Made by a program: the position numbers and the translations under genes
Notes under the pieces: generated by a model
The model's input: only the letters and a program-made list of their open reading frames with translations
The model's database searches: none
What the model was told of the DNA's origin: nothing
DNA from: a virus
Virus record (IMG/VR): IMGVR_UViG_3300044213_000060
Coordinates: 1 to 64,000 of that record
DNA: 64,000 bases
Reading direction: 5' to 3' (one strand)
Shown here: in pieces, positions 1 through 64,000 of the stretch
Layout of the letters: each line of letters opens with the position of its first letter
Numbering within the stretch: position 1 is the first letter of the stretch

Positions 1-461
1 TCGCCTGGCTCATCTAAATCACCATCACCGTCGATATCGCCTGCTGGCTCTTCGCCGCTTTCGTTGCCCATCAAATCAGCAAATTCTGCTTTTAGGTCTT
101 CTAGTGCGTCTTCAATGCTACGAAACTTGTCTTCTAAGTCGTCTTCACCGGCTTCACCACCAAAGTCGTGATCCATTTCGCCACCTTCGTCTCCAAAGTC
201 GTGATCCATTTCGTCGCCGCCTAGTGCTGGCTCTTCTCCTGCTTCATCGTTCTCTCCTAGGCCGTCAGTTTCGTCTTGGGTAATTTCATCAACTAGCCCA
301 GAAACCTGATTGCCACCAATTTCTTCTTCCATGGCCTCTTCATCCATGATAGATTCGTAGATATCGCGGCTGCGCTCTACTACGATTTCGTGAAATAGTT
401 CACGTGCTGCTTGCTCATTATCATTGATAATGTGCTCAATCAACTGTTCATATTTGTTCAT
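1..461 (-). CDS. Acidic head scaffold/prohead-core-like protein (partial, runs off window; not in ORF track)
   Basis: Hand translation from ATG at 461 (SD AAGGAG upstream): MNKYEQLIEHIINDNEQAARELFHEIVVERSRDIYESIMDEEAMEEE... Very Asp/Glu-rich with a duplicated EMDHDFG unit; lies downstream of the portal gene. Confidence 0.6.
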   Translation of the reverse strand, partial: MNKYEQLIEHIINDNEQAARELFHEIVVERSRDIYESIMDEEAMEEEIGGNQVSGLVDEITQDETDGLGENDEAGEEPALGGDEMDHDFGDEGGEMDHDFGGEAGEDDLEDKFRSIEDALEDLKAEFADLMGNESGEEPAGDIDGDGDLDEPG

Positions 462-493
462 AAGAACTCCTTCTAAATATGGTTTCGTAAAGA

Positions 494-501
494 TATTTAC
501 T
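494..501 (-). promoter_or_regulatory. Putative late promoter (AGTAAATA)
   Basis: TAAATA core resembling the T4 late promoter TATAAATA, upstream of the ORF starting at 461. Confidence 0.45.
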
Positions 502-600
502 AATATACGTATATATCTCGGTTATAACGGTGTTTTTGCGGTATTTTTTAAGGGATTTATTACAGAAATATTAAATTTACAGTAAAGATATGTAATTTTG

Positions 601-843
601 TTATATTCCAGGCATAGCACCGCCCTCAGGTGCAGGAGCTTTGTATTGTTTAGATATGTTTTTTAATTTCTTTTCGTGCTCAAATTTACGCACATCATTG
701 GCCATTCTTAGCTTGTTTAGATGTGCTAGAGTTAGTCTTGTTTTGCGTAGATCACTGAGTTTCATAACAGAATGATCATCTTTTTCTGTACGATATCCAG
801 CAGGCATTTTCTCAGGATTTTCAAATAAATTTACTAGTAACAT
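601..843 (-). CDS. Small head-region hypothetical protein
   Basis: 80-aa ORF between the portal and scaffold-like genes, preceded by AGTAAATA at 850-857. Confidence 0.7.
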   Translation of the reverse strand: MLLVNLFENPEKMPAGYRTEKDDHSVMKLSDLRKTRLTLAHLNKLRMANDVRKFEHEKKLKNISKQYKAPAPEGGAMPGI

Positions 844-849
844 ATAGTT

Positions 850-857
850 TATTTACT
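850..857 (-). promoter_or_regulatory. Putative late promoter (AGTAAATA), probably leaderless
   Basis: TAAATA core 6 nt before the ATG at 843. Confidence 0.45.
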
Positions 858-866
858 CAAAATGTA

Positions 867-2576
867 TCAAACCGCCGAAGCTGGTGCTGCTGCTGCAGGT
901 GCTCCACCTGGGCCGCCGCCGCCCACTGCTGGTGCTGCCGGAGCAACGCCAAGATCCCCCAAGTCACCTTCAGGAGGAGTCACTGCTTCCAAATCACTGC
1001 TGAGTCCACCAGGAGTCACGCCTACACTACGCAAGTTTGGTTCTGCACTGGGTGCATTTTCAACATCGCCTTGTTCTTCGGTCCATTGTGTTTCATTTTC
1101 GCTCATTTCAGCTTCACTCATACCTAAATAACGTTTCATTAAGAAACGTTTACTAAAGTAAGGGTATTGTTCAAGTTGTGTAAATGTGCCAATACGTGCA
1201 CTATCTACGTCTGCTTGACGATATTGTGCAAAGTTTTGTGGTTCTTCAAATACTAGATCAAATAGTTGTCCATCAATATTAATGCCTCTCCAACGCATAA
1301 ACATCTTAAACTCGTGATCAAGTTTGTCAATAATCATTGCTTGTAAACGCTTACAATATTGATTAAAACGCCATTCTTGTATTAATGCAGTTCCAACTCT
1401 CCCGTCTGTTACTGCTTGTGTACCATCATCTACTCCTGTTGGCAAATAACTACTTGGAATACGTAAACCACGGAATAACTTGTTAGTAAAGAAGCGTAAG
1501 TCTGTGATTTCACCTAGATTTTGCCCGCCTGCTAGTGCTTCAACACTGGATCCGCGGCCATCTGCGGTGACCGGGAAGAAAAAGTCTTCGTTTGTGCTTA
1601 ATGGATTATATGTAGCATCCATCATATTCTGCCCACCACCAGTTTGTGTAGGAATACGACGTTGGTGTATTTCGTTTTTGATACGTTCTACAAAAGCCAT
1701 AGCCATGTGTGTTGGCATGTTGCCTACATCAATTTTAAACACACGACGTTCCGGCGCACGTTGCACACGATAGATAATAATAGCATCTTCAAGCAATTCT
1801 TTTTGTTTAAAGACTTTAAAAATATTCTCTAGTACAGAGTTTCCAAAAGGCCAATATACATCCAACCCTTCAGTTAAACTTACATGAACTACGTGTTCTG
1901 CATTAATAACTGCTTCGTTTTGTGCATGTTGAAATCTTGATCCACCACCCATACTACTGCTAGGTTGCACATAAGCACCCGATGGACCACCAACTTGGGG
2001 GTGATTCATAAATGTATCACTGGTACTAACTGCAGTCACAGTTAAGTTTTGAAAGTTAGGATTTAAATCTTTAACAATATACTGTTCAGGTTTTTTACCT
2101 TCGGCTTCGTTAACAATAACTTTGCTAACTTTACTCATTTCTGTCCAAAACAATTTAAATGTTTCAGGATCACGAATAAACACTTGGTCGCCATATTTTA
2201 GTACATTGCGCACAATTTTAAATATGCGTTTGTTAAATTCGTTTAATGCTACCCATTGTTGAAGTTGTTCTTTGATAATTTTAACTTCGTTGTCTGTGGG
2301 TTTTTCTTTATAACTGATATTAAATGCAGTATGATTTTCTAAATTCTTTTGTGTGCAGAATTCTGCTAAAATATCCAAGGCCGCGTTGATTTCACTGTCC
2401 ATGTCCATTTGTTCGTATTGATTATAACGCTCAATACGATTTGGGTGTCCAATATAAACTTCAGGTAACTTGCTTTGATAGTTGCGATACCCAGGATCAA
2501 CAGAACGATTGTTGCCCAAAGGACTTACGTTAGTTGGTAAATTAGACGATTTAAAATACTTTTTCCACGTGGCCAT
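867..2576 (-). CDS. Portal vertex protein (T4 gp20-like)
   Basis: Motifs LLEDAIIIYRVQRAPERRVFKIDVGNMP, EDFFFP, GGQNLGEITD and LRIPSSYL are typical of T4-type portals. Confidence 0.93.
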   Translation of the reverse strand: MATWKKYFKSSNLPTNVSPLGNNRSVDPGYRNYQSKLPEVYIGHPNRIERYNQYEQMDMDSEINAALDILAEFCTQKNLENHTAFNISYKEKPTDNEVKIIKEQLQQWVALNEFNKRIFKIVRNVLKYGDQVFIRDPETFKLFWTEMSKVSKVIVNEAEGKKPEQYIVKDLNPNFQNLTVTAVSTSDTFMNHPQVGGPSGAYVQPSSSMGGGSRFQHAQNEAVINAEHVVHVSLTEGLDVYWPFGNSVLENIFKVFKQKELLEDAIIIYRVQRAPERRVFKIDVGNMPTHMAMAFVERIKNEIHQRRIPTQTGGGQNMMDATYNPLSTNEDFFFPVTADGRGSSVEALAGGQNLGEITDLRFFTNKLFRGLRIPSSYLPTGVDDGTQAVTDGRVGTALIQEWRFNQYCKRLQAMIIDKLDHEFKMFMRWRGINIDGQLFDLVFEEPQNFAQYRQADVDSARIGTFTQLEQYPYFSKRFLMKRYLGMSEAEMSENETQWTEEQGDVENAPSAEPNLRSVGVTPGGLSSDLEAVTPPEGDLGDLGVAPAAPAVGGGGPGGAPAAAAPASAV

Positions 2577-2594
2577 ATTATTCTTCCAGTAGTA

Positions 2595-2602
2595 TATTTA
2601 CC
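2595..2602 (-). promoter_or_regulatory. Putative late promoter (GGTAAATA) for the portal gene
   Basis: TAAATA core in the short intergenic gap upstream of the portal ATG. Confidence 0.45.
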
Positions 2603-2607
2603 ATGTT

Positions 2608-5448
2608 TTATGCGGTAGCACTAAGAAGCTTGCGCGATATATCTTTGTGATCTTTTAATATATTCAACATATCTGCGTTTTGTCCAACAATCTGTTTAAA
2701 CAAATTTGCCAATTCAGTCATTTTAGATGCCATATCATCTGTTTGTACACGTGATGTTACTGCACCTCGACCAGTTACCAATTCTGGACCACGTTCTCCA
2801 ACAATTGTGGGACCTTCAAAATACCCACCATCATCCCGGTGTTCTATATGTGGAGGATCACCTCTTAAGGTATTAAATCCGTATTTTGCTAATAATCCTG
2901 CGCTGTTTAACTCACTAACCTGTTGACTGTTTAAATCAAGTGCACGACCTTTTCCGTGCCAACTGGCACCAGGTTTGCCTACTGGGTTTCCTTTTTTGCC
3001 CCCACGAACCCATTCATCGTACAACTTTTGTTGTTCTTCGTCACTGCGGTATGATGTATTAACCTGCACAGGTTTTCCGTACTCGCTGATCATTTTTAAG
3101 AAATCAGTACCAACGTCTTGATCAAGATTTTTAAAATGCGCTTCATCGCCTAACTGTGTTCCTGAAAAATTAACAAGTTTAAGTGCATCCGACAGCCCGC
3201 CACCGCCTTGTTGTAGCGTATCTCCAATTGTTTTATGTGGACCACCAAAAAATCCTAATATACTCTGGCCAGCTTTTTTTTCATCTAACAAACCAAATGT
3301 TAAACCTGAAGCTATACTACCTGCAGCACTTGCAGCACGTTCGCCACCGGTCGCATCTCTTCCGCTGGCTATACCAAGATTTTCCTCAGCATGCGTGGCT
3401 CCTTGGTATCCTTCATATATTGAAGTAGCCGCTGCCAACGGTAAAGCCGCTTTGCCGGCTACTCGTCCTAAAAATTTCCCGGCTCGTCCAATTTTGCCTA
3501 ACAAGCCGCCTTTTTTACTAACTGCACCGGCTGCATCTTCAGCTGCGTCTAGTAATCCGCTACCACCTGGTGTTTTTCCTAGATGAGATAATACCAATGG
3601 TATTGCGGATGCAATAACCCCCGGCAATATAGACATAGCAAGTATTTTCCAGTCCATGCCTTTTATTGTGTCTTTTATAGCATCTACCATTCTACCTTCA
3701 GACACATCTCGTAGTACTTTAACTGACTCTTGTACTTGTTTCATGGTCTCATCAACTGCACTGGCAAATAGTCCTAGATTATTAGCAGCTAACCCTTCCA
3801 TGTCAGCTAAGAATTGTTGATTTTTTTCTACTAACGAAACTTCGGGCCCAGCACCACCTTGAGCACCTTGATTTTGCCGTTCAGCAATAAGTGTAGCAGT
3901 TTTTTGTGCATCTGCAAATCTGTTTGCCCATTGAGTTTGATTGTTTATAGATTTAGCAGCATCTGCACCAGCACCACTTTGTACTCGACCAAGCGTTTTA
4001 CCTAATTGATTAGATTGTTCTAGTATTTCTTTTTGATTACTTTGATAAGACTTAATTACTCCTGCTTGATCTAAATTATTTTGTTTAGCAAGTTCAAATT
4101 GTTCATCTTGTGCTTTTCGTATACCATCATTAGTAGCACGACTAATAGCTAGATCTTTGCTTATAACCTGACCGTATATTTGTTTTTCTCTGAACGCACG
4201 TTGATCTTCTGTACTCATTAGAGCCATTGCTTCAACTGTTTTTTTGCGTTCTTTTTCGTTTAATCCATTTAGATAACTATTAAATGCCAAAGTATCGTTA
4301 TCTTGACGCAGTTTTTCCATTCTTGCTTTTGCGTCTTGACCAGTAATATCTGCGATAGTTTTTAGACTTCTAGCGTATTCTGCGGTTTGTGCAGCTACTT
4401 CAGCATTACTGGCTTTTAACTGTCCACTAGGACCGGCCATTAACGCCATAGTTTGTGCATATGCATCGGCTTGATCCTGTGCAGTCATGCCCAGTGCATA
4501 CATGCCTTCTTTGGCGGCTCTGCCACCAGTTTCCATTGCATCTGCTAGACGTTTGCTAGCACCGCCTACACTTAAACCAGTCTTTGATAAATTATCTTTG
4601 TTTGCTGAAACTGCTTTACTAAATTGTTCTAGAGTTAATCCTGCACGTTGGCTAGTATGAATCATTTCCATCATACCGCCGGCAAATACAGCACCCGAAG
4701 ATGACATTTCTTGGAAATTGCTGATCAACTTCCTTGTTTCTGTCATCATAAAGCCGATGCCGGCTTTTACCAATTCAGCTAATGCAGATGATACTGTTCC
4801 TGCAGCAGCTCCTAGTGCCGAAACTGCAACCCCGGCAACTCCCAGTGCCCCGCCAGCTCCAGCAACTGCTTTTCCAAAGTCCATCATAGCACCGGCGCCA
4901 ACTTGTATGCCACCGTTAAATTGATCAACTTGTGCCGTCATTGTTGCGGCAGCTGCGTCCATGGCATCGCCACCGGCCAAAGCCGCTTTACCACCGGCAA
5001 AAAATGCTTTAGATGCTCCTGCTATAGCAGTTCCGGCTAGTGTGCCCAATGATGTTTTAAATATTTCTGTTGCTTTATTTCTAGCATTGGCGTTTTCTAA
5101 TTGACTCTTGGCTTCAATTAATGCTGATTTTTTGTGTTGATCAGATGTATTGTTTATTTGTTTGCGTAGATAATCCAGTTCTTCTTCTAGATCTTCAGCA
5201 GTTTTAGTACCTTTTTTATACTCGGCATTTAAATCTTCAATTGTTTTTGTTATTTGTTCGTAGGTCTTTTTAAATTTTTTATTGGCATCTTGTGTGGCTT
5301 TAATAAACTTCAGAGTTTCGGCCGCAGACACTTGATCGCTCTTGCCCATTTTTTTCAAATTTACAAGATGCTTATCTATTAAATCTGCATATTCTTTACT
5401 AGACGCTCGCAGTCGTTCCAGTTCGTCGTTTATTTCTTTGTCATCCAT
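2608..5448 (-). CDS. Tape-measure-like tail protein with C-terminal M15 (D-Ala-D-Ala/L,D) zinc peptidase domain
   Basis: Long Ala/Gly-rich helical and coiled-coil body; C-terminal SYRS...QQKLY...PGASWHGKGRALD...DPPHIE (M15 HxxxxxxD and H ligands) and a GERGPELV motif common in tape measure proteins. Confidence 0.7.
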   Translation of the reverse strand: MDDKEINDELERLRASSKEYADLIDKHLVNLKKMGKSDQVSAAETLKFIKATQDANKKFKKTYEQITKTIEDLNAEYKKGTKTAEDLEEELDYLRKQINNTSDQHKKSALIEAKSQLENANARNKATEIFKTSLGTLAGTAIAGASKAFFAGGKAALAGGDAMDAAAATMTAQVDQFNGGIQVGAGAMMDFGKAVAGAGGALGVAGVAVSALGAAAGTVSSALAELVKAGIGFMMTETRKLISNFQEMSSSGAVFAGGMMEMIHTSQRAGLTLEQFSKAVSANKDNLSKTGLSVGGASKRLADAMETGGRAAKEGMYALGMTAQDQADAYAQTMALMAGPSGQLKASNAEVAAQTAEYARSLKTIADITGQDAKARMEKLRQDNDTLAFNSYLNGLNEKERKKTVEAMALMSTEDQRAFREKQIYGQVISKDLAISRATNDGIRKAQDEQFELAKQNNLDQAGVIKSYQSNQKEILEQSNQLGKTLGRVQSGAGADAAKSINNQTQWANRFADAQKTATLIAERQNQGAQGGAGPEVSLVEKNQQFLADMEGLAANNLGLFASAVDETMKQVQESVKVLRDVSEGRMVDAIKDTIKGMDWKILAMSILPGVIASAIPLVLSHLGKTPGGSGLLDAAEDAAGAVSKKGGLLGKIGRAGKFLGRVAGKAALPLAAATSIYEGYQGATHAEENLGIASGRDATGGERAASAAGSIASGLTFGLLDEKKAGQSILGFFGGPHKTIGDTLQQGGGGLSDALKLVNFSGTQLGDEAHFKNLDQDVGTDFLKMISEYGKPVQVNTSYRSDEEQQKLYDEWVRGGKKGNPVGKPGASWHGKGRALDLNSQQVSELNSAGLLAKYGFNTLRGDPPHIEHRDDGGYFEGPTIVGERGPELVTGRGAVTSRVQTDDMASKMTELANLFKQIVGQNADMLNILKDHKDISRKLLSATA

Positions 5449-5459
5449 GGATTTTTACC

Positions 5460-5467
5460 AATAAATA
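5460..5467 (+). promoter_or_regulatory. Putative late promoter (AATAAATA)
   Basis: Upstream of the ORF at 5504. Confidence 0.5.
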
Positions 5468-5485
5468 TTACAGTACCTTCAATTA

Positions 5486-5493
5486 TATTTATA
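5486..5493 (-). promoter_or_regulatory. Late promoter TATAAATA
   Basis: Exact T4 late consensus on the minus strand, upstream of the tape-measure-like gene. Confidence 0.65.
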
Positions 5494-5503
5494 GGATAAA
5501 AAC

Positions 5504-6352
5504 ATGTCAGAAATTTCGAATAACCCGTTAGCCAAACATTTTAGGCAACCTGCACTGTATATTAACTTAACCAGCGGTGGACGATACTGGAAAAATGGTA
5601 GTCTAGAATTACCTGCAACTGGGGGTATTCCAGTCTTCCCGATGACAACCAAAGATGAAATTACCTTACGGACTCCAGACGCATTGGTAAATGGAACTAG
5701 TGTAGTCGAAGTAATTCAAAGTTGTGTGCCAAATATCAAAAATGCCTGGGAAATGCCCAGTGTTGATGTTGATAGCACACTGATTGCTATTAGACTTGCT
5801 AGTTATGGAAAATACATGACTATTAAAAGCAAATGCCCTGCATGCAATGAAGAACATGATTATGATGTAGATCTAAATACTGTACTCGATGGTATTAGTA
5901 TGCCTGATTATTCTACACCAGTTAAGTTGCCTAATTTATCAATAACACTAAAACCAATGAATTATCAACAGGTCAGTCGTGCTGGGAATATTAGCCTAGA
6001 AGAAGAAAAACTAATACAAGCACTAGCAAATCCTGACGTTGATGAAGATACTCGTAAAATTGAGTATGAAAAACATATTAATAAAATGATAGATCTCAAT
6101 ATCGAAAACGTTGTTAGCTGCACAGATTATATTGCTACCAGCGATGGTGAACGAGTATCAAATCCAGATTTTATTCAAGAATTTTATACTCAAGCAGATG
6201 CCGGAGTTATGCGAGCTGTACAGGCCAAAATTAGAGAATTAGCCGAAGCTATTGCAATTAAGCCAATGGATGCTACCTGTGATAGTTGTGATAATAAATT
6301 TCAATTAACTATAGAATTTGATTACGCAAGTTTTTTCGCTCAAGGCTTTTGA
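5504..6352 (+). CDS. Baseplate hub assembly protein (T4 gp26-like)
   Basis: PMTTKDE, DVDSTLIAIRLASYG, two CxxC pairs (CPAC, CDSC) and a terminal ...SFF, all characteristic of gp26-like proteins. Confidence 0.75.
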   Translation: MSEISNNPLAKHFRQPALYINLTSGGRYWKNGSLELPATGGIPVFPMTTKDEITLRTPDALVNGTSVVEVIQSCVPNIKNAWEMPSVDVDSTLIAIRLASYGKYMTIKSKCPACNEEHDYDVDLNTVLDGISMPDYSTPVKLPNLSITLKPMNYQQVSRAGNISLEEEKLIQALANPDVDEDTRKIEYEKHINKMIDLNIENVVSCTDYIATSDGERVSNPDFIQEFYTQADAGVMRAVQAKIRELAEAIAIKPMDATCDSCDNKFQLTIEFDYASFFAQGF

Positions 6353-6567
6353 ACTCAACCGCAGATGAAATTGATGCGTTAATCAACGAATATGAATTAA
6401 GTTCAAAAGCCTTACGTGAAGAAGCATTACGAATGTGTTGGTATATGAGAGGTGGACTCACTTATACTGAAGCTATGTATTTGAGCAATAGTGAAAAAGA
6501 TTTAATCAATAAAATAATCAAAGATAACATGCAAACAACCAAAGACTCAGGACTTCCTTTTTTCTAA
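6349..6567 (+). CDS. Small baseplate hub assembly protein (gp51-like)
   Basis: 72 aa, overlaps the gp26-like gene; WYMRGGLTYTEAMYLS..E motif and gp26-gp51 synteny. Confidence 0.55.
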   Translation: MNSTADEIDALINEYELSSKALREEALRMCWYMRGGLTYTEAMYLSNSEKDLINKIIKDNMQTTKDSGLPFF

Positions 6568-6568
6568 T

Positions 6569-7081
6569 ATGAATTTAAAATCAATAATTACAGAAACTGC
6601 CGATTGGCCAAAACCAGGAATTAATTTCCTTGACATAATTCCCATACTCGAAACTCCACTGGCATTCGACTACTGCGTAAAGCAGTTTATGCCGTTTGCA
6701 GAACAATCATCAAGTATTGTTGCAATTGAAAGTCGTGGATTTCCAATTGGCGCAGTATTAGCACAACAACTAAAACTACCATTGGTATTAGTTCGTAAAC
6801 CAAATAAATTACCAAGACCGGTATACTCTCAGAGTTATACAACTGAATACAGCACTGACTCCGTCGAAATTAAACAATCAGCAAACGTAAGAGACTACCC
6901 GTTAATTGTTGATGATTTACTTGCAACCGGCGGCACTGTAACGGCCGCAGCAGATTTATTAAAAAATAACTTTGCGGTTAATTTAGTTAGATGTGCAGTT
7001 ATAATAAATCTTAGTTTTTTACCTGGTGCAGAGTTGTTAAAGCAAAATCAAATTGAATTATTAAGTTTGGAAACTTATTAA
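6569..7081 (+). CDS. apt: Adenine phosphoribosyltransferase
   Basis: DWPKPGINFLDI, IESRGF, VRKPNKLP, EYS and the PRPP-binding motif IVDDLLATGGT. Confidence 0.93.
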   Translation: MNLKSIITETADWPKPGINFLDIIPILETPLAFDYCVKQFMPFAEQSSSIVAIESRGFPIGAVLAQQLKLPLVLVRKPNKLPRPVYSQSYTTEYSTDSVEIKQSANVRDYPLIVDDLLATGGTVTAAADLLKNNFAVNLVRCAVIINLSFLPGAELLKQNQIELLSLETY

Positions 7082-7611
7082 TGGATAATATTATATTATT
7101 AGCACTTAAAGAAGAAGCTCCTGCATTAGCTGCAAGACCAGATGTGTTTTTTACTGGAGTTGGCAAAGTAAATGCAGCTATTGTTGCGGCACAGTTAATT
7201 GAACGTTATAAACCTACACAAGTAATTAACTTTGGCACTGCAGGTGGTATTACTGTTGTATCAGGACTGCATCAAGTAACTCGTTTTGTACAACGAGATA
7301 TGAATTGTTCAGCACTAGGGTTCGCAGTAGGGCAAACACCTTACGAGACTGAACTAGCACTAGGCACAGGACTAACTTGTAGCTCAGGAGATAGTTTTGT
7401 TGACAATCCAGTGTTAAACGTACCCGCAGACCTAGTAGATATGGAAGCATATGCTATAGCCAAGGCATGCCATTTAGCTAATACCAAATTTCTTTGTTAT
7501 AAGTTTATTAGTGATACTGCTGATCATAATGCCAGCACCGAATGGGTTACTATGATCTCAGCTGGTGAAAAGTATTACTTAGAAAAGCTAAAACAACTAC
7601 AAATCATATAA
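7081..7611 (+). CDS. mtnN: 5'-methylthioadenosine/S-adenosylhomocysteine nucleosidase (PNP/MTAN family)
   Basis: GVGKVNAA, INFGTAG, SGDSF, VDMEAYA and KFISD motifs; 1-nt overlap with apt. Confidence 0.85.
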   Translation: MDNIILLALKEEAPALAARPDVFFTGVGKVNAAIVAAQLIERYKPTQVINFGTAGGITVVSGLHQVTRFVQRDMNCSALGFAVGQTPYETELALGTGLTCSSGDSFVDNPVLNVPADLVDMEAYAIAKACHLANTKFLCYKFISDTADHNASTEWVTMISAGEKYYLEKLKQLQII

Positions 7612-8025
7612 GATGTCTAAAGACATCTGTTGTTTCGCTCTCGCTCACAACACTTTTCTTACTCGCTTTAGCGAGATAGTTTCATCCAGATTGTTTGGTC
7701 ACACTTTGCCCGCACAGGGCAAAGATTGCTTCATCCGAGTTACCTCAGTCACTTAGCGTTACTGCATTACAGAGGCGGTTGTCCGGTACCTCGAGCAGCG
7801 TCTTTTACAACGGCGGGCTTGTATCTATACGCTAACATACATACAAACCGTGTAGCATCAACTGCTACGTCTTTTTCAGCCTTAGAATCCTATTCAAACA
7901 ATCAAACTCGGGCATTACGAGTCTACATCCTTCTCGGGTAGTGATTGAGCACTCTTAACGGCAGAGATTTACGTCCGAGCGACCCTAGGTCCTCTTTTCA
8001 TGTACACAAGAAATTAGCCTGTGTG
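7611..8025 (-). ncRNA. Candidate large structured ncRNA (~420 nt) of unknown class
   Basis: Gap with no credible ORF, visibly more GC-rich than its flanks, containing about ten stem-loops and a 7-bp loop-to-distal pairing; begins ~5 nt after the nuclease stop codon. Confidence 0.6.
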
Positions 8026-8029
8026 AGCC

Positions 8030-8464
8030 TTAACCGTTTAATTTGTGTTTAATGTGGGAGCCATGGATACGGACTTGTATATGTCCGTTATAATAATCGT
8101 CGGATTCTAAGACTTGGTGTCTAAATTGTTCTCTTGCTTCTATGTACGAGCATTCTGCTTTACTATTGCAATAAAAAAGTATTTCTCTTTTAAAATTTTC
8201 TTTGCCTAATAAATTCACATCCTTAGTAAGTTCTGGACTGCTACCATAGTAGTCTCGCCAATCACTATCTATTTTACTGCGAATTTTCTTTTTCTTCTTT
8301 GTGCCGTTTTTGAGTTTTACTGTTTTTTGTGTTGTTTTAGAGAATTTTGCTAGTTTTTTGCCTATGTATTTGCGTCCTGATATTGTATTTGTGATCAAAT
8401 ATACAAACCCCACGCAGTTGTCGGGTAAGTTTTCGATACTAGTGCCTTGATAAAACCATGTCAT
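8030..8464 (-). CDS. GIY-YIG endonuclease (T4 endonuclease II/DenA-like)
   Basis: GFVYLITN...KYIGKK, WRDYYGSS, a conserved E and YYNG; 144 aa single domain with a basic insertion. Confidence 0.8.
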   Translation of the reverse strand: MTWFYQGTSIENLPDNCVGFVYLITNTISGRKYIGKKLAKFSKTTQKTVKLKNGTKKKKKIRSKIDSDWRDYYGSSPELTKDVNLLGKENFKREILFYCNSKAECSYIEAREQFRHQVLESDDYYNGHIQVRIHGSHIKHKLNG

Positions 8465-8503
8465 TGTGTAACATAATTATGCCTTAATGTGCCATGATAA
8501 AAA

Positions 8504-10273
8504 TTATGTTATATCTACGTCTGTGTTATAGGTTGTGTACCCGTTTTCTTTAACTACACGCAGAGTATTATTAACACGTCCGGCTAGTTCGTCTTTGTGA
8601 CTGACTAACCAAATACTTTTGTTACTATCCCTGCTCATTTTCTTGAGAATACCTAAACTGTTTTCTACTCCGCTACTATCCATTCCCGAATCAACTAACT
8701 CGTCAATGAACAACAAGTTAATAGGTTGATATAAACTTTCCCAAACATCCCGGAATGCCCAGGATAAACTTAAAATAAGTCTATTGCGTTCGCCGCGTGA
8801 TAAGTTATCAAAGTCTAGATCGCGTCCTAGTTCTGTAATGCTAACCGTTAAGTCATTGTTAAATTTTACAGTATGTGGCAAGCCGATACGATCTAAGTAT
8901 TGTCCTAGTCGTGCGTTTAAGTAGGATAAGTTTTGATCAATAATACGCTTACGGATAAACGAATCTTTGTTGGTTAATAGTTTTAACAAAAACTCTTGAT
9001 GGTCTTTAATATTGGTTAATTCGTTTATTAAATCAAAACTGATTCCTTCAACTGCTTGTTCCTGCATATCCCGAATTTGTTCTGCATAAGGATCTGTCTC
9101 ACTTTCTTTTGCAGTAAGTTGAGTTAGCACACTAGCCATGCTACTGCGGTGTTCAAATGCATCCGACTCGTCGCTGTAATATACCTGCGGTTGAGTGCCT
9201 AATTCGCCTAATTCTTTTAACGCATCAGTATGTTCCATCCATTGTGAGTTGGTTGCTAGTGCTTGTAGTGCGGCTTCTTGCAATGCTAATTGTTTGTCTG
9301 CTAACATCTTTTCGTGATTGTTATCATGTAGGTCTTGCCCACACGCATGGCATCGGTGGTTTTCTAAAGCAGTAATTTCTGCTTTAAGTTGGTCAATTAG
9401 TTTTTGCTCGCGTTTTTCATCTAGTTCGCAACGACGAATCCAGGAGTTTAATTCGGCAATTGCTTTTCTTTTTACATTATACTCAGATAAAAGTTTATGT
9501 GCTGATAGTTCTGCTTCAATGTCTAAGGTGCTGAGTTCGTCGTAGGCAGACTGCAGTTTTGCAATATCTTCTTGACGTTTATTTTGCCAAATTGTTTGTT
9601 TACGCTTTGTGGATTCAATTTGTTCTTCGATACGCCGGTTAGCATCTGTTACTGCTTTAATTCTAAATTCTTCTTGACTGATAGCATCCTTTGTGGCTTT
9701 TGTTTGTTCTTTTAATGCTTCGGCTTTTTCACTTAGTAATGTAATACCTAACAACTGCTCAATAATAGCACGCTGGTCGTTGGCTTTTAATGCTAAGAAT
9801 GGCTCGGTGTATGTATTAAGTGCAACAATGTGCTTGAACATATCGTGGCTCATACCTAACATACGCTCGATGTCTGCTTGGGTTTCTCTACTATCGCCTT
9901 GTGCTTCATCAGTGATTTCTTTTTCTTGATCATCAACAAAGAATTTCATAACGCCGGGTTTTCGACCACGCTCGATACGATAGTTAATGCCGTCTTTTTC
10001 AAAATCAACACATACCATCATACCTTTGGTATTTGTTTTGTTGATTAGGTTATCTTTTTTAATGTTAGTTAACGCATTACCATATAATGCAAATGACAAC
10101 GCATTGATGATCGTAGTTTTGCCAGTACCATTTCTAGCACCCGAATCGTCCCCGCCTAAGTCTAGATTTTCACCTAAGACTAATGTAAGATCATTGCGGT
10201 CAAAGTTAACTGCTTGCGTGGCATTGCCCACGCTCATAAAGTTTTTTACAGTAAGGTCTTTTATCTTAAACAT
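8504..10273 (-). CDS. Recombination ATPase subunit (T4 gp46/Rad50/SbcC-like)
   Basis: KNFMSVGN, Walker A GARNGTGKTT, coiled coil with CHAC zinc hook, signature LSRGE, Walker B LFIDE, and SH motif. Confidence 0.95.
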   Translation of the reverse strand: MFKIKDLTVKNFMSVGNATQAVNFDRNDLTLVLGENLDLGGDDSGARNGTGKTTIINALSFALYGNALTNIKKDNLINKTNTKGMMVCVDFEKDGINYRIERGRKPGVMKFFVDDQEKEITDEAQGDSRETQADIERMLGMSHDMFKHIVALNTYTEPFLALKANDQRAIIEQLLGITLLSEKAEALKEQTKATKDAISQEEFRIKAVTDANRRIEEQIESTKRKQTIWQNKRQEDIAKLQSAYDELSTLDIEAELSAHKLLSEYNVKRKAIAELNSWIRRCELDEKREQKLIDQLKAEITALENHRCHACGQDLHDNNHEKMLADKQLALQEAALQALATNSQWMEHTDALKELGELGTQPQVYYSDESDAFEHRSSMASVLTQLTAKESETDPYAEQIRDMQEQAVEGISFDLINELTNIKDHQEFLLKLLTNKDSFIRKRIIDQNLSYLNARLGQYLDRIGLPHTVKFNNDLTVSITELGRDLDFDNLSRGERNRLILSLSWAFRDVWESLYQPINLLFIDELVDSGMDSSGVENSLGILKKMSRDSNKSIWLVSHKDELAGRVNNTLRVVKENGYTTYNTDVDIT

Positions 10274-10868
10274 GCATTTTCCAATGAGATAGGTCTTGCT
10301 CGATCAAATCTTCAAAATTGTCAATGAAATTGTTTATTATTATAATATCTCGATCATGAAAAGTCAAAGTTTTTGTATATGTTGTTTTATTGATATACAT
10401 AGGTTGTAACTGTACACTTGGTATTTCTAAAAAGTTAGTTATTTTATCAAGCACAGCCTGCGGATCTTTTTTTATATTGTCGTAAAGTAAAATCATAGTG
10501 TTAGCAGGCAACCTTTTCATTATTGGTACATAGTCGAAATACTGTAGAAATGTTGAAATAAAGATTGAATCATCTATGTCAGATTTCCAAAAATTATATA
10601 AACTATTGGCATAGCTGTAAGGATCTCGAAAAATAACTGAGCGATGAGTAGCAACAGAATCTAGTAAAGCTAGTTGATAACTGTCTAGCTGCCATAAATT
10701 TGTATTAAAATTTACACTAAAATCTTGTTCTGCAAAATAATTTTGATACACACCGTTGTGGACTATTTGAATACTTGGTTCTTTTTCAGAATTAAATCTC
10801 AGATTTTTAAACAGCCACGATGTAGCAGTTTTAGCTGTTCCGTAATTAATGTAGTGTTTAAATCGCAT
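10266..10868 (-). CDS. Sulfotransferase-family (P-loop) protein
   Basis: GTAKTATSWL (5'-PSB-like loop), FRDP..YANSLY (3'-PB-like), LLYDNIKKDPQAVLDKITNFL. The likely start is MRFKHY at 10868, later than the ORF-track start at 10901. Confidence 0.6.
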   Translation of the reverse strand: MRFKHYINYGTAKTATSWLFKNLRFNSEKEPSIQIVHNGVYQNYFAEQDFSVNFNTNLWQLDSYQLALLDSVATHRSVIFRDPYSYANSLYNFWKSDIDDSIFISTFLQYFDYVPIMKRLPANTMILLYDNIKKDPQAVLDKITNFLEIPSVQLQPMYINKTTYTKTLTFHDRDIIIINNFIDNFEDLIEQDLSHWKMHV

Positions 10869-11250
10869 GAATAAAATCACGTATTGGGTGGAAGAATTCA
10901 AAAATTAAATCGCCCATAAAAAATAAAATATGATTATCTGTTACAGAATAGTCTACTTTTATAGAGTTTATATTAGCATAGTTAACGAAATTACTATGGT
11001 ATATATTTTTACCAATGCCTAATTTGTTCCCCGTAACCCTCCAAAATTCATCAAAAATAATCATTGTTATTTCTACTGGGTGAGACATAATTTTTGTATT
11101 ATCACAGTTTATGCGTATACTATAAATTTTATCATAATTAGGTTGATAATCAAATACATGAGAGCCAGTACCTGATTTAACACTAACAGTTTGATTGTCA
11201 AAAAATATATTAAAATCTGTTCCAGCAGAATAGAAGATTTCTAATTTCAT
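10858..11250 (-). CDS. Hypothetical protein (AT-rich)
   Basis: 130-aa ORF overlapping the gp47-like stop and the sulfotransferase-like start. Confidence 0.6.
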   Translation of the reverse strand: MKLEIFYSAGTDFNIFFDNQTVSVKSGTGSHVFDYQPNYDKIYSIRINCDNTKIMSHPVEITMIIFDEFWRVTGNKLGIGKNIYHSNFVNYANINSIKVDYSVTDNHILFFMGDLIFEFFHPIRDFIHAI

Positions 11251-12266
11251 TACAAATTTCTATAAATGTCTAGTAATAGATTTGGGTCGTATTGTTTACT
11301 GTCGATAGTATTAAGTTGACTATATACAATTTGGTCAACACTTTCAAATTCAATATTACCTTGTATTTCGTATTCAGTTAAGTCTGTTACCTTAGCAGGT
11401 ATAAGTGTAATCTCTCTAAGATTGTAAGTACCAATAAATGTTTCTTTGATAAACGTTGCTTCTTCGTAACTAATATCGATATCCAAATTAACACGCACAT
11501 GCATGTTTGGTTGCAACATTGCTTCTGTGTGCTTTAACACATCACTAAGTTGGAACACACGATACTTGGGTTGATTGGGCCAAGCATGATATTCTGGAGA
11601 CTCGCCCCATTCTAAAATAGTTAGCCCACGATCATCGTCGCCGGCATCGGCATAGTTATGTGGGAAACAGTTGCCGATGTAGGTAATATTCTTTTGAGTT
11701 TGTCGTTTATGAAAGTGTCCAGTAAACACATGATCAAAGTGGGAGAATTGTTCTCTACGGACTTCCCCGTGTTCGGGCATCGCAACCATTGCGTTCATTA
11801 AATAACCAGGCAACTCAAAATGTCCAAATACATATTTGCCTTTTAATTTAGGAATTCGTTTGTGGTCATCACCTACCAGCCAAGGCGCAATAACAACGTC
11901 ACCGCTGTTAAACCAATCATTGACAATATGGATGTTAGATAAATGTCTTGCCCATTCAACACTTTGTACATCTCTCTTATCCCGATAATAAAGATCGTGA
12001 TTACCAGGTATAAAGTACACATTTGAAAAATGTTCATTTAAATGCTCCAATGCTTGCAGACTATATTGCAAAGTTAAAATATTAATACTTGCACGGTTGT
12101 TGTGCCAATCACCAAGAAACAAAGCAGTTTCACACCCCTCTTCTTTGGCTTTAGCAGTTGCCCATTTTACAAACTTCAAACAGTCCTCATTATGTAGAGT
12201 ACTGTTTGACTTTAATCCAAAATGTATATCAGTAAATAATGCGGCTTTTTTAAATAAGTTACTCAT
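11250..12266 (-). CDS. Recombination nuclease subunit (T4 gp47/Mre11/SbcD-like)
   Basis: Metallophosphoesterase motifs DIHFG, LGD, GNHD, GHF and GHFH. Confidence 0.95.
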   Translation of the reverse strand: MSNLFKKAALFTDIHFGLKSNSTLHNEDCLKFVKWATAKAKEEGCETALFLGDWHNNRASINILTLQYSLQALEHLNEHFSNVYFIPGNHDLYYRDKRDVQSVEWARHLSNIHIVNDWFNSGDVVIAPWLVGDDHKRIPKLKGKYVFGHFELPGYLMNAMVAMPEHGEVRREQFSHFDHVFTGHFHKRQTQKNITYIGNCFPHNYADAGDDDRGLTILEWGESPEYHAWPNQPKYRVFQLSDVLKHTEAMLQPNMHVRVNLDIDISYEEATFIKETFIGTYNLREITLIPAKVTDLTEYEIQGNIEFESVDQIVYSQLNTIDSKQYDPNLLLDIYRNL

Positions 12267-12272
12267 CTCGCT

Positions 12273-12302
12273 AGTTTAACAACTATATCTAATAAAAGTC
12301 AA
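12273..12302 (-). promoter_or_regulatory. Putative sigma70-type promoter for the gp47-like operon
   Basis: TTGACT-18 nt-TAAACT with a TG extension; ATG is 6 nt downstream. Confidence 0.5.
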
Positions 12303-12306
12303 ATAG

Positions 12307-13164
12307 TTATTCTTCATAAATTGGTGCACTGCTCCCGCTGCTCATACCCTGTCGGGTGTAACTTGGATTTAGTCCATTCATTTCTAAAATATCATCACGC
12401 AGATTTTGATTGCGCTTTTCGATGTTTAGTACACGAGTAAATGAGTTTGTAATTGCGGCTGTGTAGTAAGCAAATGGATTTTGTGATTTGGACTCATCAA
12501 ACTGCAGTCCAATTTGGCTTAACTGTAACAATGCTTGACTGCGCATTTCGTCATTGTAGGTATATCCACGCCAGTTGCTACGGGTAGCATAGCGTTCGCA
12601 GAGTTTCATAAACATATGAGCTAACTTATTGGTCATGGTCCCGTGATCTTTGCTGAAACTACCGGTATCTAACGGACCCTTCCAGTGACTTTTACCTACA
12701 CAAACAGGTTCTCCAACATCATTTAATTTGTAATGTTGGAAAGGTGGAAAATTACATTTGGTATACTTTATTACTGCTATTTCTGCAGGATCATCGTATT
12801 CACTAACAACAACTTCCTCTTCAACTACTGCTTTTTTACGTTTACTTAGATCTTCCGGTATATGTTCCCAGGTCATTATCCTAAAAACCACATCTGTATC
12901 GCGAACATCTTTGAGTTTTACTTCAAATTCATCCAATTTACGTTTAATCCCAGATTCGGCAACTGCTGCTTCGTGAGCCAATTTGGCCAATCTTTCAGCA
13001 CGATTTTTACGTCCTTGCATGATGTTGGTTTTGTTAATTTTCTTAACATCGGGCAAAATTATATCATAATCGGCATCTGCACGATCCAGGTATGAACAAT
13101 ACGTGGTTTTACTTTTATGAATCTCTTTTAAAATGTCCTTGTTGTTAAGGTAGTTAGTTTTCAT
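12307..13164 (-). CDS. Late-transcription sigma factor (T4 gp55-like)
   Basis: NYLNNKD, NWRGYTYNDEM and FDESKSQNPFAYYT motifs; upstream of gp47/gp46 as in T4. Start placed at MKTNYL (13164) behind SD AAAGGA. Confidence 0.88.
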   Translation of the reverse strand: MKTNYLNNKDILKEIHKSKTTYCSYLDRADADYDIILPDVKKINKTNIMQGRKNRAERLAKLAHEAAVAESGIKRKLDEFEVKLKDVRDTDVVFRIMTWEHIPEDLSKRKKAVVEEEVVVSEYDDPAEIAVIKYTKCNFPPFQHYKLNDVGEPVCVGKSHWKGPLDTGSFSKDHGTMTNKLAHMFMKLCERYATRSNWRGYTYNDEMRSQALLQLSQIGLQFDESKSQNPFAYYTAAITNSFTRVLNIEKRNQNLRDDILEMNGLNPSYTRQGMSSGSSAPIYEE

Positions 13165-13188
13165 TAATTTTTCCTTTAAACTAAGCAT

Positions 13189-13217
13189 ATAATACACATT
13201 ATAAATATAAAAAGCAA
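13189..13217 (-). promoter_or_regulatory. Putative sigma70-type promoter for the gp55-like gene
   Basis: TTGCTT-17 nt-TATTAT. Confidence 0.5.
13200..13207 (+). promoter_or_regulatory. Late promoter TATAAATA for the baseplate operon
   Basis: Exact consensus upstream of the ORF at 13231 (SD GAGGA). Confidence 0.7.
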
Positions 13218-13230
13218 GAGGATTTTTATA

Positions 13231-14040
13231 ATGGATAATACGGTACTAGATACTGGCGACGACGGATACGGCCCTGCACAAACTACCACCCCTGACGCAG
13301 TTTCGGGTGGGAATACACCGTCATTCTTTGATAGAATAGCATCAAAATTGAATCCCATTTTTAATCCAAATACAAATTTAAATCCTAGTGTATTCAATAC
13401 TCCTAATGCCAATAACGGTGTTCCTTCAGTGACTTTTACTGGTTCTGCAGCATCGGGTACAGACTGGCGTTTAAAAATTAAGTACGCTGGAACTGCCCTG
13501 GCATATGCTGGAATTATGCAACCGTTAGCAACAACAGGGGGTGTCATATTTCCACATACTCCGTCATTGACAGTTCAGGAAACTGCAACCTATGGAACAC
13601 AAAAATTAACACATAGTAATTACGCACAATATTTTTATGAAGGATCCGAAGTACCGGCAATTAGCATTTCTGGTGAATTCACTGTACAAAATACCTCTGA
13701 AGGTGCATACTTGTTGGCAGCAATCTACTTCTTTAGATCAGCTACAAAAATGTTTTTTGGTACCGGCAACAATGTTGGAAATCCACCACCCGTATTAAAG
13801 TTAAATGGCTACGGCTCTAGCTATTTATCTGATGTTCCGTGTGTGTTAACCAGTTTTTCACACACAATGCCACAAGAAGTAGACTACATTGATATTGGTG
13901 GGCCTTATGCCACTAGGGTGCCTACTATCAGCACAATACAAATATCAGTGCAACCAATTTACAGTAGAAGTAGTCAACGCCAGTGGAACCTGTCGGACTT
14001 TAGTCAGGGCAAGTTGATCACAGGAAAAGGTTTTCTATAA
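13231..14040 (+). CDS. Baseplate/tail-tube initiator-like structural protein
   Basis: GGVIFPHTP, GNPPPVLKLNGYG and VPCVLTSF motifs; first gene of the baseplate module. Confidence 0.55.
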   Translation: MDNTVLDTGDDGYGPAQTTTPDAVSGGNTPSFFDRIASKLNPIFNPNTNLNPSVFNTPNANNGVPSVTFTGSAASGTDWRLKIKYAGTALAYAGIMQPLATTGGVIFPHTPSLTVQETATYGTQKLTHSNYAQYFYEGSEVPAISISGEFTVQNTSEGAYLLAAIYFFRSATKMFFGTGNNVGNPPPVLKLNGYGSSYLSDVPCVLTSFSHTMPQEVDYIDIGGPYATRVPTISTIQISVQPIYSRSSQRQWNLSDFSQGKLITGKGFL

Positions 14041-14342
14041 TGGCAATTACATATAGCAAGACAAGTCCATATTTTGGAACTGAACTATTTGGTCAATTTT
14101 TAGATGTAATGACCAGTAGACCTATTACTGCACGTGCTGATGATGTTTTATATACAATTGATAATGTGTATCAATTTAGACCTGATGTTTTGAGCTTTGA
14201 CTTATACGGCGACAGTGCATTGTGGTGGGTGTTTGCACAACGTAATCCTAATGTATTAAAAGATCCACTTTTTGATTTTCGTGCCGGAGTGCAGATCTAT
14301 GTTCCTAGAAAAGATACATTAACTGCTGATTTGGGATTATAA
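14040..14342 (+). CDS. Baseplate wedge protein (gp53/LysM-like)
   Basis: RPDVLSFDLYGDSALWWVFAQRN motif typical of gp53/LysM baseplate proteins. Confidence 0.8.
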   Translation: MAITYSKTSPYFGTELFGQFLDVMTSRPITARADDVLYTIDNVYQFRPDVLSFDLYGDSALWWVFAQRNPNVLKDPLFDFRAGVQIYVPRKDTLTADLGL

Positions 14343-14345
14343 TCA

Positions 14346-16877
14346 ATGGCTGGTACAACGATTAATGGATTAACGTTTGAGTTATCAAGTGCTGGTCAAG
14401 TTTTAGTAACAGGGCCCGGAATACCAAGCTCCGGAATTTTTATAGGAACTTATAACAATTTAACAATACGCTCGTTTACATCAGCAACTACTAGTCCAAA
14501 TGTAACAGAGCCTGCTACGTCGGCATTACTTGCTATTACTCAATCAGATCTTGAAGCTATACAAGCCGCAGTGGCCCCAACTCCACCTGCACCAGAACCA
14601 CCACCTGCAGAAGATACAGTAGCACAAACACCCACTGCCAATCCTCCTGAAGAAGAAGGAACTCCACTTACAGAAGAAGAACAGGCAAATATTGCTAATG
14701 CAGCACCGCCTGGAGAAGCAAGTTATACTCCGCCAGCGACAAATACAACAACCGCAGAACTGCCACCTGCAGTGGTAACAAAATCTGCTACTCAGTCTGT
14801 GGGAACAGATACTCCAGCCGGTGTTGCCACAACTGCTGCGTCCGTTGCAACCGGCAATCCATTAAACGATTTTGCCAGTTATACATATAATTTAACTTTG
14901 TTTATTTTAACTTCTGATGATTTTAATAATCTAGCAAAATCTTCTAGTGGGTGGAATCCTCAACAGGCGTTGATCAGCAGTGCTGGTAGATACAATGACA
15001 ATACCGCAAATTCTGTTACTGTTAGAAACCCAGAATTTTTAGATAACTTTTATTTTACTCATTTAGATATTTCTACAGTAATTGGTCTTAACGAATCATC
15101 TCGTAGTAGTAATTCTATTGAAGTTAAATTTGGTATTATAGAACCATATGGCATGACATTATTAGACAGATTAATAAATGCCAGTACCGCACTGGGTGGA
15201 TCCAACTATACTGCACAACCATATCTGCTTCAGATTGACTTTTTTGGTATAAAAGAAGACGGGTCAATGACTCAACTTACAAATCAAAGAAAACGTATTC
15301 CGATTAATATTATTGATTTTAAAATCAAAGTAGGAAAATCTGGTGCCACCTACGATGTAAGTTGTATACCTTACAACCATGTGGCGTTAACAACTTATAA
15401 TAACAGTAGTCCTGGAAGTTTTGAAGTTACCGCGAGTACTGTTGGGGAATTTTTTGATCCTAATTCAGATAACAGTGCCAGTGCTGCGTTAACAAATTAT
15501 AATCGGTTAGAAACAGATTTGGTAAATGCACAAACTGCATTAAATTCTGCAACTACACTAGACCCTCAGTATAGATCAAAAGCAACACAAGTAAACGATG
15601 CAGCATTAAAATTACAAGCTGCACAACAAGCATTGGCAAATGCAAATTATAATGTAAAAAGTTTTGCTGACGCTTGGAACAAATGGCACCTAAATGTTAA
15701 AGATGCTAAGATTGCCACAGAAAATAATGAAATAGCTTTTGTATTTGATGATGAAATTAAAAATAGTAAGATAGTTGATGCAGACGGTAGTACAACAAGT
15801 CCCGGACAAACACCCATGACAAATGCTGCAGGTAAAACTGCAGAAGCAAAAGTACAGACTGGTGCAGCAAAATCAAACAATAACTATCAAACCAGCAAAA
15901 AAGCATTTCATGTTGCGCAAGGCGATAGTATTGTAAAACTAATAGAAGATGTTGTACGCCAAAGCGAATACTTTAGAAGTCAATTGATTAATGATGCAGA
16001 AACTAAAAAGTTAGATTTGCCAACCAACAAAGATATAAATTGGATTAAAATAATTCCGCAGGTTGAATTAAAAAGTTTTGACACCAATAGAAACGAGTAT
16101 GCTAAAAAAACCACATACTATGTTAAAAAACATACTGTTAAAAATACCAAACATCCACAGGTTGCACTAAGCGGACCACCTGCACCAGTTAAAGAATACA
16201 ATTATATCTATACTGGACTGAATACAGATGTATTAGATTTTGATATAGAATTTAATGCTGCTTACTATGTATCTGTTACCTTAGATAAAAATTTAGTACA
16301 ATCAACCAGCGGAGCACCTGTGGCACAAATCGACGCAGATGCACAATCTACCGCAGGCATTACTCCTCCGGTACCTAATTCAGTAACTCCTAGAGTTACT
16401 AAAGTAATTGGCAACGATGCACAAAGTAGTGCGACCATGGACGCCAGTAGAGATGCCAAAGCACAATTGGCCAGCAGTTTTATCAAATCTCTTTATACAA
16501 ATGCACAAGGAGATATGATATCATTAAAACTAAAAATAAATGGCGATCCAACACTTATAAAACAAGATGATGTGTATGCTAATCCTAGCCAATCTGACTA
16601 TGCCAGCTCACCAGGCATAAATCCAGCAACTGGCAGTGTTAACATGGACTCGGGGCAGGTATTTTGTCGTGTGAATTTTTTAACTCCAACAGATATAGAT
16701 ACAGATACTGGGCTACTAATAAAAAATGCCAAGTATACAAATTCTACATTTAATGGATACTATCAAATTTTAACCGTAGACAATCATTTTGCCAATGGTA
16801 AGTTTGAACAAACACTAGAACTAGTTAGAATATTTGATGTAGCAAATCCTGCTACAAACGTAGAACGTAGCCAATAA
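14346..16877 (+). CDS. Baseplate hub protein (gp27-like) with Pro/Ala/Thr-rich N-terminal linker
   Basis: Position between the gp53-like and gp5-like genes; C-terminal LKINGDP...GYYQILTVDNHF.NGKFEQTLELVR hub-like motif. Confidence 0.55.
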   Translation: MAGTTINGLTFELSSAGQVLVTGPGIPSSGIFIGTYNNLTIRSFTSATTSPNVTEPATSALLAITQSDLEAIQAAVAPTPPAPEPPPAEDTVAQTPTANPPEEEGTPLTEEEQANIANAAPPGEASYTPPATNTTTAELPPAVVTKSATQSVGTDTPAGVATTAASVATGNPLNDFASYTYNLTLFILTSDDFNNLAKSSSGWNPQQALISSAGRYNDNTANSVTVRNPEFLDNFYFTHLDISTVIGLNESSRSSNSIEVKFGIIEPYGMTLLDRLINASTALGGSNYTAQPYLLQIDFFGIKEDGSMTQLTNQRKRIPINIIDFKIKVGKSGATYDVSCIPYNHVALTTYNNSSPGSFEVTASTVGEFFDPNSDNSASAALTNYNRLETDLVNAQTALNSATTLDPQYRSKATQVNDAALKLQAAQQALANANYNVKSFADAWNKWHLNVKDAKIATENNEIAFVFDDEIKNSKIVDADGSTTSPGQTPMTNAAGKTAEAKVQTGAAKSNNNYQTSKKAFHVAQGDSIVKLIEDVVRQSEYFRSQLINDAETKKLDLPTNKDINWIKIIPQVELKSFDTNRNEYAKKTTYYVKKHTVKNTKHPQVALSGPPAPVKEYNYIYTGLNTDVLDFDIEFNAAYYVSVTLDKNLVQSTSGAPVAQIDADAQSTAGITPPVPNSVTPRVTKVIGNDAQSSATMDASRDAKAQLASSFIKSLYTNAQGDMISLKLKINGDPTLIKQDDVYANPSQSDYASSPGINPATGSVNMDSGQVFCRVNFLTPTDIDTDTGLLIKNAKYTNSTFNGYYQILTVDNHFANGKFEQTLELVRIFDVANPATNVERSQ

Positions 16878-16886
16878 GGAACTTCG

Positions 16887-18881
16887 ATGGCAGTAGATAA
16901 TAGATCAGGAAAGAAAACACCAAATTGGGTTAATAGAGAATCTACCGCAGGTTCTCGTATAGACCCAGGCCCGTTTATTGGCATTGTCAAGGACAATGTA
17001 GATCCCGCACGACTAGGAAGACTAAGAGTTTATATTCCTGAAATATCAGGTAAAGATCCCACAGTTGAGGATAACTGGATTAAAGTTGAGTATGCAAGTC
17101 CTTTTGCTGGGCAAACTCCCGGTCTTGGGGCCACAACAAACAATGCATTTGGTAGTGTAAAACATACCTATGGATTTTGGGCAGTCCCGCCAGATATTGA
17201 TAATCAAGTTTTAGTTATGTTTACCCTAGGTGATCAAGCACGAGGATTTTATTTTGCTTGCTTGCACCCAAATCTAAGTAACTACATGACTCCAGGACTT
17301 GCTACTGCTGTAGATGTGGATTCTTCGGGTGTTAGTGATACAATTAAGCCTGCTATTGGCAAAGACAGTGTGTTGCCGGTTGCGGAGTTTAATGTAAACG
17401 ATGTTGCAAATAATGCCAGCAACTGGACAAACAATAAAAAACCTGTGCATGATGCTCAAGCACAAGTATTAATAAATCAAGGTCTAGACAGAGATCCTGT
17501 ACGTGGGGCAATTACTTCTAGCAGTCAGCGTGAAGCACCGAGTGCAGTATTTGGAATGAGCACACCGGGGCGAGCACTACAAAATGATCCCGCCGACGAT
17601 CCAAACTTTGCTAACAAAGTAGCCAGTGGGAAATATAATCCTGATGATTATGCGGTTACCGGTCGCAAAGGTGGACACACATTTGTAATGGACGACGGTG
17701 ATATCAATAGTAAAAATAAGTTAGTGAGATTACGTACATCAGGCGGTCATCAAATAATGATGAATGATTCAGAAGATGTTCTTTATATTGCCAACATGGA
17801 TGGTAGTTGTTATATTGAATTTACCGGAGAAGGTTATATAAACATCTACGGACAACGCAGCATTAGTCTGCGAGCAGAAAAAGACGTTAACATACACGCC
17901 GATAATGATATTAATTTAAATGCACAAAATACAATTCGTATGCATAGCAACACAAGTATAGAAACCGAAACAGATGTTGCAACTGATTTGGCGATAACAG
18001 GAAAAACTTCTAAAGGCGGTTATATTGATGTTACCAGCGATAGTAGTCTGCGCATACAAACTACAACGTTTGGATTAACCGCCAGCGATAGTTTATTGTT
18101 AAGCAGTGACAACGGTGGATGGACTGCAGCCGAGGGATTGTTGTTTAAGTCGGCAGTTGGCGGTTGGACAACCTCCAACGCACTAACCTTTAAATCAACC
18201 GGCGGCGGATGGCATGACACTGGAGATTTAACATTAAAAGCCGACGGTAAGATATATCTAAACACAAATACACCCGCTGATCCTGCAACGCCGCCTGCAC
18301 CAGACACACCAAACGATGTTAATTTGTTTGATTTTAACAATGGGTTATACAAACAAGATGATACAAGTTATACTTCTGCTACAGGAAAATGGGATACAGT
18401 AAGTCAAAGTGCAGAAACAGTTGCGGCAATTATGCCTGCACACGAACCTTGGATACGAGTAAGTGGCACTAACAACATTGCTGAAATAGACAATTTAGTT
18501 AATCAAAAACCTGTACCAGTTGAGAAGTCTAGTTCTGCACCTCCAAATACTCCATTAGGATCCGGAACTGACAACAATACCGGGATCAACACTTCAGGAG
18601 TGTTGCCTAAAAATCCTTTGACTGACGGCTTAGGCAACAGCGCCGGAGTCGGTGGTATTGCAGCTGGTATAGCTACTGCAGTCAACGGAACAATACCAAA
18701 TCCAGCTTCTGCAACCGACATGTTAGCTGCAAATGTTCCTGGTGCATTTCCGTTAACTCCTGATAAAGCCGCGGCCAGTATTGCAGCCAACGGTACCGCA
18801 GGTCTAAATCAGCTAACAGATGCAGTGGGCAACGGAGCAAATCAGCTGGGATTGTTAGCTAGTTCAACAAATATAGTTTAA
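16887..18881 (+). CDS. Baseplate central spike (gp5/VgrG-like)
   Basis: N-terminal OB fold (GIVKDNVDPARLGRLRVYIP...PPDIDNQVLV), RTSGGHQ and beta-helix-like repeats. Confidence 0.8.
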   Translation: MAVDNRSGKKTPNWVNRESTAGSRIDPGPFIGIVKDNVDPARLGRLRVYIPEISGKDPTVEDNWIKVEYASPFAGQTPGLGATTNNAFGSVKHTYGFWAVPPDIDNQVLVMFTLGDQARGFYFACLHPNLSNYMTPGLATAVDVDSSGVSDTIKPAIGKDSVLPVAEFNVNDVANNASNWTNNKKPVHDAQAQVLINQGLDRDPVRGAITSSSQREAPSAVFGMSTPGRALQNDPADDPNFANKVASGKYNPDDYAVTGRKGGHTFVMDDGDINSKNKLVRLRTSGGHQIMMNDSEDVLYIANMDGSCYIEFTGEGYINIYGQRSISLRAEKDVNIHADNDINLNAQNTIRMHSNTSIETETDVATDLAITGKTSKGGYIDVTSDSSLRIQTTTFGLTASDSLLLSSDNGGWTAAEGLLFKSAVGGWTTSNALTFKSTGGGWHDTGDLTLKADGKIYLNTNTPADPATPPAPDTPNDVNLFDFNNGLYKQDDTSYTSATGKWDTVSQSAETVAAIMPAHEPWIRVSGTNNIAEIDNLVNQKPVPVEKSSSAPPNTPLGSGTDNNTGINTSGVLPKNPLTDGLGNSAGVGGIAAGIATAVNGTIPNPASATDMLAANVPGAFPLTPDKAAASIAANGTAGLNQLTDAVGNGANQLGLLASSTNIV

Positions 18882-18882
18882 T

Positions 18883-19365
18883 ATGATACCTACTTTTACC
18901 AAATATCAAATTCGCGGACTACTAGTTCAATTGACTAAAATTGACTATGTCACACCAACGAACCCACAGACCATGTTTGGCAGATATCGCATACCTGATA
19001 TTGTACTACAAGCAAAAGGGTACCGTGACGCAAATAACAATTGGTTAGGAAAAAATGCAGTAAGAACTACTAATACATTTGTATTAAGTACCGGACTGCA
19101 GGACACAATAATGGCCGACATCGTGCAGAGATTATACTTGTCATTGATCAATAATGGCACTATTCAAGATGGTGATCCTACTGATGTTGCTGCTGGATTA
19201 TTGTTGGTAGCGTACTTTTTGATGTCTTGGTATCCCTACGAAATCACAGCCGCAGAAGCAGCTCGTCAATGGAAGTTGAATGCTCTAAGTCCCGATAACA
19301 TTGGATCAGCACAGTATTTTAACTATGGTAGATATGCAGTGAATCAACTAAGTACACTATATTAG
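18883..19365 (+). CDS. Hypothetical protein, possibly a detached lysozyme-like domain of the spike
   Basis: Starts 1 nt after the gp5-like stop; GRY...L..KGY...WLGK...F....LQD pattern recalls phage lysozyme-like domains. Confidence 0.35.
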   Translation: MIPTFTKYQIRGLLVQLTKIDYVTPTNPQTMFGRYRIPDIVLQAKGYRDANNNWLGKNAVRTTNTFVLSTGLQDTIMADIVQRLYLSLINNGTIQDGDPTDVAAGLLLVAYFLMSWYPYEITAAEAARQWKLNALSPDNIGSAQYFNYGRYAVNQLSTLY

Positions 19366-19375
19366 GAACAGGCAA

Positions 19376-20791
19376 ATGGGAGTTTACGATCAACTCAGTA
19401 GTCAGATGCAATCGCAGATATCTAGTATATCTAATGGCGTATCATCGGCTATTCCCAGTGATGGAGTTGGCAGCGGGTTAAGTCTAGATCAACTTAAATC
19501 TATAAAGGCCAGTGCGATTGCAAGTGGGCAAGATCCTGCTGCTGCAGTGTCTAGCGCAATATCAGGTGCAGGAGTTAGTTTGCCTGGTGTTCCGTCTAGT
19601 GCTGCAATTGCAGCGTCGGCTAGTGCACTATCAGCATTTAAATTACCTAGTATAGCCAGAATAGATCTACAACAGTTAGCCAGTGAAAAAATAAAACCAG
19701 AAACGTTGTCCGATGTCTCTGCGGCTGCAGATTCAGCTTCTGCTACTGCAGATAGTGTAAAAACAAAATTAGCAAAACTTCAATCTGCAATGAGCAGTAA
19801 TCCTTTGACTGCGGGACTAAGTGCAGGATTACCAAGTTTACCTAGCAATCCGTTATCGTCTGCAAGTATAGTATCCGCAGCAGGTAGTGCTGCCGAAGTC
19901 AGTGCCACAGACTTATCAAGTAAATTAGCAAAAATACAAGCCGTTTCAGGAAACAATCCGTTGGTAGCAGCATCTGCTTCAACTTTGTCTGCGGCATCAA
20001 GTCTTACAGGTTCATTGTCGTCAAGTGCAGTATCAGCATTTAATTCAGCGTCTGCTGCAGCTGCAGGAGCTGCAAATAAATTAGTTAGTGGTCTAGCCAG
20101 TGGAGCACCTAATATTAGTGCGTTAGCTAGTTCAGCGGGATCAGCATTTACTGCAAAAGCCGACGCTTTTGCTGCAGTAAGTGCATCTGCAGCCGCGCTA
20201 GGAAAAGTATTACCAAATGTTAAATCATTGGCTATTAATCCAGATACAATAATTGCCCGAGCACAAGCTGCAGGATTGCCGTTGCCGTCTGGCGGATTAT
20301 TGGCTCTAAAAGATGCAGCAGCAAAAGTACAACTGACTCCAGAGCAAAAACAACAACTCATTGCAGACGCCAAAGACAAAGGAATTTCGCCGGCAGTTGC
20401 ACTAGCAAATGCAAGTTTAAATGGCGTAGCTGCACAATTAGCATTGCCTAGCACATTTAAACCACCAGCTTTTCCTAGCGTATTACCTAAGTTGCCGTCG
20501 CTTGATACAAGTAGTATACCAAGTGCATTTCCTACAGGTGTGCTGGGTGCTGCAAGTTCGTTAACTAATGCGGCACAATCAGCTACCTCTGCATTAACTG
20601 GTATATCTAGTCTAGCACCAGGATTATCTGCTACTGCCGGACAAGCTGTTAATGGAGTTAGCAGTCAATTGATACCAAGCCCAGCTTATGCAGTTGACAT
20701 ATTAGCTGCAGGGAGTAAAACGATCGGTGGGCAAACCGCACAAATACTAGCCGACGGTTATGGCGTAGTTGGAATTAAATCAGTAGGATAA
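19376..20791 (+). CDS. Ala/Ser-rich low-complexity virion-associated protein
   Basis: 471 aa with internal repeat KLAKLQSAMSSNPL / KLAKIQAVSGNNPL; lies within the baseplate module. Confidence 0.55.
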   Translation: MGVYDQLSSQMQSQISSISNGVSSAIPSDGVGSGLSLDQLKSIKASAIASGQDPAAAVSSAISGAGVSLPGVPSSAAIAASASALSAFKLPSIARIDLQQLASEKIKPETLSDVSAAADSASATADSVKTKLAKLQSAMSSNPLTAGLSAGLPSLPSNPLSSASIVSAAGSAAEVSATDLSSKLAKIQAVSGNNPLVAASASTLSAASSLTGSLSSSAVSAFNSASAAAAGAANKLVSGLASGAPNISALASSAGSAFTAKADAFAAVSASAAALGKVLPNVKSLAINPDTIIARAQAAGLPLPSGGLLALKDAAAKVQLTPEQKQQLIADAKDKGISPAVALANASLNGVAAQLALPSTFKPPAFPSVLPKLPSLDTSSIPSAFPTGVLGAASSLTNAAQSATSALTGISSLAPGLSATAGQAVNGVSSQLIPSPAYAVDILAAGSKTIGGQTAQILADGYGVVGIKSVG

Positions 20792-20799
20792 GTATTATT

Positions 20800-21180
20800 A
20801 TGGCAATAACATACAAAGGTTTTAGTACAGTAGGACGCTACAAAAAGTTTAGATTAACTGATTTTGATTTAGTCAAGCAAGATCTGTTAAATCACTTTAA
20901 TATTCGACGCGGCGAAAAACTCATGCAACCAAATTTTGGCACTATAATTTGGGATATGATTTTTGAACCCTTAACTGAAGAAACCAAAGCCGTTATTATT
21001 GCTGACCTACAACAAATAGTTGCGTATGATCCTCGCATTTATGTGACTAGAATAACTGTAGATCAACTTGATGCCGGACTACAATTAGAGTTTGATATTA
21101 CATATGTACCAACAGATCAAACACAAAATATGTATCTAACATTTGACGGACACAGTAGAACACTAACTACTGGATCTTAA
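20800..21180 (+). CDS. Baseplate wedge subunit (gp25-like)
   Basis: GEKLMQPNFGTIIWDMIFEP...YDPRI gp25 signature. Confidence 0.9.
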   Translation: MAITYKGFSTVGRYKKFRLTDFDLVKQDLLNHFNIRRGEKLMQPNFGTIIWDMIFEPLTEETKAVIIADLQQIVAYDPRIYVTRITVDQLDAGLQLEFDITYVPTDQTQNMYLTFDGHSRTLTTGS

Positions 21181-21200
21181 TATTAGCATAAAATAAAGCA

Positions 21201-21208
21201 GATAAATA
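21201..21208 (+). promoter_or_regulatory. Putative late promoter (GATAAATA)
   Basis: Upstream of the gp6-like gene. Confidence 0.5.
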
Positions 21209-21228
21209 TCTAATATAGGTATTTGTCC

Positions 21229-24200
21229 ATGGCATTAACAACACGTCAAACAAGTTTATTAGTCCAGCAAGACTGGACAAAAGTATATCAGACTTTTAGA
21301 GAAGCTGATTTCCAAAGCTACGACTTTGAAACTCTACGCAAGTCAATGATTGACTATTTGCGTGCATATTATCCTGAAGATTTTAACGATTTCACAGACA
21401 GCAGTGAATACATTGCACTTATCGATTTAATTGCATTTTTAGGACAAAGTCTAGCATTTCGCACAGATTTAAACGCCCGTGAAAATTTTATAGATACTGC
21501 ACAACGTCGTGACAGTATTCTTAAACTTGCAAGATTAATTAGCTATAACCCAAAGCGTAATGTAAGTGCTTCGGGGTATTTGAAATTTGATACAGTTAGC
21601 ACAACCGAAAGCGTCACAGACAGCAATGGACTTAATCTAGCTAACTTAGTAATTTCATGGAATGACGCCAGCAACGATAATTGGCTAGAACAGTTTACTA
21701 CTATTTTAAATTCTGTGTTAGTTTCTAATCAAATTATAGGTAAACCTGGAGCTAGTCAAACACTTAATGGCATACAAACAGATGAATATGCTATTTCTAT
21801 TCCAGCTAGCCAGGTACCGGTTGCACCATATGTTGCTCAAGTTGAAGGGTTAACTACAAATTTTGAAGCTGTAAGTGCTACCAGCGCCAACGAAAGTTAT
21901 GTTTATGAAGTAAATCCTACACCAGCAGGTAAGTTTAACTTTTTATATCGTAATGACAATCTAGGTAACGGTAGCGTCAACACTGGATTTTTCTTTTATT
22001 TTAAACAAGGAACACTACAAACTCAAGTTTTTAATATTGCAGATAGTTTACCAAATCGCGTTGTAAACATAAATTTTGATAACATAAACAATACCGATGT
22101 ATGGTTGTATGCTTTAGATCAAAGCAATAATGACAGTACTACATGGACATCAGTACCGGCAGTCAACGGTATTAATATTGTTTACAATAATTCTACAAAT
22201 AGAAACCTATACCAAATTAATACAAGAGCCAATGATCAAATTGATCTAGTATTTGGTGATGGATCTTTTACAAATGTACCACAAGGCAACTTTAGATTGT
22301 ATTATCGCCAGGGAAATAATCTTAGTTATAAGATTACTCCTGAAGAAATGCAAAACATTACTTTAACTATTCCATACATTAGTGCCAAGGGTGTTACAGA
22401 AAGCTTAACAGTACGTGCAAGTTTAAAATACACAGTGACCAACGCCAATACTCGAGAAAGTATTGATAATATTAGAGCTAAAGCTCCACAACAGTATTAT
22501 ACTCAAAATCGTATGATCACTGGTGAAGATTATAATATTTTGCCGTATACAACTTTTAATGATATTTTAAAAGTAAAAACAGTTAATCGTACCAGCAGTG
22601 GTATTAGCCGTTATTTAGATGTTATTGATGTTACTGGAAAATATTCTAGTACAAATATTTTTGCTGAAGATGGTATAATTTATAAAGCACCAACAAGTCA
22701 AACACTTAACTTTCAGTTTAGCAGCAGTAGTCAAGTAGCTGCAATTGTTATTGACCAACTTCGTCCGCTGATTGCATCAAAAGAAATGCAACATTTATTC
22801 TATGATACTGCTACAAGACCAGTGCCGTTGAATTCAAATACAAACACATGGTATCAAGCGAGTTATAGTACTAATTCTAGTGTTGGTTATTTTTTAGATA
22901 ATTCTGGAAATCCTGTTAGTATTGGCCTAGGAGCAGCAAATAATTTTCAGTTCGTTACAGTAGGAGCATTACTGCATTTTGTTGCACCCTCGGGATATTA
23001 TTTTAATGCCCAAAATAATTTAGTAGCCGGAGCACCACAAACAAAAAATGATCGTTTAGAAATATGGGCTAGTGTTGCTTATAACAATAATACACAAGCC
23101 AATTTAAACAGTATAGTTCCAACAAATGCTGTATTAAAAGAAATTATTCCTGCATGGACTACTACTTGGTCCAATGATATTATTACTAGCATTGTTAATA
23201 ATATCCTAACTTATAATAAGAAATTTGGTTTACGTTACAGCACGGGTGTTAAATCTGATGGCATAACACAACAGATAGCTGGCTGGAGATTAATCGACCA
23301 ATCAGATATTAGTGACGCTGATTTTAGTCTGCAATACGAAGGCGACATTAGCGGTCAAGGATTAGATAGTAGTTGGTTATTAAAATTTGAATATATCAAT
23401 CAAGAATATGTGGTAACCTACAGAGGGTTAAGTTATGTATTTGAAAGCGTATTAGAAACACGTTTTTACTTTGACCCACAGGTCAAAGTGTATGATACAA
23501 CACTTGGTACTACCATATTAGATCAAATTAAAGTATTGAAAACAAATACACAACCCGATAATCTGTTACCATTGGGAACTGATCAAGCCTGGACAATTTA
23601 TAACAATATTGTACAAAGCGATGGCTATGAAGATAATACAAAAATATTGATCACATTCCCTGATACTAATGCCACGGGTATCCCTGATGATCCTGATTTG
23701 TTTACAAAATTAGTAGCTCCATTAGTTAATCCTACGCAAAAATATGTTTACTTTAAACAAAATACCGCAGACACTACGGATTTTATAAATGTAACTCCGG
23801 TGGCAGAAGGAGTAGTTATTTCTAACTACGGAACACAAAATGAAATTATCAGTAAGTTAGGATTGTTCCCTGTCAATACAATTTTTTATGCTTACAGCGA
23901 AAATGCGTTTTATCAATTTGTTGATCCTAATCTAGTAGAGTTAACCGACTACACAGTTAAAACTGGAAGAAGCGGTTTATACTTCCAATACACACATGCA
24001 AGTCCAAATAATCGTAGAATAGATCCAAGTCCATCCAATATCATGGATTTATATATTCTTACAAAAACATACAGTGATGATTATTTTAGTTGGGTTCGAG
24101 ACAACACAGGTAAAATCTCAGAACCTGTTGCACCAACCAGCGAAGAATTAAAAACAAATTTTGGTACACTAGAAAATTATAAAGCATTAAGTGATACTAT

Positions 24201-24609
24201 CATTTATAATACTGTATCATTTAAACCACTGTTTGGTAACAAAGCTGCAACTTCTCTCCGTGCCACATTTAAAGTAGTAAAAAATCCTAATGTTGTTATC
24301 AGTGACAACGATGTTAAGAGTTCTGTTATTGCAGCTATCAATAATTATTTTGATATTGGCAACTGGGATTTTGGTGAAACTTTTTATTTTAGTGAATTAA
24401 GTGCTTATCTACATCAATCTCTAACACCTAATATTGCAAGTATTATTATTGTCCCAACTGCCGGAACAACCAGTTTTGGTGGCTTATATCAAATTAATGC
24501 TGAGCCCAATGAGATCGTTGTTAGTTGTGCCACTGTTGACAATGTAGAAATTATTAGTGCCATCACTGCTGCTCAAATCAACCTGACTGCGGCAGGCTTA
24601 AATATATAA
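21229..24609 (+). CDS. Baseplate wedge protein (gp6-like)
   Basis: DFETLRKSMIDYL, ENFIDTAQRRDSILKLARLISYNPKR, FGDG and ESIDNIRAKAP...QNRMITGEDY; ATG at 21229. Confidence 0.88.
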   Translation: MALTTRQTSLLVQQDWTKVYQTFREADFQSYDFETLRKSMIDYLRAYYPEDFNDFTDSSEYIALIDLIAFLGQSLAFRTDLNARENFIDTAQRRDSILKLARLISYNPKRNVSASGYLKFDTVSTTESVTDSNGLNLANLVISWNDASNDNWLEQFTTILNSVLVSNQIIGKPGASQTLNGIQTDEYAISIPASQVPVAPYVAQVEGLTTNFEAVSATSANESYVYEVNPTPAGKFNFLYRNDNLGNGSVNTGFFFYFKQGTLQTQVFNIADSLPNRVVNINFDNINNTDVWLYALDQSNNDSTTWTSVPAVNGINIVYNNSTNRNLYQINTRANDQIDLVFGDGSFTNVPQGNFRLYYRQGNNLSYKITPEEMQNITLTIPYISAKGVTESLTVRASLKYTVTNANTRESIDNIRAKAPQQYYTQNRMITGEDYNILPYTTFNDILKVKTVNRTSSGISRYLDVIDVTGKYSSTNIFAEDGIIYKAPTSQTLNFQFSSSSQVAAIVIDQLRPLIASKEMQHLFYDTATRPVPLNSNTNTWYQASYSTNSSVGYFLDNSGNPVSIGLGAANNFQFVTVGALLHFVAPSGYYFNAQNNLVAGAPQTKNDRLEIWASVAYNNNTQANLNSIVPTNAVLKEIIPAWTTTWSNDIITSIVNNILTYNKKFGLRYSTGVKSDGITQQIAGWRLIDQSDISDADFSLQYEGDISGQGLDSSWLLKFEYINQEYVVTYRGLSYVFESVLETRFYFDPQVKVYDTTLGTTILDQIKVLKTNTQPDNLLPLGTDQAWTIYNNIVQSDGYEDNTKILITFPDTNATGIPDDPDLFTKLVAPLVNPTQKYVYFKQNTADTTDFINVTPVAEGVVISNYGTQNEIISKLGLFPVNTIFYAYSENAFYQFVDPNLVELTDYTVKTGRSGLYFQYTHASPNNRRIDPSPSNIMDLYILTKTYSDDYFSWVRDNTGKISEPVAPTSEELKTNFGTLENYKALSDTIIYNTVSFKPLFGNKAATSLRATFKVVKNPNVVISDNDVKSSVIAAINNYFDIGNWDFGETFYFSELSAYLHQSLTPNIASIIIVPTAGTTSFGGLYQINAEPNEIVVSCATVDNVEIISAITAAQINLTAAGLNI

Positions 24610-24624
24610 ACTAGGTAATTTTTA

Positions 24625-27600
24625 ATGGCTGCTACACGAACAATACAATTTCTACCAGAAATATTTAGAACAGACACAAATCAAAAGTTCTTAAATGCAA
24701 CTTTAGATCAGTTGGTCACAGAACCTGATTTTCGAAAGATTAACGGATATATTGGTAGAGAATTTGCCCCTAGTTATAAATCAACAGACAACTATATTGC
24801 CGAGCCTAGCACAGATAGACAAAACTATCAGTTAGAGCCGCATGTTGTTATTAATAATCCTTTAACAAATAATTTAGATTTTTATTCTGGATACACAGAT
24901 GTAGTCAATAAAATTGGATACTATGGCGGTAACACAACAAATCATAATAGACTTTTTAACAGCGAATATTATACGTTTGATGGACATTTTGATCTAGACA
25001 AATTTGTAAACTTTAATAATTATTACTGGTTGCCATATGGTCCAGATGCGGTTCCTTTGTCTTCGGGCGGAGTTCCGAAAACATATACATATGATGTAAC
25101 GTTTGATAGTGCAAGTCGTAGCTGGCGTTTTAGTAGTAATGGTGTTGAAAACAACCCTAATTTAATATTAGAACAAGGCGGAACATATACCTTTAACATC
25201 GATGAACCGGGCAATCAATTTTATATCCAAACAAAACCAAGCCAATCTGGCATGGATCCGGCACAACCAAACATTGACATTACACAAGTATTGGGAGTCG
25301 AAAATAACGGAACAGATGTTGGCACAATTACCTTTAACGTACCGCCGTTGGATGCACAAACACGTTGGACAAGCATGCCAATTGCTGGCACTGCCGATTT
25401 TGCAACAACATTATCTTACGCAGAGTTGCAAGGTCGGCCGGTTTCCGATATACAAACTGCATTAAATGGCATAGATGGTTATACTGGTAATTTTGATTTA
25501 AAAACAGTAATCTTTATTGGTAATTATGTTGATGACAAATACTGGACTTCGTTGTCTGAGTTCGACACAGACACTTTTGATTCTGTATTTGATATTTCAG
25601 GAACAGTTCCTGAAAATCAAAGGACTGGTATTTTTAGGATAAATGTTGTTAACGATACATATAGTCAGCCACATGTTTTATTAACTCCGATAATTGCAGT
25701 TAATAACAATACTAAAGTATATGTTCAAGCTGGTGTTGTTTATGCTACTGAAAGTTTCTACGTAGATACAAATAACCTATATCAAAAAGTACCTCTTATT
25801 ACCGCACCGTTGACTACATTATATTATCAAAGTAGACAATATGCGGCAGCTGGTAGTATATCGATTAGTAATACGCAAACCTCTGCAATTAATCCTGCAG
25901 TAGATATTGTTGGAAAAACAAATTATACAAGTCCTAATGGCGTTACTTTAACAAACGGGTTAAAAGTAAAATTTGATTCTACTGCTACTGGTGTTTACGC
26001 CGGAAATTCCTATTATGTTGAAGGGGTTGGCTCTGCAATAGTATTAATTGATATTAATAATACTGTAACTCCAGAACTATCAGATACAACAACGTATATA
26101 GGATTTGATGCAACCGGTCACGGTTTTGATTTTGACCAGTTTGATTCTACCATTACCGGCGCACTAACAACAGATTATATTACTATCAATAGAGCTAGTC
26201 AAGATTTAAATGCATGGAGCCGTAGTAATCGTTGGTTCCATATTGATGTTATAACGTCAAGTGCTTCTTATCTAGGTAATACACCGGTAATTGACCAACT
26301 TGCTCGAGCACAAAGACCTATTATTGAATTTGAAGCTAACTTACAATTGTTTAATTACGGCAAAGTAGCTAAGTTACCAGTTGATATTTTAGATACAAAT
26401 ATAACAAATGTCTACACTCAGCTAGAAGGACTACCATCTACAAAACCAACATCTGCAGATATCAATGTAAATGGAACTGTTATTACAATTAAAAATAATA
26501 GCAGAATAATTTTTAGTGCAGACTCTAATCCTAATGTTAGAAATAAAATTTACAGATTTAACATTGATAATAAAGTTGCAAGTGTAACAAATCCTGAATA
26601 TATTTGTTATATCACTGAAGAAGCTGATAGTTTAGTTGAAGCAGGTCATACTATTATTGTATTAAGCGGAGACAGTGCAGGATTACAATATTATTTTAAT
26701 GGTTCTATTTGGATTAAAGCACAACAAAAAACAGAAGTTAATCAACCACCGTTAATAGATGTTGTTGACAGCAATGGCAATAGTTTCAGCGATAAAAGCA
26801 TTTATACAAATAGTTCGTTTGCAGGAACAAAACTATTTTCTTATTCCGTTGGCACAGGAACTGTTGATAAAGTTCTAGGATTTCCTTTAAGTTATAGAAA
26901 TTTTAATAATATTGGCGATATACAATTTCAAAATAATTTTGACTTAGATACATTTACATATCTAATAGGTTCTACCGCAACATCTGCTAGTGTTAATACA
27001 GGATTGTTGGTTAAAAATTCTGGATTAACTTCTAGTACAAATGTAAACTTGTGGTCCAAGGTAAACAGTCCTAGCAAACAATATCAATTAAGAAAACACA
27101 TCTATGATGGGGCAAATAATTATTTTGAGTTAGATGTATTACCAAATCCGACTACGACCCAACCTAATTTAAAAATTGTAGTTAATAACACACCTGTGGC
27201 ATTAGGCGAATATGCAATTGTTAAAATTGTTGATAGATATGCAGTTGCAGTTAATTCTTCATTAATGGCCAAAGGAGATACAGTATATGTGCAGGTATAC
27301 AGTGATACACCTAGCAGTTTATCATATTATCAAATTCCCACAAATCTTGATTTAAACAGTTTGAATACAAATTTCCAATTGCTAACGCTTGGACAAATTC
27401 GTAACCATTTAAAAACTGTAGCACAAAATAATACCGGCATTACAGGACAGGTTCCTGGTAATAATAATCTGCGTGATATTGTTTATAAAAATACTCCAGG
27501 TACAATTTTACAACATAGTGCGCCACAAATTTACAGTAATTTGTTTTTAGTAAACAAAAATTTAAATTTTATAAATGGTCTGCGTCTAGCACAAAAAGAA

Positions 27601-30600
27601 TACAGCAAATTTAAAAATCGTTTTTTAGAAAATGCATTAAAGTTAGAAATTGATTACACAGATCCTGTTAGCGCAGTTGACACAATTTTAAACTCTATCA
27701 ACGCAGTAAAAAATCAAACATTCCCTTGGTACTACAGTGATATGGTACCATACGGTCAAGTTAAAACAGTATTACCTACTTATAAAGTCTTAACTGCAAG
27801 TATAAGAAGTTATGAAATTACCAGTATATTCAATGACGCCGAATTAAGTAATAGCGCGGTCTTAGTTTACTTAACTAGAATTATTGCCGGAGTCGCAAAT
27901 AAAACTCAATTAGTAAAAGATCGTGATTATAAATTTGATCAAGACAAACCAAGTATTACATTTTTAGATACTTTTGATTTAGTCTACGGTGACGAAATTA
28001 ATATTGTTGAGTATACAAATACAGATGGAAACTATATTCCCGAAACCCCTACAAAACTAGGATTGTATCCTAAATTTGTTCCTAGTATATTTGTAGATAA
28101 CACATACCTAACACCAACAACAGTAATACAAGGACACGATGGAAGTATAACTCCGGCGTTTGGCGATTTTAGAGATCAATTGTTGTTAGAACTTGAACTT
28201 AGAATTTATAACAATTTAAAGATTACCTATAACAAAAATAATTTTAATCTTTACGATTACATTCCTGGAAAATTTAGATTAACAGAATATAACCTAACCG
28301 AATTTAATAGAGTTATTACACAAAACTTCTTAGAATGGGTTGGAACAAATCGTTTAGATTATAGTTCAAATACTACGGCCACAAGCACTGACGGTTTTAC
28401 CTGGAATTATAAAGGGTATAATGATTTAATCACAGGCGAAGCGATGCCGGGATCTTGGAGAGCAGTATTTAAATATCTATTTGACACAGATCGTCCGCAT
28501 ACACATCCCTGGGAAATGTTAGGATTCACTGATAAGCCAACTTGGTGGGAAGAACGTTACGGACCTGCTCCTTATACAAGTGGCAACACAGTATTATGGA
28601 GTGATCTAAGTATTGGGTATATTTACAGTGGTGATCGTGTTGGTTTTGATGCACAATTCCAACGTCCCGGTTTGTTTAATTTTATTCCAGTAGACGACCA
28701 AGGTAATTTACGAGCACCAAGTGATTTTTTAACAAAAATCACTAACACAGGAAAGATTGGCGGAAGTTGGGAAATTGGAAATATGGGTCCAACAGAAACT
28801 GCTTGGCGCCGTAGTAGTGATTATCCGTTTGCGGTTCAATATGCTATGGCATTGATGAAACCTGCGAGATTTTTCGGAACATTAGTTAACATTGAAAGAT
28901 ACAGATATTTAACCGCCTTATCTCAGTTTGGCAACGTTACAACAAACAAACACCTACAACCAACAGACATTCAAATTAATGGGTATGTTAACACAGATGG
29001 AACTGTTGTTCGCACAGCTGGCTATATAAACTGGGTACGTGATTACTTGACTAATTTAGGCATTAGCAATAGTTCTAGTTATATTAAAAATATTTTGCTA
29101 AATCTTAATGTGCAGTTAGCTTATCACGTTGGTGGTTATACTGATAAAAATTATATAACAGTCTTAGCAGAACAAAGCAGTCCTAGCAGTATCAACGATA
29201 GCATCGTAGTTCCAAATGAAAACTATACTATCACATTGAACAAATCTTCGCCTACTGGTAAAATTTCTTATAGCGCAGTTATTGTTGAACGAACAAACAG
29301 TGGATACACAGTAACTGGATATAATTTAGCTAGTCCTTATTTTACAGTGATTCCAAGTCAAGTTGACAATAATTTTTATACTATAAAATCTGGCAGTGCC
29401 AGTGTATCAGTATACAGAAACTACAGACCTGTAAAAGTGCAGTTTAATTATGGCACTGAATTTACTTCTGTTCAACAGTTAGCTGATTTTCTAGTAGGAT
29501 ACCAACGATATTTAAAAAGTCAAGGGTTTGTATTTACAAATGTAGATCCGGATCTTCAAGAAACACTAGATTGGACTGTGAGTATCAAAGAATTTTTGCA
29601 CTGGAGTCAACAAGGTTGGGCCCCAGGCAATGTTATTGTATTAAGTCCAGTCAATACAAAATTAACTGCTGTTACCAAGTTATCGGTTGTTGATGAAATA
29701 AAAAATGCACCGTACAGCAGTAAAGTGTTAGATGTTAACTTTGCTACAATTAAATCTAACAATTTCTCAATTGCTAGAACTGGTAATCAATTTGACATTA
29801 CGAGCATCAGTGGACAAACAATTGCATTTGCAGAATTAGATCTAGTACAGTTTGAGCAGACCATTGTGTTTGATAACCAAACAGTGTTTAATGATATTAT
29901 TTACAGTCCCGAAACCGGTAATAGACAATATCGTTTAAAACTTGTTGGCAACAAAACCGGTGACTGGGATGGTAGTTTTAGTATTCCAGGATTTGTATAT
30001 AACAATAATCAAATCAATGATTGGCAACCCGGCACAGATTATCAGAAAGGTGATCTAGTCAAGTACAAATCAAGTTATTATACTGCCATAGCAGACACAT
30101 CGGGCTCGGCTACATTTGTTATTGCCAATTGGTCATTGATAGATGGTGCAACCATCAAGTCTGGTTTATTAAATAATTTTGGTTATAACTCGGGTAAGTT
30201 TAATCGCGTTTATGACATTGACAATCCAGTTGAAGATGCATCTTTGTTACAATTCAGTCAAGGCTTAACTGGATTTAGATCTAGAAGTTATCTAACAGAT
30301 ATCGGTGTAGACAACGACACACAAGCCAAGTTTTATCAAGGCTTTATTAAACAAAAAGGCACATTAAATGCTGTGAACGCATTCCAAGGTGCACAGTTTG
30401 GTGCGATAACTTCTAACATAGCATACAATGAAGAATGGGCTATTCGTGTTGGTGAATACGGTGCGTTAGACAGCAACAACTACATTGAAGTTGTTCTGCC
30501 TGAAACTAATATTCATACAAGTCCAACACCGATAGAATTTATTGAAAATACTGCAGAACGTCCTTACGATATACAAAGTTATAATGAAAATGATGTCTAT

Positions 30601-33600
30601 AGAATATCAGGATCGTATAGCCCTGATATATTAAAAACACGTACTAGAGATGTTGTTAACACACAAGACTTGCCGACTGCAGGCTATGTTAACCTAAATG
30701 ATGTTGACGCCACTATTTTTGACATAAGAAACTATGCGGTACTAGATGCGGTTATCAACAACATCCGCGACGGATATAAAATTTGGGCTGCAAAAAGTTT
30801 TGATGGACAATGGAATGTTTATAGATCTTCGGGACTAAACAATACAGTTTTGCAAATGAGCTATACAAACGATAGCCTTGTAAAAGTATATCTAAACCGA
30901 ACACATAATTTGTCCAGTGGTGATGTTGTTGTAATTAAAAACTTTGATTCACGCTTTGATGGTTTTTATCAAGTGTTTGGATCAGATAGTAGTACAACAT
31001 TTTTTGTGGTAATGTACCAAAATCTTGACGTCGTACAAAAATTAAAAACCTTATACGGATCTGGTGTTATATTCCACTTGACCAGTATGCGTATCACACA
31101 ACCTAGTCAAGTACTACAACTTACTCCGCCTACCGGATGGATAAATGGCGACAAAGTTTGGATAGATGGCACGGCCACAACAAATTGGGAAGTCTATAAC
31201 AAAACTGATCCTTGGGCATTTGAACAAACACTATCACTAAATCCAAGTGAATACATCGGTAATGATCAATTTGGTACCAGTGTAAAATTTAATTCAGACT
31301 CTACAGTACTATATAGTGGAAGTCCTAATACTGGAATGGGCCGACTGGCAATATTCCAACGCAGTAGTGCCGATAATTCTTGGTCTTCTGCAGGAACTAT
31401 AGCACCAAACGGAAATGCAACAGTACAGTTTGGACAAGCAGTTGATACTGGTAAGCAAACAGTTGTAGTCGCTGCTCCTGGCAGTAATTCTGGTGCAGGA
31501 TATGTTTATGTTTATAAAGCACAAAGTGCTGGTGTTGGCTTATCACAGATTTTAACCGCACCAAATGTTGCATTAACAAATGCTGGGTTTGGGACTGCAG
31601 TTTCTGTTAGCAAAGACGATCGTTGGATGTACATAAGTTCCCCGGGAGTAGGTGAAGTATATGCTTATGCTAAAGTAAGCCAGCCTATTGTTAATACTAC
31701 TTTCACTGTATACGGCAACGAAGTTACAGCTAACTTATCGTCACAAGGTATCGGTAGTACATTAACAAATGTTGGTGGCAACAGCGGAAACTTTACTGTT
31801 TATAATGGTTTAACTTCTTTAATTCCCGGTAACGATTATACATTTACTGCACATTCTATTAGTCTAACAGCACCTGCAACTCAAAGCAATGCTAGTGTTT
31901 CTGGTACCGGTGTAATAAATCAAGTTTATACATCACCGTTTGTTATTGGACCTGTAAAACGAATTCGTGTTGATAATAATGATGGCTCTGGTAGTATTAT
32001 AAAAACAGAAGGAAACATAGACGCTGGACAAGGCGACTACAGAATTTTTGCAAATAGTTCTTCGATTAGCACAATAGTATTTTCGTCAACTGCAACACCA
32101 ACATTAAATGCAAACATTTATATTGAAAATGGTACAAATTATGTATTTTATCAAAATGATTACTATACTCTAGAACACGTAATTTCTGCAGATCACACAA
32201 CTAGTTTTGGCAGCAGCATAAAGTCTAGTACCGATGGTACACAATTGGCTGTTGGTGCTAAAAAATATTCAGTAAACGGATTTAATGAAGCCGGGGCGGT
32301 ATTTGTATACGGACGCAGCATTGAGAAATTTACCGGATCTGGAACAAACAATAGATTTATTACAAAAGATCCAGTGCCACCAATACACTATGTTGAATTA
32401 AATGGTGTTACACAACGAGAAAACGTTGATTACGCAGTAGTGGCTGGTACAGTAACTTTTGCAGTTCCTCCTACGCCAGGAAGTACAATAAGCGTAGACA
32501 CAAATCAATTTAGATTAATAAATTATTTTACTGATACGGCTCCTAGCGCATACGAACACTATGGAGAATCGGTTGAAATATGCCCACTTGATTGCACAGT
32601 ATACGCAACAGCACCAAGATATAAAACTGCACACTATGTTGAAGGAGCAGTTTTTAGATATACTAACCAAGGAAAAGTCTACGGAACTATTCTTGGAACT
32701 GTACAAAATCCTACAGTAACACCAGGAGACTGGTTCTCTATTAACGGATTTAAAGTTTCTTTTGATGGATCAACACTAGATAGCGTTGTAAAAAATATTA
32801 ACAATGCATCAATACTTGGTGTGCAGGCTAGCAACTTAAATGGATATCTATATATTGAAAGTATTTTGTTAACATCATTTAAGAAATTAGATATTAATCC
32901 TGGCAGTGGGACTGCATTAACTGATTTAGGATTGAATGTTTTTGTTTATACTCAAACAATAACAAATCCTGTGGCAATTAACAATCAAAGATTTGCATCT
33001 GGTATCGCAGTAGCCGATACTGCAGATACAATTTTAGTTTCTAGCAGTGGCTCGACTACATATTTAGATAATACGTTTGATTCAATAACAACAACATTTG
33101 ATAGTGGTGCAACTAAATTTACGCATCCTATACCAAATGCTGGCGCAGTTTACGTGTTTGATCTAATGACAAATACCAGCGCAAGTGCAGCTAATCCAGC
33201 ATTATTTGCTTATACTCAGCAATTAGAAGCACCAAATATTTCCGGTGGAATGAATTTTGGTGCCAGCATGGCGGTAGCCAATAACTATATGGCAATTGGC
33301 AGCAACCTAGACTCTGAATACAAAAATAATGGTGGAGTTGTATCTGTGTTAGCAGGGTCAGGTGTAAAAGGTTGGGAATTGATTAGAAGCCAATCACCTG
33401 CAGTAGATTTAAACAGTCTTGGGCATGCATTTATATACAATAATAAAACACAGCAGATTATTCAACATTTAGATTATATTGATCCTGCTAAAGGTAAGAT
33501 ACTCGGGGCCGCGGAACAATTTATTGACATTAAGTCTGAGTTTGACCCGGCGGTATATAATAGTGCGTTGCGTACCGATGTGGTTAATAAAATAGAATTA

Positions 33601-36600
33601 AATTGGAATAGTCAACAACGTGGACGTACTTGGTGGGACTTGAGTACAATTAGATACGTTGACTATGAACAAGATACAATAACATACAGAAGCAAAAACT
33701 GGGGAAGATTATTTCCAGGATCTGTAGTGACAGTGTACGAATGGGTAGAAAGCAATTACTTACCAAGTCAATATGTGTCAAGCGGTGGTGATGGCACACC
33801 AAAATATCCCGACGATACAGCATACTGTTCTGTGGTACAAGTTAATCCGTCTACAGGAATAGTCACAAGTACATATTATTTCTGGGTAAGCAAAAAAGTT
33901 AATGTTGATTTTATTTCTGATAATGGTAGAAAAATCAGCACAATTGAATTAGAAAACATTATACGTAGTCCCGAAAGTCAGGGTATATCGTACTCGGCGT
34001 TGTTGGCACCTAACGCAATGAATTTATATAATATTTCTGATAAATTAGTTGCCAACGAAGTAGTACTACATCTAGATACAACACAGTTAACAAATACAAA
34101 TATTATTCACAGTGAATATCAATTGATAACAGAGTCATCTGCTGATACTGTGTTTCCAAAACGTATTATTACTAAACTAAGGGATAGTCTTAGTGGATTG
34201 AATTCTACAGGCCAAGTTGTTCCAGATCCTACATTAAAAGCCAGTGATAGATATGGTGTATTGATTAGACCTCGTCAAGGATTGTTTATTAACCGTCAGA
34301 CCGCAGTTGAAAACTTTGTTGACAAAGTCAATCAAGTAATGGCTGCAAACCCTGTTGCGTTACAATACAATATTACTACACTAAAATCAAGTCAACCTGT
34401 ACCAGCTGGCTCTTATGATCTTGCAGTTGATATGTATTCTGAACTCGATTATATCAATCGCTCAACACTATCGGATGGATCCCGCGTATTAGTTAATAGT
34501 GATTCTAACAATAACGGATTATGGGTAATCTACAGTTATGTTGCTGCTGACGATTCGTGGACAGTCAATAGAATTCAAAGTTATAATACTTCGTTGTATT
34601 GGACTTACTCTGACTGGTATGCAGTTGGATTTGATACATCGCGAAAAATTACCAAACAAGTTGCAATATACGCCGACATAAAATTATTATCTTATTCTGC
34701 TGGTGATATTATTAAAGTATTAAACAACGGAAATGGAAACTGGTCATTGTACGAAGTACTTGACAATTTGTCTTTGCAAATTGCCGGGGTACAAAATGGA
34801 ACAGTACAACTATTACCAAGTGTATACAATTTGGCCGAAGGCAGCATGGGATTTGATGCTGATAACTTTGGTATAATCAGATACGATCAGAATCCGTTTA
34901 TTGAGTTAGGATACATCTTTGATGCAATTTATAACGATATATTTGTTGGCGATCTAAGTATAGAATTTAATAATTTATTCTTTACGTTGGTAAATTATAT
35001 CTTTACAGAACAACTAGCACCCGATTGGATATTTAAAACCAGTTTTGCAACAGTAACACACTATTTGCGTACTCTAGCTCAACTGCCAAGTTTTGTTAAT
35101 GATAATCAAACATATTATCAAGATTACATCAACGAAATCAAACCTTATCGTACACAAGTGAGAGAATACCTTCCTGTATACTCTGGCACAGATCAAGCCG
35201 ACGGTCGTATCACAGACTTTGATTTGCCGGTGTATTTTGATACAACATACAACAGGTATCGTCCACTTGATAATGCTAATATTTTTGATGCCAACGTTAT
35301 CGCTACCACGGATGAGTATCAAGATTGGTTGTTAAATTACACCTATAGTGTAACTGAATTGTTGATTGAAAATCCTGGATCTGGATATACAGTTCCTCCT
35401 ATTATTACTATTAGCGGTGGCGGAGGATCTGGGGCAACAGCGATTGCTGAAATTAATTTAGACTTTGGTACAGTCACAAATATTATAATTACAAATCCTG
35501 GGTCAGGATATACAACTACACCTACAGTAACAATTAACGGTAACGGCATTGGTGCTACTGCATATGCAATATTAAATAATGAATATTATTCTACTAGTAC
35601 CGCATCAAGTTACAATAAAGTTAGAAACTTAAACACTACAATTAAATTTGATAGAATAAACTATACAAGTAACGTACAAACTTGGTCTGCAAATACTGCG
35701 TATGCAAACAATGCCATTGTTAGCTATAATGGAGTAGCATACCAGGCAGTATCAGCTTGGAATACATATACAGACACAGTATTTGATCCATCTAAATATA
35801 CAGAACTAACAGGCGACTTCTTTACACAAGCAACAGATAGAATCTCTGCTTACTATCAACCAGCAACAGGTATGCCGGGGCGTGATTTTGCACAGTTAAT
35901 GACTGGTATAGATTATCCTGGTACTGAAGTTAAAGGATTAGAATTTACTGCTAATACACTTAACATATCTTCAAATGTTATAGGTTTTAACTATCAAGGC
36001 ATGACTATAACCAGTGCCAATACTTCTAAAATTGATTTTGTGGCGCTAGGATTCTCTGCGGATAAAACTATTGAAGTACGCGGATTAGTTCCGTTTGCAT
36101 TTGACAATAATGCTAGATATACCATTTTAAGCGTTACATCAAATGCTATGATGCTAACCGGAGCACCTGTAACAACTATTAGTAGTTTAGTATTGTCATC
36201 TAATGTAACAGTTAACGCTGGGGATTTCGTACAACAAACATATAGTCCATCTGGTACCGGATTAGTAACTGCCAATGGTAGAGTGGTTAGCTCAACAACA
36301 AACTCTAATGTTATATCTGTTATTAGTACCAATGAATATGTTGTTTCAAATACCAATTATTTGTTAGTTAACAATGCAAATGTACATGCTACAGTTGCAA
36401 ATGTAATGCCAACTGGAACTGCTGATGTTGAACTAATTTATTTTGATGACGCGAACACTAGTAGACTTGATACTATTATTCAAAGTAGTTATACTGATAC
36501 TGCGTTAGGTACAAGACCTGAAGATATTAATGTTGATGGTGGTGCTTATGTTGATCAATACAATAGTCATGCACCAGAAGAACTAATACCTGGTCGTATG

Positions 36601-37359
36601 TATGATACATTAAGTCTAAAAGTAATGCATGTTGATGGTGGATATTCTTGGGCATGGGAATATTTCTACGATATGAACGGTTCTAGACAGTACTATCGTC
36701 TAAGTGATCAACACTCTACGACGCTTCGTGCCAACTTGAATGTTACAGATTCCAATATTCAAGTGGTAAATGCTGCTAGACTATCTGCACCAAATACTCC
36801 ACTTGCACTTCCTGGTGTAGTCTACATTAACGGTGAAAAAATAACATATTATGGAATTGACTACACAAATAATGTATTAACACAGATACGTAGAGGAGTC
36901 GATGGTACGGGAACACCTCAGCGCCACCTAGTGAATTCAACTGCATTCGACAACAGTCTAACACAAGAAATACCTTGGAATTATGTTAATACTGAATTGT
37001 ACTTAACTGGTACAGGTACTAAAACCGCATTTAACAGTAATGTTGACATTTATGGGGTCACTTCTGTTAAAGTTAATGGAAATATAGTACAAAATTACAA
37101 ATTTGTATCTAATACTATTTCACCAGTTAGTGAGTGGGATATAGAATTTTCAACTGCACCGCCACTAGGAGCAAATATCGCAATTACTAACCAATCAGAA
37201 CGTAGTTTCTTAACCATGACCGGAAATACAATTGTTATTGATTCCCACAGCGGCGGATTTATAGTTGCAAATACAGTTGCTGCAACTTTTATGAAACAAT
37301 ACGGGTTAGCTTCATTCTTGAGTAATACATTCTCGTATACGGATCAAAAAATTAGTTGA
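24625..37359 (+). CDS. Giant (4244 aa) baseplate/tail structural protein
   Basis: Follows the gp6-like gene; FG-GAP-like propeller repeats, NPGSGYT repeats and short carbohydrate-binding-like modules (WQPGTDYQKGDLVKY, WSANTAYANNAIVSY). Confidence 0.7.
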   Translation: MAATRTIQFLPEIFRTDTNQKFLNATLDQLVTEPDFRKINGYIGREFAPSYKSTDNYIAEPSTDRQNYQLEPHVVINNPLTNNLDFYSGYTDVVNKIGYYGGNTTNHNRLFNSEYYTFDGHFDLDKFVNFNNYYWLPYGPDAVPLSSGGVPKTYTYDVTFDSASRSWRFSSNGVENNPNLILEQGGTYTFNIDEPGNQFYIQTKPSQSGMDPAQPNIDITQVLGVENNGTDVGTITFNVPPLDAQTRWTSMPIAGTADFATTLSYAELQGRPVSDIQTALNGIDGYTGNFDLKTVIFIGNYVDDKYWTSLSEFDTDTFDSVFDISGTVPENQRTGIFRINVVNDTYSQPHVLLTPIIAVNNNTKVYVQAGVVYATESFYVDTNNLYQKVPLITAPLTTLYYQSRQYAAAGSISISNTQTSAINPAVDIVGKTNYTSPNGVTLTNGLKVKFDSTATGVYAGNSYYVEGVGSAIVLIDINNTVTPELSDTTTYIGFDATGHGFDFDQFDSTITGALTTDYITINRASQDLNAWSRSNRWFHIDVITSSASYLGNTPVIDQLARAQRPIIEFEANLQLFNYGKVAKLPVDILDTNITNVYTQLEGLPSTKPTSADINVNGTVITIKNNSRIIFSADSNPNVRNKIYRFNIDNKVASVTNPEYICYITEEADSLVEAGHTIIVLSGDSAGLQYYFNGSIWIKAQQKTEVNQPPLIDVVDSNGNSFSDKSIYTNSSFAGTKLFSYSVGTGTVDKVLGFPLSYRNFNNIGDIQFQNNFDLDTFTYLIGSTATSASVNTGLLVKNSGLTSSTNVNLWSKVNSPSKQYQLRKHIYDGANNYFELDVLPNPTTTQPNLKIVVNNTPVALGEYAIVKIVDRYAVAVNSSLMAKGDTVYVQVYSDTPSSLSYYQIPTNLDLNSLNTNFQLLTLGQIRNHLKTVAQNNTGITGQVPGNNNLRDIVYKNTPGTILQHSAPQIYSNLFLVNKNLNFINGLRLAQKEYSKFKNRFLENALKLEIDYTDPVSAVDTILNSINAVKNQTFPWYYSDMVPYGQVKTVLPTYKVLTASIRSYEITSIFNDAELSNSAVLVYLTRIIAGVANKTQLVKDRDYKFDQDKPSITFLDTFDLVYGDEINIVEYTNTDGNYIPETPTKLGLYPKFVPSIFVDNTYLTPTTVIQGHDGSITPAFGDFRDQLLLELELRIYNNLKITYNKNNFNLYDYIPGKFRLTEYNLTEFNRVITQNFLEWVGTNRLDYSSNTTATSTDGFTWNYKGYNDLITGEAMPGSWRAVFKYLFDTDRPHTHPWEMLGFTDKPTWWEERYGPAPYTSGNTVLWSDLSIGYIYSGDRVGFDAQFQRPGLFNFIPVDDQGNLRAPSDFLTKITNTGKIGGSWEIGNMGPTETAWRRSSDYPFAVQYAMALMKPARFFGTLVNIERYRYLTALSQFGNVTTNKHLQPTDIQINGYVNTDGTVVRTAGYINWVRDYLTNLGISNSSSYIKNILLNLNVQLAYHVGGYTDKNYITVLAEQSSPSSINDSIVVPNENYTITLNKSSPTGKISYSAVIVERTNSGYTVTGYNLASPYFTVIPSQVDNNFYTIKSGSASVSVYRNYRPVKVQFNYGTEFTSVQQLADFLVGYQRYLKSQGFVFTNVDPDLQETLDWTVSIKEFLHWSQQGWAPGNVIVLSPVNTKLTAVTKLSVVDEIKNAPYSSKVLDVNFATIKSNNFSIARTGNQFDITSISGQTIAFAELDLVQFEQTIVFDNQTVFNDIIYSPETGNRQYRLKLVGNKTGDWDGSFSIPGFVYNNNQINDWQPGTDYQKGDLVKYKSSYYTAIADTSGSATFVIANWSLIDGATIKSGLLNNFGYNSGKFNRVYDIDNPVEDASLLQFSQGLTGFRSRSYLTDIGVDNDTQAKFYQGFIKQKGTLNAVNAFQGAQFGAITSNIAYNEEWAIRVGEYGALDSNNYIEVVLPETNIHTSPTPIEFIENTAERPYDIQSYNENDVYRISGSYSPDILKTRTRDVVNTQDLPTAGYVNLNDVDATIFDIRNYAVLDAVINNIRDGYKIWAAKSFDGQWNVYRSSGLNNTVLQMSYTNDSLVKVYLNRTHNLSSGDVVVIKNFDSRFDGFYQVFGSDSSTTFFVVMYQNLDVVQKLKTLYGSGVIFHLTSMRITQPSQVLQLTPPTGWINGDKVWIDGTATTNWEVYNKTDPWAFEQTLSLNPSEYIGNDQFGTSVKFNSDSTVLYSGSPNTGMGRLAIFQRSSADNSWSSAGTIAPNGNATVQFGQAVDTGKQTVVVAAPGSNSGAGYVYVYKAQSAGVGLSQILTAPNVALTNAGFGTAVSVSKDDRWMYISSPGVGEVYAYAKVSQPIVNTTFTVYGNEVTANLSSQGIGSTLTNVGGNSGNFTVYNGLTSLIPGNDYTFTAHSISLTAPATQSNASVSGTGVINQVYTSPFVIGPVKRIRVDNNDGSGSIIKTEGNIDAGQGDYRIFANSSSISTIVFSSTATPTLNANIYIENGTNYVFYQNDYYTLEHVISADHTTSFGSSIKSSTDGTQLAVGAKKYSVNGFNEAGAVFVYGRSIEKFTGSGTNNRFITKDPVPPIHYVELNGVTQRENVDYAVVAGTVTFAVPPTPGSTISVDTNQFRLINYFTDTAPSAYEHYGESVEICPLDCTVYATAPRYKTAHYVEGAVFRYTNQGKVYGTILGTVQNPTVTPGDWFSINGFKVSFDGSTLDSVVKNINNASILGVQASNLNGYLYIESILLTSFKKLDINPGSGTALTDLGLNVFVYTQTITNPVAINNQRFASGIAVADTADTILVSSSGSTTYLDNTFDSITTTFDSGATKFTHPIPNAGAVYVFDLMTNTSASAANPALFAYTQQLEAPNISGGMNFGASMAVANNYMAIGSNLDSEYKNNGGVVSVLAGSGVKGWELIRSQSPAVDLNSLGHAFIYNNKTQQIIQHLDYIDPAKGKILGAAEQFIDIKSEFDPAVYNSALRTDVVNKIELNWNSQQRGRTWWDLSTIRYVDYEQDTITYRSKNWGRLFPGSVVTVYEWVESNYLPSQYVSSGGDGTPKYPDDTAYCSVVQVNPSTGIVTSTYYFWVSKKVNVDFISDNGRKISTIELENIIRSPESQGISYSALLAPNAMNLYNISDKLVANEVVLHLDTTQLTNTNIIHSEYQLITESSADTVFPKRIITKLRDSLSGLNSTGQVVPDPTLKASDRYGVLIRPRQGLFINRQTAVENFVDKVNQVMAANPVALQYNITTLKSSQPVPAGSYDLAVDMYSELDYINRSTLSDGSRVLVNSDSNNNGLWVIYSYVAADDSWTVNRIQSYNTSLYWTYSDWYAVGFDTSRKITKQVAIYADIKLLSYSAGDIIKVLNNGNGNWSLYEVLDNLSLQIAGVQNGTVQLLPSVYNLAEGSMGFDADNFGIIRYDQNPFIELGYIFDAIYNDIFVGDLSIEFNNLFFTLVNYIFTEQLAPDWIFKTSFATVTHYLRTLAQLPSFVNDNQTYYQDYINEIKPYRTQVREYLPVYSGTDQADGRITDFDLPVYFDTTYNRYRPLDNANIFDANVIATTDEYQDWLLNYTYSVTELLIENPGSGYTVPPIITISGGGGSGATAIAEINLDFGTVTNIIITNPGSGYTTTPTVTINGNGIGATAYAILNNEYYSTSTASSYNKVRNLNTTIKFDRINYTSNVQTWSANTAYANNAIVSYNGVAYQAVSAWNTYTDTVFDPSKYTELTGDFFTQATDRISAYYQPATGMPGRDFAQLMTGIDYPGTEVKGLEFTANTLNISSNVIGFNYQGMTITSANTSKIDFVALGFSADKTIEVRGLVPFAFDNNARYTILSVTSNAMMLTGAPVTTISSLVLSSNVTVNAGDFVQQTYSPSGTGLVTANGRVVSSTTNSNVISVISTNEYVVSNTNYLLVNNANVHATVANVMPTGTADVELIYFDDANTSRLDTIIQSSYTDTALGTRPEDINVDGGAYVDQYNSHAPEELIPGRMYDTLSLKVMHVDGGYSWAWEYFYDMNGSRQYYRLSDQHSTTLRANLNVTDSNIQVVNAARLSAPNTPLALPGVVYINGEKITYYGIDYTNNVLTQIRRGVDGTGTPQRHLVNSTAFDNSLTQEIPWNYVNTELYLTGTGTKTAFNSNVDIYGVTSVKVNGNIVQNYKFVSNTISPVSEWDIEFSTAPPLGANIAITNQSERSFLTMTGNTIVIDSHSGGFIVANTVAATFMKQYGLASFLSNTFSYTDQKIS

Positions 37360-37386
37360 TAGGATTTAACCCGATAAAATGAACAC

Positions 37387-37394
37387 GATAAATA
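37387..37394 (+). promoter_or_regulatory. Putative late promoter (GATAAATA), leaderless
   Basis: 5 nt before the ATG at 37400. Confidence 0.5.
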
Positions 37395-37399
37395 ATAAT

Positions 37400-38050
37400 A
37401 TGAACAACAACGAACAATCACAAACCGTTGACGAAGCAGGTGCTTTATATGTCCGCGGGCATATTAAAATATTTGATCCCGAATCCGGGGAAGTGTTTGT
37501 TAACAAAACAAATGCCATTCACTACGAAAATATCAGTGAAGCTATTGCTTACTGTTTGGCCAATAAAGGACAAAGTTATATATTTGAAATGAATTTTGGT
37601 AATGGTGGAACAAGTATTGATCCAACTGGTATTATTACATATCTACCACCAAATACAAATACTCAAAATGCTACGTTGTATAATGCTACATTTACTAAAA
37701 TTGTAGATGACACCAGCAGTTATAATCCTGACCCGGCAAGAAACAAGATACAAATACGTCATATTCCTGGAAATATCTACAGTGACATAGTTGTTACCTG
37801 TTTAATTGACTACGGCGAGCCTAGTACACAAAGTGCCTTTGATACAAGCACAACACTTAATGATACATTCACGTTTGATGAATTGGGACTAAGAGCTAGA
37901 AGTACAGACGGCACTATTGGACTTGCTAGTACCGGTAAATTATTGACACACGTAATCTTTCATCCTGTACAAAAAAGTTTAAATCGTTTAATTCAAATTG
38001 ACTATACAGTCCGTATTCAAACTCTAACAAATTTGAGTTCACTGGGGTAA
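37400..38050 (+). CDS. Virion structural protein (baseplate/fibre attachment)
   Basis: GHIKIFD...NAIHYEN...FDELGL...THVIFHPVQKSLNR; start placed at the second Met, after the promoter motif. Confidence 0.6.
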   Translation: MNNNEQSQTVDEAGALYVRGHIKIFDPESGEVFVNKTNAIHYENISEAIAYCLANKGQSYIFEMNFGNGGTSIDPTGIITYLPPNTNTQNATLYNATFTKIVDDTSSYNPDPARNKIQIRHIPGNIYSDIVVTCLIDYGEPSTQSAFDTSTTLNDTFTFDELGLRARSTDGTIGLASTGKLLTHVIFHPVQKSLNRLIQIDYTVRIQTLTNLSSLG

Positions 38051-38053
38051 TCA

Positions 38054-39742
38054 ATGAGTTATCAAATTAACAAAAGCAACGGTGATAGTATTATAGTATT
38101 AGATGGTACTAAAGATACCACCAGCACAAGTTTGACTCTTATTGGTCGCAAAAGTTTAAATTATGGGCAGTATGAAAATCAAAATTTTGTAAGACTGTTA
38201 GAAAATTTTGCATATACATTACCACCGGTAAATGCTATAACTGGACAACTTTGGTATAATACTTCTAATCAGACATTAAATTTATATAATACGCAAACTT
38301 GGAAACCATTGGCAACAGAAGAATTTGTTGCCAACTTATTTTCAAATAGTACAGAGTTAGCCAATGTAGTAGTAACAAATTATGTAACAACATATGGTTA
38401 TTCTGATTCTAATGTTGCTGCATATATACCAACTGATCCTAGTTTTACAATTTTACAAGCTAATGTTGCAGCTCTTTCTCTAGGATTAACGGCTGCAAAT
38501 GCTTATTCGGTATCTACAAATGCAACAACGCAGGCAGCGATTACAAGTTTAAATTCATTTATTAGTGTAGTTAACACCCAATTAAATTCATCAATTTCTA
38601 GTATATCTGCAAATATTGGTGCATTTGAAACGTATGCTAATATTAGTTTTGATACAAAATCAACTACAAACTCTATACAAGCAAACATTGGTGCATTTGA
38701 AACTTATGCTAATTTACAGTTTTTGTTAGTTCAAGGAAATACCGCAACTATAACAAATCAACTTGTTTCATATGAATTGTATGCAAATGCACAAATGTCA
38801 TCGATCCAAGGCTATGTGAATTCTGTTAATTCTAATGTTGGTACTCTTGCATCTAATTTAACTACATTTGAAACTTATGCTAATTTAGCATTTGGCCCCA
38901 GTTCGCCAAGTTCATATAGTAATAGTAATGTAGCCGCATATTTGCCAACTGATCCTACTATTAAATCTATACAGGCAAACATTGGTGCATTTGAAAATTA
39001 CGCCAACACAACATTTACTGTAAGTAGTTATAACAATAGTAATGTAGCATCTTACCTGCCATCTGATCCTACTATTACAACAATACAAGCAAACATTGGT
39101 GCATTTGAAACGTATGCTAATACTCAAATACGAACTCAATCAAATCTCATATCAAACATAAATGCCAATATTGGTGCATTTGAAACTTATGCTAATGCTA
39201 CGTTTTCAACAAGTGGCGGAAGTAGTTATGGCAATACAAATGTAGCTGCATATTTGCCATCGTACACAGGAAATGTATCTGCTAATTATGTTACTGCAAA
39301 TAGATTTAACTTTGCAAATGGTGTAAACATACTAAGCACAGTTAGCGGCGGCAGTGGCGCACTACCATCACGAACAACAGTAACAGTTAGTACTGGAAAT
39401 TTATCTGCGGGTGCAAGTGCAAATATTAATGTTGCTGGATATAAAGGCTATGCCTTATATGCAATATCAACAACTGCTAACGCATGGGTAACAGTCTACT
39501 CATCAAACAGTTCTTTATCTAGTGATTATAGTAGAAGTATCACAACTGATCCATCGCCTGGATCAGGGGTAATAGCAGAAATGATTTCTACAACAGGTTC
39601 TGCAACACAATATTTTACTCCGGCAGTTGTTGGGTTTAATACCGAATCACCGGTTACTACTAACATTCCTATCAAAGTATATAATAATGGGGGCACTGGT
39701 ACTATATCAGTAACGTTAACATTATTACAAACGGAAAGCTAA
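38054..39742 (+). CDS. Tail fibre-like protein with coiled-coil repeats
   Basis: N-terminus (TSLTLIG...YG...NENF..LLENFA...GQLW) shared with 41633; repeats ANIGAFETYAN and YSNSNVAAYLP. Confidence 0.7.
   Translation: MSYQINKSNGDSIIVLDGTKDTTSTSLTLIGRKSLNYGQYENQNFVRLLENFAYTLPPVNAITGQLWYNTSNQTLNLYNTQTWKPLATEEFVANLFSNSTELANVVVTNYVTTYGYSDSNVAAYIPTDPSFTILQANVAALSLGLTAANAYSVSTNATTQAAITSLNSFISVVNTQLNSSISSISANIGAFETYANISFDTKSTTNSIQANIGAFETYANLQFLLVQGNTATITNQLVSYELYANAQMSSIQGYVNSVNSNVGTLASNLTTFETYANLAFGPSSPSSYSNSNVAAYLPTDPTIKSIQANIGAFENYANTTFTVSSYNNSNVASYLPSDPTITTIQANIGAFETYANTQIRTQSNLISNINANIGAFETYANATFSTSGGSSYGNTNVAAYLPSYTGNVSANYVTANRFNFANGVNILSTVSGGSGALPSRTTVTVSTGNLSAGASANINVAGYKGYALYAISTTANAWVTVYSSNSSLSSDYSRSITTDPSPGSGVIAEMISTTGSATQYFTPAVVGFNTESPVTTNIPIKVYNNGGTGTISVTLTLLQTES
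38607..39260 (+). repeat. Coding repeat gcaaayattggtgcatttgaaacntatgctaa (ANIGAFETYAN) with YxNxNVAxYLP spacers
   Basis: Five near-exact copies plus degenerate copies are visible in DNA and protein. Confidence 0.85.
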
Positions 39743-39743
39743 T

Positions 39744-41570
39744 ATGGCAGTATTAGCAAACGTTTTGGCGTCTACTGCACCAAATTCGGCTACAACGTCT
39801 ATAGCTGATACTAATGAAGTTATAACCGCAAGTGTTCTAATAAGAAAATCAACATTTAACGGCATGTCGTTAAAAGAGTATGCCGACGGCATTATAAACG
39901 GTACAATAACAAAAATATTATCTCATGATGAATTTAAAGATGCATTTGGCTCATCTCGTGATGAGCTGGCTCTTGTTGCTAACTATGTGCAACAATACGG
40001 TATCACAGTGCCAGAGACACATAGAACTAGTGGCACAGTAAAAATGCAAGGAACAGTGGGTGCATTTAATTCTGCGTTTGGGATTACAATTATAAATGTA
40101 ATTGACTCTGATAGAAGTTATATAAGTTATACAGGGCAAATAACTGTTCCCGATAATCTAGCAAGCATCGTAGAAAATATTCTAGGATTAGACACATCAT
40201 TTCAAGCTAGCCATTATGCTGTTGTTGGGGACAGGGCAGCATTAACTAACGCAAATCCCAATGCTGGATCTTATGCACCATTAACTCCTATGCAGGTAGC
40301 GCAAGCGTATAAAATGCCTGCTAGTTCGGGGTATGGTCAAACCATTGGTATTGTTGAATTAGGCGGCGGCTATACCGCAAACAATTTATTGAAAACTTTT
40401 GTCACGGGCGGGTATGACTATGTAACAACGAACACTTATCCTGGCTATGGATTTAGCAAAGTTCCAACCGTTGTTGACTATCTTTACAATGGTGCTAGTA
40501 ATATACCTGATTTAAGTGCGTCTGTTGAAGTGATGTTAGATATATCAGTATCGGCAGGCATAGCGCCTGGTGCTAAAATTATAATGTATTTTGCAAAAAA
40601 TACTGACAGTGATTTTGTTGGGGTATTTAATGCTGCCGTAAACGATAATGTAAATAACCCGAGTGTACTATCATTGAGTTGGGGAGGTGCAGATTGGGCG
40701 TATTCTGATTCATTGATTGCATCATTTGAATCAGTTTTTCAAACTGCAGTTGTAAAAGGCATAACAATTTGTGTAGCCACAGGAGATTATGGCTCTCAAG
40801 CAGTCAACGGCGATCTTGCACCGTTAACGGTACAATATCCTGGATCTAGTCCTTATGTATTGGCCTGCGGTGGCACCAATTTATTGCTAAATTCCGATAA
40901 TTCAATATTATCAGAAGTAACTTGGAATACAAATGATAACGGAACCGGCGGTGGCGTTAGTGGGGTAGCTCCAAGCCAATCAGTTATTAATACAGGTTTT
41001 CCACCTTCGGGCGGAGTCCCGCAGTATACTGCAAAACATTTTGCAGTACCAAGTTGGCAATCTGGAATAACCAGTCAAACATGGCAAGTAACTCCAGGAA
41101 CAAAAATTGCTTTAACCGGCAGAGGGGTACCAGATGTCTGCGGCAATGCTTATCAACTAAGTGGATATTACTTCTGGTATGGCCCCGATCCTAGGCCGTT
41201 TTATGCTCCCCAAGTTGGTGGCACAAGTGCAGCTTCACCACTTTGGGCAGGGTACATTGCTAGATTAAATGCGTTAACTGGTCGTAGGCAAGGATTTATT
41301 AACGCTAAACTATATGCAAATCCTGGATTATTAAATGACATCAACGATGGTGGTAATAATGCCTGTACAAATCTTGCAGTAAACGGGTATATTGGATATT
41401 ATGCAGGAGCAGGGTGGGACGCATGTACTGGCCTTGGCAGCCCCAACGGAACAGCAACTTATAAAAGTTTAAAAGTAGGTAGTACATTTCCTAGATCAAA
41501 TTATGGATTTAGGCCTGCAACAGGACAAGCATATCCACGCCTTGCTGCAAAGGTACAAAGAAATGCATAA
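39744..41570 (+). CDS. S53 sedolisin/kumamolisin-like serine-carboxyl protease with prodomain
   Basis: Catalytic EVMLD (E..D), SLSWG, oxyanion GDYG, GRGVPDV, GGTSAASP (Ser) and Ca-binding GWDACTGLGSP. Confidence 0.9.
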   Translation: MAVLANVLASTAPNSATTSIADTNEVITASVLIRKSTFNGMSLKEYADGIINGTITKILSHDEFKDAFGSSRDELALVANYVQQYGITVPETHRTSGTVKMQGTVGAFNSAFGITIINVIDSDRSYISYTGQITVPDNLASIVENILGLDTSFQASHYAVVGDRAALTNANPNAGSYAPLTPMQVAQAYKMPASSGYGQTIGIVELGGGYTANNLLKTFVTGGYDYVTTNTYPGYGFSKVPTVVDYLYNGASNIPDLSASVEVMLDISVSAGIAPGAKIIMYFAKNTDSDFVGVFNAAVNDNVNNPSVLSLSWGGADWAYSDSLIASFESVFQTAVVKGITICVATGDYGSQAVNGDLAPLTVQYPGSSPYVLACGGTNLLLNSDNSILSEVTWNTNDNGTGGGVSGVAPSQSVINTGFPPSGGVPQYTAKHFAVPSWQSGITSQTWQVTPGTKIALTGRGVPDVCGNAYQLSGYYFWYGPDPRPFYAPQVGGTSAASPLWAGYIARLNALTGRRQGFINAKLYANPGLLNDINDGGNNACTNLAVNGYIGYYAGAGWDACTGLGSPNGTATYKSLKVGSTFPRSNYGFRPATGQAYPRLAAKVQRNA

Positions 41571-41599
41571 ATACAAGAAATTCGGTGTTTTTGTAGCAT

Positions 41600-41607
41600 C
41601 ATAAATA
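41600..41607 (+). promoter_or_regulatory. Putative late promoter (CATAAATA; second copy at 41566-41573)
   Basis: Upstream of the ORF at 41633 (SD AGGA). Confidence 0.55.
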
Positions 41608-41632
41608 ATTAAAAGGTTAGGAACAAACAAAA

Positions 41633-43117
41633 ATGGCTTATACAATTAACTTATCAAACGGCAACAGCCTACTAGGAACAACAGGCCTGCCTGATGGTAC
41701 TGTTGATACAACATCATCGAGTTTAACACTTATTGGTAAGAATTATCCTGGGTACGGTACTTTCTTAAATGAAAATTTTGTATATCTATTAGAAAATTTT
41801 GCAAAAAGTACCAGTCCGGCTAATCCATTGCCCGGACAACTATGGTGGGATTCTGGTAACAAGATTTTAAAAGTTAATGCGGCTAGCGCACCTGGAACCG
41901 CAGTTTGGAAAGCATTGGCTGCGATTTCAAGTAACAGCAGCGCACCATCAACACCAAACATTGGTGATATGTGGTGGAATACGAGTACAGGACAGTTAAA
42001 TGTATATTCTGGCGCAACAGGTTGGACAGTCATTGGACCGTTAAGTTCAAGTGCAGTTGGTAATTCTGGTGCTATCCCCGATCTTATTGTTGATTCTAGC
42101 AGCCAAACACACGTTGTTATTAAATTTTATGTTAGTAGTGTGCTTGTTGGTGTATGGAGTAAAGATTCAACATTTAGTACAACTATCGCTGGCTTAACAA
42201 CAATTAATCCAGGTCTAACACTCACTGGAGGTATCAACCAACAGTTTTCTGGTAATGCAAGTGCTGCATATGGTTTAATAAATTCTTTAAGTGGTGCAGT
42301 TATTTCTGGGCAGAATTTCTTACGTAAAGACATTGCAGACAATACACCTAACGCATTTAGTGTATTAAATAACACTGGATTTACAGTTGGTAATAACAGT
42401 GATCACAACATCTATGTTGACGGTTATGGAGTTGTTAGAAGTAGAAATACGGTTGTAAACAAAGATTATGTAATCAGTATTAACAATGGCTCGCAAGTTG
42501 ACGTAATGAAAGCTAATGCAACTTCTGGTAAAATGGAATTGTACGGCGATCCTATTACAAGTTTAGGTATAGCAACAAAACAATATGTAGATAATATATT
42601 AGGTGGCGGAGTAGGTGGTAATAGCACTTTTACCAGTAATATTGTGCCAACCGCAAACTTAGCATATAATCTTGGTAGTAGTACTGCATGGTGGAATAAT
42701 ATTTACGGAACTGCCATCCACGCACAATATGCCGACTTAGCAGAACGTTTTGAATCAGACATGCCACTTGATGCTGGAACGGTAGTTGAAATTGGTGGTC
42801 CTGCAGAAATCACCGCAGTTGGCGATGATTTAAGTGAAAATGTATTCGGCGTCATAAGTACACAAGCAGCTTATTTAATGAATTCTGGTGCAGGAACAAA
42901 TGAAACACATCCACCAGTTGCAGTGCAAGGACGAGTTCCTGTTAAAGTAACTGGTCGAGTTTGTAAAGGCGATAGGCTTGTAAGCGCAGGTAATGGATTA
43001 GCCAGATCTGCTGCTAAATCTGAGATTACCCCATGGAATGTTATCGGAAGAGCATTAGCATCTAAAGACACAGACTCGGTTGGTGTAGTTGAGGCAATAG
43101 TAAAAATTAACAGTTAA
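41633..43117 (+). CDS. Tail fibre protein with C-terminal chaperone/peptidase-like domain
   Basis: Fibre N-terminus, GDMWWN, ATKQYVD, and C-terminal YADLAERF...GRVPVKV.G...KGDRLVS. Confidence 0.75.
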   Translation: MAYTINLSNGNSLLGTTGLPDGTVDTTSSSLTLIGKNYPGYGTFLNENFVYLLENFAKSTSPANPLPGQLWWDSGNKILKVNAASAPGTAVWKALAAISSNSSAPSTPNIGDMWWNTSTGQLNVYSGATGWTVIGPLSSSAVGNSGAIPDLIVDSSSQTHVVIKFYVSSVLVGVWSKDSTFSTTIAGLTTINPGLTLTGGINQQFSGNASAAYGLINSLSGAVISGQNFLRKDIADNTPNAFSVLNNTGFTVGNNSDHNIYVDGYGVVRSRNTVVNKDYVISINNGSQVDVMKANATSGKMELYGDPITSLGIATKQYVDNILGGGVGGNSTFTSNIVPTANLAYNLGSSTAWWNNIYGTAIHAQYADLAERFESDMPLDAGTVVEIGGPAEITAVGDDLSENVFGVISTQAAYLMNSGAGTNETHPPVAVQGRVPVKVTGRVCKGDRLVSAGNGLARSAAKSEITPWNVIGRALASKDTDSVGVVEAIVKINS

Positions 43118-43131
43118 TCAGGATAATATAA

Positions 43132-44097
43132 ATGACATACGCTTCAGGTCAGTTAATAACAACAACAGAATATAATACATTTGTTCAAGGCGGTGACGCT
43201 GCAACAGCAAACGTAGCCTGTATAAACAATATATGGGGTACAGGATACGGTAGTGTAGGCTATGGCCAAGGTACAACACTAAGTGCAGTAAGTTCTCAAG
43301 GAACTATTACTGCTACACAATGGGCTTCTTTGTTTGCTAGAGTTAATAGTATTATTACACACCAGACAAACACGACACCAAATTTTGTACAACCAACTGC
43401 AGGAACAATTGTTAGTGCAAATGCAACTGTAAATACCAACATCACAAACGGTTATAACAATGCAGCAACTTTTGGTAGTTTAGGTACAACAACTACAGGC
43501 AGCAACTTTACTGCAACATGTACAGTAGCAACCACTACTAGTGCAAACACATTTAGTATCACACGTACAGTAACTTTTGCAAGTGCAGACCAAGCACGTT
43601 ATTTCTTTAATGCTGGTGGTCAGTTGACATTTGCAGTAACAGCAACAAATAATGACGGTACAAGCCGCTCTGGCGACCTAGTAACACTAGCACAGACTAA
43701 CCTAGCTACATTTAGTAGATTTAGTTCTGCTGGTTCGGGAACCACAACAAGTGCCACAGGTGGTACAGGTAGAAGTGGTACAGGGGGTACTGCAAACACT
43801 AATGCTACAAATATCGGTTACTATCAACTAACTGCAAGTCCACAGACATTAGTGTCTCTAACAAGTACAACCAGTGCATACACAAGTGATACTGCAGTAT
43901 TAACAGTCACAGGTGGTGCAGGTACTTCAACAGGTGGTCGTGGTGCAGTAGTTACATTCACCTTAACAATGACATCTGCGGCACGTAGTAGCTCGTTTAA
44001 CCAAAGTATTGGCGTAACATATACAACACGGGTTGATATTGTTAATCCGGAAACAACTAACTTGTCCAACAGTTGGGGCACTATTACTATTACCTAA
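43132..44097 (+). CDS. Thr/Ser/Gly-rich virion structural (fibre-associated) protein
   Basis: GYGQ and TVTFASADQARYFFNAGG motifs; last gene of the structural module. Confidence 0.6.
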   Translation: MTYASGQLITTTEYNTFVQGGDAATANVACINNIWGTGYGSVGYGQGTTLSAVSSQGTITATQWASLFARVNSIITHQTNTTPNFVQPTAGTIVSANATVNTNITNGYNNAATFGSLGTTTTGSNFTATCTVATTTSANTFSITRTVTFASADQARYFFNAGGQLTFAVTATNNDGTSRSGDLVTLAQTNLATFSRFSSAGSGTTTSATGGTGRSGTGGTANTNATNIGYYQLTASPQTLVSLTSTTSAYTSDTAVLTVTGGAGTSTGGRGAVVTFTLTMTSAARSSSFNQSIGVTYTTRVDIVNPETTNLSNSWGTITIT

Positions 44098-44113
44098 TAG
44101 TAGCCAGTTAGAC

Positions 44114-44142
44114 TTGACAATATATGGACAGGTTGTTATAAT
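44114..44142 (+). promoter_or_regulatory. Consensus sigma70 promoter
   Basis: TTGACA-17 nt-TATAAT with a TGn extension. Confidence 0.8.
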
Positions 44143-44159
44143 CTGTCCATATTCTTTTA
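44122..44159 (+). terminator. Intrinsic terminator-like hairpin overlapping the promoter
   Basis: ATATGGACAG...CTGTCCATAT 10-bp inverted repeat followed by TCTTTT, just after the last structural gene. Confidence 0.6.
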
Positions 44160-44169
44160 TATATACTAT

Positions 44170-44490
44170 ATGTCTAACTTAGAAAATCTAGTAAATCAAA
44201 CACGTTTGGCAACAGATTACGCCAAAAACAAAACTTTATTACGAGAAAAGATTCAAACGGATCTACATTTTGCCTACAACGGTGGATTGTTTCGAGCAGA
44301 TCCCGCACAATACACATTTGTAATATTGTGGCAAGGTGATTCGGATGCATTGTTTTTGGAAGATACTTATGGTAATCCTATAAAGATCGAACAAAAAGAA
44401 TTTGTCAAACTATCCACAGAACACTATCAACGAGTAATGAACCGTTGGCATCAAGAACATGCAGAACTCAAACGAATCCGTAAAGTCTAA
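44170..44490 (+). CDS. Hypothetical protein
   Basis: 106-aa first gene of the operon. Confidence 0.7.
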   Translation: MSNLENLVNQTRLATDYAKNKTLLREKIQTDLHFAYNGGLFRADPAQYTFVILWQGDSDALFLEDTYGNPIKIEQKEFVKLSTEHYQRVMNRWHQEHAELKRIRKV

Positions 44491-45271
44491 AGGTGTGTTA
44501 ATATTTGCATTTAATACTGCTGAAACCGATTATGTCGGTATTGCAGATCGTGCTGCTGCTCTTGCACAAAAAAATTTACAATTACCAGTAACATTAATCA
44601 CTGACACAGATAGCCAGCCTAAATTTGCATACGATAAAATTGTACGCATTACACAAGAAGACAGCAAAAATGTTAGACAAACAGTAGAAACAAATCAAAC
44701 AGTGACCTGGCGTAATCTTGGAAGATATCAAGCATATAATCTTAGTCCTTACGATCAAACTATATTAATTGACAGTGATTATTTTGTTCTTGACTCAAGT
44801 CTCGCAACATTATTTGATAAATCAGAATATCAAATAATGTATAATAATTATGGACTTAATGGGCACATCAATAATATTATGGGTCCAATGAGTTTGCAGT
44901 ATGTATGGGCAACTGTTATTGTATTTGATCGGTCTAATTTGTCTGAAGCGTTATTTGATCTTGCAGGAAAAATACAACGTAATTATGGGTATTATTGCAG
45001 TTTGTTTAATGTTCCTGCAACGAACTATAGAAATGATTATGCGTTTGCAATGGCGCACTATATCGTATCAAACGATCCTGGGCATTTTATACCTTACAGT
45101 ATGTTTACCGTTGACACAGCCATAGACTCTATTGAACTTGCTGAACGTATTACTATTAAAACTCCTAATACCGCACATATTGTTCCTGTGCAAAATTTAC
45201 ATATAATGAGTAAACAATTTTTGACCAGCAACAAATTTGACCGATTTTATCAGGCAGCAATAAATGTTTAA
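44459..45271 (+). CDS. GT-A fold glycosyltransferase-like protein
   Basis: LSPYDQTILIDSD (DxD) and YRNDYAF motifs. Confidence 0.65.
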   Translation: MQNSNESVKSKGVLIFAFNTAETDYVGIADRAAALAQKNLQLPVTLITDTDSQPKFAYDKIVRITQEDSKNVRQTVETNQTVTWRNLGRYQAYNLSPYDQTILIDSDYFVLDSSLATLFDKSEYQIMYNNYGLNGHINNIMGPMSLQYVWATVIVFDRSNLSEALFDLAGKIQRNYGYYCSLFNVPATNYRNDYAFAMAHYIVSNDPGHFIPYSMFTVDTAIDSIELAERITIKTPNTAHIVPVQNLHIMSKQFLTSNKFDRFYQAAINV

Positions 45272-46103
45272 TCATCAAGCACAACAGGGATTTTTAACAT
45301 TAGCCATTGGCGCAGATTATCTACGTATGGCTTATGCACAAGCATTGAGTGTCAAAACTGCAATGCCTGATGCACTATATGCAGTGGCAGTTGATGCAGA
45401 AACAAAACTATTGATTACAGATAAACACATGACAGTATTTGATTATGTAGTTGATGTTCCTGAATTTAACAATCCAATGCAAGCAGAGCCTGAGTTATTT
45501 TGGGTCACTCCGTTTAAAGAAACAATTAAGTTAGAAGCAGACTTGTTAATACCGCGCAACATCAACCATTGGTGGACGGCATTAAGGCACAGAGAGTTAG
45601 TTATTAGTACCAACTGCAGAGACTATCGCGGCAACATTGTTGTGGATACAACATATAGACGATTATGGGCAGATAATAATTTACCAAATGTCTATAATGG
45701 TCTAATGTATTTTAGATTTACTAGAGAAAATTTAGAATTCTTTATGTTAGCACGTGATATATTTGCTAACTGGGATGCCATTAAAGAAGAATTAAAAAAT
45801 TGTAGAGATGATGCGCCCGAAACAGATCAAGTATATGCATTGGCTGCTAGCATACACGGTGTTGAAAGATCTACTATGCCCAGTTTAGATTTTTTCACAA
45901 TGACCCACATGAAACCACACATACAAGGATGGCCGTATGACACAGTTTGGCCTACTGCGGTTATTACCGAAGTTTACGATTCAGTTATAAGAATTAATAA
46001 TGTAGAACAACTGTATCCGTTTCATTATCATGAGAAAGACTGGCTAACTGAAGATATAATAAATACATATGAATCAATTAGATCCCTTAGAAGAATTTCT
46101 TAA
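45264..46103 (+). CDS. GT-A fold glycosyltransferase-like protein (paralog of 44459)
   Basis: YLRMAYAQALS, TPFKETIKLEAD (ExD), TDQVYA and HYH motifs. Confidence 0.6.
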   Translation: MFNHQAQQGFLTLAIGADYLRMAYAQALSVKTAMPDALYAVAVDAETKLLITDKHMTVFDYVVDVPEFNNPMQAEPELFWVTPFKETIKLEADLLIPRNINHWWTALRHRELVISTNCRDYRGNIVVDTTYRRLWADNNLPNVYNGLMYFRFTRENLEFFMLARDIFANWDAIKEELKNCRDDAPETDQVYALAASIHGVERSTMPSLDFFTMTHMKPHIQGWPYDTVWPTAVITEVYDSVIRINNVEQLYPFHYHEKDWLTEDIINTYESIRSLRRIS

Positions 46104-46431
46104 AGCACTAGCATCATTGCCCGAACCAGTTGTGCCAGAACCAAAAGAGTATAGAATATACTACAATGAAACTGGTAGAATAACAATGTTGTCCATGACC
46201 AATCACCCCGAAGGTGATTATATTGTTGTAGATTTAGAAACTTTTGAAAACTATACTAGATACGCCGGAGTCAAGGATAAAAAACTCATACCGGTTGCAC
46301 AAAACAGTGGATATCAAGTACAATTGTCAAAAGGTTTATTGGGTTTTACAGTAGTAGCAGGACATGCTGGATTACTAATAGAAGACGAATCTTATCAAAA
46401 TACGGAGAACTATGGCTACACAAATCGTTGA
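46069..46431 (+). CDS. Hypothetical protein
   Basis: 120 aa, overlapping the upstream gene. Confidence 0.65.
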
Positions 46432-46994
46432 TGTTGCAACAATTTTCTACGTTCGTTGGACGCTTTAACTCCGGCGGCAATTTTGTCTTTTGTCTCTTGA
46501 GAATACACCCGCCGTTTATTGGATTCTGCTATTTCGGCTTTGGATTCTGGGGTATGTTGTGGACCAGCAACTTTGCCCTTCTTGTGAGAAGGTCTCCCTT
46601 TAAGTTTTTCGGACCGTTGTTTCTTTTCTTCCTCGGTCCATAGTCTTCTTTTCTTTTTATGTGTAAACGTTTTTCCTTGCATTTGCAATCCTTTAGCAAG
46701 GCGTTGACTTGTAGTCCACACCCTTCCGGATGTTCCGTCACCACCATCGGTTTGATTTCGGAGTATCCCAGTTCCCAAGTCTTTGCGTCCGTACCATTTT
46801 ATAAGTTGTCGCTCAATTGCAAGAGCACCAATTTCTGTTAAATTTTGTTCAATTATAATGATACGATTTAGTTCGCTTGGTATTCTGATATATTTGCGAT
46901 TGTCCGAAAATGCTCGCTTACCTGAGTCTTTTCCTATATAATAAGGGGTGCCATCTGTTCTTAGATAGGCATAGACATAAAAGTGTAAATACAT
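46416..46994 (-). mobile_element. Free-standing GIY-YIG homing endonuclease with NUMOD3-like C-terminus
   Basis: [38 protein letters not shown] and basic repeats [20 protein letters not shown]; antisense to the operon it interrupts. Confidence 0.85.
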
Positions 46995-46995
46995 T

Positions 46996-47066
46996 GCTGA
47001 TAGTTCCTTATAAACTGTTAGAGCAGGTGGATGCTTCCAACATCGCGATCTGCACTATTATTTATT
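46996..47066. promoter_or_regulatory. Late promoter (AATAAATA, minus strand, 47059-47066) and two-hairpin leader of the homing endonuclease
   Basis: Hairpins CTGATAGTT/AACTGTTAG (covering the SD AAGGA of the minus-strand gene) and GCAGGT-G-GATG/CATC-GCG-ATCTGC. Confidence 0.55.
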
Positions 47067-47074
47067 AAAAAAAA

Positions 47075-47980
47075 ATGAAAAATCCTGAAATAATCGATGT
47101 AGCTGATCTTGATACAATATATTTGACATATGATGAACCTCAAAAAGAAGAATTCTGGATTAAAATCCAAAATATGGTACCTTGGGCAAAGCGTGTTGAT
47201 GGAGTTAAGGGCAGCGATGCTGCCCATAAGGCCGCAGCCGATGCCAGTGAAACTGATCGTTTTGTGCTTATTGACGGAGATAATTTGCCCGACGCTGATT
47301 TCTTTAACCTGCAGTTACGTTTGGATAGTACCAATGCTGATTGCGTGTTTCGTTGGCGGGCTCGCAATAGTATAAACGGCCTAATGTATGGCAACGGCGG
47401 AATGAGTTGTTGGACCAAAGACTTTGTTTATAATATGAAAACACACGAAGCATCCGACGGTGCTGATGATACTGCAGTGGAGTTTTGTTTTGACCCCAAA
47501 TATTGGGCCATGCACGACTGCTACTCAACTACATACCCAGACGCAACCCCATTCCAAGCATGGCGTGCTGGATATCGTGAAGGTGTTAAGATGTGTTTAG
47601 ACCGTGGCACTAAACCTACTATTGCCGAATTTGAGCAAAGAGTAAACGGCCGGAACTACGACAACTTATGCATTTGGCAATCAGTTGGAGCAGACAACCC
47701 CAATGGTCTGTGGGCTATATATGGTGCACGACTAGGTACTATTATGACCATGAACGAAGAAACCTGGAACTATAGAGATGTGCAAGACTTTGATAAACTA
47801 AAAGACCTTTGGCAAACATTCGGCAAACTTGATCCGGCTAAAGAATTAGAAAAACTAACCAAGTCTTTAACTAATAGACTAGGATTGCCGGTTACATTAT
47901 TAAATGCCGAAGCAAGCCGGTTCTTCAAGCATCATTATCGTGCAGTATTTCGAAATCAAGGACCAATGGTACGTGAGTAA
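47075..47980 (+). CDS. Glycosyltransferase-like protein (GT-A, DGD motif)
   Basis: YDEP, RVDGVKGSDAAH, VLIDGDN, YGNGG and FQAWRAGYREGVK. Confidence 0.55.
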   Translation: MKNPEIIDVADLDTIYLTYDEPQKEEFWIKIQNMVPWAKRVDGVKGSDAAHKAAADASETDRFVLIDGDNLPDADFFNLQLRLDSTNADCVFRWRARNSINGLMYGNGGMSCWTKDFVYNMKTHEASDGADDTAVEFCFDPKYWAMHDCYSTTYPDATPFQAWRAGYREGVKMCLDRGTKPTIAEFEQRVNGRNYDNLCIWQSVGADNPNGLWAIYGARLGTIMTMNEETWNYRDVQDFDKLKDLWQTFGKLDPAKELEKLTKSLTNRLGLPVTLLNAEASRFFKHHYRAVFRNQGPMVRE

Positions 47981-48680
47981 TTTAACAGCAATTTCTTTTT
48001 ATCCCAGAGGCGGAGGAAATAGATACCTACGTTATATTAAGGGGGATGATTTTAGTTTACCAAATATGTCATATGATCAATTTATTAAAGATCAAATTTT
48101 AGAACATAGATATTTATTGTCAAGTCCGCCAAAAACCAATAATGATTTTGTACTAACGCATTGTGCTAATGTTAAAAGAATAAACGAAGTTCTTGCCCCG
48201 ACAAACATTATTTTTATAAAAACTGACTTTAAAAACAGTTTGCAAAGAGAATGGATGCTACATGGAAAATTTAGATATTCATCTACTAGAATTAAAAAAA
48301 CTTATGATAAATTATTGTTAGAAACATATAACGATATCCGTGCTATGCATTGGCCAATAATTGATACGATAGATGAATTTTATTGTTTAAATGAAAACAT
48401 AAAAAATGAAGTTATTACACAAATTAAAAATTTAACAATAAATGAAACGCTAAACTCGGCGTGGGCTACTATTTGCTGGCATCACCAATACTACGAACGC
48501 TACACAGCTGATTGTAGAGTAGATGTTAATGTTGATAATGATAATAATGAATTTGCTAATATGATGCGTGAAGAGCTAGCAAGATATCCAAGTGAATTAT
48601 TTGATTTTTGCTGGAAAATTTATACACAATATAGACCTAACGCTAAAATAACAGACTTATACGAAAATGACAAAAAGTGA
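47904..48680 (+). CDS. Hypothetical protein (AT-rich)
   Basis: FYPRGGGN and YNDIRAMHWP motifs; the true start is probably the GTG near 47974. Confidence 0.55.
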   Translation: MPKQAGSSSIIIVQYFEIKDQWYVSNLTAISFYPRGGGNRYLRYIKGDDFSLPNMSYDQFIKDQILEHRYLLSSPPKTNNDFVLTHCANVKRINEVLAPTNIIFIKTDFKNSLQREWMLHGKFRYSSTRIKKTYDKLLLETYNDIRAMHWPIIDTIDEFYCLNENIKNEVITQIKNLTINETLNSAWATICWHHQYYERYTADCRVDVNVDNDNNEFANMMREELARYPSELFDFCWKIYTQYRPNAKITDLYENDKK

Positions 48681-50052
48681 TTTTATGGCTAGTGCCGAGT
48701 GGATGAAAGATAATCTCGGCGAAGGCTTGTGTTTAGCTAAATGGAAGCAAGTTAGCCTGCATTTACCTACAGGCTTAAACAACAGTTGCTATCATCCTCC
48801 ACTGCATGCTATTGACGCCGATGTATTAAAAGACAATCCGGGAGCATTACATAATACAGCACACAAAAAAGCTCAACGTAAAATAATGCTTCGTCATGAA
48901 CGTCCTGGTGAATGTCAATATTGCTGGAACATGGAAGACTTGGGTAAACTAAGTGATCGTCATTATAGATCTGGAGAACGTTGGGCCGCAGAGGAATATG
49001 ATACAATTGTAAATAGTACAGGAGACGAAAACGATGTTATCCCTTCATACGTTGAGGTTAATTTTAACCACGCTTGTAATTTGGCTTGCAGCTATTGCAG
49101 TCCTCAGTTTAGCAGTACGTGGCAAACAGAAATCGACCGTTATGGTGGCTATCCTACTAGTACTATTCACAACGACCCTAGTCATTTCACTGGGCGCAAT
49201 CGTCCTATTCCCGCCTCCACTGATAACCCCTATGTAACGGCATTTTGGGAATGGTGGCCCACTTTATATCCTAAATTAAAACACTTTCGTATGACTGGCG
49301 GTGAGCCATTAATGGACAAGAATACATACCGAGTATTTGATTATGTGTTGGCTATACCTAACCCAGAATTGCATTTAAATGTAACAAGTAATTTTAGTGT
49401 CGAAGATGCATTGTTTGAAAAATATATAAATTATGTAAAACAGTTATGCAGTACCAATATTGAACATTTCATGCAGTATGTAAGTTTAGATTCTGGAAAA
49501 TACACTCACGCCGAATATATTAGACACGGCTTAAACTTTCATCGTATGCAAAATAATGTGCATAGATTCCTTGGTGAGATTCCATATCGTAATAGTCTTA
49601 CATTTATTATTACAATGAATAATTTAAGTGTATTGGGCTTACAACAACAACTGGAATGGATATTGGATTTACGTAAATCCTATAGCTCAACTTATCAACG
49701 TGTATGGTTTGACACTCCAGTATTGCGTCGACCAGAATGGCAGAGCCTGCAACTGTTACCACCTGTGTATGCAGGAGTATTAGAACGTACTGCAGACTGG
49801 ATGGAAGCAAACTTAGAAACCCCAGATAAACCATTTTGTGGATTTAAAGATTATGAAGTTCAGCGTTTACGCAGAGACATAGCATGGATGCGAGAAGGTA
49901 GCAATCTAGACCCTGACTATGTTAAACTACACAAAGGGAACTTTTATCGATTCTTTAACGAACACGATAAACGTAGAAAAACAAATTTTTTATCAACTTT
50001 CCCGCAGATGAAAGAATTCTGGAAAGAATGTGAATACTATGCCAAAAATTAA
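48667..50052 (+). CDS. Radical SAM protein 1 (N-terminal Twitch/SPASM-like domain)
   Basis: CNLACSYC and TGGEP; N-terminal C...CYH...CQYC. Confidence 0.9.
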   Translation: MTKSDFMASAEWMKDNLGEGLCLAKWKQVSLHLPTGLNNSCYHPPLHAIDADVLKDNPGALHNTAHKKAQRKIMLRHERPGECQYCWNMEDLGKLSDRHYRSGERWAAEEYDTIVNSTGDENDVIPSYVEVNFNHACNLACSYCSPQFSSTWQTEIDRYGGYPTSTIHNDPSHFTGRNRPIPASTDNPYVTAFWEWWPTLYPKLKHFRMTGGEPLMDKNTYRVFDYVLAIPNPELHLNVTSNFSVEDALFEKYINYVKQLCSTNIEHFMQYVSLDSGKYTHAEYIRHGLNFHRMQNNVHRFLGEIPYRNSLTFIITMNNLSVLGLQQQLEWILDLRKSYSSTYQRVWFDTPVLRRPEWQSLQLLPPVYAGVLERTADWMEANLETPDKPFCGFKDYEVQRLRRDIAWMREGSNLDPDYVKLHKGNFYRFFNEHDKRRKTNFLSTFPQMKEFWKECEYYAKN

Positions 50053-51199
50053 TTTAGTAGAAAATAAGACATTTTGTATGCTACCTTTTATTCATACTAT
50101 GTTAGATGAACACGATAATTTAAGACTTTGTTGTTTTTCTAATAAAGTAAAATCTTTCCCTGTTGATTTTAATTTTAAAAGCGACAAAATTCTTAATGAT
50201 GTTAGATCAAAGATGCTAGTAGGCGATAAAGTATCTTATTGTGAAACATGCTATAGTATAGAGGACTCCGGAGGCGAAAGTTTTCGTAGTATAAATTCTC
50301 TGGAATGGATGGAAAAATTAGGTATATCAGACACTGATGATTTAGAACCAGAGTTAATTTATTACGACATACGTAATGATAATTTATGTAATTTAGCATG
50401 TAGAATTTGCCACCCGGCGGCAAGTAGTCAGTTAGAAAAAGAATATAAAAAACTCAATTGGGTAATATGGCCGCGTTCACCAAAATTAAAGATAACAGAT
50501 ATTGTAAATTATTCTACAGTTAAAAAGATGTATATAGCCGGGGGCGAACCTACAATTATGCCATCATTTAGAGAATTTTTAGTTAAAGCAATCGAAAATA
50601 ATAGAACTGATATCGAGATAAGAATGTTAACCAATGCAACAAATCTAAACAAAGATATCTTGTCATTATTGTCTAATTTTAATCATCTAGAAGTATCTAT
50701 TAGTATTGATGGGTTTGATGACGTAAACACTTATATAAGATGGCCAAGTGATTGGAATTCTATAGTAAACAATATAGAAAAAATACTAAAAATAACTAAT
50801 TCTGTGTCTATCGGAATCGATGTAAATATTTGGAATATATGCAGTTTATATAAATTAATTGATTTTTTGGAGAATAAATTCCCGGGGGTAATTATTAATT
50901 TAACTGAAGGATGGCCAACAGAAGGTATAAACATTAGACCATTTAATTTTCCAAATAAAGAATTGGCGGTCGAAAGATTAAATTTAATTAAACATTCTAT
51001 TACATACCAAACTAAAACTTTGTTTAAAAATAAAATTGATTATTTTATAACTCGAATTCAAACAGAACCTATAGATTATGATGCACTAAAAAAGTTTTTT
51101 ACCTATAATGATGCACTTGATGCTAGTAGAGAAGTTAAATTAAAAGATTATATACCGGAATTAGAAGCATGCCGAGAATTAATAACGAAACAGATTTAG
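50030..51199 (+). CDS. Radical SAM protein 2
   Basis: CNLACRIC and AGGEP; N-terminal FCMLPF...CC...CETC. Confidence 0.9.
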   Translation: MNTMPKINLVENKTFCMLPFIHTMLDEHDNLRLCCFSNKVKSFPVDFNFKSDKILNDVRSKMLVGDKVSYCETCYSIEDSGGESFRSINSLEWMEKLGISDTDDLEPELIYYDIRNDNLCNLACRICHPAASSQLEKEYKKLNWVIWPRSPKLKITDIVNYSTVKKMYIAGGEPTIMPSFREFLVKAIENNRTDIEIRMLTNATNLNKDILSLLSNFNHLEVSISIDGFDDVNTYIRWPSDWNSIVNNIEKILKITNSVSIGIDVNIWNICSLYKLIDFLENKFPGVIINLTEGWPTEGINIRPFNFPNKELAVERLNLIKHSITYQTKTLFKNKIDYFITRIQTEPIDYDALKKFFTYNDALDASREVKLKDYIPELEACRELITKQI

Positions 51200-52518
51200 A
51201 ATACAAACACAGAGTGATTGATGTTAAGTCAACATCATTCTGTGGAGCAAAATGGTACAACGCCACTATCTGGTTGGGGTCAGGCATGACCACCAGTTGC
51301 CATCACCCATTGCCGCATAAAGTGGAGGTTGGTGATGTAGTACGAAATCCCAAAGCATTGCACAACACGCAACAAAAAAAGATGGAGCGTGAACAAATGC
51401 AAAAAGGTGAACGACCAAGTGGTTGTGAATACTGCTGGAAGATAGAAGATATCGGCCGCGATAATATTAGTGACCGTGTTTATAAGACAGTTATCTATTC
51501 AGATGAAGATTTAGCTTATGCATATCGTACTCCTGCAAGCCGAGATATTAATTTACAGACTCTTGAGATCGCCTTTGATCGTACTTGCCAGCTTGCTTGC
51601 AGTTATTGCAACCCAGCTTTCAGTTCTACCTGGGTCCGTGATATTGATCGTAATGGGCCTTATACCGATCTTGTCAGTGATGGCCGTAACCATTTTACGC
51701 ATAATCACAGATCATCGCAACTATACCGATTTGGCGAAGAAAATCCATATGTCACAGCCTTCCACAAATGGTGGGAATCAGATTTACATCGAACACTAAA
51801 AGAACTACGTATTACAGGTGGGGAACCGCTTATGTCAGGCGAAACGTGGCGACTTATTGATTGGTTTAAAAGTAACAAAGGTAAGTCAAAGACTAGGTTA
51901 GCCATTAACAGTAATTTAGGCCCCGATGTAGATATAGATCGTTTGTTAGATTCAATTGACGGGGTCGAAGTAGACTTATATACTAGTAATGAGTCTATGA
52001 GTTTGCAAGCAGAATATATTCGCGATGGTCTTGTGTTTGATGACTGGGCAAACAATGTAGAACGATTGCTTGATAGCGGTAAGTTTCGTGGACTACATGT
52101 TATGTGTACAATAAATGCATTGTGTTTAGACAGTATTGATAGTTTTCTAGAATGCGTTTTACAATGGAAAACCGAATATGGTCAAGATGCTATTAATTTT
52201 ACATTAAATATATTAAGGTTCCCAAGTTTTCAATCGCCATTGGTGTTTACTGATGATTTACGTTCTTATTACAAAAACAAGTTAGAAACTTGGTTTAAGA
52301 ATAATAAGCATTCAGAGTTTTTACATGAAATGGAACAAAATCAAGTTCAACGATTAATTGATTATCTTGATGTTGTTAAAACTCCGCATGCTGATGCCGC
52401 AGAAAGATCTATGCTAGAGAAAGATTTCAAACAGTTTTATACTCAATACGATTTAAGAAGAAATAAAAATTTTGTTGACGCATTTCCAAATATAGCAGAC
52501 TGGTACAATTCGATATGA
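51169..52518 (+). CDS. Radical SAM protein 3
   Basis: CQLACSYC and TGGEP; N-terminal FCGAKW...CHH...CEYC. Confidence 0.9.
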   Translation: MPRINNETDLEYKHRVIDVKSTSFCGAKWYNATIWLGSGMTTSCHHPLPHKVEVGDVVRNPKALHNTQQKKMEREQMQKGERPSGCEYCWKIEDIGRDNISDRVYKTVIYSDEDLAYAYRTPASRDINLQTLEIAFDRTCQLACSYCNPAFSSTWVRDIDRNGPYTDLVSDGRNHFTHNHRSSQLYRFGEENPYVTAFHKWWESDLHRTLKELRITGGEPLMSGETWRLIDWFKSNKGKSKTRLAINSNLGPDVDIDRLLDSIDGVEVDLYTSNESMSLQAEYIRDGLVFDDWANNVERLLDSGKFRGLHVMCTINALCLDSIDSFLECVLQWKTEYGQDAINFTLNILRFPSFQSPLVFTDDLRSYYKNKLETWFKNNKHSEFLHEMEQNQVQRLIDYLDVVKTPHADAAERSMLEKDFKQFYTQYDLRRNKNFVDAFPNIADWYNSI

Positions 52519-53855
52519 TCAAAGTATTCGATCCTTTAGAATATAAAAAAATAAAGATTGATAGCAAATCCACAAGTTTTTGTGGAGCAAAATATTATCT
52601 TGCAACTATGTGGCTACAAGCAGGAATGACGGCCAGTTGTCATCATAATCCTTCGCATGCAATAGATATTAACGAAATTGCATTAAATCCTAGTGCACTA
52701 CATAATACAAAACAAAAAAAACAAGAACGTGAAGATATGCGGCAAGGATTAAAACCCAGTGGTTGTCATTATTGTTGGAATATAGAATCTATTGGCGATC
52801 TAGCTGTAAGTGATAGAATTTGGAATAGTCATGCAAACAGTGATGAAGAATTAGATCGAGCTTTTGCAGCAGACTATGACGAAAATTTTAATTTAACTAG
52901 ATTGGAAATTAGTTTTGACAGAACTTGCCAATTCGCTTGTAGTTATTGTAGTCCATGGGTAAGTAGTTCATGGCACAAAGATATAAAAATAAACGGCACA
53001 TATAAAAATCTAGAGGTAGAAACTAGACGGCAATATACATCACCAGTAGACAACGATATGCCATATGCACCAAATGAATCTAATCCATATATAGATGCAT
53101 TTTTTAAATGGTGGGAATCAGATCTACATAAAACATTAAAAGAACTACGCATCACTGGCGGGGAACCTTTTATGAGTGGACATTTTTGGAGATTGATAGG
53201 TTGGCTACAACATCATAAAGATCAAACAACTGCAACATTTGCTATTAACACTAATCTCGGTTATAATATAAATGAATTAGAGAAATTGTTTAATAAAATA
53301 AATGGGAATAATGTAGCCTTTTATGTTAGTATTGAATCCGTCGGAGGAAAAAGTGAATATGCACGTGATGGGTTAGATTGGAACGTATTTCATAACAATT
53401 TAGAATATCTTTTTAAACAAAACTGTAAAGTATACATAATGAGTACAGTGAGTGCTATAACATTAGACGGAATGGTTGATTTTTTAGAATACAGCATGAA
53501 CTACAAACTTAAATACGGAATTTCTATATTACAATATACTATAGCTATAGTAGATCATCCTAATTTCCAAAGCCCACTAGTATTACCCTACTATATAAGA
53601 AAACAATATGCAGACGAAATACAACAATGGGTTAACAAATATAAACACAATTATCCCATGATCTTGCAAGAAGAATCGCATATTGAGAGATTAATACAAT
53701 TTTTAAAAACTCCTGACTCAGAAGAAATAAACGGAGTCCCAATAAAAGATTTAAGATCTGGATTTAAAAGTTTTTTCACACAATATGATCAACGAAGAGG
53801 AAAAAGTTTCACAGACACTTTTCCTAGATTAGCAGAATGGTACAACACACTATGA
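52515..53855 (+). CDS. Radical SAM protein 4 (close paralog of protein 3)
   Basis: CQFACSYC and TGGEP; N-terminal FCGAKY...CHH...CHYC. Confidence 0.9.
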   Translation: MIKVFDPLEYKKIKIDSKSTSFCGAKYYLATMWLQAGMTASCHHNPSHAIDINEIALNPSALHNTKQKKQEREDMRQGLKPSGCHYCWNIESIGDLAVSDRIWNSHANSDEELDRAFAADYDENFNLTRLEISFDRTCQFACSYCSPWVSSSWHKDIKINGTYKNLEVETRRQYTSPVDNDMPYAPNESNPYIDAFFKWWESDLHKTLKELRITGGEPFMSGHFWRLIGWLQHHKDQTTATFAINTNLGYNINELEKLFNKINGNNVAFYVSIESVGGKSEYARDGLDWNVFHNNLEYLFKQNCKVYIMSTVSAITLDGMVDFLEYSMNYKLKYGISILQYTIAIVDHPNFQSPLVLPYYIRKQYADEIQQWVNKYKHNYPMILQEESHIERLIQFLKTPDSEEINGVPIKDLRSGFKSFFTQYDQRRGKSFTDTFPRLAEWYNTL

Positions 53856-55174
53856 GTATACAAAAAAATTATGATTACCTGTCTAGATATCCTATGTATA
53901 TTGACAAAAATCAATTAACTGAACAACAAGAATTTCGTCTTGTTAAAAGTGATCGTTTTTGCATGATGCCATGGGTTCATATGCATGCGTTTCCGGATGG
54001 TCGTGCATATCCGTGTTGTCTAAGTGATTACTGGCACCCGGTTGGGGATTTGCGTAAAAATACAATGCAGGAAGTCTGGAACCAAAACAGGTATAAAACA
54101 ATGCGCAGAAATATGTTAAATGACAAGCCGTCTAAGGAGTGCGTAAAATGTTATGAACAAGAACAACACGGTGCATTCAGCATGCGTAATGACGCTAATA
54201 GAAACTATGGACATCACATTGCTGAAGTAGATAAAACTACTGAAGATGGTGAAAATCCAGATTTTAAAATTCGTTATTGGGATGTTAGATTTAGCAATCT
54301 TTGTAATTTTAAATGCCGTACCTGTGGTCCTATTTTTAGCAGCAATTGGTACAACGACCATGTAAAATTATTTGGTGTAGTTCCGGATGTATTATCACGA
54401 CCCATGGAGCGAGTAGAATATACTACTGGTACTGAAGATGGCATGCTTGCACAAATGGAAGAACATATCCCTTACCTTGAGCAAGTTTATTTTGCTGGTG
54501 GTGAGCCACTTATTATGAAAGAACATTATTACCTGCTTGAAAAATTAATCGAGTACGGTAAAACAGATGTTAGAATTTTATATAATACCAACTTTAGTGA
54601 ATTGCATTATAAAGATAAACATGTATTTGAATATTGGCGGCATTTTAAAAATGTCAGTGTTGGTGCAAGTTTAGATGCTAGTGGTTCAAGAGCAGAATTG
54701 ATGCGTAGTGGTACGGACTGGCAGCAAACACTAGATAATCGTCGTCGCATGATGAAAGAAGTTCCGCATGTAGATTTTTATGTAGGCTCCACAGTAAGTT
54801 CAATGAATGTGCTGCATGTGTTAGACTTTCATAGAGAGTGGACCGAATTAGGATTAATACGAGCAAAAGATTGGAATGTAAATATTTGTCAAAGTCCGGA
54901 TTGTTATAGAGCAGATATATTTCCGGAACAGTTTAAACAGGAAGTTATTAAACCTGCATATGAACGACATATAGAGTGGATCGACAGCCAAGATAATCTA
55001 AGACGTGCAACCAACGGTTTTAAAAGTATGTTAAGTTTTATATTAAACAATAACGGAGTAGAACATTGGGGTAAATTTATTGAAGAAATTAACAGACTTG
55101 ATCAAGTAAGAAATGAAAATTTTTGGAAAACATTTCCTGAACTTGCAGAATTAAAAAATTATGAACCTACCTAA
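53837..55174 (+). CDS. Radical SAM protein 5
   Basis: CNFKCRTC and AGGEP; N-terminal FCMMPW...PCC...CVKC. Confidence 0.9.
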   Translation: MVQHTMSIQKNYDYLSRYPMYIDKNQLTEQQEFRLVKSDRFCMMPWVHMHAFPDGRAYPCCLSDYWHPVGDLRKNTMQEVWNQNRYKTMRRNMLNDKPSKECVKCYEQEQHGAFSMRNDANRNYGHHIAEVDKTTEDGENPDFKIRYWDVRFSNLCNFKCRTCGPIFSSNWYNDHVKLFGVVPDVLSRPMERVEYTTGTEDGMLAQMEEHIPYLEQVYFAGGEPLIMKEHYYLLEKLIEYGKTDVRILYNTNFSELHYKDKHVFEYWRHFKNVSVGASLDASGSRAELMRSGTDWQQTLDNRRRMMKEVPHVDFYVGSTVSSMNVLHVLDFHREWTELGLIRAKDWNVNICQSPDCYRADIFPEQFKQEVIKPAYERHIEWIDSQDNLRRATNGFKSMLSFILNNNGVEHWGKFIEEINRLDQVRNENFWKTFPELAELKNYEPT

Positions 55175-56375
55175 TACTATTTGTATGTTGCCTTGGATTA
55201 GCATAGAAACTAGTCCTGTTGGAACTGCACGCCCATGTTGTATGGCACACGAAGAAATCACCGACGAACACGGGGAAAAATACGATTTAAATCAAACTGA
55301 TTTAACCACGATATACCGTAGTGAATATATGCAAAATTTGCGCAGGCAATTTCGCAATGGCCTAAAACCTGAAACATGCTCGCGATGCTGGGATGAAGAA
55401 GACGCCGGCAGAACCAGTAAACGATTGCACACACAAGATCGATTGAAGGAACTATTTGCACAAGTTGATTGGACCAATGATAACCCTGAACAACTGTGGT
55501 TTATTGATTTAAAGTTAGGCAATATCTGTAATTTAAAATGTCGTATCTGCGGTTCGTGGTCTAGCAGTAAATGGGCCGAAGAAGAACTAGCATACATGCC
55601 CGAATTAGAAGATAAAAAATCTCATCTTGCATACAAACTGCTACGTGCCGGAGCATGGCCTCGTAAAACAGAAACATTTTGGGACGATTTAAAATCACTG
55701 CTACCTAACATCAAATACTTTGAGTTTACTGGCGGCGAACCCTGGATGATTCAAGAACATTTTGACCTTCTACAATATGCAGTGGATACGGGGCATAGTC
55801 ATCATATTGATATTCACTATAATACTAATGGTTCCCAGTGGCCTAAGAATCCGCTATTATGGAAAGAATTTGGCCGGGTGGATATTGCATTCAGTATTGA
55901 CAATGTGGGCGATCGATTTGAGTATGAACGCTATGGTGCCAAGTGGGATGAAGCAAATAAAATTATTGATGCCACACATGTTTTAAAAGATACAAGTTTA
56001 CCAAATATTACCACACAACTTTGCTTTACGATCAACGTACAAAATGTTTACTACTTAGATGAACTTCTTGCGTGGGCAGATACAAAAGGATTTGGAGATA
56101 TCTATTTTAACATGATGCATGGCCCTGCACACATGAGTGTTCAATACATGCCCTTGGCTGCTAAAGAATTAGTATTAAACAAATTAAAAACAACATCTTG
56201 GACAACCAATAATTATCAACAAGAAATTAACAATATTATTAATTTTATTGAATTAGGTCCTGGCAGCGACGGAAAAGAATTTTTAATTAAAATGAAAATA
56301 ACGGATCAATATCGCCGACAAAACTTTATGGATACACATCCAGAAATAGCTGCAGCAATGGGTTATGGACGCTGA
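55161..56375 (+). CDS. Radical SAM protein 6
   Basis: CNLKCRIC and TGGEP; N-terminal ICMLPW...PCC...CSRC. Confidence 0.9.
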   Translation: MNLPNTICMLPWISIETSPVGTARPCCMAHEEITDEHGEKYDLNQTDLTTIYRSEYMQNLRRQFRNGLKPETCSRCWDEEDAGRTSKRLHTQDRLKELFAQVDWTNDNPEQLWFIDLKLGNICNLKCRICGSWSSSKWAEEELAYMPELEDKKSHLAYKLLRAGAWPRKTETFWDDLKSLLPNIKYFEFTGGEPWMIQEHFDLLQYAVDTGHSHHIDIHYNTNGSQWPKNPLLWKEFGRVDIAFSIDNVGDRFEYERYGAKWDEANKIIDATHVLKDTSLPNITTQLCFTINVQNVYYLDELLAWADTKGFGDIYFNMMHGPAHMSVQYMPLAAKELVLNKLKTTSWTTNNYQQEINNIINFIELGPGSDGKEFLIKMKITDQYRRQNFMDTHPEIAAAMGYGR

Positions 56376-57375
56376 TTTAATATTTCACCGGCAACATAGA
56401 AATTTGCCTTCGCCAAAAACAGTTACTAATACCTGTGACTGGCCATGGCATCAATTAAACATTGACAGCCAAGGGCGATTGTTTGTCTGCGGGTGTGATG
56501 CATGGGTACCGTTTAGTGCAGGTACTGTAAATGATTTTGGTAGTTTTGCACAGGTGTTTGCAAGTCCGGTTGCACAGCAAGTACAAAATGCTATTACCGC
56601 AGGTACATTTGATTACTGCGATACCCGCCATTGCGGAGTTATGCAAAACAATCAAACAACACAATATGATTATTATTTGCATATAGGTATAGATGACAGT
56701 TGTAATTTGTTATGTCCAAGCTGTCGAAAAGATAAAATATTTAGAAGTGATGCTGAATGGATTGATCCTAGACTACAATGGATAGAACAAATAAATCAAT
56801 GGATACAACAAGTTCCTGATAAGACGGTACATATTATGATAGGTGCAAATGGTGATCCATTTGCAAGTTTAATTTATAGACACTTGATTAAACGTGTTGA
56901 TTTCGCTCAAAATGTCAGTTTTAGTTTTCGCACCAATGGATTGTTAATGCAAAAACATCTGGCAGAATTTACCATACTGCCCAGGATACGCAATTTAGAT
57001 ATTAGCATAGATGCCGCAACTGCTAAAACCTATGCTATTACACGTCGTGGCGGTGATTGGGACATACTAATAGAAAATTTAAAATTTGCTCAGAGTATAA
57101 AAGAACAGTACAATATTAATCTTGTTGGCAATTTCGTAGTACAACGTGCAAACTTTAGAGAAGTTCCTGAATTTGCACAATTGTGTTGGCAGTACGAGTT
57201 AGTGCCTAGTTATCAAATATTACAAGATTGGGGTACATACAAAAACTTTAAAGAAGAATGTGTACATTTCACTGATAGCCTACACTATAATGAATTCTGC
57301 CAAATATTTAAAGACGCCAGCTGGCAAACAGACAAGATTTATTTAAACGCGGTCCATGAGTATATTAAAACCTGA
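56365..57375 (+). CDS. Radical SAM protein 7 (divergent)
   Basis: CNLLCPSC, GDPF and ISIDA; N-terminal CDWPW...CGC...CDTRHC. Confidence 0.85.
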   Translation: MDADLIFHRQHRNLPSPKTVTNTCDWPWHQLNIDSQGRLFVCGCDAWVPFSAGTVNDFGSFAQVFASPVAQQVQNAITAGTFDYCDTRHCGVMQNNQTTQYDYYLHIGIDDSCNLLCPSCRKDKIFRSDAEWIDPRLQWIEQINQWIQQVPDKTVHIMIGANGDPFASLIYRHLIKRVDFAQNVSFSFRTNGLLMQKHLAEFTILPRIRNLDISIDAATAKTYAITRRGGDWDILIENLKFAQSIKEQYNINLVGNFVVQRANFREVPEFAQLCWQYELVPSYQILQDWGTYKNFKEECVHFTDSLHYNEFCQIFKDASWQTDKIYLNAVHEYIKT

Positions 57376-58660
57376 TACACTATGTATGGCTCCGTGGACT
57401 CACACATATCTAAGTCCACAAACAGAAAGACGCATGTGCTGTGCGTCGCGAGAGCCTGCGCAGAATTTTCAGCAGTATATTGATACTGGTAGTGGTACTG
57501 GTCAGTATATACCGATCACTTTGGATGAACATTGGAATGGGGAGCATCTAAGATCAGTGCGCCTGCGCATGTTGCGCGGGGAAACCCTCCCAGAGTGTGA
57601 AGTATGCAATGACAAGCTATTGAACACTGATGTTTACCGTAGTTATTTTAATCAACTGTTTGGGCATAAGTACGATAGTGTAATTGAAACTACAGATAGC
57701 ACGGGTTATACAACAATGAAACCAGTGTCGTGGGATTATCGTTTTAGTAATCTCTGTAATTTCAAATGCCGTATGTGCGGAGACATGTTAAGCAGTGCTT
57801 GGGAGTCAGAGCAACGCCAACACAACATGGTCGATTATGCTAATCCAAAAAATAATTGGATGCGACCTGAAGTCAAGCAACAAATTGAACAGTTTCAATC
57901 TACTCAAGTAGAGCAAGAATTTGCCGATGCAGTTGAAGAACACCGTGTCGAAGAGGTCTACTGGGTAGGAGGAGAACCGTTGATGTACGAACAACACTGG
58001 AAGTACATGCAACGTATTGTTGAATTAGGAGATGGACCAAATGTTTACGCACGTTACAACACCAACCTTTCAAGGGTTCGTTACAAAGGTGTTAATTTAT
58101 ACAGCGATATTCTTGGGCATTTGCGCGATTGGCAAATTTGTGCGTCAATTGATGGCACCGGCCAAATCGGAGAATACATCCGAACAGGCCTTGACTATGA
58201 TCAATGGCTTAGAAACTTCCGTGAAGGAGTTGAGATCGCAACTAACCGACGTCAAATGCGAATTGACTTCACACTCACATTGCCAGGTATGTTCGAAACC
58301 CATAACATTATGCGATTGTCGCGAGAGCTAGATGTAGATATACTAGCTAAAGTAATTTTTAGTTTTAGCCCGGACATAGTTATGTCACCTTTAGCCCTAC
58401 CTAGAGAACTTTTAGAACCCTGGATAGACGAAACAATTAGCAAATTAGCAAGTGGTAGCAACCCGTTAAAGGATATACTTGTCCAACTAAAAACTAGACC
58501 TACATTTGCGGAACAATGGCCCAATGAATATGCCAACGCCATTGCTCGAGGCAAGGCTCGTGTGTTAAAATTAGAAAGTATACGCACACAGCCTATTACA
58601 ATGGCCGAAATATTAAAGGAAAGACCTGATGTCTACAACTGGTGGCAATCAATTGCTTGA
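57356..58660 (+). CDS. Radical SAM protein 8
   Basis: CNFKCRMC and VGGEP; N-terminal LCMAPW...MCC...CEVC. Confidence 0.9.
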   Translation: MSILKPDTLCMAPWTHTYLSPQTERRMCCASREPAQNFQQYIDTGSGTGQYIPITLDEHWNGEHLRSVRLRMLRGETLPECEVCNDKLLNTDVYRSYFNQLFGHKYDSVIETTDSTGYTTMKPVSWDYRFSNLCNFKCRMCGDMLSSAWESEQRQHNMVDYANPKNNWMRPEVKQQIEQFQSTQVEQEFADAVEEHRVEEVYWVGGEPLMYEQHWKYMQRIVELGDGPNVYARYNTNLSRVRYKGVNLYSDILGHLRDWQICASIDGTGQIGEYIRTGLDYDQWLRNFREGVEIATNRRQMRIDFTLTLPGMFETHNIMRLSRELDVDILAKVIFSFSPDIVMSPLALPRELLEPWIDETISKLASGSNPLKDILVQLKTRPTFAEQWPNEYANAIARGKARVLKLESIRTQPITMAEILKERPDVYNWWQSIA

Positions 58661-59738
58661 TCAATTTGAAATAGTTTTACAGGATAATAATGATCCACTA
58701 ACTGTTTATGTTGATGTGTATGACAATTCACTTGGCCGTAAATGGCTATCTGCACTTAATGATTTAATTGCAAACAATTATCACCTTGAAAAGAATTACT
58801 GTTTTTTTGGATTTGTCAATAGCAAGCGCAATGGTCAGTATATGCTTAATCAAGTAAATCAGTCAATCTCTGCAATTAATAATGCTAATTTAGGATATCA
58901 CATAGATGATTATTTTTCCATGGATAATTGTATCAGTGATAAATCCGAAGATGGTAGAGCATTTGGCAGAAACATTGTGCACGATAAATTTAATCATCTG
59001 CATAGATATTTTGAAGACCTTCAAGGAGTTAGCGGACAAATGTCGCCGTTCTATCAACAAGCCAATGACGCAATACGTTGGCATATACGACAATTAAATT
59101 TATTGTGTCACGAATTTGAATCTTGGGCACTTAGTTATCGTAAACAAATAGAAGCACCAGAATGGCAACGGCCCAGCCAATTGATGTGTTGGTTGCATGC
59201 CCCTCGGTTCACGCTAGATGAAGAAGATTATGAATTATTTGGTGTTGACACTATAAATCGCAGTCTCGGGGGAGTCTATGTTGGAGTTAATAAAGCGGTT
59301 GGCAAACATCATTGGGAAGTATTTAATGACGAAGGTAGAGATAGTAGGATAGATGAATTAACAACAACAACACTAAGAAGTCAAACCGAAGCTGCCGGAG
59401 ATTTTGATATAGAATGGGCAAACGATCCTGGAAAATATCATTGGCAACAGCGCAGACTACAAGAATTCAGAGATTGGCTTACTGCAAACAACTTTGACCC
59501 TGATGATAAAAGTTTAACCATAGGACATCCAAAAGTTGGACAAGTTGATTTAGTTCGTAGTTTTGGTACAGAAAATTATGAAATAATCTGGCGCTTATTG
59601 TTGGATAGATTAAATGTGCAGAGTATATCTACATCTACTGCACAAGCTGTATACAACTATAATTGGTCCAACGCTGATTATATGCAACAACAAATTGAAA
59701 GTTTAAAACCAGGATATGATCTTAGTAGCCGGGGGTGA
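58629..59738 (+). CDS. Hypothetical protein
   Basis: 369 aa with NHLHRYFE and LNLLCHEFE His/Glu motifs (possible metal binding). Confidence 0.7.
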   Translation: MSTTGGNQLLDQFEIVLQDNNDPLTVYVDVYDNSLGRKWLSALNDLIANNYHLEKNYCFFGFVNSKRNGQYMLNQVNQSISAINNANLGYHIDDYFSMDNCISDKSEDGRAFGRNIVHDKFNHLHRYFEDLQGVSGQMSPFYQQANDAIRWHIRQLNLLCHEFESWALSYRKQIEAPEWQRPSQLMCWLHAPRFTLDEEDYELFGVDTINRSLGGVYVGVNKAVGKHHWEVFNDEGRDSRIDELTTTTLRSQTEAAGDFDIEWANDPGKYHWQQRRLQEFRDWLTANNFDPDDKSLTIGHPKVGQVDLVRSFGTENYEIIWRLLLDRLNVQSISTSTAQAVYNYNWSNADYMQQQIESLKPGYDLSSRG

Positions 59739-60450
59739 TAGTTTTATTTTTGGAAATGAATTAACAGATTGGCAATTAAATAAATCAACGCCAAGTAAAT
59801 TTACATTTCCTGCGCTAATTGCAGATTATCTAAGGTTAGATTATTCATGTTGTGCAATACCAGGAAATGCCAATGATGCTATTGCAAGAATGACCATAGA
59901 TAGATGCGAAATGCTGTTAAACGAAGGCAAACAAGTTGCAGTGATAGTCGCTTGGACTTTCCCGGAAAGATTTGAATTTCCCTTTGAATTTGAAATTAAC
60001 AGCCCTATTAGCCCATGGTCAAGCATTACTGTAAATGATCTAATCAATAAACCTGAAACAAGAAGTTTTGCACGAGAGTTTTATAAAAATATTAATTCTG
60101 GTTGGTTTGCAGAATACAATACAGTAAAAAACATAATTATGCTAGAACAATATTTAAAATCGAAAAATATCAATTATGTTTTTACTGTTGCAGACAACAT
60201 ACTTTTAAAAAATCGAAACGATCAAGCATTAAAACCCTATTGGGATTTAATAGATTTTGATTCTTGGTTTCTATTTCCTGCGGCAACAGAGCCACATAAT
60301 ACTGTAACACCAAGAGGTTTTTACCAATGGGCTCAAGAGAATAAATATCCAGTAGGCCCTGATCAACATCCACTTGAGCAAGCACATCAAATAGCCGCCA
60401 CACTAATCCAGGAGAAATTTAATGAAATGGTTAAAAAATCTGTACAATAA
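59716..60450 (+). CDS. SGNH/GDSL-hydrolase-like protein
   Basis: N-terminal GDSF, G.AN, WT..ERFE and C-terminal HPLEQAH. Confidence 0.65.
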   Translation: MILVAGGDSFIFGNELTDWQLNKSTPSKFTFPALIADYLRLDYSCCAIPGNANDAIARMTIDRCEMLLNEGKQVAVIVAWTFPERFEFPFEFEINSPISPWSSITVNDLINKPETRSFAREFYKNINSGWFAEYNTVKNIIMLEQYLKSKNINYVFTVADNILLKNRNDQALKPYWDLIDFDSWFLFPAATEPHNTVTPRGFYQWAQENKYPVGPDQHPLEQAHQIAATLIQEKFNEMVKKSVQ

Positions 60451-60523
60451 AATTGTACTGGAAATTCGCTATCGTAAAAAACTACGAGAACTACGCAAAA
60501 GAGATCCGTTTATTTACAAATGA
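60422..60523 (+). CDS. 33-aa basic peptide (not in ORF track)
   Basis: MKWLKNLYNKIVLEIRYRKKLRELRKRDPFIYK; GGAG SD upstream; its stop overlaps the next start (ATGA). Confidence 0.7.
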   Translation: MKWLKNLYNKIVLEIRYRKKLRELRKRDPFIYK

Positions 60524-61182
60524 TTCAAAGTATTTTAACAATCGGTGATAGCTTTACCTACGGTGAAGAATTAGATAATCGGGAACATGCCTGGCCTTAT
60601 TATCTTGCACGAGGACTAAAAGCCGATGTAGTAAATTTAGGTCAGCCCAGTGCCGGCAACACCGGAATGGTTCGCAAGGCCATGAGTTATAGTGTAACCG
60701 ATGCTCCTGTGGACCTAGTTATAGTAGCATGGTCGAGTGCAGGACGCATGGAGTTTGCTGACGAAAATGGCACCTATGATATATGGCCCGGGTATCTTGG
60801 CGGTAAGTTTACAAGAGACGATCAACTCTGGAGATTTGAAATATTAGAATATATCAACAAATATCATAGTCCAGAATATTTGTTCCAACAATATCTCGTA
60901 AACATAATATCATTGCAGAGTTTTTTCAAAGCTAACAATCAACGATATCTAATGTTAGATATTGTTGGGCGAGACTACTATAAAAATACATATACAACAC
61001 GCATGCCTCAATTGGCAGGAATGGTTGACCCTACATATTTTATTGGGTGGCCCAATGATGGCATGGCAGAATGGACACAAGGATGTAGACGTGGCTCAGG
61101 TGGGCATTTTCTAGAAGATGGTCACAAGAAAGTGACTGCAAAAATTTATGAACATATTCGGAATCTCGGCTGGATTTCATGA
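60520..61182 (+). CDS. SGNH/GDSL-hydrolase-like protein
   Basis: GDSFTYG, NLGQPSAGN, WS...RME and GHFLEDGH. Confidence 0.7.
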   Translation: MIQSILTIGDSFTYGEELDNREHAWPYYLARGLKADVVNLGQPSAGNTGMVRKAMSYSVTDAPVDLVIVAWSSAGRMEFADENGTYDIWPGYLGGKFTRDDQLWRFEILEYINKYHSPEYLFQQYLVNIISLQSFFKANNQRYLMLDIVGRDYYKNTYTTRMPQLAGMVDPTYFIGWPNDGMAEWTQGCRRGSGGHFLEDGHKKVTAKIYEHIRNLGWIS

Positions 61183-62662
61183 TGCAGCCATAACAGTATT
61201 GCAGGACAACAAAATTGTCTTTGCAGGGCACGCTGAACGATACAGCAAAAGAAAAAACGATGCTAATCTCAATGACGATCTTGTTGCAGATGCTTTATCT
61301 TATGGCAATCCAGATCAAATAGTGTACTACGAACGTCCTTGGATTAAGAAATTACAACAACTATATTCGGGACAGTACAATGAAGCTGCAAATTTTGATA
61401 ATTTTACTATTGGTCAGCATATTCGCAAATATATACATGTTCCTGTTCATCAGGAGCGACTACTATCTTGCCCTAGACGAAATATGTCCCATCATTTATC
61501 ACACGCTGCCGCGGGATTCCAAACAAGTCCTTACCAAAAAGCCACAGTTGTGGTTATAGATGCTATCGGTGAATTAGATACCGTTAGTATTTACGGTGCA
61601 GAGTATGTTAATGGGCGGGCTCAGTATCGAAAACTATGGGGACAACGTTATCCACATAGCATAGGATTATTTTATAGTGCAATGACACAAGCAGTTGGAT
61701 TAAAGCCTAACGAAGAAGAATATATAATGATGGGCATGAGTGCATATGGTACTGATGCTGTAATCACAGATGGGCTATCTACGGTTATAAAAAATAAATT
61801 TGTTGCAGACGAATATGCAATTGAATTTAAGGAAAACTTACATGCAGGTGCTGATTTGCATCCATTTGATTATTTAGAAAAAGAAGATATTGCTTATGGT
61901 GCACAACGATTAGCTGAACGTTTGATATACAATGTTATGCATCGTGCTAAGATGTTCGACTTTAGTTCAAACTTGGTTTATATGGGCGGTGTGGCACTTA
62001 ACTGTTTAGCAAATAGAAACTTAGGAGATTATTTTGATAATATATGGATTATGCCTAATCCTGGTGATGCTGGCAGTAGCCTGGGCGCTGCCGCCCTTGC
62101 TTATGGCGGTCCTCTTGTGTGGCGCGATGCTTACCTTGGGACTAATATTGCCGGTGACTATCCTGTTAATGGATTGTTGGATACTTTACTCACTGAAAAA
62201 ATTGTCGGAGTTGCCTCGGGACGAGCAGAATTCGGGCCCAGGGCACTAGGCAATCGTAGTTTGTTAGCGGACCCAAGAGGGCCAGATATAAAGGATCGTG
62301 TAAATGAAATTAAACGAAGACAAAAATTTCGACCTTTTGCCCCAGTTATTCTGGAAGAGATGGTTGATGAGTACTTTGATGTTCCTCGTGGTTGGAGTGA
62401 CAGCAGGTATATGCAGCTCGTCGGTAAGTGTAGGCGTCCTGACTTATTTCCTGCTATCGTTCACGTGGATGGGACTAGTCGTATTCAGACCGTTCCACAA
62501 GATGGATCAGGAATAAGACAACTGTTAGAAAAATGGTATGTAATGACAGATTGCCCAATGTTGTTAAATACTAGTTTGAACATACGCGGAGAACCTATGG
62601 TTAATGACCGCGCAGATGCTGATAGATTTGAAAAAATGTATAACGTAAAGGTATGTAGTTAA
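61148..62662 (+). CDS. Carbamoyltransferase (NodU/CmcH family)
   Basis: HDAA, ERYS, HHLSHAAA, GGVALNC, PGDAG, EFGPRALGNRS, FRPFAP, HVDGTSRIQTV and LNTSLN. Confidence 0.95.
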   Translation: MNIFGISAGFHDAAITVLQDNKIVFAGHAERYSKRKNDANLNDDLVADALSYGNPDQIVYYERPWIKKLQQLYSGQYNEAANFDNFTIGQHIRKYIHVPVHQERLLSCPRRNMSHHLSHAAAGFQTSPYQKATVVVIDAIGELDTVSIYGAEYVNGRAQYRKLWGQRYPHSIGLFYSAMTQAVGLKPNEEEYIMMGMSAYGTDAVITDGLSTVIKNKFVADEYAIEFKENLHAGADLHPFDYLEKEDIAYGAQRLAERLIYNVMHRAKMFDFSSNLVYMGGVALNCLANRNLGDYFDNIWIMPNPGDAGSSLGAAALAYGGPLVWRDAYLGTNIAGDYPVNGLLDTLLTEKIVGVASGRAEFGPRALGNRSLLADPRGPDIKDRVNEIKRRQKFRPFAPVILEEMVDEYFDVPRGWSDSRYMQLVGKCRRPDLFPAIVHVDGTSRIQTVPQDGSGIRQLLEKWYVMTDCPMLLNTSLNIRGEPMVNDRADADRFEKMYNVKVCS

Positions 62663-62983
62663 ATGACTCACTTAGTCACAGATAATTGTATTAAATGTAA
62701 ACACACAGATTGTGTAGATGTGTGCCCGGTAGATTGTTTTTATGAAGGACCTAATTTTTTAGCAATCAACCCTGATGAATGTATTGATTGTGCAGTATGT
62801 ATTCCCGAATGTCCGGTTAATGCAATTAAAGCCGAAGAAGATGTACCGGATCGAGACATATGGTTTGATATTAACAAAAGATTAAGTGCAAAATGGCCCA
62901 ATATCAAACGCAGTAAAGAATCATTGCCGGATGCCGACGAATGGAACGGTCGGCCCAATAAGTTGCCGTTATTAGAAGAATGA
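62663..62983 (+). CDS. fdxA: 7Fe ferredoxin (FdxA-type)
   Basis: [17 protein letters not shown] and [12 protein letters not shown]. Confidence 0.93.
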
Positions 62984-63723
62984 CGTTGGAAAATAATTTA
63001 TATTATACCAACAAAGAAAAAAATATATTTTTTGTTGGAGATAGTTTTTGCGCAAGCTATAATAGAGAATTATTTCATAAATTAGGATCTCGTAATTCTC
63101 AATACGGCAAAAATAATTCTTACATAGACTTAGTAGCAAGGCATTTTAACTGTATTTTACAACCTCATGGTTATGGTGGAAAAAGTTGGTGGTGGTCAAG
63201 AGTTAGATTTTATAGAGATTTAGAGTCCATAGATCTAAATTCAATTTTTGCTATAGTATTTTGTCATACTGATCACAAAAGAATAAACAATTCTTGGAAT
63301 GATAATAATGAACTACAACATCCAGATCTATCGTCAGAAGCCAAAATTTTTTACAAATATTATTACGACAACGAGTTCAACAAATGGGCATGCGAAAATT
63401 GGTTTAAAGAAATCAACGAAAAATTTGCAGATGTAAAGACCGTGCATTTTAATTGTTTTCGGGATACAGTTGAATTGTCGCGTCAATTAAACGGTGTAGT
63501 AATTAACACTCCTCTTATAGATTTAAGTCTTAAAGAGTTTCCGACATCTACTAATATACGGAAAATGATACTAAATGACAAAAGAACTAATCATTTTAGT
63601 TCGAGAAATAATCAAGTGTTAGCCAATTATATTATTAGACATTTAGAAAACTATACACCTGGTCAATATGAATTGAATTTGTCAGATTTTGAACTTCGAG
63701 GATTATCTAATACATGGGAATAA
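62980..63723 (+). CDS. SGNH-like protein (AT-rich)
   Basis: FVGDSFC, G.GG.S and C-terminal NHFS..NN. Confidence 0.55.
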
Positions 63724-63727
63724 TAAA

Positions 63728-64000
63728 ATGACACGAAAAATATTAGTAATGGGTTTACCGGGTTCAGGTAAAACAACATTCAGTCAAAACTTAGTTAAAC
63801 GACTTATGCTGTCGCATAGTGTAAGTTGGTATAATGCCGACAGTGTGCGTGAACAGTTTGACGACTGGGATTTTAGTCCAGAAGGTCGTGCACGACAAGT
63901 TCAACGCATGATTGATTTATCAAACAATTCAGGCAGTGATTTTGCTGTCTGCGACTTTGTTTGCCCTACAGATGAATTGCGCCAAGAGTTCGATGCTGAC
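63728..64000 (+). CDS. Adenylyl-sulfate-kinase-like P-loop protein (partial; not in ORF track)
   Basis: Hand translation MTRKILVMGLPGSGKTT...NADSVR...DWDFSPEGRARQ...DFVCP, a CysC-like pattern. Confidence 0.65.
   Translation, partial: MTRKILVMGLPGSGKTTFSQNLVKRLMLSHSVSWYNADSVREQFDDWDFSPEGRARQVQRMIDLSNNSGSDFAVCDFVCPTDELRQEFDAD

What the first reader, a model, noticed from the sequence alone, without database searches (positions are those of the whole stretch)
7611..8025. ~420-nt multi-hairpin, pseudoknotted non-coding element directly behind a GIY-YIG nuclease
Seen (plus-strand coordinates): stems AGATGTC/GACATCT (7611-7628), TGTTGT/ACAACA, CTCGC/GCGAG, CTTTGCCC/GGGCAAAG (7704-7724), nested GAGG-CGG/CCG-CCTC (7772-7792), TTGTAT-TAT/ATA-ATACAA (7819-7846), GTAGCA/TGCTAC, ACTCG/CGAGT, CAATCA/TGATTG, CTCT/AGAG and ACACA/TGTGT. 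The loop ACGCTAA (7829-7835) is complementary to TTAGCGT (7753-7759), giving a pseudoknot. TTCATCC and CGTCTTTT each occur twice. Several G-U wobbles favour the minus strand, so the element would be co-transcribed immediately after the nuclease stop. I recognise no tRNA, tmRNA or RNase P signature. Inference: a large unclassified phage ncRNA, possibly an RNA partner of the basic GIY-YIG protein (guide, scaffold or antitoxin), a ribozyme, or a structured replication/recombination site.
Basis: partly seen in the sequence, partly recalled or inferred. Interest (0 to 1): 0.85.

Follow-up and report, generated by a model that had tools for sequence, protein, structure and literature searches.

The report
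Full-length Polynucleobacter-1 twin-box phage RNA
The 418-base gene-free gap behind a small nuclease gene of this uncultured giant T4-like phage encodes a real, triply knotted non-coding RNA; its first third is an orphan motif catalogued in 2010, its uncatalogued rest carries one 7-letter word twice, always identical, and its job is still unknown.

Summary
Window 7612-8029 (minus strand) is a ~418-nt structured RNA with no conserved reading frame.

- **Known part:** the 5' 134 nt (7896-8029) match Rfam RF01718, Polynucleobacter-1 (88.7 bits, cut-off 37). "Unclassified" is therefore only partly right.
- **Uncatalogued part:** the 3' ~285 nt has no Rfam match but is the best-conserved part in hundreds of IMG/VR T4-like contigs.
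- **Structure:** on 86 non-redundant relatives, 63 of 86 pairs show compensatory changes.
- **Twin boxes:** two 7-nt boxes, RGAURAN (7730-7736 and 7681-7687), are identical in 166 of 170 loci across seven haplotypes. They switched together at least 32 times. No complementary partner was found.
- **Context:** the locus is syntenic, not mobile: gp46 -> small nuclease -> RNA >< gp51/gp26-like baseplate genes.
- **Nuclease link:** in related phages an unrelated PD-(D/E)XK nuclease replaces the GIY-YIG gene and the RNA stays. ORFs are sometimes inserted between nuclease and RNA. GIY-YIG residues do not track the boxes.

I therefore read the RNA as an autonomous phage ncRNA at the end of the recombination operon, not the nuclease's guide. 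Its function is unproven.

This scan has reported the same family many times on other DNA.

The parts
7612..8029 (-). Full-length structured ncRNA (~418 nt; RNA position p = 8030 - window coordinate)
   Evidence: Conserved end to end behind homologous nuclease genes. 86-sequence alignment A1: 63 of 86 pairs with compensatory changes, 91.9% of cells paired against 76% in shuffles and ~40% in slid controls. At least 7 stop codons in the best sense frame.
7896..8029 (-). 5' domain = Rfam RF01718 Polynucleobacter-1 (P1-P5)
   Evidence: cmscan 88.7 bits, gathering 37, E 6.8e-19, model positions 1-141.
8016..8029 (-). 5'-terminal H-type pseudoknot: nt 1-4 pair with nt 11-14 in the loop of P1 (P1 = 8004-8024)
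   Evidence: Pairs 1-14 and 2-13 covary (GC 56, AU 23). This places the folded RNA's first base right after the TAA stop.
7816..7849 (-). P7 long hairpin; its loop 7829-7835 forms a pseudoknot with 7753-7759
   Evidence: 12 of 12 stem pairs and 7 of 7 pseudoknot pairs have changes on both sides.
7753..7759 (-). 3' strand of the P7-loop pseudoknot (UAACGCUAA region)
   Evidence: Covaries with the loop: GCUAGUAU/AUACUAG, GCUGAUAU/AUAUCAG, AUAGCAG/CUGCU.
7762..7811 (-). Core double pseudoknot: stem A 7807-7811/7778-7782, P8 7795-7798/7762-7765, P9 7788-7791/7773-7776. It holds the near-invariant GGUACCGGACAACCGCCUCUG (7770-7790).
   Evidence: Stem A covaries (GUUGU/ACAAC to GUCGU/ACGAC and GUCAU/AUGAC). 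P8 has 4 of 4 pairs with double changes. P9 has A-U to U-A in 6 sequences. The 21-mer retrieves more than 120 viral loci.
7730..7736 (-). Twin box A (GGAUGAA), preceded by invariant CUC
   Evidence: Identical to box B in 166 of 170 loci across 7 haplotypes. Coordinated switches on a tree.
7704..7724 (-). P10 hairpin between the twin boxes
   Evidence: 8-bp conserved stem, 91.6% of cells paired.
7681..7687 (-). Twin box B (GGAUGAA), preceded by invariant UCU
7628..7652 (-). P12 hairpin enclosing the conserved UGAGCG-NN-AGCGAAA
   Evidence: Inner stem pairs covary (AU 31, UA 29, CG 16, GC 7).
7611..7628 (-). Terminal hairpin P13, terminator-like on both strands
   Evidence: Stem covaries (5 of 6 pairs with double changes). 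Listed as terminator-like on + and -. Conservation ends here.
8030..8464 (-). 144-aa SegE-type GIY-YIG nuclease-domain-only protein (upstream neighbour)
   Evidence: Pfam PF19835, 1.3e-33, profile positions 1-123 of 123. GIY/YIG, R, E and N motifs conserved in 112 unique homologues.
8504..10273 (-). gp46 (SbcC/Rad50-like) recombination nuclease subunit, same operon
   Evidence: phrog_77 5.5e-100, AAA_23/SMC_N. Found upstream in 145 RNA loci.

Best explanation
The gap encodes the full-length form of the Polynucleobacter-1 RNA family. It is an autonomous, highly structured non-coding RNA of uncultured giant T4-like aquatic phages.

Shown:
- It is a conserved RNA-level structure of ~418 nt with three pseudoknots.
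- It lies on the same strand as, and 0-50 nt after, the last gene of the gp47-gp46-nuclease operon.
- It ends at a covarying hairpin where convergent transcription meets.

Inferred:
- It is made as the 3' end of that early/middle transcript, since no late promoter lies upstream, and is probably released by processing at its knotted 5' end.
- It acts in trans as a folded RNA or RNP.
- Its two single-stranded, always-identical 7-nt boxes, held on either side of hairpin P10, form a bivalent site. That site binds two copies, or two equivalent halves, of one fast-evolving partner.

The RNA is the nuclease's operon neighbour, not its guide.
For: - RF01718 match at 88.7 bits.
- Full-length conservation in 192 of 200 fetched loci by nhmmer. 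The apparent exceptions hold a divergent twin-box version.
- 63 of 86 pairs have compensatory changes; covariation score 0.472 against 0.178 in shuffles and at most 0.076 in slid controls.
- No open frame.
- Twin boxes are identical in 166 of 170 loci over 7 haplotypes. There were at least 20, 6 and 14 coordinated switches at the three variable positions. The joint parsimony score equals the score of each box alone.
- The boxes are unpaired in the consensus structure.
- Synteny gp46 -> nuclease -> RNA >< orf72/gp26-like.
- The RNA is retained when GIY-YIG is replaced by PDDEXK_15. Box words there are partly the same and partly new (ACAUGAA, ACAGGAA, ACAGAAA).
- ORFs of 0.8-1 kb are inserted between nuclease and RNA in about ten loci.
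- No TATAAATA within 300 nt upstream in 0 of 156 loci.
- The terminal hairpin is terminator-like.
- A chromosomal copy in Polynucleobacter also carries twin boxes (AGCGAAAGU twice), seen in Weinberg's alignment file.
Against: - There is no expression data.
- No cultured phage carries the RNA, so transcript ends and trans action are inferred.
- No partner complementary to the boxes was found inside the RNA, within +-6 kb, or in the 92.9-kb record.
- The bivalent-reader idea rests only on the identity constraint.
- Strict adjacency to a small nuclease in nearly every locus is also what a functional pair would show.
Confidence: 0.5

Rival explanations
1. Nuclease partner. The RNA is a guide, scaffold, activator or antitoxin-like regulator of the small nuclease encoded just upstream. 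The twin boxes direct a dimeric nuclease to two identical target half-sites.
For: - The RNA starts 0-50 nt after the nuclease stop in nearly all loci found from either side.
- The GIY-YIG protein is a catalytic domain only, with no DNA-binding domain.
- A second, unrelated small nuclease (PDDEXK_15) sits in the same place before the RNA.
- Twin identical boxes would fit the two strands of a palindromic target.
Against: - The whole neighbourhood is syntenic, so adjacency is inherited.
- Two unrelated folds are unlikely to bind one RNA.
- PDDEXK_15 is annotated as a Holliday-junction resolvase in cultured phages. This fits a recombination nuclease next to gp46/47.
- ORFs are inserted between nuclease and RNA in about ten loci.
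- GIY-YIG relatives in 442 cultured phage records sit in other contexts; the three records searched in full have no RF01718 match.
- No GIY-YIG column tracks the box states; best normalised MI is 0.18 for R294.
- The box word is neither avoided nor enriched in the window, and no inverted-repeat target is seen.
Confidence: 0.1
2. Cis-acting 3'-UTR element. It would be a large terminator, insulator or mRNA-stability module that closes the gp47-gp46-nuclease operon where it collides with the convergent baseplate operon, or it would regulate the upstream genes.
For: - It is always the last element of the operon, on the same strand, facing convergent genes.
- It has a bidirectional terminator-like final hairpin.
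- No promoter of its own was detected.
Against: - A single hairpin would be enough for termination or 3' protection.
- 400 nt with three covarying pseudoknots, a near-invariant 21-nt core and co-evolving twin boxes is far more than such a role explains.
- The family also occurs in a bacterial chromosome.
Confidence: 0.15
3. Replication or recombination signal. The transcript would serve as an origin RNA (R-loop primer, as at T4 oriF/oriG). Alternatively, the twin boxes would be iteron-like DNA repeats read by an initiator. The element sits next to the recombination genes and the baseplate-hub cluster, much as T4 oriF sits beside genes 25/26/51 (gene order from my own knowledge).
For: - One copy in the 92.9-kb record.
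- Position between the gp46/47-nuclease module and gp51/gp26-like genes.
- Identical direct repeats must change together if one protein reads them as DNA.
Against: - Selection is clearly on RNA pairing, including strand-specific G-U pairs. This is not needed for a DNA site or a simple R-loop.
- There is no AT-rich unwinding element or iteron array.
- None of the four neighbouring proteins covaries with the boxes.
- No replication data exist.
Confidence: 0.12
4. Self-processing ribozyme. The knotted 5' end would cleave the RNA from the nuclease mRNA, or the conserved core would catalyse another reaction.
For: - The fold begins exactly at the first base after the stop codon, with a 5'-terminal pseudoknot.
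- The core is a near-invariant double pseudoknot.
- Its size and complexity resemble other large 'ornate' RNAs.
Against: - There is no Rfam ribozyme hit even at E up to 10.
- The hammerhead-like UGAGCG..AGCGAAA lies in a simple hairpin, not a three-way junction.
- There is no biochemical evidence.
Confidence: 0.06

Closest known systems
Polynucleobacter-1 RNA motif (Rfam RF01718; Weinberg et al. 2010, Genome Biol 11:R31, PMC2864571)
   Same: - The 5' 134 nt match the whole model well above the gathering score.
- It lies downstream of the same gene family (GOS11034/PSSM2_218-like, here recognised as SegE-type GIY-YIG), as the paper noted.
- It comes from aquatic metagenomes.
- The function is unknown in both cases.
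   Different: - The Rfam model covers only 141 positions; here the RNA is ~418 nt.
- The uncatalogued 3' two-thirds is the better conserved part. It holds two further pseudoknots, a near-invariant core and the twin boxes.
- The paper found it in no purified phage. Here it sits in a clear T4-like phage record.
- Divergent members escape the Rfam model altogether.
Large 'ornate' bacterial and phage RNAs of unknown or recently found function (GOLLD, ROOL, OLE, raiA, HEARO/omega RNA)
   Same: Several hundred nt, many covarying helices and pseudoknots, found by comparative genomics, and partly phage-borne (resemblance from my own knowledge).
   Different: - No sequence or structure match to any of them in Rfam 15.
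- None is described with a pair of co-evolving identical boxes.
- HEARO is the guide of a large IscB nuclease, whereas here the evidence speaks against guiding.
Systems that need two identical short repeats: matched take-off/landing codons of T4 gene 60 bypassing, R repeats or template-jump motifs in reverse transcription (DRT2, telomerase template ends), plasmid iterons
   Same: Two short identical words about 50 nt apart, around a stable hairpin, that must change together.
   Different: - No open frame leads into box A. In the window a UAA lies two codons upstream.
- No reverse transcriptase gene is nearby.
- The boxes lie in a structured RNA, not in an iteron array.
- These are analogies recalled from memory, not tested memberships.

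Membership tests
Rfam RF01718 Polynucleobacter-1 | Covariance-model score at or above the curated gathering score (37 bits) over the whole model | tested here: met
   88.7 bits, model positions 1-141 of 141, window 7896-8029 minus strand.
Rfam RF01718 Polynucleobacter-1 | Location downstream of the GOS11034/PSSM2_218-like gene family | tested here: met
   The RNA starts at the base after the stop of the 144-aa GIY-YIG gene. The same holds in 20 of 20 blast-positive loci scanned.
Rfam RF01718 Polynucleobacter-1 | Helices supported by covariation | tested here: met
   P1 5 of 5, P3 3 of 3 and P4 4 of 6 pairs have double changes.
RNA-guided nuclease systems (IscB/TnpB/Cas-like: nuclease plus adjacent guide RNA) | A variable guide segment matching targets, with nuclease and RNA dependent on each other | tested here: not met
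   - No target complementary to the boxes was found.
- The nuclease fold is swapped while the RNA is kept.
- There is no protein-box covariation.
- Binding and cleavage are not testable here.
Mobile homing-endonuclease cassette (free-standing Seg-like HEG with cargo) | Sporadic presence in varied genomic contexts | tested here: not met
   In this clade the context is fixed (gp46 upstream in 145 loci, orf72 downstream in 137). Distant relatives in cultured cyanophages do sit in other contexts, without the RNA.
Known self-cleaving ribozymes, group I/II introns, RNase P, tmRNA, tRNA | Match to the family model | tested here: not met
   No other Rfam hit at E up to 10 in 6500-9500. ARAGORN finds nothing.
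Protein-coding gene | Conserved open reading frame | tested here: not met
   Median of 7 stops in the best sense frame and 4 in the best antisense frame. The longest ORF ranges from 26 to 103 aa, on varying strands.

The most novel reading that the evidence does not exclude
The twin boxes are a programmable two-site address. The RNA would act as an adaptor that brings a small dimeric structure-specific nuclease (GIY-YIG, or PD-(D/E)XK in sister phages) or another phage machine to two identical 7-nt sites on a nucleic-acid target. Rapid coordinated box switching would retarget it. That would make it a minimal RNA-addressed system unlike Cas, IscB or TnpB.
Probability: 0.04. Interest if true: 0.95.

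Novelty: new variant of a known kind. Interest (0 to 1): 0.5.

Why it matters
- Polynucleobacter-1 has been an orphan Rfam entry since 2010. This window shows that the catalogued 141 nt are only the head of a ~420-nt, triply pseudoknotted RNA.
- The RNA is a fixed feature of a large clade of uncultured giant T4-like aquatic phages.
- The twin boxes give a concrete experimental handle. Something must read both, and finding it would assign a function.
- Large ornate RNAs have repeatedly turned out to be new machines; HEARO became the IscB guide. That makes this a reasonable candidate for follow-up.
- The evidence here lowers the tempting RNA-guided-nuclease reading.
- The Rfam model should be extended and a second subtype added.

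Tried and rejected
- **Cultured phages, DNA search:** blastn of the region against 50,697 phage records found no match.
- **Bacterial genomes:** the 21-mer core found 6 loci. Only one, a 1.7-kb phage-like MAG contig, holds the RNA; the rest are chance matches.
- **Partner for the boxes:**
  - Exact reverse complements within +-6 kb show no own-haplotype peak. The apparent peaks are a conserved coding motif of orf72 in one clade.
  - Wobble-tolerant search inside the RNA finds only the conserved UUGUUU (129-134), which pairs with any haplotype.
  - There is no second twin and no inverted repeat in the 92.9-kb record.
  - The box word is not enriched or avoided.
- **Protein reader:** no column of GIY-YIG, orf72, the gp26-like protein or gp46 tracks the boxes beyond phylogenetic noise.
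- **Translational bypass** (GGA plus stop at both boxes): rejected. No frame leads in, and other clades have non-codon-like boxes.
- **Hammerhead reading** of UGAUGAGCG..CGAAAC: rejected. It is a simple hairpin and has no Rfam hit.
- **Late promoter upstream:** none.
- **'GIY-YIG loci without RNA'** (L009, L038-42, L062): this was wrong. They hold a divergent twin-box RNA (ACAUGAA) missed by nhmmer and RF01718.

Full report
**What is there**

Window 7612-8029 lies between convergent genes. On the plus strand a PNP_UDP_1 nucleosidase ends at 7611. On the minus strand a 144-aa protein ends at 8030. That protein matches the whole SegE_GIY-YIG profile (PF19835, 1.3e-33) and has no further domain. 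Upstream on the same strand is gp46 (SbcC/Rad50-like). The record is a 92.9-kb IMG/VR fragment that CheckV estimates at 26% complete, so the phage is a giant T4-like one.

**Known part**

An Rfam scan gives one hit: RF01718 Polynucleobacter-1 at 7896-8029, minus strand, 88.7 bits against a gathering score of 37. Weinberg et al. 2010 described this motif from aquatic metagenomes and one Polynucleobacter genome. They noted that it lies downstream of GOS11034/PSSM2_218-like genes, that 'the 3' half is not always detected', and that no purified phage had it. Their Stockholm file already aligns part of the region beyond the Rfam model for a few sequences. It also shows that the Polynucleobacter chromosomal copy is full length.

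**Unknown part**

The other ~285 nt (7612-7895) have no Rfam hit at E up to 10. They are nevertheless the best-conserved part.
- Behind 80 homologues of the nuclease gene, blastn and an nhmmer profile find the whole ~415 nt.
- Searching instead with the RNA's near-invariant 21-mer returns more than 120 viral loci. Wherever enough flank is held, a GIY-YIG homologue (38-82% identity) lies just upstream.
- Loci that first looked RNA-free hold a divergent version that both nhmmer and RF01718 miss.

**Structure**

I aligned 86 sequences that are less than 93% identical to each other (A1). RNAalifold gave 64 pairs, 43 of them with compensatory changes. I then curated a structure from mutual information. 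It has 86 pairs in 18 helices, with these counts:

| Measure | Structure | Shuffles | Slid controls |
|---|---|---|---|
| Cells paired | 91.9% | 76% | about 40% |
| Covariation score | 0.472 | 0.178 | at most 0.076 |

63 pairs have changes on both sides.

Three pseudoknots are supported:
- nt 1-4 with 11-14 at the very 5' end;
- GUUGU 219-223 with ACAAC 248-252, inside a core that also holds P8 and P9.

Invariant G-U pairs fix the strand as minus. No frame is open on either strand. The last hairpin (7611-7628) covaries, is terminator-like on both strands, and marks the end of conservation.

**Twin boxes**

Two single-stranded 7-mers, RGAURAN, lie 49 nt apart on either side of hairpin P10. Box A follows an invariant CUC and box B an invariant UCU.
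- They are identical in 85 of 86 aligned sequences and in 166 of 170 loci, across seven haplotypes.
- On a tree built without these columns, the three variable positions changed at least 20, 6 and 14 times. The joint parsimony score equals the score of each box alone, so both boxes changed on the same branches. There were at least 32 haplotype switches in all.
- Other clades carry other words in the same frame: ACAUGAA, ACAGGAA and ACAGAAA, and AGCGAAA in Polynucleobacter.

I found no complementary partner for the boxes:
- none inside the RNA;
- none within +-6 kb;
- none in the 92.9-kb record.

No residue of the four neighbouring proteins tracks the boxes. The constraint is real and unexplained. 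It implies either one reader for both boxes or a need for the boxes to match each other.

**Relation to the nuclease**

The neighbourhood is syntenic, not mobile. gp46 lies upstream in 145 loci. A small gp51-like ORF (orf72) lies convergent downstream in 137 loci, and a gp26-like baseplate gene in 119. The nucleosidase/APRT pair of this window is a rare insertion, seen in 2 loci.

New here, as far as I can tell: in three loci found through the RNA core, the gene before the RNA is not GIY-YIG but a 172-aa PDDEXK_15 nuclease. Of 80 loci fetched through that protein, 29 have the RNA by nhmmer, and several more have it by their twin boxes. All are in the same gp46 -> nuclease -> RNA >< orf72 slot. 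Cultured-phage records annotate that family as a Holliday-junction resolvase.

My inference is that the slot encodes the recombination module's structure-specific nuclease, filled by either of two folds, and that the RNA is simply the next element.

Further evidence against dependence:
- ORFs of 0.8-1 kb with no known family are inserted between nuclease and RNA in about ten loci.
- GIY-YIG relatives occur in 442 cultured phage records. The three inspected sit in other contexts, and none of the three has an RF01718 match.

**Verdict**

I commit to an autonomous structured RNA made at the 3' end of the recombination operon, acting through a bivalent twin-box site, at confidence 0.5. The rivals are a cis 3'-UTR role, a replication signal, a nuclease partner and a ribozyme.

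This scan has reported the same family on many other genomes, with the same conclusions. My analysis reached them independently before I read those notes. It adds the PD-(D/E)XK swap, the switch counts, the protein-covariation test and the 5' pseudoknot.

Noticed in passing
window 6569-7611 (+): The APRT and MTA/SAH-nucleosidase-like (PNP_UDP_1) gene pair lies between the RNA and the gp51-like ORF. Among ~190 related loci only 2 have it at this place, so it is a recent insertion.
   Followed up: partly
L148:11831-12352, L175:9825-10343, L108:335-853; L208-L287: A PDDEXK_15 nuclease (PF24608; 'RusA-like/Holliday junction resolvase' in cultured phage records) replaces the GIY-YIG gene in the same slot after gp46 in sister phages, with the twin-box RNA kept.
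   Followed up: yes
L085:8190-9017, L098:536-1606, L048:3426-4451, L116:2219-3208, L156:3617-4645: ORFs of 275-356 aa with no Pfam family are inserted between the GIY-YIG gene and the RNA in about ten loci.
   Followed up: partly
L138:2910-3128, L178:7514-7735: A 72-73-aa ORF with a QSregVF_b-like match is inserted between the GIY-YIG gene and the RNA.
   Followed up: no
L009:2078-2929, L028:2068-2973: A radical-SAM gene lies between gp46 and the GIY-YIG gene in some relatives.
   Followed up: no
window 7927-7938 (RNA positions 92 and 103): Non-Watson-Crick covariation U/C with C/U (53 against 33 sequences) next to the invariant CC/GG stem. It looks like a register switch between U92-A102 and A91-U103.
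   Followed up: no
L009, L038-L042, L062 (about 3430-3900): A second subtype of the RNA, with a different 5' domain and boxes ACAUGAA, is missed by RF01718 and by my nhmmer profile. The Rfam family therefore under-reports the clade.
   Followed up: partly
L290 (Prochlorococcus phage P-HM2, 161341-161925): The GIY-YIG homologue is annotated as two short ORFs, so it may be split or decayed. In cultured cyanophages this family is labelled 'NAD synthetase', which looks like a misnomer carried over from phrog_447.
   Followed up: no
window 10266-11250 (-): A sulfotransferase-like gene and a 130-aa ORF lie upstream of gp46. Only one other locus (L106) shares them.
   Followed up: no

Follow-up and report, generated by a model that had tools for sequence, protein, structure and literature searches.

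The window analyzed here comprises positions 1 to 64,000 of virus record IMGVR_UViG_3300044213_000060, a phage from a clade of uncultured jumbo myophages (relatives of up to 354-374 kb) whose distant relatives include the Rak2 and Atu_ph07 groups. Between positions 44170 and 64000 it carries 21 plus-strand genes that overlap or abut. When the 33-aa micro-ORF is counted, 20 of the 21 junctions between plus-strand ORFs overlap or abut (-77 to 0 nt), which bears out the original prediction that nearly all genes are coupled, and the sole gap is the site of a minus-strand homing endonuclease. The features are listed below, with occurrence given for the 40 full-length related viral loci that made up our co-conservation sample.

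44114-44152, plus strand: promoter (TTGACA-17-TATAAT with TG) and hairpin, between the last tail-fiber-like gene and the operon
44170-44490, plus strand: first gene, 106 aa, conserved (34/40 full loci)
44459-45271, plus strand: GT1, 270 aa, putative nucleotide-sugar transferase with a DxD motif (DSD); belongs to a large unnamed family
45264-46103, plus strand: GT2, 279 aa, GT1 paralog with E-x-D replacing DxD; phrog_1903 (function unassigned)
46069-46431, plus strand: 120-aa conserved protein with no assigned family (38/40)
46416-46994, minus strand: homing-endonuclease-like gene, with homing endonuclease matches to phrog_15526 and phrog_314
47075-47980, plus strand: GT3, 301 aa, predicted GT-A-like nucleotide-diphospho-sugar-transferase fold; best-conserved gene other than the radical SAMs
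47904-48680, plus strand: 258-aa accessory protein with no assigned family (1/40)
48667-50052, plus strand: R1, N-twitch radical SAM, core; NF033640 295 bits; ortholog clade support 100
50030-51199, plus strand: R2, N-twitch radical SAM, accessory; NF033640 253 bits; unplaced long branch in the tree
51169-52518, plus strand: R3, N-twitch radical SAM, core; NF033640 278 bits
52515-53855, plus strand: R4, N-twitch radical SAM, accessory; NF033640 275 bits; sister to the R3 clade (support 96)
53837-55174, plus strand: R5, N-twitch radical SAM, core; NF033640 392 bits; the type common to bacteria
55161-56375, plus strand: R6, N-twitch radical SAM, core; NF033640 347 bits
56365-57375, plus strand: R7, divergent radical SAM, accessory, with an N-terminal Cys-rich domain; Pfam Radical_SAM 34.1 bits, SPASM 19.7 bits
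57356-58660, plus strand: R8, N-twitch radical SAM, core; NF033640 294 bits
58629-59738, plus strand: 369-aa core protein, predicted cyclophilin-like beta-barrel with an inserted helical bundle (40/40)
59716-60450, plus strand: S1, GDSF protein, SGNH-like; S2 paralog (hhalign 99.8%)
60422-60523, plus strand: 33-aa basic micro-protein, strongly conserved, C-terminal end RKRDPFIYK
60520-61182, plus strand: S2, DUF6071/SGNH-like; DUF6071 38.5 bits (cut-off 27)
61148-62662, plus strand: NodU/CmcH-type (Nol-like) carbamoyltransferase; both Pfam domains pass
62663-62983, plus strand: FdxA-type ferredoxin, accessory; Fer4 33.4 bits and C-terminal DUF3470 59.8 bits
62980-63723, plus strand: S3, GDSF-motif protein, accessory, motif only (4/40)
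63689-64000, plus strand: P-loop kinase-like protein with C-terminal DUF2061, extending to genome position 64348 (34/40)

The promoter matches the sigma-70-type consensus at 12/12 positions and is overlapped by a terminator-like hairpin with a 14-bp stem and a T-run. Of 43 distinct relatives, 35 have a promoter scoring at least 10/12 upstream of the operon's first gene. The operon does adjoin the tail-fiber genes, as had been described, but because the hairpin and the operon's own sigma-70-type promoter split the two, adjacency cannot be taken as a sign of either co-transcription or a virion target. An inverted repeat around the -10 box was seen by eye, uncounted, in most of the relatives' upstream sequences inspected. 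Both the promoter with its hairpin (44114-44152) and the 33-aa ORF (60422-60523) had been overlooked previously. Pfam and PHROG searches with the first gene returned no match. The homing-endonuclease-like gene, present at the same site in just one relative (L020), is an intruder outside the pathway. Strong hydrophobic segments are absent from every operon protein, and we found no sugar-activating enzyme, flippase, polymerase or lipid-carrier enzyme inside the operon.

Eight consecutive, overlapping plus-strand ORFs at 48667-58660 each contain CxxxCxxC, as predicted, and the motif is invariant in their alignment. Seven of them score 253-392 bits over the full model length of NF033640 (N_Twi_rSAM; radical SAM with an N-terminal twitch domain), for which the full-length cut-off is 170 bits. 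R7, at 47.6 bits, is a non-member by that model and is recognized instead by Pfam Radical_SAM (PF04055, gathering cut-off 29.5 bits), which R2 (55.3 bits), R5 (35.0 bits) and R6 (33.6 bits) also pass; R1, R3, R4 and R8 fall just under this cut-off (25.0-28.1 bits), and all four pass the more specific NF033640. Pairwise identity among the paralogs is 16-28%. C42, C61 and C105 (R5 numbering), like the CxxxCxxC cysteines, are shared without exception by the eight paralogs, and the fourth ligand position, C102, holds a cysteine in every paralog but the divergent R7. The Pfam SPASM match sits N-terminal of the radical SAM core, and the N-terminal cysteines (C42, C60/61, C102, C105) are putative ligands of an auxiliary cluster in addition to the CxxxCxxC SAM cluster. 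In our tree, every core type (R1, R3, R5, R6, R8) forms a separate clade on a long branch with support of 100, and the five core paralogs are anciently diverged. R5 clusters with most sampled bacterial homologs (SH-aLRT 86). When we checked whether these enzymes map to unrelated housekeeping families, they did not: judged from their sequences, they form one specialized N-twitch family. Literature searches found no substrate or characterized member for NF033640, and we know of neither.

The order R1-R3-R5-R6-R8 is kept, with the same flanking genes, in all 40 full loci, which upholds the view that the operon is conserved as one unit. GT3 and the 369-aa protein are also present at 40/40 loci, GT1/GT2 at 39/40 and the carbamoyltransferase at 38/40. 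Accessory in this operon are R2 (without an ortholog at any of the 40 full loci), R4, R7, the ferredoxin and S3. Eight paralogs had been called very unusual; the number is unusual but not unique, as relatives carry five to seven per locus and similar arrays occur in many viral contigs. The cultured Ralstonia phage RsoM2USA has a mini-version of the operon, its homologous genes being numbers 199-203, and its RsoM2USA_202 shares 50% identity with R3.

Three genes had been described as GT-A-like, a description that drew some structural support for GT3. Foldseek searches with its AF2 model (pLDDT 68.6) gave GT-A enzymes as top matches (best E 4e-3), and VIA scores were middling (Z 7-9, rmsd 3.4-4.0 over ~125 residues) and tied with IspD-type nucleotidyltransferases. 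A DGD motif (D67-G-D69) is invariant. GT3 is probably a GT-A-fold transferase, with support at the level of the fold only. GT1 and GT2 are putative glycosyltransferases by motif, with no model or structure match behind the GT-A-like label; neither had a Pfam or PDB sequence match, even using 40 family members. The GT1 family comprises 1009 cluster representatives, D105 and D107 being invariant among 40 members, and GT2 aligns with GT1 at 97% hhalign probability.

The GDSF motif is present in all three proteins for which it had been noted (starting at 59716, 60520 and 62980). S1 and S2 are homologous, and S2 scores 27.4 bits against Lipase_GDSL_2, under the cut-off of 32.9; S3, with an hhalign probability of 12.6% to S2, shares the motif only, and its proposed SGNH membership is tentative. 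Fer4 and DUF3470 confirm the FdxA assignment, and this ferredoxin, found at the same operon site in 0/40 relatives, is the likely electron donor. The kinase-like protein passes Pfam APS_kinase (25.4 bits, cut-off 21.1) over the P-loop half only, and its PDB matches are equally good for PSTK. We rejected its identification as an adenylyl-sulfate kinase (CysC), a label that is marginal at best: it scores 22.8 bits against NCBIfam apsK TIGR00455 (cut-off 138.7) and has no sulfate-activation partner, no sulfurylase or sulfotransferase being detected in the operon. The latter result also leaves the suggestion of sulfotransferase-type glycan decoration unsupported. The 369-aa protein (AF2 pLDDT 81, pTM 0.81) had no Foldseek match in the PDB, and VIA aligned ~140 residues with cyclophilins (Z 8-10).

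The carbamoyltransferase assignment was confirmed by Carbam_trans_N (136.8 bits, cut-off 24) and Carbam_trans_C (163.1 bits, cut-off 27). H115, H116 and H119 of its HHLSH motif are invariant across 15 orthologs. Homologs were found in 136 phage records, the closest cultured relative being that of RsoM2USA (46.6% identity), where it is annotated as hypothetical. Upstream, the 33-aa peptide gene shows coding selection. A carbamoyltransferase starts at most 1.7 kb downstream of it at 79 of 88 loci; among peptide loci with at least 5 kb of upstream sequence, 27/39 carry the transferase and show no N-twitch radical SAM within the stretch covered. Moreover, the peptide is absent from the four bacterial loci checked that pair an R5-like radical SAM with a carbamoyltransferase. 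By this distribution, the micro-protein tracks the carbamoyltransferase rather than the radical SAMs and appears to be its dedicated partner.

Bacterial relatives are mostly single-copy and R5-like. At least 10 bacterial loci have carbamoyltransferase, GDSL, GT2/GT4, sugar epimerase, UDP-sugar dehydrogenase and ABC-2 exporter genes as neighbors, and the neighbors of R5-like genes also include UbiA-like, NAD-epimerase, UDP-glucose/GDP-mannose dehydrogenase and tandem PhyH dioxygenase genes; a clear glycan cluster is present at only about 10-12 of 46 bacterial loci, these being the annotated ones. The arrays of viral clade 2 adjoin two GT7 genes and genes for a UDP-sugar dehydrogenase, a methyltransferase, a DegT aminotransferase, a cytidylyltransferase-like protein and DUF6071. 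These glycan and sugar-nucleotide neighbors in bacteria and viral clade 2 make a carbohydrate substrate the best reading. Elsewhere, the same phage genome encodes MetK, AhcY, a PNP_UDP_1 protein, a phosphoribosyltransferase, a sugar 4,6-dehydratase/epimerase and a DegT aminotransferase.

We propose that this self-contained operon probably specifies a cytoplasmic route for making or editing a molecule that contains carbohydrate, an assignment by gene context (guilt by association). The phage glycan pathway originally predicted is supported in part, by the co-conserved unit, the specialized family and the glycan neighbors; adjacency to the tail-fiber genes adds nothing in favor of a virion target. 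In the proposed pathway, the transferases would provide a sugar scaffold from NDP-sugars, and each radical SAM would generate a 5'-deoxyadenosyl radical that abstracts hydrogen from a different sugar C-H, with epimerization, dehydrogenation, deoxygenation or C-C bond formation as the outcome. Handling of the electron would fall to the auxiliary cluster and the supply of electrons to FdxA, and O-acyl, O-carbamoyl and phosphate groups would be put on or taken off by the SGNH-like proteins, carbamoyltransferase and kinase. Phage MetK, AhcY and the nucleosidase-like and phosphoribosyltransferase pair may sustain SAM turnover. As acceptor, virion fiber proteins and a host envelope glycan or its precursors are both tentative candidates, on a par with each other; a free sugar-derived molecule is unlikely.

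Twitch and SPASM radical SAM enzymes frequently act on peptides, and the peptide product of the mycofactocin pathway is decorated by glycosylation. The array could serve a RiPP-like maturation, in which the radical SAMs cross-link, epimerize or otherwise modify a ribosomal peptide or virion protein and the other enzymes decorate the product. The SPASM match in the N-terminal domain, weak NCBIfam matches to the mycofactocin, SkfB, PapB and ScmE peptide maturases, the adjoining tail-fiber genes, and a conserved 33-aa peptide with a Tyr-Lys tail under coding selection would all suit this reading. However, a RiPP precursor would track its maturase, whereas this peptide follows the carbamoyltransferase, which mostly occurs without an N-twitch radical SAM at the peptide loci counted, and is missing from the four bacterial pairs checked; the recurring neighbors are sugar enzymes, and a Pfam search detected no RRE-like leader-binding domain. 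We consider this reading quite improbable.

Phage base-hypermodification pathways employ glycosyltransferases and P-loop kinases, and at times radical SAM enzymes as well, and a modified or sugar-decorated base that evades host restriction would fit the solubility of all operon proteins and the weak NCBIfam matches to MoaA, QueE, NrdG and viperin. Against this very improbable role, the bacterial homologs belong to clusters for exported polysaccharides that include ABC-2 transporters, no domain for DNA binding or base flipping was found, and there is no adjacent hydroxymethylase, a thymidylate synthase-family gene lying ~10 kb off. Hardly credible is the absence of any single pathway, with a variable island gathering unrelated accessory genes behind the tail fibers: R2, R4, R7, the ferredoxin, S3 and the 258-aa gene do differ among relatives, a homing endonuclease is inserted, and hypervariability has been described for the host recognition clusters of pelagimyophages (PMC7029224), but the core order is identical at 40/40 loci, overlaps between genes measure 4-77 nt, and the same partner families recur beside the radical SAM in bacteria and viral clade 2.

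Among known systems, the carbohydrate pathway that we favor shares with the catalogued family NF033640 the order of an N-terminal four-Cys twitch domain followed by a radical SAM core, with five to eight deeply diverged tandem paralogs in the phages versus one copy in most sampled bacterial loci. BtrN and, more loosely, DesII, AprD4 and NeoN are radical SAM enzymes that act on sugars or aminocyclitols. The phage enzymes resemble this group in combining a radical SAM core with one auxiliary 4Fe-4S (twitch) cluster, predicted in the phage, and in a sugar-tailoring setting that, like aminoglycoside pathways, includes aminotransferase and carbamoyltransferase relatives. However, the twitch is C-terminal there and N-terminal here, and the phage enzymes have no detectable sequence match to any solved structure; the earlier "BtrN-type" label is an analogy.

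Among uncultured aquatic myophages, glycosyltransferases and radical SAM cassettes beside tail-fiber genes have also been seen in the host recognition cluster, a hypervariable island, of T4-like pelagimyophages and cyanomyophages (Zaragoza-Solas et al. 2020, PMC7029224) and in a T4-like environmental genome with 12 radical SAM genes (Nishimura et al. 2017, PMC5332604). Those reports mention the genes in passing, and the present case is a jumbo myophage with a fixed five-paralog core. A bacterial cluster (Bacteroidota, Henriciella; L097, L137, L111, L148) ordered radical SAM, carbamoyltransferase, GDSL, UbiA-like, GT4, epimerase, UDP-sugar dehydrogenase, GT2 likewise combines an R5-like radical SAM (32-46% identity) with a carbamoyltransferase, SGNH/GDSL proteins and glycosyltransferases. 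It has a single radical SAM, membrane enzymes, an ABC-2 exporter and several PhyH oxygenases, whereas the phage operon has many radical SAMs and the 33-aa peptide, and no membrane or export genes. Finally, the Nol-like (NodU/CmcH/TobZ family) carbamoyltransferases of cultured cyanophages and pelagiphages have both Pfam domains in common with the phage enzyme, whose gene differs from theirs in its coupling to the micro-protein and to an array of radical SAMs.

The operon runs on the plus strand from 44170 to past 64000 and comprises 21 genes plus one 33-aa ORF. Its translational coupling was confirmed: all junctions overlap or abut (-77 to 0 nt) except for one 643-nt gap between a 120-aa gene and GT3. 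This gap contains a minus-strand homing-endonuclease-like gene (46416-46994), which matches phrog_15526 and phrog_314 and has a same-site copy among relatives only in locus L020. None of the operon proteins has a strong hydrophobic segment. The main features are as follows.

44459-45271, plus strand: GT1, first read as GT-A-like
45264-46103, plus strand: GT2, first read as GT-A-like
47075-47980, plus strand: GT3, first read as GT-A-like
48667-58660, plus strand: R1-R8, tandem radical SAM ORFs (core R1, R3, R5, R6 and R8; accessory R2, R4 and R7)
58629-59738, plus strand: 369-aa protein
59716-60450, plus strand: S1, GDSF-motif protein
60422-60523, plus strand: 33-aa ORF between S1 and S2, overlapping both; C-terminus RKRDPFIYK
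60520-61182, plus strand: S2, GDSF-motif protein
61148-62662, plus strand: carbamoyltransferase
62663-62983, plus strand: FdxA-type ferredoxin
62980-63723, plus strand: S3, GDSF-motif protein
63689 onward, plus strand: kinase-like gene, last of the operon

The source IMG/VR record is 92.9 kb long, with a completeness rating of 26%. Genes for a portal, for the hub and wedge of a baseplate and for tail-fibre-like proteins lie 5' of the operon, as does a 4244-aa ORF. In its baseplate wedge the phage shares 34-37% identity with jumbo myophages such as Atu_ph07, Rak2 and K64-1; related contigs reach up to 354-374 kb. A Megablast search of the 20-kb operon against cultured phages gave no match.

All eight ORFs of the predicted radical SAM array carry CxxxCxxC, and per-gene HMM comparison matched seven of them end to end to NCBIfam NF033640 (N_Twi_rSAM) at 253-392 bits (cut-off 170); the one outside this set, R7, is a divergent radical SAM. 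A SPASM-type Pfam match sits N-terminal to the radical SAM core. C42, C61 and C105 are invariant in 8/8 paralogs; at the fourth ligand position, C102, only R7 lacks the Cys (7/8). The paralogs are only 16-28% identical to one another, and a PDB sequence/profile search with R5 returned nothing meaningful, no solved structure being detectable by sequence. The ESM Atlas clusters nearest to the radical SAM proteins are 93-100% viral, and tblastn of R6 against plasmids gave no match. A quick maximum-likelihood tree gave every core type a clade of its own on a long branch (support 100). R1 and R3 fell into one clade together with genes from a second viral lineage, R4 was sister to R3, R5 grouped with most sampled bacterial homologs (SH-aLRT 86), and R7 and R2 were long branches of unsure placement. 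Literature searches on NF033640, on 'N-terminal SPASM', on radical SAM with carbamoyltransferase and PhyH, and on radical SAM with jumbo phage and glycosyltransferase found nothing relevant. Radical SAM cassettes with glycosyltransferases beside fibre genes have been mentioned in pelagimyophages (PMC7029224), and 12 radical SAM genes in an environmental T4-like genome (PMC5332604), in both cases without analysis.

A protein-anchored scan, with orthologs called at 50% identity or more, yielded 80 viral loci. Orthologs of R1, R3, R5, R6 and R8 were found in the same order in 40/40 loci of clade 1 (close viral relatives) spanning the full +/-10 kb, bearing out the expected synteny. GT3 and the 369-aa protein were likewise found in all 40 of these full loci, with 39 having GT1/GT2, 38 the carbamoyltransferase and 34 the kinase-like gene; an R2-type gene, the ferredoxin, S3 and a 258-aa gene were rare or absent at the operon site. 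Each full clade-1 locus holds five to seven radical SAM genes, so that eight is the maximum seen; the second viral clade (L074-L082) has five to eight tandem copies. Radical SAM chemistry is out of reach for ordinary sugar-tailoring enzymes, and the fixation of five to eight distinct paralogs in one operon points to an unusually heavily edited carbohydrate. In the cultured 255-kb Vibrio phage K566 (L083, record 161548-165950), three successive genes are annotated as 'radical SAM domain-containing protein', with weak similarity to R5 (22% identity).

The 72-nt spacer separating the operon's first gene from the last fibre-like gene holds a TTGACA-17-TATAAT promoter that matches at 12/12 positions and has an extended -10; a hairpin (14-bp stem) followed by a T-run overlaps this promoter. 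A promoter scoring at least 10/12 precedes the start codon in 35/43 distinct relatives, at a distance of 18-31 nt in nearly all of them. Judged by eye and uncounted, an inverted repeat surrounds the -10 box in most of the relatives' printed sequences, despite sequence divergence. From these sequence features we infer that the fibre transcript terminates in the spacer and that a sigma-70-type polymerase transcribes the operon as a separate unit. The hairpin and promoter make it unlikely that the operon and the tail-fibre genes are co-transcribed.

The genome scan of bacterial assemblies, for which a 13-sequence alignment was used since that of the eight paralogs was too diverse for scanning, returned 79 loci, five of which are really clade phage contigs binned into metagenome-assembled genomes (MAGs). 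These five (L084-L088) show the fibre-to-carbamoyltransferase synteny of the phage clade and are phage DNA binned with bacteria, namely Legionellales SP228, a Porticoccaceae MAG, Flavobacterium bin08 and Haliscomenobacter EUL_031 (two contigs, 148 and 183 kb); the binning may reflect contamination or hint weakly at the host. In the remaining loci the gene is mostly R5-like and single-copy, and the bacteria belong to Bacteroidota, Bdellovibrionota, Elusimicrobiota, Myxococcota and other groups. Of 46 bacterial loci of 12 kb or more, at least 10-12 place the R5-like gene in a cluster with sugar and export genes (carbamoyltransferase, GDSL, UbiA-like, GT4, NAD-epimerase, UDP-glucose/GDP-mannose dehydrogenase, GT2 and ABC-2 transporter). 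Such clusters also contain as many as eight PhyH-type dioxygenase paralogs in tandem (L148 1-10000, from a Henriciella pelagia MAG; also L104, L111 and L137), an oxygen-dependent counterpart of the phage radical SAM array; Henriciella encodes UbiA, GT4 and GDSL as one fused protein. Partners in the second viral clade include two GT7, a UDP-sugar dehydrogenase, a methyltransferase, a DegT aminotransferase, a cytidylyltransferase-like protein and DUF6071. In the Elusimicrobia MAG MJ-2014_bin-0981, many short contigs each carry N-twitch radical SAM genes in tandem sets of two to four (L110, L114, L118, L119, L123, L124, L127, L129 and L145), which are either a bacterial expansion or further mis-binned viral DNA.

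The original prediction of three glycosyltransferases is supported for GT3 at the level of the predicted fold and for GT1 and GT2 at the motif level only. The first ~150 residues of GT3, in a medium-confidence model (pLDDT 68.6), resemble GT-A glycosyltransferases and IspD-type nucleotidyltransferases (Foldseek best E 4e-3; VIA Z 7-9, rmsd 3.4-4.0 over ~125 residues) and carry an invariant DGD; a PDB sequence/profile search found nothing meaningful. GT1 and GT2 are paralogs (hhalign 97%) in a large unnamed family of 1009 representatives with an invariant D-x-D, for which neither a Pfam family nor a PDB match was found, even with 40 diverse members and a deeper family profile. Among the three proposed SGNH proteins, S1 and S2 are homologous, SGNH-like (DUF6071) proteins, whereas S3 shares only the GDSF motif; its comparison with the S2 profile was not significant. 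The carbamoyltransferase and the ferredoxin are both clear family matches. The last gene, originally called an APS kinase, is not a CysC equivalog: its P-loop kinase-like product is weakly and equally similar to APS kinase and PSTK and has a DUF2061 tail. The confident model of the 369-aa protein (pLDDT 81) shows a cyclophilin-like barrel into which a helical bundle is inserted; its similarity to cyclophilins (Z 8-10, ~140 aligned residues) comes only from the Foldseek-independent search, Foldseek against the PDB giving no match and a PDB sequence/profile search nothing meaningful.

The 33-aa peptide, whose gene the first reading had passed over, occurs in 66 R5-anchored loci, two of them from the second clade, and an independent DNA-pattern scan found at least 120 further viral loci with it. 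It is under coding selection, with codon-position entropies of 0.52, 0.34 and 1.02, and its last ten codons show 4331 synonymous versus 338 non-synonymous differences. Among the matches listed, a carbamoyltransferase starts within 1.7 kb 3' of the peptide in 79/88 loci, and of the 39 peptide loci that extend 5 kb or more upstream, 27 carry the transferase and lack an N-twitch radical SAM. Therefore, the peptide belongs with the carbamoyltransferase; it was absent from the four bacterial carbamoyltransferase loci checked. Complex prediction weakly supports this pairing: the peptide scored 0.53 and the best of three controls 0.00, on a scale where the mark was reached by 58/80 solved complexes and 2/110 mismatched pairs, and at scores of 0.60 or less by only 7/80 solved complexes and both passing mismatches. 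Runs agreed in at least 94% of contacts, with a partner pLDDT of at least 74.

Carbamoyltransferase and peptide are far more widespread than the radical SAM array, and are unannotated even in the cultured phage checked, Ralstonia phage RsoM2USA. This phage has a five-gene mini-version of the operon together with the peptide ORF, which is unannotated, in the order SGNH-like, R3-type radical SAM (50% identity), SGNH-like, peptide, SGNH-like, carbamoyltransferase (46.6% identity); every annotated gene is labelled hypothetical. The micro-ORF (L283 11041-11148, record ~125891-125998, minus strand) ends in KQDPFIYK and lies between RsoM2USA_201 and _200, one SGNH-like gene (_200, ~850 nt) upstream of the carbamoyltransferase gene _199. 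RsoM2USA thus offers an experimental entry point to the operon.

Judged by its context, the operon probably encodes a sugar-tailoring line in the cytoplasm. Every radical SAM paralog would contribute its own C-H abstraction, and the radical steps would be followed by the handling of O-acyl, O-carbamoyl and phosphate groups. Fibre adjacency and the all-soluble enzyme set favour virion proteins as acceptor, and the bacterial exported-polysaccharide context and sigma-70-type promoter favour host glycan precursors. It seems unlikely that the operon is instead a viral natural-product pathway, in which these soluble enzymes, each radical SAM paralog contributing a separate radical step, build a free aminoglycoside-like pseudo-oligosaccharide or another heavily C-H-edited sugar metabolite; its carbamoylation would then use the 33-aa peptide as obligatory subunit or carbamoyl carrier, the part that HypE plays for HypF. 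Peptide maturation as the role of the operon is quite unlikely, and the 33-aa peptide was rejected as the radical SAM substrate on its distribution. A role in DNA modification is very improbable, and that the genes form no single pathway is hardly credible. Knowing what the operon makes would reveal if giant aquatic phages use such enzymes to decorate their own virions, to remodel the surface of the host or to produce a metabolite. Among the 79 loci sampled, R5-like genes are frequent in Bacteroidota and in further bacterial groups, so discovery of the substrate would bring annotation to a large family in one step.

Just 3' of the operon, at L001 4986-7745 (genome 66985-69744), lies a MoxR-like AAA ATPase gene that is followed after ~400 nt, with a 91-aa ORF between, by a DUF2201 metallopeptidase/VWA-like gene. 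A sugar 4,6-dehydratase/epimerase and a DegT/DnrJ/EryC1 aminotransferase are encoded ~11 kb 3' of the operon (L001 12649-14665, genome 74648-76664); this pair adjoins a 1404-aa minus-strand protein and is directly preceded by a thymidylate-synthase-family gene. At L002 6345-9157 (minus strand) and window 6569-7611 (plus strand), the phage also encodes S-adenosylhomocysteine hydrolase (AhcY), SAM synthetase (MetK) and a pair of phosphoribosyltransferase and PNP_UDP_1 nucleosidase-like proteins, which together could recycle SAM by-products.
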